Assembly: GCA_015134435.1 (NCBI GenBank)
Contig: CP043989.1
Coordinates: forward strand, 120,001 to 152,000
Origin: Candidatus Saccharimonadota bacterium
GTDB lineage: Bacteria; Pseudomonadota; Gammaproteobacteria; Enterobacterales; Enterobacteriaceae
Length of the DNA: 32,000 nt
Direction of reading: 5' to 3'
Shown: positions 1-32,000 of the stretch, piece by piece
Position numbering within the stretch: the first letter of the stretch is position 1
Layout: each line of letters opens with the position of its first letter
The notes under the pieces: generated by a model
The model's database searches: none
Told to the model about the DNA's origin: nothing
The model's input: the letters and a program-made list of their open reading frames with translations, nothing else
Made by a program: the position numbers and the translations under genes

Positions 1-1123
1 TATTTTTATTTTTTTTATTTTTTTTTGCTAATGGAGATATATTTGATGGATATTTTGTAATAAATGTTGGTTGTATTATTTTTTTTTCTGTTGTAATTTC
101 AAATATTTTTATTATTAATTTACTTATAGATATTTTATTTTTTAATTTTATTTTTAATTTTTTAGCTATTTTTATTATTTTTTTATTATTATTTAAATCT
201 TTTTTTTTTTTAAATAATTTTGAATATTTGTATATTGATTTTTTTATACTTATTATTTTATAAGGTATATTTAAATTTATTATTTTTTTTTTAAATATTA
301 ATTTATTTTTATTTTTATTAATATTATTATTTATATAATAAATAATTTTTTCTGTTAATTTCATCATATCTTTATAAGAAGAATATGATTTATATATTTC
401 AATCATAGTAAATTCTGGATTATGTTTAAATGATAATCCTTCGTTTCTAAAATTTCTATTTAATTCAAATATTTTTGTAAACCCTCCTATTATTAATTTT
501 TTTAAATATAATTCTGGAGCTATTCTTAAATACATATTTTGATTTAATTTATTATGATATGTTATAAATGGTTTTGCTATATCTCCTTCTGGAATATAAT
601 GTAGCATAGGTGTTTCTACTTCTAAAAAATTTTTTTTATTTAAATATTTTCTAATTATATTTATTATTTTAATTCTAGTTAAAAAAGTTTTTCTTGTTTT
701 TGAATTTATTATTAAATCTAAATATCTTTTTCTAAATTTTATTTTTTTATTTTTTAATTTATTAAATTTATCTGGTAATAATTTTTTATTTTTAATTAAT
801 ATTTTGAAAAAATTTGATTTTATTGTTAATTCATTAGTATTTGTTTTAAATAATATTCCTTTAATTAATATTATATCTCCTATTTTTATTTTTTTAATTT
901 TTGGTATTAATTTTTTTTTTATATAATTTTTATTTATTAATATTTGAATTTTTCCTTGTATATCTTGTATATCTAAAAAATTATTTATTCCCATTAATCT
1001 TTTTGATATAATTCTACCAGCTATATTTATATTTATTTTTTTTTTAATTATTATATTTTTTGATTTATTTGAATATTTTTTAATTATTTTATAAATGTCA
1101 TTTATTTTTTTTTTTATATTCAT
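1..1123 (-). CDS. lysS: Lysyl-tRNA synthetase (class II), C-terminal part outside window
   Basis: The reverse frame is open from the window edge to the ATG at 1123-1121. Motifs seen: RKRYLDLI, EVETPML, YLRIAPELYLKKLIIGGF, ELNRNFRNEG, HNPEFTMIE, QPTFITKYPSNISPLAK. About 374 codons are present. Confidence 0.93.
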   Translation of the reverse strand, partial: MNIKKKINDIYKIIKKYSNKSKNIIIKKKININIAGRIISKRLMGINNFLDIQDIQGKIQILINKNYIKKKLIPKIKKIKIGDIILIKGILFKTNTNELTIKSNFFKILIKNKKLLPDKFNKLKNKKIKFRKRYLDLIINSKTRKTFLTRIKIINIIRKYLNKKNFLEVETPMLHYIPEGDIAKPFITYHNKLNQNMYLRIAPELYLKKLIIGGFTKIFELNRNFRNEGLSFKHNPEFTMIEIYKSYSSYKDMMKLTEKIIYYINNNINKNKNKLIFKKKIINLNIPYKIISIKKSIYKYSKLFKKKKDLNNNKKIIKIAKKLKIKLKNKISISKLIIKIFEITTEKKIIQPTFITKYPSNISPLAKKNKKNKN

Positions 1124-1124
1124 A

Positions 1125-1688
1125 TTATGAATTTATTAAATTTTGTATATATTTAAAATTATTATTTTTAATAAATAATTTTATATATTTTATTGATTTA
1201 ATTATTGATTTATATATTAATTTTTTTTCTTTTTTATTTGGTTTATTTAATACAAAATTTTTTAATTTTTTCATATTTTTAGGTTTACCTATGCCTATTC
1301 TTAATTGATAAAATGATTTTTTTTTTAAATATTTTTTTATATTTTTTATACCATTATGTGTATTTTTTTTTTTATAATTAAATTTTATTTTTTTTTTTCC
1401 AGGTTTAATATTTATTTCATCATGTATTATTAATATATTTTTATTTTTTATATTAATTTTTTTTTTTATTTTTAATATATATTTTCCAAAATTATTTATA
1501 TATGTTTTTGGTATATATATATTAATTATTTTATTATTTATATTAATTTTATATATTTTATTAAATTTTATATTTTTTAAAAAATTATTATTTATTAATT
1601 TATTTATAAATCATATTCCTACATTATGTCTTGTATTAAATAATGTTTTATTATAATTTCCCATTCCTATTATTAATTTTATACACAT
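1125..1688 (-). CDS. pth: Peptidyl-tRNA hydrolase
   Basis: 187 aa. It is absent from the ORF track because of an early in-frame TGA at the conserved Trp (TRHNVGIW-F versus E. coli TRHNAGAWF). Other motifs: LIIGMGN, IHDEIN, THNGIKN, LRIGIGKP, FVLNKP. The TAA stop at 1125-1127 abuts the lysS ATG. Confidence 0.9.
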
Positions 1689-1784
1689 TTTATATTTTAA
1701 TTATATTTTATAAATTAATATTATTTATAATATATTATATATTATTATTTATTTTATATATAATAAAATTATATTGGTGAATTT

Positions 1785-2843
1785 ATGTCAGATAAAATTA
1801 ATTTTGATATTTCTTATATTAATAAAAAAATTAAAAAAATTAGTTTATTATTAAATAATAATTTTTTGTATAATGATTATAAAAATTTAAATTTAATAAA
1901 TAAATATAAAAAATTATGTAAAATTAAAAATTATTTTAATAATTTAAATAAATATTCTAAAGAATTAAAAGATGTAAAATTATTAATTAATGATAAAGAA
2001 TTAAATATTTTAGTGAAAGATGAAATATTTAGGTTAAATAATTTAATTAATTATTATAATAATAAATTAAAAAAATATTTTTTTAACTTAAATAAAGATA
2101 AAAATGATTCATTAAATGCTTATTTAGAAATACATTCTGGTACAGGTGGTTATGAAGCTTCATTATTTACTTTAGATTTATTTAAAATGTATGTGAAATA
2201 TATAGAATCAATGAAATGAAAAATAAAATTAATAAATATTAATGAAAATTTTTTAAATGGTTATAAAGAAATATTATTTAAAGTTATTGGTAATAATGTT
2301 TATGGAAATTTAAAATTTGAATCAGGTGGACATAGAGTACAAAGAATACCAAAAACTGAATCTCAAGGTCGTATTCATACTTCTACATGTATAGTTGCTG
2401 TTATACCTGATATACCATTTAATGATTTACCTATAATTAATAATAATGATATAAAAATAAATACTTTTAAATCTTCTGGAGCAGGTGGACAACATGTTAA
2501 TACTACAGATTCTGCTGTTAGAATAACTCATATACCTACTGGTATTGTTGTTGAATGTCAACAAGAAAGATCTCAACATAAAAATAAATCTAGAGCATTA
2601 GAAGTTTTAAAAGCTAGAATTTATAATTTAGAATTAAATAAAAGAAATAAAAAAAAATGTAATGATAAAAAAAAATTATTAGGTACTGGTTTTAGATTTG
2701 ATAGAAATCGTACTTATAATTTTATTCAAAATAGAGTAACTGATCATCGTATAAATTTTACTTCATATTCTTTAAATAAAATATTAAATGGTAATTTAAA
2801 TTTATTAATAAAACTTTTAATTAAAAAATATTATAAAATGTAA
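1785..2843 (+). CDS. prfA: Peptide chain release factor 1
   Basis: ORF 1785..2219 continues in frame through TGA 2217-2219, the conserved Trp of the RF1 'RRWRVE' region. It contains a PKT (PxT) tripeptide in [14 protein letters not shown] and the GGQ motif [27 protein letters not shown] stop at 2841-2843. Confidence 0.95.
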
Positions 2844-2847
2844 TATT

Positions 2848-3690
2848 ATGTATATATATAAATGATTAAAAAAAGTTAAATTATATTATTTTAATAATTA
2901 TATATATAAAGAATCCTTTATATTATTAAAATATGTATTAAAAAAAAATATATTATGAATAATTATTAATATGAAAAATTATAAATTGAATAATTTAGAA
3001 TTACAATTTTTAAATTTTTTATTAATTAGAAGATTAAAAGGTGAACCAATTAATTATATAATTGGTAAATGTTATTTTTTAAATTTTAAATATAAAATAT
3101 ATTTTGATATTTTTATTCCTCGTCAAGATAGTGAAATAATGGTTGAATATATTATTTATTTAATTAAAATAAATAATTTTAAATTTATACTTGATTTAGG
3201 TACTGGATGTGGTGCTATAGCTATATCTATAGCTAAAATTTTTCCTAAAATTTTTGTTATGGGTGTTGATATAAATTATTTATCTATTAATTTATCTAAA
3301 TATAATTCTTTTAAATTAAATTTAAAAAATATTTTTTTTAATAAAAGTAATTGATTTTCTTATTTTAAAAAAAAAAATAATAAATTTGATATTATTGTTA
3401 GTAATCCTCCTTATATTAATAAATATTATAATCATTATAATAATAATTTAAGATTTGAATCTTATATATCTTTATTTTCAAATTATAATGGTATGAAAGA
3501 TATTATATATATAATATTAAATTCTTATTATTATTTAAATAATTATGGTTGATTAATAATAGAACATTGTTTTACACAAGTTAATATAATTAATTTTTTT
3601 TTTAATTTTAGAGGTTATTATAATATATTTAATTATAAAGATTATAATAATAAATTTCGTTTTACTGTAGGACAAAAATTAATTAATTAA
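2848..3690 (+). CDS. prmC: Release-factor glutamine N5-methyltransferase (HemK/PrmC)
   Basis: It extends ORF 2971..3354 in both directions through four in-frame TGA codons (2863, 2953, 3352, 3550). N-terminus is MYIYKW-LKK (E. coli MEYQHWLRE). SAM motif LDLGTGCGAIA and NPPY motif (IVSNPPYI) are present. TAA stop at 3688-3690. Confidence 0.9.
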
Positions 3691-5403
3691 TTATATATTT
3701 TTTAAAATTGGTATTCCTAGAATATATAATGATATTTTAATTATTTTTCCTATTATTGATATTAATTTTAATTTACTTTTTTTTTTTTTAATATTTTTTA
3801 AATTATAAATATTTTCTAATTCATAAAATTTTGAAAAATATATTGTTAAATTATATAAATATTTACATATTTCATGTGTAGTTCCATTTTTATATGATTT
3901 TTTTATTATTTCTTCAAAATTTAATATTTTTTTAGATATTATTAATTCTATTTTATTAGATATATAAAAATTATTATTTAATATACATTTAGTTATATTA
4001 GTATTATTTTTTTTTAGTAAAGATAATATTCTTGTATATGCATATTGTATATATGGTCCAGTATTATTTTTTAATAAAATTATTTTTTTAAAATTAAATA
4101 TATAATTTTTTGTTCTTTTTTTAGATAAATCCATATATTTTATAGCTCCAATTGCTATTTTTTTTGATATTCTATATATTTTTTGTTTATTATATATATA
4201 TTTATATTTTTTAAAATATTTTTTTTTTATATATTTTATAGTTTTTTTAATTATTTTTTTTAATTTTATATTTTTTCCTTTTCTTGTTTTAAATGGTTTT
4301 TTATTTTTATTTAATATATTTCCAAAATAATAATGTATTAATTTTATTTTTTTTGGTATATATTTAGCTTTTTTTGTTATTAAAAATATATTTTTCATAT
4401 ATTCTTTTTGTCTTATATCTGTTAAATATATAATTTTATTTATTTTATATTTTTTATATCTATATTTTATACATGCTATATCTATAGTACTATATAAATA
4501 AGCACCATCTTTTTTTTGAATTATAATATTAAAATTATTTTTTTTATTTTTAATTAAAATTGTTTTTTTATCTTTTATAGCTATATTTTTTTTTATTAAA
4601 TCTTTTACTATATATTTTAATTTATTTTTATAATAACTTTCTCCAAATATATTTTTTTTAGATAATTTTATATTTAATTTTTTATATATTTTTTCATTTT
4701 CTAATATATTTATATTTATAATTTTTTTTCATATATAAATATTATTTTTATTATTATTTTGTAATTTTAATGTATTTTTTCTACATTTTTTAGCAAAATT
4801 TTTATTTTTTAAAAACATTAATTGTGATTTTTTATATATTTTTTCTAATTTTTTTATATTACATTTATTTATATTTATTTTATTTTTTTTTATTCATGTT
4901 ATTATTATTCCAAATTGATTACCTCAATCTCCTATATGATTCATTTTTATTATTTTATCTCCTAATAAATAAGATATATTTGATATACAATCTCCTAAAA
5001 TTGTTGATCTTAAATGACCTATATGCATTTCTTTAGATATATTTGGTGATGAATAATCTATTATTATTTTATTTTTTTTTTTATTTTTTATTCCAAAATT
5101 TTTTATTTTAGATTTTTTATTTATTATTTTTTCAATTTCTTTTTTTTTTATATATATATTTATTATTCCTGGTTTTATAGTATTTATTTTTTTAAATATT
5201 TTATATTTTTTTAAATTTTTTATTAAATTAAAAATTATTTTTTTTTTGTTTATATTTTCTTTATTTGATATATTTATAATTCCATAAATTTGATAATCAC
5301 TAAATTTATAATTATTTTTTATATTATATTTATATTTTTTTTTAATATTATATTTTTTTAAAATTTTTTTAATTTCTTTTTTTATTATATTTTTAATATT
5401 CAT
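3691..5403 (-). CDS. argS: Arginyl-tRNA synthetase
   Basis: ORF pieces 4924..5403 and 3691..4398 are in the same frame and are joined through TGA codons. The HIGH region is PNISKEMHIGHLRSTILGD. The C-terminal anticodon-binding region is typical of ArgRS. About 570 aa. Confidence 0.9.
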
Positions 5404-5515
5404 AATTTATATTATATTATTTATAATTTAATTTTAATTTATTTATTATTTTAATTTTATTAATATATAATAAAATATTATATTATTTTTTAATTATAAA
5501 TAATTGAGTTATATT

Positions 5516-7168
5516 ATGAATATTTATTGTAATGATTTAAAAATTAAAGATATTGATAAAGAGGTAAATTTATTTGGTTGAGTAAATAATATAAAATTAT
5601 TAAAAAATATAATTTTTATAGATTTTAGAGATATTAGTGGTTATATACAAATTTTATGTAAAAAAAATATTGTTCATTTATGAAATGATATTTTATTATT
5701 AAATAATGAATCTTGTATTGAAGTATTTGGTATAGTAAAAAAAAAAGATAAATTAAATATAGAAATATTAGCTTATTATATAAATGTATTAAATTATTCT
5801 ATTTCTTTACCTTTAGATATAAATAATATTAATAATTCTGAAAATATTAGATTAAAGTATCGTTATTTAGATTTAAGAAGAAGAGATATGTTAAATGTAG
5901 TTAAATTAAAATCTAATATTAAATTTTTTATTAATAATTTTTTTTTTAAAAGAAATTTTATAGAAATTGAAACTCCTTTTTTATCTAAATCTTTTTATGA
6001 GGGTGCTAATAGTTATAAAATTATTAGTAGAATATATAAAAATAAATTTTATTCTTTACCTCAATCTCCTCAAATATTTAAACAATTATTAATGATTTCT
6101 GGTATAAATAAATATTATCAAATTGTAAAATGTTTTAGAGATGAAGATTTACGTTCTGATCGTCAACCAGAATTTACTCAATTAGATATTGAAATGTCTT
6201 TTGTAGATTTTGATGTATTATTTAATTTAATAAATAATTTAATTTTTAAAATATTTTTAAGATTTAAAAATTATAAAATTATTAATTGTTTTAATAAATT
6301 AAATTATATTGATTCTATTAATAATTTTGGTACAGATAAACCTGATTTACGTAATTCTGTAAAATATAATTTTGATTTTTCTTTATTTTTATTTAAATAT
6401 TTTTTTAAAGAAAAGAAGATAGATAATATAAAAACTATTATAATTAATAATATTTTTAATATATCTAATATAAATTTAATTTTTAATTTTTTTAATAAAA
6501 AAAAAATTAAAAATTATTGTTGTATATATATATATAATAAAAAAAATAATATTTTTAAATATAAAATTTTTGGAAATTTAAATATTAATGATTATTATAT
6601 TGATAAAATATTTTCTTATCTAAATTTATCTATAAATACTTTTATTTCTATAATTTTATTAGATGATAATATAGATAAAAAAATATTAGTTAATATTAGA
6701 GATTATTATTGTAAAATTTTTAATTTATTTAAAAATGGTTTTTATCCTATATGGATAATTAATTTTCCTATGTTTTTTTATAATAAAAATAATGATATTA
6801 GTGCTTATCATCATCCATTTACTATGCCTTTAAATATAAATTTAAATAAATTAAAATCTATTAATAATTATAATTTATTATTAGCTAATTCTTATGATTT
6901 GGTAATTAATGGTTATGAATTATGTAGTGGTTCTCAAAGAATACATAAATATTATATTCAAAAAGAAATATTTAAAATATTAAATATAGGTAATAAATAT
7001 AATTTTTTTTTAAATTCATTAAAATATGGAGCTCCTCCTCATTTAGGTATAGCTTTGGGTTTAGATAGATTAATTATGTTAATAAGTGGTTTTAAAAGTA
7101 TAAAAGATGTTATTGCATTTCCTAAAACTACTTCTGGATTATGTTTATTAACTAATTCTCCAGATTAA
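5516..7168 (+). CDS. aspS: Aspartyl-tRNA synthetase
   Basis: The ATG at 5516 is in frame with ORF 5888..7168. TGA at 5579-5581 sits at the conserved Trp (LFGW-VNN versus E. coli LCGWVNR). Motifs: LKYRYLDLRR, LPQSPQIFKQLLM, YYQIVKCFRDEDLRSDRQPEFTQLDIE, HHPFT, GLDRLIML, AFPKT. Confidence 0.95.
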
Positions 7169-7323
7169 TTTTTTTAATATTTATATTAAATTTTTAAATA
7201 AAAATTATATTTTTATAAAATTATAATAACATTATAATATAATTATATTTATAAAATTATTTAATTTTTTTTTTATTTATGTTAATATTTATTATATTGT
7301 ATTTTATTTAAAAGGTAATATTA

Positions 7324-7536
7324 ATGTCAACAAGAGTAAAAGGTAATGTAAAATGGTTTAATGAATCTAAAGGTTTTGGATTTATTACTCCTGAAAATAG
7401 TGATAAAGATGTTTTTGTACATTTTTCTGCTATTCAAAGTAGTGGTTTTAAAACTTTAACAGAAGGTCAATCTGTTGAATTTGAAATAACAGATGGTTCT
7501 AAAGGTCCATCAGCTACTAATGTGGTTCCTTTATAA
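7324..7536 (+). CDS. cspE: Cold-shock-domain protein, CspE/CspC type
   Basis: 69 aa: [56 protein letters not shown]. This is near-identical to enterobacterial CspE as I recall it. Trp is encoded by TGG here. A purine-rich AAAGG lies upstream. Confidence 0.93.
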
Positions 7537-7588
7537 TATATGTTATTTTAATTAAATTTATATTTATTGTTGTTTAGTTTTAAAAATA

Positions 7589-7652
7589 ATACTAAATTTG
7601 AATTATTTAAATATATGATTATATAATTAAATAATTCATTTAGTATTTTTTT
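7589..7652. terminator. Bidirectional intrinsic terminator hairpin between convergent cspE and the protelomerase gene
   Basis: Arm 7589-7610 (atactaaatttgaattatttaa) pairs with 7627-7646 (ttaaataattcatttagtat). That gives about 20 bp with a 2-nt bulge and a 16-nt loop. It is followed by a T-run on the plus strand and preceded by an A-run (a T-run on the minus strand). Confidence 0.6.
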
Positions 7653-7663
7653 ATAAATTTTTA

Positions 7664-9208
7664 TTATTTTATTATTTTTTTTTTAATTATTTTATATCTT
7701 CCTTTTATTTTTTTTTGATTTATATATTTTGATATATATTTTATATATCTTTGTATTAATATTGTATTAAATCCAAATTTTCTTAATAAATAATTATTTA
7801 TTAATTTTTCATCATTTTTTAAAAGTATTTTTTTTGTTAATTTATGTATTTTATATGCATCTTTTCTTTTTATTATTTTATGTATTTTTTTGTCTAATTT
7901 TATTAATTTTTTATATCTTTTATTTTTTATATTTTTTGGTTTTCATTTTTTATTAAAATTAATTAATTTAAATTGTTTATAATGTATATGACTATTTATA
8001 TTTTTATGTCCTAATATTTTATAAAAAAACATATCTTCATCGTATTTTTTTCATTTTTTATCTTTTTTAAATCATTTTTGAAAACATATACGTATATATA
8101 TTGATCTTGTATCTTTATATGTTCTTTTATTGTTTTGAAAAAAATTTTTTGCTGTTTTGTTAAATTTATTAGAAAAATAATTACTTATTTGATAATTTTT
8201 TGATAAATATTTATTTTTTTTTTTTTTTATATTATTTATAATATTTTTTAATATTTTATTATTTCTTAATTTTTTTATTTTTTTTATAAATAATTTTGAA
8301 TTATATAATAAATATATATTATATTTTTTTTTTTTATTATTTTTTGCTTGACCTTTAAATTGTATTTTATTTTTTTTATATATATATTTAAATTTTCCTA
8401 ATTTAATTATTTCTATCATTCTTCTTCCAGATACTGCTGATAATGCAAATGATAAATAAGATATATTTTTTATGTTATTTAGATTTATATTTTTATTTAA
8501 TATATTATATATTTCTTGTAAATAATTTTTATAATTTATTGTTATTGAATTAATTTTTTTTATTTTTAATTTATTATATGAATTTTGTTTTGAAATTAAA
8601 AATTTTCTTTTTTCTACTTTTAAATGAAATAATATTTCATGATTTATTTTTATATTTTTTATTTTTTTTTTAATTATTTCTCCTTGTTGTATTTTATTTA
8701 TAATATATTTATTTGATGAATATCATTTTTGATTTATCATATTTGTAAGTTCTTTTTTTCATTCTGGAAAAATTTTTATTGATTTTTTTATTATTTTTAT
8801 ATTATTTTTTGTGGAATTTATTTTAATTTTATTTATATTTTTTATTAAATTATTGATTAATTCTAATTTTTTATATATTTTTTTGAATTCTTTGTATATT
8901 ATTTTTGTATTTTTTATTTTACTTATATAATTCATTTCTTTTTTAAAATAATTAAAATTTTTTTTTATATATTTTATTTTTCTATTTAAACTATAATGTT
9001 TTATATTTATAAATTGTTTTCTTGCTCTAGATATATAATTTATATATGTATTTATAGAAATATTTTTTTTTTTTAATTTTTTTTTAAATTTTTGAGATTC
9101 TTTTTTATAAAGAATATTTTTTTTTTTTTGTAAAATATTTTTTTTATTTTCTATTATATTTATTTTTTTAACTAATTTTTTTATTAATATATTTATATTT
9201 TTTTTCAT
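7664..9208 (-). CDS. tel: Protelomerase / hairpin-telomere resolvase, TelN/TelK family (514 aa)
   Basis: One reverse frame runs from 9208 to 7664. It has five in-frame TGA codons (low coordinates 8759, 8723, 8072, 8051, 7943) and a TAA stop at 7664-7666. It joins ORF-track pieces 8759..9208 and 8072..8419 plus two unlisted pieces. Motifs matching my recollection of N15 TelN: NTYINYISRARKQF, NHEILFHL, LSFALSAVSGRRMIEI, FKGQAK, YKDTRSIYIRI, YDEDMFFYKILGH, HIHYKQFKLINF. The candidate nucleophile is Tyr410 (codon 7979-7981). Four of the five TGA codons align with TelN Trp residues. Confidence 0.88.
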
Positions 9209-9226
9209 AATTATTAAATATTTGTT

Positions 9227-9300
9227 TATATTTTATATTGTAACATATATAATAAATATACATATGTATATTTATTATATATGTTACAATATAAAATATA
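9227..9300. repeat. Perfect 74-bp palindrome P1, candidate protelomerase target site
   Basis: Verified base by base. Arm 9227-9263 is the exact reverse complement of 9264-9300, with the dyad centre in CATATG (9261-9266). It begins 19 bp upstream of the tel start codon. The core 9229-9298 is repeated identically at 9335-9404. Confidence 0.95.
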
Positions 9301-9440
9301 TTAATAATTTATATTTTTATAATTATTAAATAATTATTTTATATTGTAACATATATAATAAATATACATATGTATATTTATTATATATGTTACAATATAA
9401 AATAATTATTTAATAATTATAAAAATATAAATTATTAATA
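9299..9440. repeat. Perfect 142-bp palindrome P2, the second copy of the 70-bp core plus 36-bp inverted flanks
   Basis: Verified base by base. Arm 9299-9369 is the exact reverse complement of 9370-9440, with the dyad centre in CATATG (9367-9372). It shares 2 bp with the end of P1. The two dyad centres are 106 bp apart. Confidence 0.95.
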
Positions 9441-9600
9441 AAAATTAATTATAAATAATTATAACAAAAATAAAAATATTTATAAAAAAATAAAAAAATT
9501 TAAAAATATAAATTATATTATAAAATTATTATAATTTAAAATAAAAAAAAATAAATGTATAATAATTTAAATTATTTTAAAAAAAATTTTATAAATAAAT

Positions 9601-9666
9601 AAAATAAAAAATACTAATGAATTATTTAATTAAAATTTACAAAAAATTAAATAATTCAAAATAGTA
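9601..9666 (-). terminator. Intrinsic terminator hairpin downstream of gapA-like gene
   Basis: 9618-9631 (tgaattatttaatt) pairs perfectly with 9646-9659, and 9612-9616 (tacta) pairs with 9662-9666. On the minus strand the hairpin is followed by ttttttatttt. The arm sequence is nearly identical to the hairpin at 7589-7646. Confidence 0.6.
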
Positions 9667-9675
9667 AAAAATAAA

Positions 9676-10677
9676 TTAATTATAATAATATATATAAGAT
9701 GCTAAATCTAAAACTTTTTCAGAATAAGCAATTTCATTATTATATCATACAACTAATTTAACAAAATTATTATTTAATAATAAAGTAGATTTTGCATCAA
9801 AAATAGAAATCAATTTTTCATTATTAAAATCACTTGAAACAACATCATCATATGTAATACCTAAAATATCACGTAAATAACTATTAGAAGCTTCATAAAT
9901 ACAAGAACATATTTTATCATATGTAACATTAGAATTTAATTTAATATTTAAATCAATTAATGATGCATTAGAAACAGGAACTTTAAAAACTATACCTTTA
10001 ATTTTTTCTTTTAAATCAGGAATTATATAATTTATATTATTAATACTATTAGTAAAAGAGGGAATAATATTATTAAAAATACTTCTATTATTACGTCAAT
10101 TTTTAACAGAAAAATTATTAACTATTTTTTGATTAGAAATAAAAGAACGTATAATAGTTATAAAAGATTCTATAATACCAAAATTATCATTTATAACTTT
10201 AAGTATAGTAGCTAAACAATTAGTAGTAGAAGAAGTACTAGATACAATATTCTGTCCATTATAATTATAATGATTAATACCCATAACAAACATAGGAATA
10301 TCATCTTTAGAAGAATTAGTAATAACTACATATTTAGCTCCAGATAAAATATGCCCATAAGATAAATCTTTAGTTATAAAAACACCAGTAGATTCAATTA
10401 CTATATCAACATTAAATTTATTTCATGGAATATTTTTAGGTTTATCAAAAGAAGTAATATAAATCTTATTATTATCAATTAATAAATAATCATTTTTAAA
10501 ATCAATTTTACTATTAAATTTTCCATAAATTGAATCATATTTTAACATATAAGCTATATAATTAATTTTTAATAAATCATTAATAGCAACTATTTTAATA
10601 TTTTTTCTATACTGTGAATTACGAAATATTAATCTTCCAATCCTACCGAAACCATTTATACCTATTCTAATAGTCAT
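9676..10677 (-). CDS. gapA: Glyceraldehyde-3-phosphate dehydrogenase homologue with substituted catalytic Cys and His
   Basis: 333 aa, collinear with E. coli GapA without gaps. Matches include [49 protein letters not shown]. There are three in-frame TGA codons at conserved Trp positions. A strong GAGG Shine-Dalgarno sequence lies upstream. The active-site motif reads [10 protein letters not shown] where GapA has SNASCTTNCL. Confidence 0.85.
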
Positions 10678-11123
10678 AAAACCTCATTAAATATATATAA
10701 AATATATATATAATTTAAATTTTAAAATATAAATATATTAAATATATTTAATTTTAAAATATATAAATTATATTAATTATAAATAAAAATATAAAAAATA
10801 TATAATATTTAAAAAATTTTAATAATTATAAATATAATTAAATATATTATTTATTAATAATTTGATATAATAAATTAATAATTTAATTAATAAAATATTA
10901 TTATAAATAATTTAAAAAATATAATATAAATAAAAGTAATAATAATTATAAATTTTAATTAACTAAAATAAAATAAATTATAAATTTTAAATATATAATA
11001 TAATATTATAATAATATATAATTAATAATAATAATATAATAAAAATAATATATAATTAAAAAAAATAAAATAAATATAAAATAATATAAAATAATATAAA
11101 ATTTATTTTAATTTTTATAAAAA

Positions 11124-11606
11124 TTAATAAGAAGAATATATAAAATAATCAAAAAATAATGGATTTTTAGCAGATAAAAAAGCAATCTTATCACATTTAT
11201 TATTATAATAATTACCACTATGTGATTTTAATAAACTTCAATTTATTTTTTTTTGAAATAAAAACATATTTTTATATATAAAATATCATAAATCAATATT
11301 TTTTATATATCTATTATTTGAATTTTTTCAATTATTTTTTTTTCAAGAATAAATTCAAAATTTAACTCCATTATATAAATAACTGCTATCAGTAAATATA
11401 TTAATATAACTATTAATATAATAATTTTTTATTAAAAAATTTAAAGATAATATTAAAGCCATTAATTCCATTCTATTATTAGTAGTATAATAATATCCAG
11501 CTTTTAAAATAATTTCCTTTTTTATAAATTTAATAATAGAAGCACAACCACCAGGTCCTGGGTTATTAATACATGAACCATCTATGTAAATATTTATTTT
11601 TAACAT
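11124..11606 (-). CDS. rnhA: Ribonuclease HI
   Basis: 160 aa. ORF 11355..11606 is extended through TGA codons. Motifs: IYIDGSC.NNPGPGG, TTNNRMELMA, FTDSSY, W-IYSW-KKNNW-K (E. coli WIHNWKKRGWK), KSHSGN..NNKCDKIA. It is divergent from dnaQ, as in E. coli. Confidence 0.92.
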
Positions 11607-11662
11607 ATATTTAAAAATTAATTATTAAAAAATTAATAATATTATAAACTAAATTAAATAAA

Positions 11663-12397
11663 ATGAATAAACAAATTGTTTTAGATATAGAAACAACAGG
11701 AATTAATTTAATAGAAAAACATTATATAGGACATAAAATAATTGAAATAGGAGCTATAGAAATAATAAATAGAAAAATAACAAATAATTTTATACATTTT
11801 TATATAAATCCAAAAAAAAAAATAAATGATAAAGCATATAAAATACATGGAATAAATAATTATTTTTTAAAAAATAAACCTATATTTTTAAATATAGCAA
11901 ATAAATTAATTAATTTTATAAAAAATAAAGAATTAATTATACATAATGCAAATTTTGATATTAAATTTATAGAATATGAATTAAAATTAATAAATCATAA
12001 AATTAAAAAAATTAAAAATATCTGTAAAATAACAGATACATTATATATAGCAAGAAAATTATTTCCAGGAAAAAAAAATAATTTAAATGCATTATGTCAA
12101 AGATATAATATAGATATATCAAAAAGAAAAAAACATGGAGCTTTATTAGATGCAAAATTATTATCAATAGTATATTTAAATATGACAAGAAAACAAAATA
12201 AAATTAATTTTTTAAAAAAAAAAAATATAAATAAAAAAAATATAAAAATTGATAATATTAAAAATAAAAATATTAATTTTAATAAAAATAATAAAAATAT
12301 AAAATATATATATATAAAAAAACATTTAAAATATTTAAAATATATTAAAAAAAAAAATAATAAATGTTTATGATTAGAAAAATATAAAAATAATTAA
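11663..12397 (+). CDS. dnaQ: DNA polymerase III epsilon (3'-5' proofreading exonuclease)
   Basis: Exo motifs VLDIETTG, IIHNANFD and HGALLDAKLL are present. One TGA near the end is read through to the TAA at 12395-12397. Confidence 0.92.
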
Positions 12398-12425
12398 TTA
12401 ATAAATAAAATATTTTAAAATAAAT

Positions 12426-13781
12426 ATGAAATATATATCTATAAATAAATTACATAAAATAAATAATATAAAAAATATAAAAAATAAAATAATAAAAATA
12501 TATGGATGAGTAAAAACAATAAGATATTCAAAAATAAATATATTTTTTATAGATTTAAAAGACGGATCATCTATTAAACCAATACAAATTATTTTAAAAA
12601 AAAAATATATAAAAAAAAATAAAAAAATTTATAAAATAAAAACAGGATGATCAATAAAAATAAAAGGAAAAATAAAAATAAATAAAAATAATAATAAAAA
12701 AGAAATACATATAATTAAAATAAAAATTTTAGGAAAAATTAATAAACAAAAAAAATATCCTATTAGTCCAAAATATCATTCTTTAGAATACTTAAGAAAA
12801 AATTTACATTTAAGATCAAGAACATATGTAATAGAATCTATAATTAAAATAAGAAATACATTAATATATTATTTACATAAATATTTTCAAAAAAAAAATT
12901 TTTATTTAATAACAACTCCAATAATAACTTCTTTAGATACAGAAGGTAGTAGTAAAATGTTTGAAATAAAAAATAAAAATTTTTTTAATAAAAAATCTTA
13001 CTTAACAGTTTCAGGACAATTAAATTTAGAAACATATGCTTGTTCATTATCTAAAGTATATAATATAGGACCAATATTTAGAGCCGAAAATTCTAATACA
13101 AATAAACATTTAGCTGAATTTTTAATGTTAGAAACAGAAATAGTATTAGCAAAAATAAATAAAATAATAAAAATATCTAAAAATATGTTATCTTATTGTA
13201 TAAAAAATATAATCAAAAAAAATAATGAAGATTTAGAATTTTTATTTAAATATACAAAAATTAAAAAAAATGATTATTTATTTAATTTAATAAATAAAAA
13301 ATTTATAAAAATAAAATATAATAAAATAATTAAAATATTAAAAAAAAAAGAAAAAATATTTAAAGAAAATATTATTTGAGGAATGGATATATCTTCAGAA
13401 ATTGAAACATATTTAACACAAAAATATTTTAAATTACCAATAATAATAATTAATTATCCTAAAAAAATAAAACCATTTTATATGAAATTAAATAAAGATA
13501 ATAAAACAGTTTCATGTATGGATATAATATTACCAAATGTAGGTGAAATAATAGGAGGATCAGAAAGAGAAAATAACATAAAATTATTAGATATAAATAT
13601 GAAAAAAAAAAATATTAAAAAAAAAAAATATTGATGATATAGAGATTTAAGAAAATATGGAACTATTCCTCATTCTGGGTTTGGATTAGGAATAGAAAGA
13701 TTATTAATGTATATTACTAATATAAAAAATATAAGAGATGTAATACCATTTCCAAGATACCCTAAATATATAAATTTTTAA
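12426..13781 (+). CDS. asnS: Asparaginyl-tRNA synthetase
   Basis: The ATG at 12426 is in frame with ORFs 12957.. and 13383.. through TGA codons. Motifs: [97 protein letters not shown]. Confidence 0.95.
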
Positions 13782-13860
13782 AATAAAATTAATATTGTTA
13801 ATATATAATTAAATTTATATAATAAATATTATATTAATAAAAATATAAGGAATTAAAAAA

Positions 13861-14955
13861 ATGAATATTATTAAAAAAAATTCATTAATATTTATTATAA
13901 TATCACTATTAACTATACAATCAGTAAAATCAATAACAATATTAAAAAATAAAAATTTTCTATTAAATATATATGGTTCATTATCATCACAATATTTAAA
14001 TAAAAAAATAAAAAATAAAAATATATCTATAATATTTAAAGGAAAAAATAAAATAAATAAAAATTTAACTATATTTGGAAAAATAAAAAAATCAATAAAA
14101 ATTAATAATAAAAATAATAAAATTAAAACAAATTTATTTTATATAGGAATAAAAGATAATTGTTTAGGAATAATAAATTATGGAAAAAATTTTAAAAATA
14201 TAAATAATACATTATCATATATAAATATATTTCCACATAATAAAAATAAAATAATTAATAATAATATAAATAATAATTTATTAACATATAAAAAAAAAAT
14301 TAATTTAAATAAAAATATACCAATATTTAAAAATATAATATTTATATTACAATATCAAAATAATAATAACAATAATAATAATATAAATAATATAATAAAA
14401 TCTAAAAAAAATAAATGAGGATATACATATAATTTAAAAACTAAATATGGAATTGAATTATCAACTTCATATATTTTAAAAAAATATAATTTAATAAATA
14501 ATATTAATTATAAAAAAAATATATTAAAAAAAAATAATTATATAAATAAAAATATATTATCAACTGGTATAAAATATAATTTAAATAAATTATATTTAGG
14601 ATCAACATATACTGAAAAAAATCAATTTAATAAGAATAATAATTTAATAAATAAAATAAATAATAATAAAAATAATATTAAAAATTATAATTTTAATATT
14701 GTAATAAAATATAATTTTAAATCAGGAATAACTTCAATTATAGGTTATACACATACAAAAAAAGATAAAATTATAAACAAAAATAATAAAATAAATATTT
14801 TAAAAAAAAATATTGAAAAATATTTTAATATAACTACTATATATAAATTTAATAATTTATTAAATGGATATTTAAATTATAAAATAAATCAATTAAATAA
14901 TAATAAAAATAATAATGAAAATATATTATCATTAGGATTTAATTTAAATTTTTAA
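13861..14955 (+). CDS. ompF: General diffusion porin, OmpF/OmpC family, with signal peptide
   Basis: 364 aa, with one TGA read through. The N-terminal signal looks like MNIIKKNSLIFIIISLLTIQSVKS. Strand-like blocks align with OmpF: IIFKGKNKIN, FYIGIKDN.LGIINYGKN, FILQYQ, STGIKYNLNKLYLGSTY, IVIKYNFKSGITSIIGYTHTK, YFNITTIYKFN, and a C-terminal LSLGFNLNF ending in Phe. It lies directly downstream of asnS, as ompF does in E. coli. Confidence 0.8.
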
Positions 14956-14974
14956 TTATTAAATAATATAAAAA

Positions 14975-15047
14975 CACATCTGAGAGGATTCGAACCCCTG
15001 ACAACTCGGTTCGTAGCCGAGTACTCTATCCACTGAGTTACAGATGT
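14975..15047 (-). tRNA. argV: tRNA-Arg (anticodon ACG)
   Basis: Cloverleaf read by hand. The acceptor is ACATCTG/CAGATGT and the D arm is ACTCAGTGGATAGAGT. The anticodon stem is CTCGG/CCGAG with loop CTACGAA. The T arm is AGGGGTTCGAATCCTCT. No CCA is encoded. This is a GC-rich island. Confidence 0.92.
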
Positions 15048-15049
15048 AA

Positions 15050-15133
15050 CGATGAGAGAGGGATTCGAACCCTCGATGTTTTAAACATGCTCCCTTAGCA
15101 GAGGAGTACCATAAACCACTCGGTCATCTCACC
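15050..15133 (-). tRNA. serV: tRNA-Ser (anticodon GCU), class II with long variable arm
   Basis: The acceptor is GGTGAGA/TCTCATC and the anticodon loop is CTGCTAA. The variable arm is catgtttaaaacatc and the T arm is GAGGGTTCGAATCCCTC. It lies 2 nt upstream of tRNA-Arg, the same order as E. coli serV-argV. Confidence 0.9.
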
Positions 15134-15194
15134 AATATAATAAATAATATATAATATATATATTTTATATATTATATATATATTATAATATATA

Positions 15195-15374
15195 TTATAG
15201 ATTATTTAATTTTTTTTTATTAATTTTAATAAATACTTCTTTTCTATAAATAGAAATATCTTTAGGAGCATCAATACCTATACGAATTTGATTATTTTTA
15301 ATTCCTAATATTATTATATTAATATTATTCCCTATAATTAATGTTTCACCAATTTTTCGAGTTAAAATAAGCAC
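15195..15374 (-). CDS. csrA: Carbon storage regulator CsrA (RNA-binding)
   Basis: 59 aa from a GTG start. Sequence: (M)LILTRKIGETLIIGNNINIIILGIKNNQIRIGIDAPKDISIYRKEVF. E. coli has [48 protein letters not shown]. It is not in the ORF track. The GTG overlaps the alaS TAG stop by 1 nt. Confidence 0.88.
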   Translation of the reverse strand: MLILTRKIGETLIIGNNINIIILGIKNNQIRIGIDAPKDISIYRKEVFIKINKKKLNNL

Positions 15375-18064
15375 TATAAATCCTTATTATTTAATAATAA
15401 AATTTTATTAAAATTTAATAATTTAAATTTAACAAAATTTATTATATTTTTTAAAATATTTTTTTTTTTAAAAGATAATATATTAAAAAATTCAATATAA
15501 AAATTTTTTTTATTTATAATTTTATCTTTTTTTATATTAATAAAATTATTATTTAATATATTTAAATTAAAATTATATAAAATATTTTTATTTAAATATA
15601 ATATTAATTTATAAATATTATTTAATTTTAAAATAAATATTATTAATGATAAATTAAATTTAAATTTTAATTTATTAATAATTAAATATAATAAATTTTC
15701 TTCTAAAAAATCATTATATAAAAATTTTTTTATCAAAATATTTAAATTAAAATATTTAATAATATCACTAAATAAAATTTGAGATAAAATATTTTTAATT
15801 AATATATTATAAATTAAATTAATTTTTTTTTTAATTTTAATTTTTTTATTTTTTATAGAAATAAATCTATTTAATATATTTTTTTTATCAATAAATAAAA
15901 AATTACATATATTATTTAAAATATATATATTTTTATTTATATATTTTAAAGCATATAAATTAGTACATGCTTTAATTCTTTTAATATTAGAAGAAATATT
16001 ATATTTTTTTTTTATTATAAATAAATTTATATAATTAGTATTATTAACATGAGTACCACAACAATAATCTTTTATTAAATTATTAAAATAAACTTCACGA
16101 ATATAATTTTTAAAAAAAAAATTAAATTTTTTATTAATAACATTATTTTTTATAATATTTTCTTTAAAAATTAATTTTTTTAATATTATTTCATTAACTT
16201 TTTTATTAATAATATATATATCAAAATTATTTAATTTAAAATCATAAAAAAAATCTAAAGTAAAATAATTATTTTTAATTAAAGAACCACATTGATTTAT
16301 ATTATTAGAAAAAAATTTTTTTAAAACATATAATAATATATGAGTAGAAGAATGATTACAAGATATATTAAATCTATAATTATAATCATATTCAACTTTA
16401 ACAAAATCATTAATTTTAATAAAACCATATTCTAATTTACCAATATGAATAATATATTTATTAAAAATTTTTGTATTATAAACAAAAAATTTAAAATTAT
16501 TATTATATATCACTCCTCTATCACCTATTTGACCACCACATTCAGGATAAAAAACAGTACTAGATAATATAATAATTAATTCTATATTACATTCTTTAAA
16601 ATAATTAATTTGTATATTATTTAATAATATACAAATTATTTTACTATAACAATATTTTTTATTATAACCTAAAAATTTTGTTTTTTTTAAATTACTTAAA
16701 TTATAAAAATTTAAATTACTTTTAAATTTATTAATAACTTTAGATTTTTTTTTTTGTAAATTTAATAAATATTTAAATTTTTTTAAATCAAGAATAATAT
16801 TATTATATTTACATACTTCATTTATTATATTTAATGGTAAACCATGAGTATCATATAATAAAAAAATAATATTACCATCTAAAATATTATTTTTAATAAT
16901 ATTTTTTTTTAAATAAAAATATAAAATATCTAAACTTTTATATAAATTATAAAAATATTTTTTTTCTTCTTCTAAAACTATATTTTTTATTTTTATAAAA
17001 ATTTTTTTATTATCTAAAATATAAAAATTAAAAAATCAATCTTTAAGAAAATATAATAAATTATTTAAAATAAAATTTTTATTTTTTAATAATATATATA
17101 AATATGTTAATGTTCTTCTTATTAATTTACGTAATATATAACCTCTATATTCATTAGAAGGTGTTATATTATCTATTATTAAATATATAATTGATCTTAT
17201 ATGATCAGAAATTAAATTAAAAATAAAAATATTTTTATTATTTAAATTTAAATTTAAAAATAAAGAAATATTTTTTTTTAAATTAATAAAAATATCAATA
17301 TCAAAATTAGAAATAACATTTTGTAAAACAGATGATATTCTTTCTAACCCCATACCTGTATCTATAGATTTATAAGGTAAATATTCAATTTTATTATTAT
17401 TAATAATATTATATTCTATAAAAACTAAATTTCATATTTCTAAATATTTATTACTATCTTTATATAATAAAAAATTATCAATATTTTTAATACAATTAAT
17501 ATTGTAATATATTTCCGTACTATAACCACAAGGACCTAATTTTGACATTTGTCAAAAATTATCTGATTTTAAATTTATTTTATTAGATTTAATTCCAATC
17601 AAAAAAATATTTTTTTTAGAAATACCTATAATATTTAATCAAATATTATAAGTTTCATAATCATTTATATCTACAGTTATAATTAACTTATTTTTTTCTA
17701 AACCAAATCATTTTTTAGAAGTTAATAATTCTCAAATATATAAAATACAATCTTTTTTAAAATAAGAATCAAAACTAAAATTACCCATCATTTCAAAAAA
17801 TGTATTATGTCTATAAGTATATCCTATATTATCTAAATCATTATGTTTTCCACCAACTCTTAAGCAACGTTGTACAGTAACTATTTCTTTATAAAAACTA
17901 TTTTTAAAACCTAAAAATATATCTTTAAATTGATTCATACCTGCATTAGTAAATAATAAACTATCATCATCAGGTACTAAAGAACTACTTTCAATAAAAA
18001 AATGATTTTTAGATTTAAAAAAATCTATAAATAAATTACGTATTTCATTAAAACTTTTAAACAT
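15374..18064 (-). CDS. alaS: Alanyl-tRNA synthetase
   Basis: Three ORF pieces (17732..18064, 17036..17353, 15374..16513) share one frame and are joined through TGA codons. Motifs: [51 protein letters not shown], and editing-domain HSSTHIL and CCGTHV. It ends in TAG. Confidence 0.93.
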
Positions 18065-18169
18065 AATTAAACTTATAAAAAAATAAAATTATAATAATTA
18101 TTATAATATTAAAATAATTTATAAATTAATAAAATAAAAAAATACTAATAAAATTATATAAAATAAAAA

Positions 18170-20050
18170 TTATTTAATAATTAAATTAGATAATATATTA
18201 TTAATTAAATTAATAAATTTAGAAGGATTATTTAAAGAATTTGTTTCAATTAATAAAGATTGATAATATAAATAATATATTCATTTTTTTAATAAAGAAT
18301 TATCTTTAATATTACTAATATATTTAATTAAAACATGATTAGGATTTATTTCTAATAAATATTTTATTTTAGGAATAGATTTTCCAACTGCTGATAATAA
18401 TTTAGACATTTGAGTACTCATTTCATTTACAGAAGTAGTAACTACAACAGGAAAATTATCTAATTTATCAGTTAAAATAACATCTTTAATTTTATTTGAT
18501 AATAAATTTTTTATTTTAAGTATAAAATTATTTAAATTATTTTCATTATTTAAAATTTTAGATTTATTTAAAGTTATAATATTATTAACTTTAATATTAT
18601 CATTTTTATTTATAGAATAAAATTTTATTCCTTTAAAATCATTTAAATATGACATCATTCATTCATCTATTCTATTAAACATTAATAAAACTTCTATATT
18701 CTTTTTACGATAAATCTCTAAATGAGGACTATTAAAAGCAGAAGAATAATTATCAGAAATAATAAAAAATATCTTATCTTGATTAGGTAACATACGATTT
18801 AAATAATCTTCTAAAGAAACATATTTATCTTTAGAATTATAATAAGTAGAACAAAATCTTAATAATAAAGATATTTTATAACGATTAATTTCATCTTCAG
18901 CTAATCCTTCTTTAAAAATATTACCAAATTCTTTTCAAAAAATATTATATTTATCTTTATTTAAAGATAATTTATTTAACATATTTAATATTTTATTTGT
19001 TATTGAAATACATAAAATATTAATAATATTACTATTTTGTAATATTTCACGAGAAATATTTAAAGGTAAATCAGAAGTATCTACAATTCCTTGAACAAAT
19101 CTTAAATAAAAAGGAACTATTTTATTTATTCCTTCCATTATAAAAATTCTATTAATATATAATTTTATACCATTTTTATATTCATCCCTATTCCATATAT
19201 TTCAAGGAGAAATACTAGGTATATATATTAAAATTATATATTCATGTTTACCTTCAACTTTATTATGTGATCAAATTAAAGGATTCCCTAAATTATTAAC
19301 TAAAGTATTATAAAAATTAATATATTCTTTAAGAGATATATCTTTTTTATTTTTAATTCATAAAGCATCAGATATATTTATTTTTTTATATATATATTTA
19401 TTTTCTTTTTTATTAAAACATTTAAGATTTATTGGAACATTAATATAATTAGAATATTTAATTATTATTTTTTTAATATTTAATAAATCTAAAAATTCAT
19501 TACAAGAATTTTTAATATTTAATATAACATCAGTACCATTATATTTTTTTTTTTTTTTTAATATTTCATATTTACCATGACCATCTGAAACCCATAAATA
19601 TCCATTTTTACTATTAATAGATTTAGTATGAACAAAAACTTTATCAGATACCATAAATGAAGAATAAAAACCTACACCAAATTGACCTATCATATTATGA
19701 TTTATATTATTATCTTTAATATTAATATATTTATTTAAAAATTCTTTAGTACCTGATTTAGCTATTTTTCCTAAATTATTAATTAATTCCTTTTTATTCA
19801 TACCAATTCCATTATCACTAATAATTAAATTATTTTTATCAATATGTATATTAATAAAATAATTTTCATTTAAATTATATAATTCTTTATCTTTAAATTT
19901 TATATAATAAAATTTTAATTTATCTATAGCATCTGAAGAATTTGATATTAATTCTCTTAAAAAAATTTCTTTATTAGAATATAAAGAATTTATTACAATA
20001 TTTAATAATTCTTTAATTTCTGATTTAAATATATAAGTTTTTTTATTCAT
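18170..20050 (-). CDS. htpG: Chaperone HtpG (Hsp90)
   Basis: Pieces 19358..20050, 18935..19138 and 18281..18658 are in one frame. Motifs: LRELISNSSDAIDKL, SDNGIGM, GQFGVGFYSSFMV, FVQGIVDTSDLPLNISRE. The C-terminus aligns with E. coli ..LLDQALLAERGTLEDPNLF... TAA stop at 18170-18172. Confidence 0.93.
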
Positions 20051-20173
20051 AAAATTTATAATCCTTTTTATTTTTATTTTCTTTTATTAATAAATAAAAA
20101 TAAATTTTAATAATTATATTAACAAATAAAATATTTTTTTACTATAATTATAAATTAATTACAAAATAATTAA

Positions 20174-21274
20174 TTAAAATTTATTATTATAAATAAACCC
20201 TCTAATAACATAAAATTCAAAAATTATTTTTTTATCATCAATAATTAATATATTTTTTTTACATAATAAAAATAATTTATAATAAAAAAATATATCTTTT
20301 AAATTTATAATTTTTTTAAAATTTAATAATATATTTATATTTATATAATATTTATCTAAATAATTTAAATATTTAGGATATAAAAATAAAAATAATAAAT
20401 TATGTATATTTTCAATTAAAATATATAAAAAATTAATATAATTTATATTTAAATTATTTAATTTATATAATAAATAAAAAATTTTTTTATTTTTAATAAA
20501 TAAATATTTCATTAATAATAATACTAATTTACAATCTACTATATCTAATAAAGAATATATTTTTTTTAAAGATATTTTATCATATAAATTTAATATTAAT
20601 AATTGATCTAATATATTTAAAGCATCTCTCATACTACCTTTAGAATAAAAAGATATTATTTTAATAATATTAAAATTTAATACTATATTTTCTTTATATA
20701 AAATATAATTTATTCTATTAATAATATCATTTTGATTTAAAGATTTTAAATAAAATGAAATACATCTAGATAAAATAGTATCAGGAATTTTATTAATTTC
20801 AGTTGTAGCTAAAATAAATTTAACATGTTTAGGAGGTTCTTCTAAAATTTTTAATAAAAAATTAAAACTATAACGAGATAACATATGAACTTCATCAATT
20901 ATATATATTTTATAACGCATAGTAATAGGTAAATAATAAATTTTATCTAAAATTTCTTTAATATCTTCTATTTTTGTACGAGAAGCTGCATCTATTTCAA
21001 TTACATCAGAACATTTATTTAAATCAATATTTAAACAATTTAAACATTTTCCACAAAATTTATAATTAATACCTTTAATACAATTTAAACTTTTTGCAAA
21101 AACACGAGCTAAACTTGTTTTACCAACTCCATGAGATCCATAAAATAAATAACAATTATGTATTTTATTAAATTTTAAACTATTAATTAAAATTTTTATA
21201 ATATAATTATGACCAACAAAATCTTTAAAATATTTTGGTCTTCATTTTAAAGCTAAATTAATTTTTGAATACAT
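20174..21274 (-). CDS. dnaX: DNA polymerase III gamma/tau subunit, short form (366 aa)
   Basis: The ATG at 21274-21272 gives MYSKINLALKW-RPKYF (E. coli LARKWRPQTF). Motifs: GSHGVGKTSLARVFAK, a Zn module CGKCLNC, EIDAASRT, IIDEVHMLS, ILEEPP.HVKFILATTE, ILSRC. It stops after roughly domains I-III. Confidence 0.92.
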
Positions 21275-21431
21275 ATAAATTTTAATTAAAATAAAATTAT
21301 TATTATTATTTAATATATTTAATAATTTATTATTAAATTAATAAATATTTAATTAAAAAATAAAAATTTTTTAATTATAAATAATAATTTATATAAAAAT
21401 TATTATAAAATAATAATAAATTATAAATAAT

Positions 21432-23936
21432 TTAAATATATAAATCTATAAATTTATATAATTTATTATAATTCATTGGTAAATTTAAAAATATTTTTAT
21501 AACTTCATAATAATAATTATTTAACATATTAATAAAAATATTAAAAGATTCTTTTTTATATTCTTGTTTAGGATTTTTTTGAGCATATATACATAAATTA
21601 ATACCTTCTTTTAAATTATCTATAATATATAAATATTCTCTCCAAAAAATATCTAAAGTTTTTAACATAATATTTTTTTGTAATTTATATAATATTTTTT
21701 TTTTAATTATTTTTTTTATTTTATTAAAAAAATAAATTATTTTATTCAATATAAAATTATAAATTTTAAAAAAATCAGAATTAATTAATCATAATTTCAT
21801 TATTTTAATATTAAAATTATCATAATATTTATTAAATAACATTTTATTATTAAAATATAAAAATAAAAAATTATTTACAACATTTTTTACATAAATACAT
21901 ATAAATTTATAAATATTTTTTGAATATAATATATTATTTCTTTTTAAATATATAATATTTCTTTGATAATTATAAATATTATCATAATCAAATAAATTTT
22001 TTCTAATATTAAAATTTCTATTTTCAATTTTTTTTTGAATTTTTTTAATAAAATAAGATATTAAAGAGTGTTCTATATATTCACCATATTTTATATTTAA
22101 TTTTTTTATATAATAAATAATATTTTTAGAAGAAAAAATATACATTAATGAATCTTCCATAGATACATAAAATCTAGATGAACCAGGATCACCTTGTCTA
22201 CCAGATCTACCTCTTAATTGATTATCTAATCTTCTAGATTCATATCTTTCAGATCCAATAACATGTAATCCACCTAATGATACAATTAAATCATGATCTT
22301 TTTTTCAATTTTTTAATATTTTACTTATTTTATTTTTATTTATTTTTTTATTATTAAAATTTAATATTTTATTATTTAAATTACCACCTAATATTATATC
22401 AGTACCACGACCAGCCATATTAGTAGCAATAGTTACACTGCCTAATTTACCTGCTTGAGAAATTATATTAGCTTCAAACATATGATTTTTAGCATTTAAA
22501 ACATTATTTTTTATACCATTTTTATATAATAAATAAGATAAATATTCAGATTTTTTTATAGATTTAGTACCAACTAATACTGGTTGTCCAATTAAATTTC
22601 TTTTTTTTATATCTTTTATTATAGAATAAAATTTTTCTTTTTCTGTTAAATATATACGATCATTATAATCAATACGAATCATAGATTTGTTAGTAGGAAT
22701 AACTACAGTATTTAATCCATAAATTAAATTAAATTCAAAAGCTTCTGTAATTGCAGTTCCTGTCATACCTGAAATTTTTTTATAAATACGAAAATAATTT
22801 TGAAAAGTAATAGAAGCTAATATTCTATCATCATTATTTACTTTAATATTTTCTTTAATTTCTAATGCTTGATGTAAACCATTTGATCATCTTTTATCAG
22901 GAACCATTCTACCTGTATTTTCATCTATAATAATAATTTTATTATCTTTAACTATATAATCAATATTTTTTTCATAAATATAATAAGCTTTTAATAAAGA
23001 AATAACATAATTAATAATATTAATATTTTTAGTATTATATAATGATTTATTTTTATTAATTATATTATTATTAATTAATATTTTTTCTAAATTAATAATA
23101 CCTTTTTCAGTAAAATAAATTTGATTTATTTTTTTATCAATTACAAAATCTTCATTTTTTATTTTATTTAAAGAATAATTTTTATAATAAGGTTTAAAAT
23201 TTAATATAATTTTATTTATATTTTTATATAAATTATTTATACAAGTAAAATTATTAGATATAATAAGTGGCATTCTAGATTCATCTATTAAAATAGAATC
23301 AATTTCATCTAAAACAGCATAATATAATTCTTTTCTTTGAACTTTATCATGTTTTGATAAAACTATATTATCACGTAAATAATCAAATCCAAATTCACTA
23401 CTAGTACCATAAGTAATATCACATAAATAAGCTTTTTTTTTTTCAATTAAAGACATATTAGATAAATTTAAACCAACACTTAAACCTAAAAAATTAAATA
23501 ATTTACTATTATTTATTCAATCTCTCTTAGCTAAATAATCATTAATAGTTATTACATGAACACCTTTATTAAATAAAGAATAAAAATATATAGGTAAAGT
23601 AGAAGTAATAGTTTTCCCTTCACCAGTTTTCATTTCAATAATATAACCATTATATAATGATAAAGCTCCTAATAATTGAACATCAAATAATTTAATATTA
23701 AAAACTCTTTTAATAGATTCATATATATTTGTAAATACATAAGGTAAAATATAATCATTATTATTATTTAATTTTAATATTTTACGATATATATATGTAT
23801 TATTTTTAATAATATTATCAGAATATTTAGAAAATATTTTTTTTAAATTATTAATTTTATCTATAATTTTATAAAAATCAGAAAATTTTTTTTTAATTTT
23901 ATTATTAAAAAAATATGAAAATAATTTAATAAACAT
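21432..23936 (-). CDS. secA: Preprotein translocase ATPase SecA
   Basis: Five ORF pieces all lie in one frame and are joined by TGA codons. Motifs: [40 protein letters not shown]. About 834 aa, with a TAA stop. Confidence 0.94.
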
Positions 23937-24039
23937 AATAATATATAATAATTGTATAAAATAAATTTAATTAATATAAATTTATATTAATATTTAAAAT
24001 AACTATAACATATATTATAATAAATTAAAAAAAATAATA

Positions 24040-24333
24040 ATGAATACAAAAAAACCTATATTAATTAAAAATATTTTAAAAAATAATATTAAAAAAAAAA
24101 ATAATTTATCTTCAATAATATTAAAAAGTAAATTAATAAAAAAAATTAATAATAAAATAAAAAATAAACTATTTAATAAAAAATATAAAAATTTTAAAAT
24201 AATAAATATAATTAAAAAAAAAATATATATAAAAACAAAAAATTATAATTTAAAAAAATATTTAATAAAAAATAAAAATAAAATATTAAAAAAAATAAAT
24301 TATTTAAATATAAAATATATAAAAATATTATAA
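24040..24333 (+). CDS. Hypothetical small, very basic protein; weak resemblance to ribosomal protein S20
   Basis: A 97-codon stop-free ATG ORF in almost pure A+T, where TAA is very frequent, so chance is unlikely. KKNNLSSIILKSKLIKKI and YLIKNKNKILKKINYL loosely recall S20 KHNASRRSMMRTFIKKV and GLIHKNKAARHKANL. Low complexity makes this weak. Confidence 0.35.
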   Translation: MNTKKPILIKNILKNNIKKKNNLSSIILKSKLIKKINNKIKNKLFNKKYKNFKIINIIKKKIYIKTKNYNLKKYLIKNKNKILKKINYLNIKYIKIL

Positions 24334-24646
24334 TATTAAAATATTTATAATATTTAAATAATTAATATAAAATATTTAATAAAAATAATTTAATCTATTT
24401 TTTTAAATAAAATATTTTTAATAAAAAAAATTACTATTATAATATTTAAAAATTTTTAATAAAAAATAAATTAAATAAATATATATAAAATTATATTTAA
24501 TAATTTATAAATAATTATAAAATCAATAATATAATATTAAATATAAAAAAATTAATTATAATAAATTATATTAAATATTAAATATATTATTATAAAAAAT
24601 TATTAATTAATTTTATAAATATTTAAATAAATAATTTATTAAAATT

Positions 24647-25570
24647 TTAAATTTTTTCTACTAATCTTAATACTGCACTTCTTATTCTAGAATTATAAAT
24701 AATATCTTTATTTGAAGGTTTAAATTTACCTAAATATAATAATTCAGGAGGATTAAAATTATTTATTTGTTTAATAGTTAAAGGAATATTATCTAATAAT
24801 AAATAATTACTATCAGATTTTTCTTTAATAAACTTTTTTATAATTTTATGTTCTAATGAATGAAAACTAATTATTAATAACCTACCTTTTTTACATAAAT
24901 ATTTATAACAATTATATAAACTATTTTTTAAAATATTAAGTTCATTATTAATAAATATTCTAAAAGACTGAAATACTCTTGCTTTACTTTTATAATCTTT
25001 ATATTTTACAGAATATTTTATTATATTAGATAAATCATTTGTATAATTTAAAGTATTATTTTTACAATACAAAAATATATTTTTTGCTATTTTTTTAGAA
25101 TTATAATCTTGTCCATATTTTTTAATAATATTATAAATATTTTTTTCACTAGCTTTATTAATCCATTCTTTTAATGGAAAACCTAATTTTTGATTCATAC
25201 GCATATCTAAAGGTCCATTTTTTAAAAAAGAAAAACCTCTAAAAGGATCATCTAATTGTATAGAAGATAATCCTAAATCAAAAATAATACCATTAATTTT
25301 TTTATTTAAATTAAAATAATTAATATAATTTTTTAAATTATAAAAATTATCATTTATTAAAATTAAACGATTATCTTTAATTTTTTTTCTTCCTATATTT
25401 ATAGAAATAGGATCACAATCAAAAGAATATAATTTACCTTTTTTATTTAAAAAACTTAATATTTTTAAAGAATGATATCCACATCCAAAAGTACAATCTA
25501 TATAAATACCATCTTCTTTAATATTTAAAAAATTACAAATATTATTTAAAAAAGCAGATTTATATTTCAT
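24647..25570 (-). CDS. rsmH: 16S rRNA (cytosine1402-N4)-methyltransferase RsmH/MraW
   Basis: 307-aa intact ORF. Motifs: DGIYIDCTFGCGYHS, FDCDP, IIFDLGLSS.QLD...RGFSF, GPLDMRM, ISFHSLE. Confidence 0.93.
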   Translation of the reverse strand: MKYKSAFLNNICNFLNIKEDGIYIDCTFGCGYHSLKILSFLNKKGKLYSFDCDPISINIGRKKIKDNRLILINDNFYNLKNYINYFNLNKKINGIIFDLGLSSIQLDDPFRGFSFLKNGPLDMRMNQKLGFPLKEWINKASEKNIYNIIKKYGQDYNSKKIAKNIFLYCKNNTLNYTNDLSNIIKYSVKYKDYKSKARVFQSFRIFINNELNILKNSLYNCYKYLCKKGRLLIISFHSLEHKIIKKFIKEKSDSNYLLLDNIPLTIKQINNFNPPELLYLGKFKPSNKDIIYNSRIRSAVLRLVEKI

Positions 25571-25633
25571 ATATTAAAAAAAATAAAATAAATATATTTA
25601 ATAATATTTAAAAATTAATTAAAATATTATTAT

Positions 25634-25849
25634 TTAAAATAAAAAATTAATATTTTTAAATCTTTTTTTTAAATTTTTTATTCTTCCTTTAGAAAAAGAA
25701 ATTTTTTGTTTTCCTGTATAATAAGAATGACATTTATAACATACATCTATAAAAAAATTTTTTTTTAAAGTAGAAAAAATATTAATTATATTATTACATG
25801 AACAAATTATTTTTAATGGAAAAATTAAAGGATGTATTTTTTTTTTCAT
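25634..25849 (-). CDS. rpmE: 50S ribosomal protein L31
   Basis: 71 aa: MKKKIHP...CSC.N.....ST......DVC.KCHSYYTGKQK. It has the CxC...CxxCH zinc-type motif. Confidence 0.9.
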   Translation of the reverse strand: MKKKIHPLIFPLKIICSCNNIINIFSTLKKNFFIDVCYKCHSYYTGKQKISFSKGRIKNLKKRFKNINFLF

Positions 25850-25869
25850 ATATTTAATTTAAATATTTA

Positions 25870-26145
25870 TTAAAAACATTGTACATTATCTGGTAAACAA
25901 GTAATTTTAGTTATTTGTTTTATAAAACCTTTAGGAAATAATTTAAATAAATAAAAACTATCATAATTACATTTATACTTTTTATTTAAAAAATTTAACA
26001 AATTTCTTATATTAGGAATAATATTATTTTTAAAAAAAAATAACCTATAATAAAAAATTATTCTTCAATAATATATATTTAATATAATACCTTCTTTTAA
26101 AGCTATATTAATAGCTATATTTCTATTTCATTTTTTTAATTTCAT
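25870..26145 (-). CDS. tusE: Sulfur-relay protein TusE (DsrC family)
   Basis: 91 aa, not in the ORF track because of two in-frame TGA codons. The C-terminus YLFKLFPKGFIKQITKITCLPDNVQCF matches E. coli TusE [45 protein letters not shown] matches QWSEPLAVVIAENEGISL. Confidence 0.8.
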
Positions 26146-26216
26146 ATAAAAATTACATTTATATTTTAACAAATATATAATAAAAAATAAATAAAATATT
26201 ACAATTATATATACTA

Positions 26217-27533
26217 TTATAATATATATTTACTTAAATCTTGATTAATAATTAAATTATTTAATTTTAATTTCACATATTTAGAATCTATTAAAATTGA
26301 TTTATTTTTATAATCATTAATATTAAAAGATATATCTTCCATTAATTTTTCTAAAACTGTATGTAATCTTCTTGCACCTATATTATCTGTATTTTCATTA
26401 ATTTTTCATGAAATATCAGCTAAACATTTTATACCATCATTTGTAAAATTTATTTTTATACCTTCTACTTTTAATAAACTTTTATATTGAGAAGTAATAG
26501 AAATATTAGGTTCAACTAAAATTCTTTCAAAATCTTTTGTAGTTAAAGCATTCAATTTTACTTTAATAGGTAATCTACCTTGTAATTCAGGAATTAAATC
26601 AGAAGGACTACAAAATTGAAAAGCTCCTGAAGCTATAAATAATATATAATCAGTTTTAACAACACCATATTTAGTAGATATAGTACAACCTTCTACTAAA
26701 GGTAATAAATCTCTTTGAACACCTTCTCTTGATACACCAGAATCACTAATTTCACCTCTTTTACAAACTTTATCTATTTCATCAATAAAAACAATTCCTT
26801 GTTGTTCAACTAAATTTATAGCTTTACGTTTAATATCATCAAAATTAATTAATTTTGATGATTCTTCTTCTATAAGAAAATTAATAGCATCTTTAATTTT
26901 TAATTTACGAATTTTTTTTTTTTTATTACTTAAATTTCTAAAAATAGATTGTAATTGATTAGTCATTTCCTCCATACCTGGAGGAGACATTATTTCTATA
27001 CCTAAAGAAGGTACATTAATATTTATATCAATAATTTTATTATCTAATTCTCCATTACGTAATTTATATAATATAGAATCTTTTTTAATTATATACTTTT
27101 TATTATTTTTATTTAAATTTTCAATTAAAATATTTAATATACGTTTTTCAGCTAACTTTTTAGCTTTTAATATATTTATTTTTATAATTTGATTTTTTAT
27201 CATTTTTACTGCATAATCTACTAAATCTCTAATAATAGAATCTACTTCTTTACCAACATAACCAACTTCAGTAAATTTAGTCGCTTCAACTTTAATAAAA
27301 GGAGAATTACTTAATTTAGCTAATCTACGAGCTATCTCAGTTTTACCCACACCAGTAGGACCTATCATTAAAATATTTTTAGGAGTAATTTCATTACGAA
27401 ATTCTTCACTTAATTGCATTCTACGTCATCTATTTCTTAAAGCAATTGCAACAGCTTTTTTAGCATTATCCTGACCAATAATAAATTTATTTAATTCATT
27501 TACAATTTCTTTAGGAGTCATTTCATTATACAT
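26217..27533 (-). CDS. hslU: ATP-dependent protease ATPase subunit HslU
   Basis: The start is [41 protein letters not shown], with TGA 27426-27428 at the conserved Trp. Walker A is [19 protein letters not shown]. Also FIDEIDK and [18 protein letters not shown]. It ends ..DLSKYIL with TAA 26217-26219. Confidence 0.96.
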
Positions 27534-27553
27534 AATATAAACCTTATATAATA

Positions 27554-28078
27554 TTAATAATATAATTCTTCTATAGTAAAATAATGATTAGTATATAAAC
27601 ATATATCGGCTGAAATAAATAAAGATTTTTCAACTATACAACGAGCATTTAAATTAGTATTTTCTAATAAAGATCTAGCAGAAGCAATAGCATAAGATCC
27701 TCCACTACCAATAGCAATTAAATCATTTTCAGGTTGAATAATATCACCATTACCAGTTATTATTAAAGAATATTTAATATCAACAATAGCTAATAATGCT
27801 TCTAATCTTCTTAAATTTCTATCTATTCTTCAATCTTTAGCTAATTCAACAGCTGATTTCATTACATTACCTTGATATATTTCTAATTTTTTTTCAAAAC
27901 ATTCAAATAATGTAAAAGCATCAGCTGTACCACCAGCAAAACCAGCAATAATTTTATTCGAATATAATTTACGAACTTTTTTTACATTACTTTTCATAAT
28001 TGTATCACCAAAAGTAGCTTGACCATCTCCACCCATAACAACTAAATTTTTTCTTCTAACACTTAATATAGTAGTCAC
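27554..28078 (-). CDS. hslV: ATP-dependent protease peptidase subunit HslV
   Basis: MTTILSVRR... carries the N-terminal Thr nucleophile. Also [30 protein letters not shown] (TGA), [22 protein letters not shown] 20-nt spacer with AAGGT precedes hslU. Confidence 0.96.
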
Positions 28079-28115
28079 AAAAAACCTATAAATATAAATT
28101 ATTAATAAAATAAAC

Positions 28116-28976
28116 TTAAATTATTTTCTTTTTTAAAAAATTTCTCATTTTTTTCATAGCATTTTTTTCTATTTGACGAATTCTTTCAGCGGAAACTGAA
28201 TAATATTTAGCTAAATTTTTTAATGTTTTTCTTTTTTTATTATTTAATCATCTAGAAATAATTATATATTTACTTCTATCATCTAATAAATTTAAAGCTA
28301 ATCTTAATTTTTTATATATATATTTATTTCAATTATATAATTCTATATTATTAGCAAAATTAGAATTTTTATCTTTTAAAATATTTAAATAAAAATTTTT
28401 TTTATTTAATAAATTATCATTGTAAAAATCTATTTTTAAATCTTTATTAAACATTCTAAATTCCATTTCAATTATATCTTTTTTATTTACATTTAATTTC
28501 TTTGAAATAAAATGTATTTCTTTATTATTAAATCATCCAATTTTTTTTTTAATTTTTCTTAAATTAAAAAATAATTTACGTTGAGACTTAGTAGTAGCAA
28601 TTTTAACAATTTTTCAATTTTTTAATATATAATTATATATTTCTGCTTTAATTCAATAAACAGCAAAAGATATTAATCTAACACCAAAAAATGGATTAAA
28701 TTTATTTATAGATTTCATTAATCCAATATTTCCTTCTTGAATTAAATCTAATTGAGATAATCCATAACCTAAATAATTTTTAGTTATATATATAACAAAA
28801 CGTAAATTTAATAAAATTAATTCTTTTATTGATTCTAAATCACCATAATAATAAAATCTAGTAATTAATTTATGTTCTTTTTTTAAAGACAAAATAGGTA
28901 AAGAATTAACCATACATATATAATAATCTAAATTATTAATATTATATAATTTAGAATTAACAATATTATTAATCAT
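28116..28976 (-). CDS. rpoH: RNA polymerase sigma-32 (heat-shock sigma factor)
   Basis: Motifs: [53 protein letters not shown], and the RpoH box [14 protein letters not shown]. Region 4 is [17 protein letters not shown]. There are several TGA codons at conserved Trp. 286 aa. Confidence 0.95.
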
Positions 28977-29085
28977 ATAAATACATAATAATACAAAATT
29001 TATATATATAAAAATAAATTTTAAAATATATTTATTAAATATAAAAAATAAATAATTTAATAAATTCTATATAATTTATAAAAAT

Positions 29086-29646
29086 ATGAAAAAAAAATAT
29101 ATTAAAATAACTTCAGGTATATTAAAAAATATTCATATAAATACTATAAATAATAAATTATTAAAACCTACTTTAGTAAATATTAGAAAAACATTATTTA
29201 ATTGAATAAATAAATATATAAAAAATAAAATATGTTTAGATTGTTTTTCAGGAAGTGGAATATTAAGCATAGAATCTTTATCAAATAACGCAAAATTTGT
29301 AATTATTTTAGAAAAAAATTATAAAATATATAAAAATATAAAAAAAAATTTAAAAAAAATAAATAATAAAAATTATAAAATAATTAATATAAATACATTA
29401 ATTTGATTAAAAAAAAAAAATAATATAATATTTGATATAATTTTTATAGATCCTCCATATAATATGTATAAAATATTAAATAAATGTATAAATTTAATTG
29501 AAAAAAATAATTTAATTAAAAAAAATAGTATTATATATATAGAAACAAATAAAAAAAATAATAATATAAATATACCATATTCATGAAAAATATATAAAAA
29601 AAAATATACACAAAATAATAAATATTATTTATTTATTAAAAAATAA
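29086..29646 (+). CDS. rsmD: 16S rRNA (guanine966-N2)-methyltransferase RsmD
   Basis: 186 aa. Motifs: LKPT...IRKTLFNW-I, CLDCFSGSGILSIESLS, FIDPPY. It is divergent from rpoH, as yhhF/rsmD is from the ftsYEX-rpoH operon in E. coli. Confidence 0.85.
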
Positions 29647-29661
29647 ATCATACATATTAAC

Positions 29662-31071
29662 ATGAAAAATAAAAATATTATAAATTATAAAAATTTAAAT
29701 AAAAAAATTAATATACAACCATATTCTATTGAATCAGAACAATCATTACTAGGAGGAATAATTTTAAACAATAATAAATGAGAAAATATATATAAAATTA
29801 TAAATAAAAAAGATTTTTTTTATAAATCACATCAAATAATATTTAATGAAATAAATAAATTATTAATATCAAATAAACCAATAGATTTAATTAGTTTATC
29901 AGAATCTTTAGAAAAAAATAAAAAATTAGAAATAATAGGAGGATTTAATTATTTAGTAGAAATTTCACAAAATATTAATAATCTAACAAATATTGATTAT
30001 TATGCAGAAATTATAAAAGAAAAATCAAATATAAGAAAAATTATAAATATAGGTAACGAAATAATATTAAATAGTTATAATCCAGATGGAAAAAATAGTG
30101 AAGATATAATAAATATAGCAGAATCAAAAATATCAAAAATTATAAAAGAAAATACAAATAAAAATAATAATCCTAAAAATATTAATATAATTTTAAAAAA
30201 AACTAAAAAAAAAATTAAAAAATTATATAAAAATCCAAATTTTAATATAACAGGTATAGATACAGGATATATAGATTTAAATAAAAAAACTTTTGGATTA
30301 CAAAAATCAGATTTAATAATTATAGCAGGAAGACCATCAATGGGTAAAACAACATTTGCAATAAATTTATGTGAAAATATTTCTATGTCTCAAAATAAAC
30401 CTGTATTAATTTTTAGTTTAGAAATGTCATCAGAACAAATAATAATAAAAATGATATCTTCATTATCAAGAATAGAACAAAATAAAATAAAAACTGGTAA
30501 CTTAAATTATAAAGAATGAATTAAAATATCAAATATAATAAATATACTTAAAAAAAAAAAAAATATATTTATAGACGATTCATCTTTAATTACTCCTAAT
30601 GAAATAAAATTAAAAACTAGAAAAATATATAAAAAAAATAAAGGATTAAGTTTAATTATGATAGATTATTTACAATTAATGAAATCATCATCATATTTAG
30701 AAAATAGAGCTTCAGAAATAGCAGATATTTCAAGATCACTTAAAATATTAGCTAAAGAATTAAAAATTCCTATAATAGCTTTATCTCAATTAAATAGATT
30801 ATCAGAACAAAGAGTAAATAAAAGACCATTAAATTCAGATCTTAGAGAATCAGGATCACTTGAACAAGATGCTGATTTAATTATGTTTATATATAGAGAT
30901 GAATTATATAATAATAATTCAAAAATGAAAGGAATTGCTGAATTAATAATAGGAAAACAACGTAATGGTCCTACTGGAAAAATTAATTTAATATTCAACG
31001 AAAAAATATCTAAATTTGATAATTATACATCAAATAAATATGAATTATTAAATTTAAATAATATAAGATAA
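29662..31071 (+). CDS. dnaB: Replicative DNA helicase DnaB
   Basis: The ATG at 29662 is in frame with ORF 30658..31071. Motifs: PYSIESEQSLLGGIIL, Walker A IIAGRPSMGKTTFAINL, FSLEMS, IMIDYLQLM, SRSLK.LAKEL..P.IALSQLNR, SDLRESGS.EQDAD, KQRNGPTG. Confidence 0.95.
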
Positions 31072-31180
31072 AATAATTAAATATATATATTTTTATAAAT
31101 ATATACATTATAATAAATATTAACTCTAAATATAAATTTAAAATAATAAATAAACGAATAAAAAAACTAAAAAAATAAAA

Positions 31181-31618
31181 ATGATAAATAAAGGTATAAA
31201 TAAAGTAATTTTAATAGGTAATTTAGGTCAAAAACCAGAAATAAGATATACATCTAATGGAAATAAAGTTACTAATTTAAATATAGCTACATCAGATATA
31301 TGAAAAGATAAAAAAACAGGTGAAAATAAAGAAAATACACAATGACATAAAATAATATTATTTGGTAAATTAGCAGAAATAGCTTCAAAATATTTAAATA
31401 AAGGATCACAAATATATATAGAAGGTTCTTTACAAACAAGAAAATGAAAAGATAAAAATGGATACGAAAGATATACAACAGAAATAATAGTAAATTCTAA
31501 AGGAACAATGAAAATGTTAGGAAAAAAAAATAATAATAAAAATATAAATAAAGAAGAAATAAATAAAAATAATAAAGATGAAGATTTACCTATAGATTTT
31601 GATGACTTAACATTTTAA
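31181..31618 (+). CDS. ssb: Single-stranded DNA-binding protein
   Basis: 145 aa. Motifs: [60 protein letters not shown]. The acidic tail is [13 protein letters not shown]. There are three TGA codons at conserved Trp. Confidence 0.93.
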
Positions 31619-31641
31619 ATATATATATATAAAAATAAAAT

Positions 31642-32000
31642 ATGAATAAATTATTTAGTAAATTATTTAAAAAATCAATTAAAAAAAAAAATATAAAATA
31701 TGGTTCTATTATAAAAGGAAAAATAATAAATATTAAAAATAATATAGTAATTATAGATGCAGGTTTAAAATCAGAATCTTATATTCCAATAGAACAATTT
31801 AAAGATATTAATGGAAAATTAAATATAAATATTAATGATATAGTAGATGTTTCAATAGATAATATAGCTGGAGAATGAGGAGAAACAATACTTTCAAGAG
31901 ATAAAGCTAAAAAATATGAAACATGATTAAATATAGAAAAATCATATAAAAAATCATCTAATATTAAAGGAATTATTAATGGAAAAGTAAAAGGTGGATT
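31642..32000 (+). CDS. rpsA: 30S ribosomal protein S1, N-terminal part (continues beyond window)
   Basis: Motifs: F.KLF..S......GSIIKGKII.I....V.IDAGLKSES.IP.EQFK, GETILSRDKAKKYETW-L, GIINGKVKGG. Confidence 0.92.

Follow-up and report, generated by a model that had tools for sequence, protein, structure and literature searches.

Protelomerase gene and telomere-like palindromes at the skew inflection of Candidatus Stammera capleta point to a linear chromosome with hairpin ends

What does an abrupt reversal of strand composition mark in the chromosome of a tiny symbiont: a change in gene content, a replication origin, a terminus, or the two ends of a linear replicon? The question arises from a 32,000-nucleotide stretch of DNA (the window) that belongs to Candidatus Stammera capleta, a beetle gut symbiont, has a GC content of 13% and reads UGA as tryptophan. 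A first-pass annotation had noted that strand polarity inverts within palindromes near 9.3 kb, beside a putative protelomerase gene, and had taken the locus for a terminus or a pair of chromosome ends. The palindromes are flanked by two arms.

1-9263, plus strand: tel arm, with lysS, pth, prfA, prmC, argS, aspS, cspE and tel; 4-fold AT skew about -0.5 in both gene orientations
9370-32000, minus strand: gapA arm, with gapA, rnhA, dnaQ, asnS, a porin gene, tRNA-Arg/Ser, alaS, htpG, dnaX, secA, rsmH, hslUV, rpoH, rsmD, dnaB and ssb; plus-strand 4-fold AT skew +0.37 to +0.52 in both orientations
from 31642, gapA arm: start of a 119-aa open reading frame, of which only the start is present

At 4-fold degenerate sites (genetic code 4), the fraction of A among A and T rises from 0.249 on the left to 0.739 on the right (Fisher p=2.7e-68), as the annotated rule for synonymous third positions had proposed. 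Plus-strand AT skew at these sites is -0.52 in plus-strand and -0.47 in minus-strand genes left of the palindromes, and +0.37 and +0.52, respectively, to their right; intergenic DNA moves in the same way, from -0.17 to +0.17. The plus strand is thus T-rich left of about 9.2 kb and A-rich beyond it for either gene orientation, and protein composition follows, with genes whose sense strand is A-rich encoding more lysine (20.6% vs 11.9%, p=1e-4) and less phenylalanine (3.9% vs 6.3%, p=0.002) than those with a T-rich sense strand. One part of the earlier description did not hold: homopolymer runs, said to be poly-T on the left and poly-A on the right, track the sense strand (lysine AAA codons) and reflect orientation, with 83 poly-A against 70 poly-T runs of length 7 or longer in the right arm, and with A runs no fewer than T runs in the left plus-strand genes.

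This homopolymer pattern, together with an all-site AT skew of approximately zero over 15-28 kb, is what might suggest that the whole flip is a local effect of gene content or orientation. A length-weighted per-gene regression that splits the sense-strand effect from the side effect gives +0.158 and +0.145 for AT skew (R2 0.95) and +0.177 and -0.115 for GC skew (R2 0.89), and the existence of a separate side effect, as large as the orientation term, indicates that the flip is not an artefact of either factor. Together with the 4-fold and intergenic sites, which flip whatever the orientation, and with the recurrence of the same flip at the junction in eight other Stammera genomes (p=1e-17 to 1e-65), this result refutes the gene-content explanation, to which we attach practically no weight.

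The sign change in AT and in GC skew is in each case the one that converging forks would produce. The plus strand is rich in T and G on the left and in A and C on the right, so that cumulative GC skew peaks at the locus, which is terminus polarity under the proteobacterial rule and agrees with the annotated polarity. Since the T/G-enriched strand is the leading one, forks would run rightwards to the tip on the left, where that strand is the plus strand, and leftwards to the tip on the right, where it is the minus strand. Within the window the cumulative A-T curve has its minimum at 9347 (all sites) and the cumulative G-C curve its maximum at 9130; the maximum-likelihood change point of 4-fold sites falls at 9023-9029 (2-lnL support 8906-9095), with such sites absent from 9208-9676 and the shift of the change point dependent on seven sites in tel codons 1-62. 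In the same eight genomes the distance from the GC-skew oriC to the junction is 0.456-0.494 of record length, an antipodal position that depends on the authors' oriC placement, to which the records were rotated; the flip and this position are those of an internal origin with forks meeting at the ends. A replication origin at the locus itself is highly improbable: skew changes sign at origins as well as termini, and many tiny symbionts are missing recognizable oriC features, but the polarity (cumulative G-C maximum and A-T minimum at 9.1-9.35 kb) is the opposite of that expected of diverging leading strands, the authors' oriC is half a chromosome distant, and the window holds no dnaA or mnmG-type origin neighbors.

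The gene to the left of the palindromes is tel.

7664-9208, minus strand: tel, a 514-aa TelK/TelN-type protelomerase, transcribed away from the chromosome tip
7979-7981, minus strand: codon of Tyr410, which a MAFFT alignment with TelK and TelN places opposite TelK Y425 as the predicted nucleophile

Judged by its sequence, tel is, as annotated, a protelomerase gene, and its product is a true homolog of TelK and TelN that is full length and retains the catalytic residues. The protein matches TelK (PDB 2V6E) over residues 26-498 with E=7.8e-83, and the Pfam catalytic domain ResT-TelK_cat (PF16684) is recovered over the full model (1-181) at 9.8e-22 and 77.8 bits, against a cut-off of 27. Among the other domains of the TelK-TelN type (Pfam PF20849 and PF20818 accompany PF16684), the muzzle (37.5 bits) and stirrup (30.2 bits) both exceed their cut-offs, whereas TelK_N remains below threshold at 21.2 vs 28 bits. 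Alignment with TelK, whose catalytic residues we take to be R275, K300, R383, H416 and Y425, and with TelN predicts R263, K289, R368, H401 and Y410 for the window protein. Stammera homologs of Tel number 15 (51-100% identity), and the R-K-R-H-Y set is kept in 14 of the 15 orthologs, which are just 51-79% identical to the window protein; in the remaining one (L009, P0014), the nucleophilic tyrosine and three other catalytic residues are replaced, so that either the assembly has missed a second tel copy or not every Stammera needs Tel activity. Outside Stammera, the closest relatives are those of phages N15, phiKO2 and PY54. We propose that Tel is a domesticated N15/phiKO2-type phage protelomerase, predicted to cleave its target and reseal the products to hairpins.

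A candidate target lies directly upstream of tel, where two perfect palindromes meet.

9236-9263, plus strand: tel-arm 28-nt telomere half-site, TATTGTAACATATATAATAAATATACAT, with a predicted hairpin tip at 9263/9264
9227-9300, no strand: pal1, perfect 74-nt palindrome, read as the tel-arm telomere plus 37 nt of read-through past the tip
9299-9440, no strand: pal2, perfect 142-nt palindrome, read as the gapA-arm telomere plus 71 nt of read-through, with a predicted tip at 9369/9370
9370-9397, plus strand: gapA-arm 28-nt telomere half-site, reverse complement of the tel-arm half-site
9264-9369, no strand: probable artificial contig-end join of 106 nt, composed of a 37-nt tel-arm mirror and a 71-nt gapA-arm mirror with a 2-nt overlap

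The longest perfect arm in 30 first-order Markov simulations was 18 nt, which puts the window's perfect arms of 37 and 71 nt far beyond chance. The 28-nt half-site occurs without change on the two arms of the window and of assembly L014 and in L006, differs by one mismatch in L013, and has a GTATA box and a TGT in common with the N15/phiKO2 telRL; in the window and in L014 it stands, inverted, at both ends, as in a hairpin-ended replicon. The predicted full site comprises 56 bp, with two 28-nt half-sites around a CATATG center, and its place upstream of tel agrees with the earlier remark that the skew inflection coincides with a protelomerase gene and its putative target.

Inspection of the palindromes, however, does not bear out their annotation as one target and a second copy. 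The right arm of pal1 stops exactly at the start of pal2, the two truncating each other at 9299/9300; positions 9301-9334 and 9405-9438 are reverse complements, a relation that the tel flank does not share; and each palindrome is symmetric within the flank of its own arm. This arm-specific symmetry and the mutual truncation indicate that 9264-9369 consists of two hairpin read-throughs pasted together, such that two separate telomeres would be artificially abutted here and the segment as written is most likely a joining artefact absent from the cell. Inverted repeats at contig ends have been read as hairpin read-through elsewhere, together with a 28-bp minimal half-site (10.1101/2024.11.13.623437).

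At this junction, other Stammera assemblies are interrupted by a contig end or a 5-N gap. In L014, the N gap is bordered by two perfect palindromes, each symmetric within the adjoining flank and running right up to the gap; arm-specific palindromes likewise end exactly at an N gap or contig start in L013, L009 and L006. Independent Logan contigs stop a few nucleotides from the predicted tips (L008, L016) or 15 nt past the center (L010). The window record runs continuously through the junction, and public records show one closed sequence, but none of the assemblies holds a junction of tel flank, core and gapA flank.

These observations bear on whether the chromosome is instead circular, with an ordinary terminus, two real tandem palindromes and a Tel that is inactive or acts otherwise, for instance in dimer resolution or DNA binding. 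The continuous window record and the one Tel devoid of catalytic residues are consistent with such an arrangement, and contig breaks by themselves are not decisive because a perfect palindrome longer than k breaks short-read assemblies under any topology, circular DNA included. We nevertheless consider circularity unlikely: a protelomerase that is intact and conserved, with perfect copies of its site alongside, would linearize the DNA, as TelN does at tos in E. coli; the inner spacer contains only mirror images of the two outer flanks, and in five genomes the palindromes stop precisely at one another or at an N gap, which a real double site leaves unexplained; and the three-part junction appears in no assembly. 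A search of the whole window, the inflection included, for E. coli dif at up to 3 mismatches gave no match, although a strongly diverged dif could escape it. A slimmer chance still is that the palindromes are library or assembly artefacts (chimeric inverted reads) and tel is a decaying prophage remnant at a circular terminus. Assembly errors do happen at this locus, because L001 ends in chimeric non-Stammera DNA, and the 142-nt length of pal2 equals k+1 for k=141, presumably the MEGAHIT default maximum; yet the same 28-nt core recurs in independent genomes and assemblers, always beside tel, and resembles the N15/phiKO2 telRL, and tel is full length with a conserved active site in genomes of 213-314 kb stripped of most other genes.

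We thus favor, at a probability of roughly 80%, the reading that the window spans both physical ends of the Stammera chromosome, joined in the deposited record, and that this chromosome is linear, with hairpin telomeres and an internal origin. The annotation had left open a terminus or linear ends, and the arm-specific read-throughs argue for the latter. Under a linear topology, both ends would be covalently closed hairpin telomeres, and replication would begin at an internal origin about half a chromosome from the tips, with both forks running outward to produce the mirror-image enrichment of T and G on the leading strand of each arm. Replication round the hairpins would yield a head-to-head dimer whose junctions are perfect palindromes, each with two 28-nt half-sites forming a 56-bp telRL-like site. 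Tel, encoded beside one tip, would then cut both strands around the center (CAT|ATG) through Tyr410 and reseal each strand onto its complement, restoring two hairpins.

Such a system has close relatives among the linear plasmid-prophages of Enterobacteriaceae, N15 (TelN/telRL, 'tos'), phiKO2 (TelK) and PY54, which have the same enzyme family and domain set; TelK is the best solved-structure match. As in Stammera, the N15 and phiKO2 sites are palindromic, lie directly upstream of the gene and comprise 56 bp, with two 28-nt halves and a GTATA box beside the center. Stammera Tel is, however, about 120 aa shorter (514 vs 631-640 aa), its site is AT-ised (center CATATG vs CGCGCG), the distance from site center to ATG is 42-55 nt vs approximately 190 in the phages, and, unlike in N15, phiKO2 and PY54, the system belongs to the main chromosome of an obligate symbiont and has no further phage genes around it. 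Borrelia, which uses ResT, has hairpin telomeres, an internal origin, a central skew switch, convergence at its ends, and inverted duplications and exchanges near the telomeres. Its chromosome and plasmids resemble our reading of Stammera in their hairpin ends, internal origin and inverted duplications, but ResT is a much smaller, distant enzyme without the TelK muzzle and stirrup, the telomere sequences are unrelated, and the phylum is another.

Two further systems place a telomere resolvase on a large replicon. E. coli lives with a chromosome linearized by N15 tos/TelN 3 kb from dif, as reported in PMC5862497, citing Cui et al. 2007. That strain would share with Stammera an enterobacterial chromosome, an N15-type protelomerase at the terminus, an internal oriC and forks running to hairpin ends; it is artificial and keeps dif and Xer, whereas the Stammera chromosome would be natural, long-lived and 213-326 kb in size. 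The title of a Stammera preprint dates the host symbiosis to the Paleocene. In Agrobacterium tumefaciens, the chromosomal resolvase TelA maintains an essential, hairpin-ended linear chromid (PMC3558466, PMC12494015). TelA is, like Stammera Tel, encoded on the chromosome, but belongs to a different subfamily and serves a repABC chromid rather than a sole main chromosome.

Taken jointly, the data give somewhat better than even odds that Stammera is the first natural enterobacterial obligate insect symbiont with a hairpin-ended sole main chromosome (213-326 kb), in which an N15-type phage protelomerase has been domesticated at the terminus and kept across sampled Stammera, the telomere-tel module hops between arms via inverted terminal duplications, Tel may replace Xer/dif dimer resolution where recombination genes are being lost, and the examined public records are mis-closed at this point. 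We know of no smaller linear bacterial chromosome, and found no paper reporting a hairpin-ended linear Stammera chromosome. If correct, this reading would add a natural enterobacterial case, among the smallest bacterial genomes known, to a very short list of hairpin-ended main chromosomes, and would make a phage protelomerase a core chromosome-maintenance gene retained amid the loss of most others. It would also offer a natural test, mirroring engineered linear E. coli, of what keeps most bacterial chromosomes circular, and of whether symbionts poor in recombination can do with less dimer resolution (Xer/dif/FtsK) and decatenation once the chromosome is linear. The examined public Stammera records would then carry an artificial join, an N gap, duplicated mirror sequence or a chimeric end at this locus, and annotation, synteny and iRep-style replication analyses should take the replicon as linear.

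Comparison among lineages shows that the tel module has switched arms, residing on different ones in different lineages, and that inverted terminal duplications occur in several genomes: a pseudo-tel in L003, a 330-nt repeat in L002, a 546-nt repeat in L005 and a cspE' copy in L009. Under the linear reading, this arm-switching and the one catalytically dead Tel would allow telomere evolution to be followed in a clonal lineage.

The strand-composition switch of this stretch centers on a compact junction between the tel arm on the left (aspS, cspE and the TelK/TelN-type protelomerase gene tel) and the gapA arm on the right:

7664-9208, minus strand: tel, protelomerase gene, 514 aa
9227-9300: pal1, perfect 74-nt palindrome, center at 9263/9264
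9299-9440: pal2, perfect 142-nt palindrome, center at 9369/9370

At 4-fold degenerate sites, the AT skew of the plus strand is negative to the left of the palindromes in plus-strand (-0.52) and minus-strand (-0.47) genes alike, and positive to their right in both orientations (+0.37 and +0.52, respectively); the first-pass annotation had proposed just such a flip, regardless of gene orientation. The A share of A/T at these sites rises from 0.249 to 0.739 across the junction (Fisher p=2.7e-68), and intergenic DNA obeys the same left/right rule. Per-gene regression returned a sense-strand effect of +0.158 and a side effect of +0.145 for AT skew (R2 0.95), and effects of +0.177 and -0.115, respectively, for GC skew (R2 0.89). 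On the 4-fold-site and regression results, gene content and a replication origin were both rejected as readings of the flip. Lysine and phenylalanine contents likewise obey the strand rule, as had been anticipated; homopolymer runs, described earlier as poly-T on the left and poly-A on the right, instead track the sense strand, with 83 poly-A and 70 poly-T runs in the right arm.

In proteobacteria, the leading strand is enriched in T and G. The plus strand here is enriched in T and G to the left of the palindromes and in A and C to their right, which under this rule indicates that replication forks converge at the palindromes. The cumulative A-T curve reaches its minimum at 9347 and the cumulative G-C curve its maximum at 9130, such that both skews change in the converging-fork sense at 9130-9347, in agreement with the earlier proposal that both flanks are replicated toward about 9.3 kb. 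Eight other Stammera genomes show the flip at their homologous junction, independent of locus orientation. Within the first 62 tel codons (9023-9208), the 4-fold third positions read TTTTATA on the sense strand, the rest of tel being ~80% A; this segment places the maximum-likelihood change point at 9023-9029, ~200 nt inside tel, from 7 sites only. The shifted composition is consistent with the situation in relatives (the loci L002, L009 and L013) whose inverted terminal duplication takes in the tel 5' end.

The tel product matches the sequence of the phiKO2 TelK crystal structure over residues 26-498 (E=7.8e-83), and the Pfam catalytic, muzzle and stirrup models score over cut-off, with the N-terminal model sub-threshold. 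Alignment to the TelK residues that we take to be catalytic assigns this role to R263, K289, R368, H401 and Y410; the claimed coincidence of a protelomerase gene with the skew inflection is upheld. Scanning genomes with the tel product gave matches solely in Candidatus Stammera capleta records. The 15 Stammera orthologues are 51-100% identical to the window protein and come from genomes of 213-314 kb; 14 of the 15 measure 493-524 aa (one, 316 aa), and all five catalytic residues are kept in 14 of 15. The closest relatives outside Stammera are metagenome proteins, ~36% identical, and those of the linear plasmid-prophages N15, phiKO2 and PY54. The Tel of L009, P0014 (L009 10001-11554, CP144771.1), is encoded by an intact 517-aa ORF with four of the five catalytic residues changed (R275K, R383I, H416Y and Y425Q in TelK numbering, nucleophile tyrosine included), and is predicted from these substitutions to be catalytically dead. 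L009 may have another, active tel copy concealed by the collapse of a terminal repeat, or P0014 may act solely in DNA binding or capping. The same locus holds a perfect 230-nt palindrome following an N gap.

As in N15 and phiKO2, the palindromic site of the window lies directly upstream of tel. The two palindromes have a 70-nt core in common; the longest palindrome arm in simulated sequences of the same composition was 18 nt. Compared with the N15/phiKO2 half-site, the GTATA box (positions 3-7 from the center) and a TGT (19-21) are kept and the remainder has been AT-ised. The terminal 28 nt are identical in both window arms, both arms of L014 and L006, with the flanks becoming arm-specific further out. 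A half-site of 28 bp is also the reported minimal substrate of another protelomerase, in a preprint that explains inverted repeats at contig ends by hairpin read-through (10.1101/2024.11.13.623437). The telomere core had no match in plasmid or phage collections, to which the low-complexity filter may have contributed, and self-blastn of the window returned low-complexity noise only.

Comparison of assemblies bears on why there are two palindromes. In L014 (CP144813.1), the gapA arm carries a perfect palindrome (3800-3881) that ends exactly at a 5-N gap, from which the tel arm starts with another (3887-3986), each symmetric in its own flank. Palindrome arms of 38 nt in L013 (taking in the tel ATG), 115 nt in L009 (extending into tel) and 29 nt in L006 (at the contig start) all stop at a gap or contig end, and in none of them is the symmetry lost through sequence divergence. 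In the window, pal1 and pal2 cut each other short where the right arm of the first meets the left arm of the second. Reverse-complementing the gapA-arm flank 9405-9438 gives the inner spacer 9301-9334, whereas the tel flank does not. Most simply, 9264-9369 would represent two read-throughs of different hairpin tips (or of L/L' and R/R' junctions formed by replication) that were strung together on closure of the record. An alternative, with pal1 as an additional, subtelomeric target copy at a genuine L/R junction, was rejected in view of the two arm-specific palindromes around the L014 gap; the tel flank-core-gapA flank order expected of a true circular L/R junction occurs in no assembly examined. 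The length of pal2 (142 = k+1 at k=141) invites interpretation as a pure assembler artefact, which we dropped in favor of read-through past a genuine end, since its length varies between records (29, 37, 38, 41, 50, 71 and 115).

Assemblies also break at this site. The CP1447xx/CP1448xx genomes were assembled from Illumina reads with MEGAHIT and rotated to a GC-skew-defined oriC, so that their 5-N gaps mark joined contig ends; such a gap lies at the tel site in 8 of 8 records examined, at 0.456-0.494 of record length. Three older-batch records (L006, L017 and L001) begin or end at tel. Over the last 843 nt of the CP043985.1 'complete genome' (L001 1-843), high-GC, non-Stammera sequence is fused inside the tel N-terminus; its composition, judged by eye, suggests host DNA, and the fusion resembles a chimera formed at the telomere during assembly. 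Among independent Logan contigs, L008 ends 2 nt short of the predicted tip, L016 ends within a few nt of where the deposited assembly of that genome (L015) breaks, and L010 ends 15 nt past the center, as predicted by k=31 on a self-complementary path. In L015 (3904-3988, CP144782.1), several positions distinguish the half-sites on either side of the N gap (GTAACATATAATATAAATATATA vs GTAACATATTATATAAGTATATATA). Divergence between the two telomeres of a chromosome is therefore possible, and would not be easy to reconcile with one palindromic site on a circular molecule. In L013 (~3700-3922, CP144768.1), a 29-nt unit (tattcaatttgttaaattttattttata) is repeated in tandem at least 4 times directly before the N gap on the cspE arm, whose telomere is missing from the assembly; the array looks like a subtelomeric repeat.

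The tel gene, together with its site, is found on either arm: on the aspS arm, convergent with cspE, in the window, L001, L005, L006 and L014, and on the opposite arm, convergent with gapA, in L002, L003, L013, L015 and L017. Linear replicons typically duplicate a terminus in inverted orientation and then lose one of the copies, and the same two steps would shift tel to the other arm. L003 holds a partial inverted tel copy (8901-9852, 82% identical) facing the longer one, L002 a 330-nt inverted repeat, L005 a 546-nt inverted repeat (9387-9932 vs 11559-12095, 92% identical) that takes in cspE, and L009 a truncated cspE'; we read these duplications as preserved intermediates of tel movement.

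Hairpin telomeres are a known mechanism in N15, Borrelia and Agrobacterium; what would be new here is a natural case on the main chromosome of an obligate symbiont that is enterobacterial. In the proposed cycle, an internal origin would fire and replication proceed bidirectionally to the tips, the hairpins would be copied round to yield a head-to-head dimer, and a Tel dimer would bind each 56-bp junction, make staggered cuts via Tyr410 and reseal the strands as hairpins. As precedent, PMC5862497, citing Cui et al. 2007, describes E. coli that propagates after its chromosome has been made linear with N15 tos/TelN at a site 3 kb from dif. A search of the window gave no dif-like motif, and the supplements of the Stammera papers searched contain no entries for xerC, xerD, ftsK, parC or protelomerase. 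A full-text search, which missed the 2017 and 2020 genome papers, returned no literature linking Stammera to a linear chromosome, telomeres or protelomerase; an earlier mention in those two papers is possible. A clade-wide genome preprint describes 'complete single-chromosomal' genomes, with oriC assigned from GC skew.

The window has a G+C content of 13%, and long ORFs appear only when UGA is decoded as Trp, with a coding coverage of 27.6 kb under code 4 vs 13.8 kb under code 11. Gene calling with table 11 was dropped for code 4 because it broke genes into fragments; nearly every window gene is split under table 11, and tel has 5 in-frame UGA codons. The gene set and local order (divergent rnhA/dnaQ, asnS-porin, alaS next to tRNAs, hslVU) suggest an Enterobacterales symbiont with a reduced genome. 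ARAGORN and Rfam found no RNA genes in the window other than:

14974-15134, minus strand: tRNA-Arg(ACG) and tRNA-Ser(GCT), between the porin gene and alaS

CP043989.1 comprises 212,704 bp (PMC11842425). The aspS-cspE gap measures 156 nt in the window (7169-7324), the Holliday-junction resolvase gene ruvC having been lost from this position in the 212.7-kb genome; ruvC is kept there in larger Stammera genomes (L005/L007, L009, L013, L014 and L015), with recA and mutH also kept nearby in L007 and L009. The secA-rsmH spacer (23937-24646) is unusually long, has ~7% GC, holds a tentative plus-strand ORF (24040-24333) and, with a plus-strand AT skew of +0.15, obeys the right-arm rule.

What the first reader, a model, noticed from the sequence alone, without database searches (positions are those of the whole stretch)
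7664..9208. Intact TelN/TelK-type protelomerase gene in a minimal, endosymbiont-style chromosome
Reading TGA as Trp joins four pieces into one 514-codon reverse-strand gene. Its motif set matches what I recall of phage N15 TelN and phiKO2 TelK almost block for block.
- NTYINYISRARKQF versus NTFNAYMSRARKRF
- LSFALSAVSGRRMIEI versus LAFALAAVSGRRMIEI
- FKGQAK versus FSGQAK
- YKDTRSIYIRI versus YKDSRAIYARI
- YDEDMFFYKILGH......HYKQFKLINF versus VDEDVFFMEILGH......HYKQFKLANF

The tyrosine-recombinase-like catalytic set appears complete: Arg262/263, Lys289, Arg368, His401/409 and Tyr410. Four of the five in-frame TGA codons fall where TelN has Trp. The gene's composition is as A+T-skewed as its neighbours. 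It therefore looks like a long-resident, selectively maintained gene rather than a recent prophage.

Its neighbours, cspE and gapA, are ordinary housekeeping genes, and no other phage gene is visible in the window. The protein is about 120 aa shorter than TelN/TelK and appears to lack their C-terminal extension. Protelomerases are known from linear plasmid-prophages, Borrelia and Agrobacterium. Finding one retained in a genome this reduced is unexpected.
Basis: partly seen in the sequence, partly recalled or inferred. Interest (0 to 1): 0.92.

Follow-up and report, generated by a model that had tools for sequence, protein, structure and literature searches.

The report
Protelomerase and hairpin telomeres in Stammera
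The tiny chromosome of the leaf-beetle gut symbiont Candidatus Stammera capleta carries an intact, long-conserved phage-type protelomerase gene right next to its palindromic target sites, which most likely means that this chromosome is a linear molecule with hairpin ends, something not reported in the papers I could search.

Summary
Read with TGA as Trp, window 7664-9208 (-) is an intact 514-codon TelN/TelK-type protelomerase. It matches the TelK crystal chain at E = 7.8e-83. Three TelK Pfam domains pass their cut-offs and a fourth falls just below. All five catalytic residues align, and the predicted fold matches TelK (TM 0.72).

The window is Candidatus Stammera capleta. About 30 Stammera genomes (212-314 kb) carry the orthologue. 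It forms one clade (100/100 bootstraps), co-diverges with AspS (r = 0.92) and has dN/dS 0.20-0.41, like aaRS genes.

Starting 19 nt upstream of the start codon lie two perfect palindromes, 9227-9300 and 9299-9440, with arms of 37 and 71 nt. Shuffled sequence gives at most 16. They share a 70-nt core that resembles phage telRL.

In 21 of 22 newer Stammera records a 5-N join lies just upstream of or inside tel. In six, both joined ends fold back through this core into unique flank. Seven of ten older records start or stop at tel.

Best reading (confidence 0.75): a domesticated tel/telRL module keeps the Stammera chromosome linear with hairpin ends. The window's double palindrome is then two telomeres concatenated in a record treated as circular. 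No searchable paper reports this.

The parts
7664..9208 (-). tel: a 514-codon TelN/TelK-type protelomerase (telomere resolvase) gene, read with TGA = Trp. It reads inward, away from the palindrome.
   Evidence: ORF; Pfam catalytic, muzzle and stirrup domains above cut-off, TelK_N below; TelK, E = 7.8e-83; R263, K289, R368, H401, Y410; AF2 pLDDT 89; TM 0.72 to 2v6e_A; dN/dS 0.20-0.41.
9227..9300 (.). Palindrome P1: perfect, 37-nt arms, dyad at 9263/9264, which is 55 nt upstream of the tel start codon. Interpreted as the tel-side telomere. The hairpin tip is at the dyad, and 9264-9300 is read-through of the fold-back.
   Evidence: largest arm in 100 dinucleotide shuffles is 16.
9299..9440 (.). 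Palindrome P2: perfect, 71-nt arms, dyad at 9369/9370. Its total length of 142 nt equals k+1 for k = 141 (MEGAHIT's default largest k, from my own knowledge). Interpreted as the gapA-side telomere, with 9299-9369 as fold-back read-through.
   Evidence: MEGAHIT was used for the later re-assemblies. The same 142-nt palindrome occurs in L019.
9229..9298 (.). Copy 1 of the 70-nt tel-site core, identical to 9335-9404. It contains the two half-sites TGTAACATATATAATAAATATAC at 9239-9261 (+) and 9266-9288 (-).
   Evidence: 4 motif hits in the window, 0.02 expected; alignment to N15, phiKO2 and Xenorhabdus telRL half-sites.
9335..9404 (.). Copy 2 of the 70-nt tel-site core, with half-sites at 9345-9367 (+) and 9372-9394 (-).
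9264..9369 (.). The 106-nt stretch between the two dyads. It consists entirely of exact reverse complements of the two outer flanks, with a 2-nt overlap and no unique sequence. Interpreted as the artificial junction of two concatenated chromosome ends.
   Evidence: By analogy, the NNNNN-separated double palindromes in L010, L011, L013, L023 and L038.
7324..7536 (+). cspE, the housekeeping neighbour on the inner side of tel. In other strains it sits on the other chromosome end, or on both ends as an inverted repeat.
9676..10677 (-). gapA, the first gene on the other chromosome end.

Best explanation
**What it is.** The gene is a functional telomere resolvase. It descends from the telN/telRL module of an N15-like phage-plasmid of Enterobacterales. 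The ancestor of Stammera captured the module and has kept it ever since.

**How it most likely works (inferred).**
- The Stammera chromosome is a linear duplex with covalently closed hairpin ends.
- Replication starts at the internal origin and runs around the hairpins. This produces inverted-repeat junctions, which are the full palindromes.
- A Tel dimer binds each palindrome. It cuts both strands a few bases either side of the dyad through a 3'-phosphotyrosyl link to Tyr410. It then rejoins each strand to its complement and regenerates two hairpins.

**What the window shows.** The window does not show one continuous piece of native monomer DNA.
- P1 is the tel-side end, with the true tip at 9263/9264.
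- P2 is the gapA-side end, with the true tip at 9369/9370.
- Each was read a short way around its hairpin. The two were then concatenated when the record was handled as a circle.

**Shown:** enzyme identity, catalytic residues, fold, conservation, the site next to the gene, homology of the site to telRL, and fold-back contig ends in many strains.

**Inferred:** cleaving-joining activity, physical hairpins and linear topology.
For: **Enzyme**
- TelK match at E = 7.8e-83 over 473 residues.
- Three TelK Pfam domains above their cut-offs.
- Catalytic R-K-R-H-Y conserved in 27 of 28 Stammera sequences.
- AF2 model (pLDDT 89) best matches TelK-DNA 2v6e_A (TM 0.72, E = 6.8e-28), then TelA and ResT.

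**Target site**
- Two perfect palindromes begin 19 nt upstream of the start codon. Their arms are 37 and 71 nt, against at most 16 in 100 shuffles.
- They share a 70-nt core.
- The half-site keeps the phage blocks. GTAACA at -25..-19 corresponds to N15 CAGCACA and Xenorhabdus AGTAACA. TATAC sits at -7..-3, as in N15/phiKO2 telO.
- Phage-plasmid loci carry their palindrome in the same position upstream of tel.

**Topology**
- 21 of 22 CP1447xx-CP1448xx records have an NNNNN join within about 200 nt upstream of tel or inside it.
- In L010, L011, L013, L023 and L038, both sides of the join are perfect palindromes around the conserved core.
- Their arms run into flank specific to that end, and into the tel ORF in L011, L013 and L001.
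- L028 has a 3,436-nt perfect palindrome, tel-|tel+.
- Seven of ten older records begin or end at tel. L035 starts exactly with the core.
- These genomes were MEGAHIT contigs that were later rotated to oriC in Geneious.
- tel then lies at 45-49% of the record, opposite the origin.

**End dynamics typical of linear replicons**
- tel and cspE sit on either end, or on both as 85-100% identical inverted repeats.
- Every assembly resolved across the junction keeps at least one copy of each.

**Selection and inheritance**
- dN/dS 0.20-0.41.
- Co-divergence with AspS.
- Monophyly at 100/100.

**Precedent**
- TelN plus telRL suffices to keep the E. coli chromosome linear (Cui et al. 2007, as cited in PMC12624138).
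Against: - There is no physical evidence (PFGE, snap-back or exonuclease resistance), and I had no access to raw reads.
- Fold-back contig ends could in principle come from library artefacts at a real palindrome in a circular molecule.
- L037 (CP043973.1) shows a single site joining the two unique flanks, as a circle would. It has one central mismatch.
- L008 shows no palindrome at all.
- In the window the tel-side fold-back stops only 2 nt beyond the shared core. It does not run the 71 nt expected for a k = 141 dead end.
- One strain (L001, CP144771.1) has four of five catalytic residues replaced, yet still shows a 230-nt terminal palindrome.
- The original genome papers (Salem 2017 and 2020) were not readable here.
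Confidence: 0.75

Rival explanations
1. The chromosome is circular and really carries one or two telRL-like palindromes. Tel is kept for another job at the terminus, such as resolving chromosome dimers in place of XerCD/dif, DNA binding or protection, or regulation.
For: - L037 has a single junction of the form tel-flank, core, other flank.
- The records are labelled as complete chromosomes and were rotated as circles.
- TelN has a protective role that does not depend on its catalytic activity (PMC12624138).
- L001's Tel has lost catalytic residues but remains an intact ORF.
Against: - An active TelK-type enzyme acting on its own palindrome yields hairpins, not a resealed circle. Two tandem sites 106 bp apart would be cut and the piece between them lost.
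- The fold-back arms extend beyond the shared core into flank unique to each end, and into the tel ORF, in many strains. That requires molecules of the form L-core-L' and R'-core-R.
- All 21 NNNNN joins are at tel.
- tel and cspE swap sides between strains in an otherwise highly syntenic genome.
Confidence: 0.12
2. The gene is a decaying remnant of an integrated N15-like prophage with no current function.
For: - It is of phage origin.
- The phage C-terminal ~120 aa are missing.
- Several records show frameshifted or partial copies.
- L001 has lost catalytic residues.
Against: - A full-length ORF is retained in at least 17 strains whose Tel proteins are only 42-94% identical to one another.
- dN/dS is 0.20-0.41, equal to aaRS genes in the same strain pairs.
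- Tel evolves at the same rate as AspS, with mean identity 55.5% against 54.0%.
- The catalytic pentad is conserved in 27 of 28 sequences.
- These genomes have shrunk to 212-314 kb, so useless DNA is not kept.
- Most of the 'partial' copies are cut by contig ends or N gaps.
Confidence: 0.03
3. The palindromes are pure assembly artefacts with no biological link to Tel. The enzyme is real, but its substrate lies elsewhere or is absent.
For: - The 142-nt palindrome has the length k+1 for k = 141 (MEGAHIT's default largest k is from my own knowledge).
- Arm lengths vary between records, and the joins are man-made.
Against: - The core sequence is conserved across strains with 42-94% Tel identity.
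- It keeps the two blocks of phage telRL, including the telO-like TATAC.
- It always lies directly upstream of tel, as telRL does in N15 and phiKO2.
- An assembler can only emit a fold-back k-mer that exists in the reads.
Confidence: 0.05

Closest known systems
TelN/telRL of phage-plasmid N15 and TelK of phiKO2 (also PY54 Tel)
   Same: - Same protein family and domain order: N-terminal core, muzzle, catalytic, stirrup.
- Same catalytic residues.
- 30-37% identity over about 470 residues.
- The palindromic target lies directly upstream of the gene, and the gene reads inward from the end, as in the N15 prophage.
- The half-site shares the outer GTAACA/CAGCACA block and the inner TATAC block.
   Different: - It is not on a phage-plasmid. 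No phage or partition genes flank it, and its neighbours are cspE and gapA.
- It serves, by inference, a whole bacterial chromosome.
- It lacks the C-terminal ~120 aa. That region is absent from the crystallised TelK chain and is dispensable for TelN end protection (PMC12624138).
- The central 6 bp are AT-rich (CAT|ATG) rather than CGC|GCG.
- The gene has 9.8% GC and uses TGA for Trp.
E. coli with a chromosome linearised artificially by N15 TelN and its site (Cui et al. 2007, cited in PMC12624138)
   Same: An enterobacterial chromosome kept linear with hairpin ends by a TelN-type enzyme and one palindromic site. In Stammera the ends lie opposite oriC (45-49% of oriC-started records).
   Different: Stammera would be a natural case, maintained since the Paleocene origin of the symbiosis that García-Lozano et al. 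infer. Its genome is 0.21-0.31 Mb, and its terminal inverted repeats have evolved.
Linear chromosomes of Borrelia (ResT) and Agrobacterium tumefaciens C58 (TelA)
   Same: Cellular chromosomes with hairpin telomeres that a chromosomally or plasmid-encoded telomere resolvase regenerates. The ends are dynamic and exchange sequence.
   Different: ResT and TelA are distant, smaller relatives. Foldseek gives TM 0.25-0.34 normalised to the query, against 0.72 for TelK. The Stammera enzyme is a full TelK-type protein of recent phage ancestry.
Linear chromosome of Candidatus Phytoplasma mali (PMC2459194)
   Same: An obligately host-associated bacterium with a reduced, AT-rich genome, covalently closed hairpin ends and terminal inverted repeats.
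   Different: It is a mollicute of 602 kb with TIRs of about 43 kb. Its ends were proven physically, but that paper names only candidate resolvases. In Stammera the enzyme is clear-cut and the physical proof is missing.

Membership tests
TelN/TelK-type protelomerase (telomere resolvase) | Sequence homology across the catalytic, muzzle and stirrup domains | tested here: met
   Pfam PF16684 at 77.8 bits, PF20849 at 37.5 and PF20818 at 30.2, all above the 27-bit cut-off. PF22853 (TelK_N) scores 21.2, below its 28-bit cut-off. phmmer against 2v6e_A gives E = 7.8e-83 over query 26-498. PHROG 5272 gives E = 6e-103.
TelN/TelK-type protelomerase (telomere resolvase) | Catalytic set Arg-Lys-Arg-His plus the Tyr nucleophile (TelK R275, K300, R383, H416, Y425) | tested here: met
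   Window R263, K289, R368, H401 and Y410 align column for column. They are conserved in 27 of 28 Stammera sequences.
TelN/TelK-type protelomerase (telomere resolvase) | TelK-like three-dimensional fold | tested here: met
   The AF2 model has pLDDT 89.1 and pTM 0.79. The top Foldseek PDB hit is 2v6e_A at TM 0.72/0.70 and E = 6.8e-28, followed by TelA and ResT. This rests on a predicted structure, not a solved one.
TelN/TelK-type protelomerase (telomere resolvase) | A cognate palindromic target site (telRL-like) next to the gene | tested here: met
   Perfect palindromes at 9227-9300 and 9299-9440. The half-site is homologous to N15, phiKO2 and Xenorhabdus sites.
TelN/TelK-type protelomerase (telomere resolvase) | Cleaving-joining activity that converts the palindrome into two hairpins | not testable with these tools
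   The support is indirect only: contig ends fold back through the dyad in many strains.
N15-like linear phage-plasmid (prophage) | tel embedded among phage and plasmid genes such as repA, sopAB/parAB, repressor and anti-repressor, and structural genes | tested here: not met
   The flanks in the window and in about 30 strains are argS, aspS, (ruvC), cspE, gapA, rnhA and dnaQ. phiKO2 and N15 have parA upstream and anti-repressor genes downstream. The Stammera gene is therefore domesticated, not a prophage.
Bacterial linear chromosome with hairpin telomeres (Borrelia / Agrobacterium / Ca. Phytoplasma mali type) | Covalently closed hairpin ends shown physically | not testable with these tools
   This needs snap-back, exonuclease, PFGE or long-read data.
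Bacterial linear chromosome with hairpin telomeres (Borrelia / Agrobacterium / Ca. Phytoplasma mali type) | Assemblies end at the site, with inverted read-through rather than a circular junction | tested here: met
   21 of 22 newer records have the NNNNN join at tel. Fold-back palindromes sit on both sides of the join in L010, L011, L013, L023 and L038. Seven of ten older records start or end at tel. L028 has a 3.4-kb perfect palindrome. The exceptions are L037 (a single site) and L008 (no palindrome).
Bacterial linear chromosome with hairpin telomeres (Borrelia / Agrobacterium / Ca. Phytoplasma mali type) | The two ends share a terminal inverted repeat | tested here: met
   In the window the terminal 35-37 nt are identical at both ends. 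Inverted repeats of 151-993 nt at 85-100% identity, carrying cspE and/or tel, occur in L001, L012, L017, L026, L028, L029, L032 and L042.
Bacterial linear chromosome with hairpin telomeres (Borrelia / Agrobacterium / Ca. Phytoplasma mali type) | An internal origin, with the ends at the replication terminus | tested here: inconclusive
   tel lies at 45-49% of records whose start the authors set to oriC from GC skew. GC skew inside the 32-kb window follows gene strand and says nothing on this point.

The most novel reading that the evidence does not exclude
An N15-type phage tel/telRL module was captured by the ancestor of Stammera and naturally linearised an enterobacterial chromosome. The module has kept that chromosome linear, with hairpin telomeres, across the whole Cassidinae symbiosis. 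These would be the smallest known linear bacterial chromosomes (0.21-0.31 Mb). Their terminal inverted repeats shuffle tel and cspE between the two ends. Linearity may have let the symbiont dispense with dimer-resolution and decatenation functions, which would make the phage gene indispensable.
Probability: 0.65. Interest if true: 0.85.

Novelty: new member of a known kind. Interest (0 to 1): 0.8.

Why it matters
**For bacterial genome biology**
- Hairpin-ended linear chromosomes are known from very few bacterial lineages.
- Every one of the roughly 30 Stammera records examined here is handled as a circle.
- If the inference holds, Stammera is a natural counterpart of the engineered linear E. 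coli.
- It would also show a phage gene becoming a core housekeeping function in one of the most reduced genomes known.
- It suggests a testable route by which linearisation could relax the need for XerCD/dif, FtsK translocase and topoisomerase IV during genome erosion.

**For the database records**
- About 30 deposited 'complete' Stammera chromosomes contain an artificial junction at this locus. Some hold duplicated fold-back sequence, N gaps, adapter or foreign DNA.
- That junction affects synteny, gene counts (one or two copies of tel and cspE) and origin/terminus analyses.

**For biotechnology**
- A compact TelK-type enzyme with an AT-rich site could be useful for making closed-ended linear DNA.

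Tried and rejected
- **Locating the window in its record.** The look-up of encoding contigs for the window's own Tel and for cspE returned nothing. I could not place the junction within CP043989.1. That accession is itself inferred from the 212.7-kb size quoted in PMC11842425 and the 212,704-nt contig of P0001.
- **Promoter and terminator scan of 7500-9700.** 34 promoter-like sites against 38.7 expected, and no terminators. The scan is uninformative at 4-13% GC, so I make no claim that Tel regulates its own expression.
- **GC skew in the window.** It follows coding strand and cannot locate the terminus.
- **Rfam.** Only two tRNAs, and nothing at the locus.
- **NCBIfam.** No model matches.
- **PLSDB.** No hit to the core sequence, possibly because of low-complexity masking, and no Stammera plasmid carrying tel. 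I could not test whether the Stammera plasmid is also linear.
- **Literature.** No paper in the library combines Stammera with telomere, protelomerase or hairpin, apart from one unrelated Streptomyces paper. The García-Lozano preprint mentions none of linear (as topology), telomere, protelomerase or hairpin. Its one held supplement has no match for telomer, resolvase, xerC, xerD, sbcC or parC. Salem 2017 (Cell) and Salem 2020 (Curr Biol) are not held, so an earlier mention there cannot be excluded.
- **Weak imperfect palindromy beyond the perfect arms** (for example 9116-9499 at 84%). I rejected this as evidence of a longer ancestral inverted repeat in this strain, because random pairs of regions in the window also align at 73-80%.
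- **Logan k = 31 contig L002.** It ends about 10 nt past the dyad. Because k is shorter than the core, it cannot tell a linear from a circular molecule.
Full report
**1. The observation**

The window has 13% G+C, and nearly every gene uses TGA where Trp is expected (TGA:TGG = 61:6). With table 4, the reverse strand 9208..7664 is one ORF of 514 codons with five in-frame TGAs.

- phmmer against all PDB chains gives TelK (2v6e_A) at E = 7.8e-83. The alignment is continuous from query residue 26 to 498.
- Pfam finds the TelK/ResT catalytic, muzzle and stirrup domains above their curated cut-offs. The TelK N-terminal domain falls just below its cut-off.
- tblastn against phage records hits only annotated protelomerases: N15, phiKO2, PY54, VP882 and others.
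- I aligned the protein to TelK and TelN translated from their own records. TelK R275, K300, R383, H416 and Y425 correspond to R263, K289, R368, H401 and Y410.
- Four of the five TGA codons align with Trp in TelK.
- An AlphaFold2 model built on 18 homologues has pLDDT 89. Its best PDB match is the TelK-DNA complex (TM 0.72, E = 6.8e-28), followed by TelA and ResT.

**2. Whose genome, and how old is the gene**

The protein is 100% identical to an NCBI protein on a 212,704-nt contig. A scan of one genome per species returned about 30 chromosomes titled Candidatus Stammera capleta, each 240-314 kb and each with an orthologue. Stammera is the pectinolytic symbiont of tortoise and hispine leaf beetles. 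Its genomes are annotated with code 4.

- The orthologues are 42-94% identical to one another.
- They form one clade with 100/100 NJ bootstraps. That clade is sister to the Tel proteins of N15-like phage-plasmids of Enterobacterales and Orbales.
- Pairwise Tel identity tracks pairwise AspS identity (r = 0.92; Mantel 0 of 2000). The two proteins have diverged equally, with mean identity 55.5% against 54.0%.
- Nei-Gojobori dN/dS in eight strain pairs is 0.20-0.41. The ranges for aspS, argS and gapA are 0.33-0.62, 0.14-0.39 and 0.13-0.64.
- tel has the same extreme composition as its neighbours (GC 9.8%, GC3 2.7%).
- Its flanks are housekeeping genes in every strain.

The gene was therefore acquired once, before Stammera diversified, and has been kept under purifying selection. 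It is not a recent prophage.

**3.

The 467-nt spacer between tel and gapA holds two abutting perfect palindromes.

- P1 is 9227-9300, with 37-nt arms and its dyad at 9263/9264. The dyad lies 55 nt from the tel start codon.
- P2 is 9299-9440, with 71-nt arms and its dyad at 9369/9370.
- In 100 dinucleotide-preserving shuffles of the window the longest perfect arm is 16. The next longest real one is 14.
- P1 and P2 share an identical 70-nt core.
- The half-site TGTAACATATATAATAAATATAC occurs four times, only here, against 0.02 expected.

Set in register from the dyad, the Stammera half-site compares with phage sites as follows.

- Stammera: TATTGTAACATATATAATAAATATACAT|
- N15: TATCAGCACACAATTGCCCATTATACGC|
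- A Xenorhabdus prophage site: TATAGTAACAATTACTACCATTATACAC|

They share an outer block (GTAACA / CAGCACA) and the inner TATAC of telO. In N15 and phiKO2 the annotated telRL lies 165 nt upstream of tel. Other phage-plasmid loci have their palindrome in the same place. Stammera has therefore kept the whole tel/telRL module, not only the enzyme.

**4. Why there are two palindromes: the records are joined ends**

The stretch between the two dyads (9264-9369) contains no unique sequence. It is exactly the reverse complement of the tel-side flank followed by the reverse complement of the gapA-side flank. Other strains show what this means.

- In 21 of 22 records of the CP1447xx-CP1448xx series, a run of exactly five Ns lies within about 200 nt upstream of tel or inside it.
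- In L010, L011, L013, L023 and L038 the Ns are flanked on both sides by perfect palindromes with arms of 29-55 nt around the conserved core.
- Those arms run on into sequence specific to that end. They include the first 4, 5 and 16 nt of the tel ORF in L011, L013 and L001.
- L028 carries a 3,436-nt perfect palindrome made of two inverted tel copies.
- Of ten older records, seven start or stop at tel. L035 begins exactly with the core, and L036 begins with an Illumina adapter inside tel.
- The methods of the source preprint explain the layout. MEGAHIT contigs were assembled, 27 of 50 as a single contig. They were then checked and rotated so that oriC, found by GC skew, comes first.
- After rotation the old contig ends meet mid-record, and tel sits at 45-49% of the record, opposite the origin.
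- P2, and the matching palindrome in L019, are 142 nt long. That is k+1 for k = 141, the length a de Bruijn assembler emits at a dead end that folds back on itself. That 141 is MEGAHIT's default largest k is my own knowledge.

A fold-back that extends beyond the 70-nt shared core into unique flank can only be assembled if reads contain it. Molecules of the form L-core-L' and R'-core-R must therefore exist. Hairpin ends read around the tip give exactly these. So do their replicated junctions.

**5. The ends behave like telomeres**

Stammera chromosomes are otherwise described as highly syntenic. Gene order at this one locus varies.

- aspS-ruvC-cspE | tel-gapA
- aspS-(ruvC)-cspE-tel | gapA (the window)
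- aspS-ruvC-tel | cspE-gapA
- aspS-ruvC | tel-cspE-gapA
- Forms with cspE and/or tel on both sides in inverted orientation

In the last group the two copies are 85-100% identical over 151-993 nt, and mostly not 100%. These are real terminal inverted repeats, not read-through. Every assembly resolved across the junction keeps at least one tel and one cspE. The pattern fits duplication of one end onto the other, followed by reciprocal loss. This is known behaviour of linear replicons such as Borrelia (my own knowledge) and Ca. Phytoplasma mali (PMC2459194).

**6. Mechanism**

Shown: the enzyme, its catalytic set, its site, their adjacency, their conservation, and the fold-back ends.

Inferred by homology with TelN and TelK:
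- Bidirectional replication from the internal origin passes round the hairpins.
- A Tel dimer binds each resulting palindrome. It makes staggered cuts a few bases either side of the dyad through Tyr410.
- It then reseals each strand on its complement.

TelN plus its site is sufficient to maintain a linear E. coli chromosome. The C-terminal domains that Stammera Tel lacks are dispensable for TelN's end-protection role (PMC12624138). The crystallised TelK chain also lacks them.

**7. Caveats**

- No reads or physical data were available.
- L037 shows a single circle-type junction with one central mismatch, and L008 shows none. These are most simply curated or collapsed joins, but I cannot prove that.
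- The tel-side fold-back in the window is short, only 2 nt beyond the core.
- L001 (CP144771.1) encodes a full-length Tel with K, I, Y and Q at four of the five catalytic positions, yet it has a 230-nt terminal palindrome. This is unexplained.
- Several tel copies look frameshifted (L026, L035, L038, L030). In poly-A-rich assemblies this may be sequencing error.

**8. Comparison and novelty**

By every sequence and fold criterion this is a member of the TelN/TelK family. It is not a member of the N15-like prophage class, because it has no phage context.

As a system it works like the hairpin-telomere chromosomes of Borrelia, Agrobacterium and Ca. Phytoplasma mali, and like the engineered linear E. 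coli. It differs in three ways. The enzyme is a full TelK-type protein of phage descent. The chromosome belongs to an enterobacterial symbiont of only 0.21-0.31 Mb. The gene sits at the very end of the chromosome.

I found no paper in the searchable library that links Stammera with telomeres, protelomerase, hairpins or linearity. The two founding genome papers could not be read. NCBIfam has no model for the family, and PHROG 5272 is labelled 'unknown function'. This helps explain why the gene went unremarked.

**9. Verdict**

The fuller picture is more interesting than what was reported: a tel gene plus telomere sites, which imply a linear, hairpin-ended symbiont chromosome whose database records are artificially circularised.

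- Confidence that the gene is a genuine, selected protelomerase: about 0.98.
- Confidence that the chromosome is linear with hairpin ends: about 0.75.
- Interest: 0.8.

Noticed in passing
L001:3001-4554 (CP144771.1; protein P0014): This strain's Tel is a full-length 517-aa ORF, but four of the five catalytic residues are replaced: R->K, R->I, H->Y and Y->Q, with a Tyr one position earlier. Its end still shows a 230-nt perfect palindrome with a different, (TA)n-rich centre. It may have lost resolvase activity or changed its mechanism.
   Followed up: partly
L001, L012, L017, L026, L028, L029, L032, L042 (junction regions): Terminal inverted repeats of 151-993 nt at 85-100% identity carry cspE and/or tel on both chromosome ends. 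Across strains, tel and cspE lie on either end, but every assembly resolved across the junction keeps at least one copy of each. This looks like duplication of an end followed by reciprocal loss. Gene counts in these records (one or two copies of tel) are probably unreliable.
   Followed up: partly
L028:3760-7195 (CP144799.1): A 3,436-nt perfect palindrome holds two inverted tel copies in a deposited chromosome. The aspS-side contig end has its own copy of the tel 3' region at 93.7% identity.
   Followed up: partly
L036:1-39 (CP043980.1) and L004:1-843 (end of CP043985.1): One 'complete genome' record starts with an Illumina adapter sequence inside tel. Another ends with about 840 nt before tel whose first 260 nt, the part I read, are G+C-rich, non-Stammera-like DNA. 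These are contamination or chimeras at the chromosome ends of deposited records.
   Followed up: no
window 7169-7323, compared with L001:2128-2517 and the other loci: ruvC lies between aspS and cspE in most Stammera strains. It is absent from the window's strain (the smallest genome, 212.7 kb) and from L011 and L019. The Holliday-junction resolvase has been lost in some lineages.
   Followed up: no
L005:5730-5859 (CP144768.1): A tandem array of a 29-nt unit (TATTATTCAATTTGTTAAATTTTATTTTA) runs up to the contig end on the cspE side, where the other end has its palindrome. It is a subtelomeric tandem repeat or an assembly dead end.
   Followed up: no
L016 (Ca. Erwinia dacicola), L034 (Ca. Schmidhempelia bombi), L022 (Xenorhabdus): Phage-type tel genes, 33-34% identical over their best aligned segment to the Stammera protein, occur on short contigs (1.9-38 kb) of other insect-associated Enterobacterales and Orbales. 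The Xenorhabdus half-site is the closest to the Stammera one (18 of 28 positions). Phage-plasmids of this kind in insect-associated bacteria are a plausible source.
   Followed up: partly
protein-family libraries: NCBIfam has no model that matches this protelomerase. PHROG 5272, which matches at E = 6e-103, is labelled 'unknown function'. Automatic annotation would therefore leave the gene as hypothetical.
   Followed up: yes
window, all genes: Trp is encoded by TGA 61 times and by TGG 6 times across 23 genes. GC3 is 1-6%, and Lys+Asn+Ile make up to 62% of residues (tel 57%). The tel-gapA spacer has 4.3% G+C.
   Followed up: yes
window 14975-15133 (-): Two adjacent tRNA genes are the only Rfam matches in the window.
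   Followed up: no

Follow-up and report, generated by a model that had tools for sequence, protein, structure and literature searches.

Bacterial hairpin-telomere replicons have been described in telomere phages, Borrelia and Agrobacterium. The telomere phages N15 and phiKO2 encode the protelomerases TelN and TelK, which are built from N-terminal, muzzle, catalytic and stirrup domains, and they carry the palindromic target (telRL) 164–165 bp upstream of tel on the same replicon, a prophage of 46–52 kb. The telRL site is 56 bp long in N15 and 50 bp long in phiKO2, with perfect central palindromes of 22 and 28 bp, respectively. In Agrobacterium tumefaciens and Borrelia, a resident resolvase (TelA and ResT, respectively) keeps a cellular chromosome linear through replicated inverted-repeat junctions. 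Replication of a hairpin-ended linear molecule regenerates L–L′ and R′–R junctions only. ResT lacks the muzzle and stirrup domains. Both domains are also absent from TelA (PMC3558466), and cuts lie 6 bp apart in all protelomerases studied (PMC3558466).

The window that we analysed, a stretch of 32 kb, is from Candidatus Stammera capleta, a beetle symbiont. Stammera genomes are among the most reduced of all bacterial genomes. The window contains two perfect palindromes beside a protelomerase gene, which we propose are the two hairpin ends of a linear Stammera chromosome, abutted when the sequence was written as a circle; we hold this reading to be very probable. A literature search returned no mention of a protelomerase, a telomere or a linear chromosome for Stammera, and a remark to this effect in the 2017 Cell or 2020 Current Biology genome papers is possible.

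The window has a GC content of about 12% and uses TGA for tryptophan (code 4). Under this code, open reading frames merge and the summed coding length rises from 7,605 amino acids (table 11) to 11,474, and we dropped the table 11 listing because it splits tel and most other genes. The code-4 neighbours in the window are lysS, pth, prfA, prmC, argS, aspS, csp, gapA, rnhA, dnaQ and asnS. Whereas tel of N15 and phiKO2 resides on a prophage, here it lies beside aspS, csp and gapA on the 213-kb main symbiont chromosome, and the neighbours in the window include no repA, sopAB, repressor or other immunity-region gene and no virion genes linked to tel. The locus is thus better described as a domesticated gene and site than as a prophage.

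The initial annotation had identified the gene next to the palindromes as a protelomerase. This proved correct, but only under code 4; the table 11 reading gives a 149-amino-acid open reading frame. The code-4 product matches Pfam PF16684 (ResT-TelK_cat) over the entire profile (positions 1–181 of 181; 77.8 bits against a cut-off of 27, E = 1e-21) and aligns contiguously with TelK (PDB 2V6E) over residues 26–498 (E = 7.8e-83). We defined the TelK/TelN-type family by PF16684 together with PF20849, PF20818 and PF22853; TelK_muzzle (37.5 bits) and TelK_stirrup (30.2 bits) both pass their cut-off of 27, and TelK_N gives a weak match of 21.2 bits, under its cut-off of 28. The motifs GRR, GQAK, KDxR, GH and HYKQF align with the active-site residues of TelK: R263, K289, R368, H401 and Y410 of the Stammera protein (Tel) correspond to R295, K320, R403, H436 and Y445 of the 2V6E chain, which we take to be the published active-site residues, assuming a numbering offset of 20 residues. 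Across 15 Stammera orthologues, the catalytic residues are invariant or at least 90% conserved. The gene is therefore predicted to encode a full-length TelK/TelN-type protelomerase with intact catalytic residues. It shares the domain architecture of TelK and TelN, including the muzzle and stirrup that TelA and ResT lack, at about 36–37% identity and with a C terminus that is about 125 amino acids shorter (514 versus 640 amino acids). The closest homologue outside Stammera (37% identical) is encoded by a phage-plasmid, P0016, in a sopA-sopB-tel-repA-cI-cro-Q cassette; such cassettes are typical of N15-like elements and house the nearest non-Stammera homologues. Orthologues of tel are present in all 33 Stammera chromosomes that we retrieved for comparison, 24 of which are CP144xxx records. 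The dN/dS of tel (0.33–0.40) is similar to that of aspS, argS and gapA, and its amino-acid identity likewise matches that of essential neighbours; by these measures, tel is under purifying selection like that on tRNA synthetase genes.

Directly upstream of tel, all of the reported palindrome geometry was reproduced. P1 (9227–9300) is a perfect palindrome of 74 bp with an arm of 37 nt, and P2 (9299–9440) is a perfect palindrome of 142 bp with an arm of 71 nt. A 70-bp core is common to both (9229–9298 is identical to 9335–9404), and the dyads, at 9263/9264 and 9369/9370, each fall within CATATG at a spacing of 106 bp. The edge of P1 is 19 bp from the tel ATG (9208, minus strand), again as first described. 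Palindromes of this size are far beyond chance, as had been argued: the runner-up perfect arm of the window measures 14 nt, and in 30 simulated sequences of the same first-order composition the maximum arm averaged 10.9 nt and never exceeded 15 nt. The two sides are unequal, with a fold-back of only 35–37 nt on the tel side versus 71 nt on the other. The right arm begins with 35 nt of core, followed by a 36-nt flank (S′), and its initial 34 nt match exactly those on the tel side when that arm, too, is followed from its tip to the interior. The features of the locus are collected in Table 1.

Table 1. Features of the putative telomeric locus in the 32-kb Stammera window
Feature	Position	Strand	Description	Basis
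aspS	5516..7168	+	Last left-arm housekeeping gene before csp and tel	Code-4 translation, synteny across loci
cspA-like cold-shock gene, 70 aa	7324..7536	+	In terminal module	GFGFI motif in translation
Subtelomeric hairpin element E (GAATTATTTAA..TTAAATAATTC)	7600..7637		27 nt past tel stop codon	
tel, predicted protelomerase (telomere resolvase), 514 aa, code 4	7664..9208	-	5′ end toward chromosome tip	
Left (tel-side) telomere arm, taken as real terminal DNA	9227..9263		P1 arm; putative tip at 9263/9264	
Left-arm fold-back copy, presumably not separate genomic DNA	9264..9298		Exact reverse complement of 9229–9263	
Right-arm fold-back copy (putative)	9299..9369		Exact reverse complement of 9370–9440	
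Right (gapA-side) telomere arm, taken as real terminal DNA	9370..9440		P2 arm; putative tip at 9369/9370	
Terminal inverted repeat, degenerate remnant on gapA arm	9405..9470	+	Homologous to tel-side subterminal region	
Hairpin element E, copy 2	9619..9657		19 nt past gapA stop codon, ~250 nt from right tip	
gapA	9676..10677	-	First right-arm housekeeping gene	Code-4 translation, synteny across loci

When centred on the dyad, the window and the telRL sites of phiKO2 and N15 have TATAC at −7 to −3 and ACA.A at −21 to −17 in common, a short match that we judged without a significance test. The TATA that flanks the centre is kept, and the central hexamer is CATATG here, and TAATTA or TATATA in other strains, compared with CGCGCG in the phages. 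The initial annotation had noticed this retention of the flanks around a changed centre, and the N15 telO sequence that it had given was correct on checking. The left arm includes a half-site, TTGTAACATATATAATAAATATACAT, that is kept across Stammera strains while fold-back lengths vary. The order of gene and site resembles that of N15, as had been pointed out, with the site much closer to the ATG (19 bp versus 164–165 bp) and with a longer perfect palindrome (70 bp) than in either phage. These comparisons support the view that the palindromes are target sequences of the adjacent protelomerase, of the TelK/TelN type; the targets of TelA and ResT are unlike those of Stammera. Of the original proposal of two telomere-resolution sites beside tel, the part that concerns the target sequences of the protelomerase stands, and the tandem arrangement as real DNA is not supported.

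The case against the tandem comes from the sister assemblies. A spacer of NNNNN is found near tel in 23 of the 24 CP144xxx records, mostly upstream of the tel match at a distance of up to about 250 bp (but downstream of tel in L021 and about 400 bp upstream in L032, among other exceptions), and seven older records begin or terminate within about 850 bp of tel. The palindromes on either side of the spacer measure 82 and 100 bp in L009, 74 and 76 bp in L010, 64 and 110 bp in L012, 58 and 82 bp in L017, and 70 and 70 bp in L030; each is the common core plus its own arm's flank, folded back. Fold-backs of 230 bp (L031) and 3,436 bp (L021) also occur, the latter taking in part of tel and having the spacer at its far end, so that lengths among the records range from 58 to 3,436 bp. 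Variable fold-backs are seen on the tel side of the spacer in L009, L010, L012, L030, L031, L001 and L015, and Illumina adapter sequence directly abuts the telomeric contig ends in L015 and L028. Thus, assemblies break at the site and carry arm-specific fold-backs. Because fold-back length varies while the half-site is constant, we regard the length as a property of the assembly, and a flank–core–reverse-complemented flank on both sides of a spacer is not obtainable from a junction in a circle.

It is conceivable that both palindromes are real on one molecule, with the resolution site duplicated in a chromosome that is circular or not yet resolved and with Tel cutting either or both dyads. The window record joins the palindromes without Ns, which counts against a linear chromosome, as does the unequal length of its two fold-backs, and a similar contiguous pair (142 and 60 bp) occurs in L016, in which the 142-bp palindrome is at the same place with an unrelated flank. 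In addition, the merging of two ends over a common overlap cannot yield the layout C–S–C–S′ (core, flank, core, inverted flank), and the 36-bp inverted flanks of P2 had been taken to speak against a simple assembler join. However, this is precisely the layout that results from end-to-end concatenation when each contig end has been extended through its tip (…flankL–C + S–C–S′–flankR). P1 and P2 tile the inter-dyad interval exactly, leaving 9264–9369 without any base that is independent of the outer arms. The sister records have their gap or their end at this very spot, with a self-fold-back on each side, although a real 70 + 36 + 70 structure would be expected to assemble from 150-nt reads at k = 141. 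L010 has two short palindromes separated by Ns where its close relative L016 has the contiguous pair, a difference indicating that palindrome lengths reflect the assembly and not the genome. Finally, an L–R junction with two active sites would not be heritable, as a single round of resolution removes it. We therefore find a genuine tandem very unlikely: the arrangement is almost certainly not real DNA, and the release of a 106-bp double-hairpin fragment, which had been envisaged for the case that both dyads are cut, is not supported. Likewise, we found no real uncut L–R junction of the kind present as telRL in N15 virion DNA, and what the record holds is best explained as an artificial join.

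The length of P2 is itself suggestive. MEGAHIT, the assembler of the sister study, has a default maximum k of 141, and 142 is 141 + 1, the length of a terminal k + 1 palindrome in a de Bruijn contig; the 142-bp palindrome may therefore be the trace of a hairpin end in an assembly made at k = 141. Assembler fold-back would cover only the duplicated arms and the tandem layout, whereas the enzyme, the core half-site and the conservation of that half-site belong to the biology.

Alternatively, the chromosome may be circular and contain a single palindromic site that assembles badly, with Tel inactive on this site or otherwise employed (perhaps in resolving dimers or in regulating itself) and with the fold-backs arising as artefacts of library or assembler. 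Palindromes are known to disturb both library preparation and assembly, the depositors handled the genomes as single chromosomes with oriC set from GC skew, and, in short reads, a circle with a long palindrome looks the same as a linear molecule whose ends bear long inverted repeats. Two sister records also count against a linear chromosome: only one site is seen in L029, and L007 (CP144787.1) is a closed record in which the region upstream of tel contains no gap and no palindrome. Nevertheless, k = 141 and the read length both exceed a palindrome of 70 bp, and assembly would be expected to pass through the junction of a circle, whereas nearly every assembly breaks there, with arm-specific fold-backs on both sides. 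When a catalytically intact enzyme of the TelK type acts on its palindrome, the products are hairpin ends by definition. The selection on tel and the conservation of the site across the clade also speak against a circle. Inverted-repeat remnants and csp on both arms also fit a linear replicon. We consider a circular chromosome very unlikely.

The terminal inverted repeats are common to both ends. The two arms of the window align for about 100 nt inward from the tips, of which 34 nt are identical and the next ~55 nt are degenerate; beyond the core, both arms carry TATTTAATAATTAT, AAAAATATAAAT, TATTAAT and AAAAATTA in the same order, with small indels between them. A repeat search gave a similar signal over the remnant on the gapA arm, which includes a non-functional duplicate of the tel start (ATG to ATA). 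Element E has two matches in the 32-kb window versus none expected by chance, and the pair flanks the tel/telomere module in many Stammera loci. In blastn comparisons of the window with sister loci, we kept matches of at least 77% identity, as the unfiltered output was swamped by A+T-rich chance matches. Six genomes (L011, L014, L019, L022, L025 and L031) have csp on both arms in inverted orientation, and tel and csp lie on either arm depending on the strain, with the 5′ end of tel always toward the tip.

Two further interpretations of the arms were considered and set aside. A collapsed repeat does not account for the two gene orders around tel in the window, L018 and L027, as a single gap-free contig carries tel together with one arm in each case; for L011, L022 and L025, a collapsed terminal repeat is probably the right explanation. 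On the gapA arm, what looks like a vestige of the 3′ end of tel (z of about 5 in the window and 3.8 in L003) owes almost all of its signal to element E, and we make no claim for it; the homology at the tel 5′ end beside the core is much clearer.

If the chromosome is linear and hairpin-ended, P1 would represent one end (…aspS–csp–E–tel–55 bp–tip) and P2 the other (tip–250 bp–E–gapA…). A short-read de Bruijn assembler would read each end through its hairpin tip, and treating the resulting linear contig as a circle would abut the two ends, with the presumed artificial junction at about 9298/9299. The interval 9264–9369 would then be a fold-back copy between true termini at 9263/9264 and 9369/9370. 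As each dyad would be the tip of one chromosome end, the question of which dyad is used, raised in the initial annotation, disappears. We infer the closed hairpin ends, the cleavage positions and the manner in which the ends were joined in the record from sequence; on the same basis, the window sequences are taken as equivalents of telL and telR, or of the replicated forms of these, and not of telRL.

By homology with TelK and TelN, replication would start from a centrally placed origin and the forks would pass round each hairpin, generating the inverted-repeat junctions L–L′ and R′–R, both of which would be perfect palindromes. A Tel dimer would bind each junction, cut both strands 6 bp apart (TATA/CATATG/TATA) through Tyr410 and reseal each half as a hairpin. 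Such a cycle would resemble the one that TelA and ResT sustain, with the same spacing of cuts (PMC3558466) and with short terminal inverted repeats at both ends; it would differ in the place of the resolvase gene, which in Stammera is separated from a chromosome tip by about 55 bp and, in some strains, probably belongs to the terminal inverted repeat itself. The putative chromosome ends lie at the terminus, opposite the internal origin: tel is at 46–49% of the record in records rotated to oriC, and the cumulative G–C maximum of the window falls in the 9001–9500 bin, in a skew that is noisy at 12% GC.

The switch in GC skew at this position might also suggest a replication terminus or origin structure, or an operator or promoter, beside a phage-derived remnant of tel, without any telomere. 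The distance of about 55 bp between the P1 dyad and the tel ATG, which the initial annotation had flagged as tight for a promoter, is real and is equal or even shorter in other strains; any tel promoter must therefore overlap the palindrome, and the conserved TGTTACAAT looks, by eye, like an extended −10 element. A promoter that overlaps the site is compatible with a telomere, however, and does not compete with it. Promoter-like matches are not enriched (38 versus 43.6 expected), and a terminator scan of the window found no terminator-like site at this GC content; the promoter and terminator scans are uninformative. The half-site retains the geometry of phage telRL, and a regulatory role would leave the assembly breaks, the arm-specific fold-backs and the terminal inverted repeats unexplained. 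We regard a purely regulatory or replicative structure as extremely improbable.

The linear reading probably extends to the clade as a whole, with a main Stammera chromosome (0.21–0.33 Mb) that is hairpin-ended through a protelomerase derived from an N15/phiKO2-like phage-plasmid. We hypothesize that the enzyme was captured in an enterobacterial ancestor and domesticated, and that it has persisted for tens of millions of years since every other phage gene was lost. The ancestral ends may have carried a terminal inverted repeat of csp–E–tel–core, and we propose that copies were lost from one arm or the other by lineage, such that tel and csp are now on either arm. If so, no smaller linear bacterial chromosome would be known, and a phage enzyme would have become indispensable for maintaining the only chromosome of an obligate insect symbiont. 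Confirmation would bring the kinds of bacterial hairpin-telomere replicon to four, beside those of Borrelia, Agrobacterium and the telomere phages, and would provide a clean natural case of a mobile-element enzyme turned core housekeeping function. More speculatively, it suggests how a genome that is poor in recombination and repair might escape the problems of chromosome dimers and catenanes. The all-A+T sites, with CATATG, TAATTA and TATATA centres, would constitute natural variants for the hexamer requirements of TelK-type enzymes.

Some 50 publicly available Stammera records seem to represent their chromosomes as permuted circles. The records contain artificial joins, NNNNN spacers, fold-back duplications that reach 3.4 kb and, at what would be the true ends, remnants of adapters; users of these records for synteny, skew or gene-content analyses should beware of such artefacts. 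A point against the proposed reading is that several of the recorded tel open reading frames are broken by frameshifts or gaps, which may be assembly errors or real decay.

Tortoise and hispine leaf beetles harbour Candidatus Stammera capleta, a symbiont that digests pectin. All 33 loci recovered by scanning genomes for the protelomerase gene (tel) are on Stammera chromosomes (L001-L033), and a search with the Tel protein returned 15 close homologues (51-100% identity), each on a single contig of 212-314 kb. The record that contains the window, CP043989.1, is a Stammera genome of 212.7 kb (PMC11842425). At a G+C content of ~12%, the window requires code 4 (TGA = Trp) for normal-length housekeeping genes, and open reading frames merge only under this code; translation table 11 splits most window genes (for example, 7664-9208 and 15374-18088) and reduces tel to a 149-aa frame. 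A preprint on Stammera genomes likewise used code 4 (10.1101/2023.12.12.571295). The gene order is lysS, pth, prfA, prmC, argS, aspS, csp, tel, the palindromes, gapA, rnhA, dnaQ, asnS and onwards.

Tel matches the Pfam domains ResT-TelK_cat (E = 1e-21), TelK_muzzle and TelK_stirrup, and aligns with the solved TelK structure 2V6E over residues 26-498 (E = 7.8e-83). In this alignment R263, K289, R368, H401 and Y410 fall on residues that we take to be the published TelK active site. All of the sequence-level features tested place the enzyme in the TelK/TelN family. Amino acid identity of Tel to three strains is 79, 78 and 62%, compared with 77, 80 and 52% for aspS and 84, 83 and 61% for argS, and tel dN/dS is 0.33-0.40; judged by these values, the conservation of tel equals that of its essential neighbours. 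Some deposited tel frames are broken by frameshifts or gaps.

The initial annotation described two tandem perfect palindromes upstream of tel. Re-checking the sequence confirmed both, together with the unchanged recurrence of a 70-bp core and dyads at 9263/9264 and 9369/9370, each within CATATG and 106 bp apart. The region is laid out as core, S (36 nt), core and S', where S' is the reverse complement of S. Such palindromes are indeed beyond chance, even at 12% G+C: apart from these two, no perfect palindrome in the window has an arm of more than 14 nt, and in 30 simulated sequences of the same first-order composition the maximum arm averaged 10.9 nt and never exceeded 15 nt. A point absent from that annotation is that the two palindromes exactly tile the interval between the dyads, so that the outer arms account for every base of 9264-9369.

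Features of the telomere region in the window
Feature	Position	Strand	Description
csp	7324-7536	+	cspA-like cold-shock gene, part of the terminal module
Element E	7600-7637		hairpin GAATTATTTAA..TTAAATAATTC, directly after the tel stop
tel	7664-9208	-	protelomerase gene; 514-aa product; Pfam ResT-TelK_cat, TelK_muzzle, TelK_stirrup
P1	9227-9300		perfect palindrome, 74 bp
Core, first copy	9229-9298		70 bp, within P1
P2	9299-9440		perfect palindrome, 142 bp
Core, second copy	9335-9404		70 bp, within P2
Element E, second copy	9619-9657		hairpin GAATTATTTAA..TTAAATAATTC, directly after the gapA stop

We took the telRL sites of phiKO2 and N15 from the phage records and aligned them to the Stammera half-site on the dyads. 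The proposal that the dyad retains TATAC beside the cleavage positions is borne out: TATAC at -7..-3 matches phage telRL, and ACA.A at -21..-17 is likewise common to both, which shows site homology at the sequence level. The central hexamer in other strains is TAATTA or TATATA. In two loci, L001 (5696-5807) and L029 (~5848-5907), the palindrome centre carries a non-complementary TT (X-TT-rc(X)), which could be an unpaired tip loop with flip/flop forms, or an error. The L029 record has one site only.

In every protelomerase studied, the two cuts are 6 bp apart, and the scissile positions of TelK enclose CGCGCG (PMC3558466). By analogy, the predicted Stammera cut is TATA/CATATG/TATA (slashes mark the cuts). 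If Tel acts as do TelK and TelN, replication from a central origin would round each hairpin to give palindromic junctions, a Tel dimer would cut both strands 6 bp apart with 3'-phosphotyrosine links via Tyr410, and Tel would reseal each half, leaving chromosome ends that are covalently closed hairpins. The distance from the tip to the tel ATG is ~55 bp, as previously estimated, and is equal or shorter in other strains; the telomere arm must therefore contain the tel promoter. By inspection, the conserved stretch TGTTACAAT is similar to an extended -10 element; a promoter scan is uninformative at the composition of the window.

The palindromes stand as candidate telomere-resolution sites of the adjacent protelomerase, but not as a real tandem pair, given the gaps, ends and fold-backs (an arm copied past its tip) of sister records. 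An NNNNN spacer lies near tel in 23 of the 24 CP144xxx records, mostly just upstream of the gene (exceptions include L021, where it is downstream, and L032), and seven older records (CP024013, CP043975, CP043978, CP043980, CP043983, CP043985 and CP043987) start or stop less than ~850 bp from tel. Where sister records extend into the core, a separate perfect palindrome stands on either side of the spacer, composed of the shared core and the folded-back flank of its own arm (82 + 100 bp in L009, 74 + 76 in L010, 64 + 110 in L012, 58 + 82 in L017 and 70 + 70 in L030); the palindrome of L031 is 230 bp. Reads that pass round a hairpin tip, or that cross the junction between replicated telomeres, are expected to give this flank-core-rc(flank) structure on both arms; the junction of a circle would instead read flankL-core-flankR. 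Fold-back length differs freely among records, close relatives included (142 + 60 bp in L016 versus the L010 pair), and the half-site is constant; in the window, the tel-side fold-back is shorter than that on the gapA side. L021 (CP144799.1) has a perfect palindrome of 3,436 bp (3760-7195), after which come NNNNN and a 150-bp direct repeat. The palindrome is a fold-back assembly through the telomere; with its centre ~40 bp upstream of the tel start codon, it includes a second, inverted copy of part of the gene.

The sister-genome preprint, which does not mention telomeres or protelomerase, used Illumina reads, MEGAHIT assembly and manual curation and placed oriC from GC skew, so that the sister records are permuted as if circular (10.1101/2023.12.12.571295). 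The window and L016, whose flanks are unrelated, both have a 142-bp palindrome. The default maximum k of MEGAHIT is 141; 142 is k + 1, and a self-reverse-complementary (k + 1)-mer edge should halt a de Bruijn contig at a hairpin. The 36-bp inverted flanks of P2 had been taken to exclude an assembler join, which is true of overlap joins only; abutting the two ends of one contig that starts S-core-S' and ends flankL-core reproduces the observed string exactly. In the established protelomerase mechanism, replication of a hairpin-ended molecule regenerates L-L' and R'-R junctions only, and the first resolution destroys an L-R junction with two active sites, so such a junction is not heritable. We infer that the tandem layout arises from the way in which the sequence was represented.

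Other deposited ends have their own irregularities. Illumina adapter, left in the records as AGATCGGAAGAGCACACGTCTGAACTCCAGTCAC or its reverse complement, directly abuts telomeric contig ends in L015 (CP144850.1, ~5795-5830) and L028 (CP043980.1, 1-39). At the contig end of L002 (CP043985.1, 1 to ~800), there are ~800 nt just outside tel that are G+C-rich and unlike Stammera, probably from chimeric joining to DNA of the host or a contaminant. L007 (CP144787.1), the sole CP144xxx record labelled complete, is closed without an N gap, and its aspS-to-tel interval (5242-6000) contains neither an N gap nor a telomere palindrome; either closing the record involved trimming off the telomere or the strain differs.

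In records rotated to oriC, tel lies at 46-49%, and the cumulative G-C maximum of the window, a noisy signal at 12% G+C, falls in the bin that holds the palindromes (9001-9500). The chromosome ends thus appear to coincide with the replication terminus, with which the G-C maximum is consistent.

Stammera Tel shares its family with TelK and TelN, and its site is a diverged telRL-type site. Unlike an N15-like prophage, however, the locus has no repA, sopAB, immunity or virion genes, and it is therefore not such a prophage; the nearest non-Stammera Tel homologue (37% identical) does have such phage genes beside it. In function, the system would resemble the chromosomal systems of Agrobacterium (TelA) and Borrelia (ResT), although the Stammera enzyme is phage-type, with muzzle and stirrup domains that TelA lacks. 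On this sequence evidence, the Stammera chromosome is most likely linear and hairpin-ended. The literature searched, a scope outside which the two original genome papers fall, contains no report of a Stammera protelomerase, telomere or linearity, and such a chromosome is apparently unreported so far. If true, a known type of hairpin-telomere system occurs in an unexpected host, a symbiont.

A linear replicon is further supported by the position of tel opposite oriC, by the adapter at contig ends, and by the repeats and gene orders of the arms. Read inward from the tips, the arms of the window are identical for 34 nt, differ by a 6-nt indel and are then clearly homologous for ~55 nt, and on the gapA arm the homologous stretch takes in a defunct tel start (ATG to ATA). 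The tel gene is aspS-linked in the window and 13 loci and gapA-linked in 19 loci and the odd case L008; in every case the 5' end of the gene points to the tip. Both orders are found within gap-free contigs and close relatives differ, so the terminal tel segment has repeatedly changed arms or been lost from either arm. The csp gene is on both arms, inverted, in six genomes (L011, L014, L019, L022, L025 and L031) and on one arm alone, either one, in the remainder. Beside the gap, the copies in L011, L022 and L025 are 97-99% identical over 144-279 nt, a pattern that points to a collapsed terminal inverted repeat, perhaps one that also holds two tel copies.

Element E has only two occurrences in the 32-kb window, where none is expected by chance, and pairs of it bracket the telomere/tel module in many strains (L003, L004, L005, L008, L009, L019, L021 and L033). 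Possible roles of the element are a bidirectional terminator, the inner edge of an ancestral terminal inverted repeat and a site of recombination between ends. On the simplest reading, the ancestral ends carried csp-E-tel-core as a terminal inverted repeat, and different lineages then lost one copy of each gene from one arm or the other; alternatively, the chromosome ends may have been exchanged through recombination at element E. On the arm of L003 (CP144768.1) that lacks tel, a 32-nt unit, TATTATTCAATTTGTTAAATTTTATTTTATAT, is tandemly repeated at least four times as far as the N gap (~5730-5859); this array may be a subtelomeric repeat.
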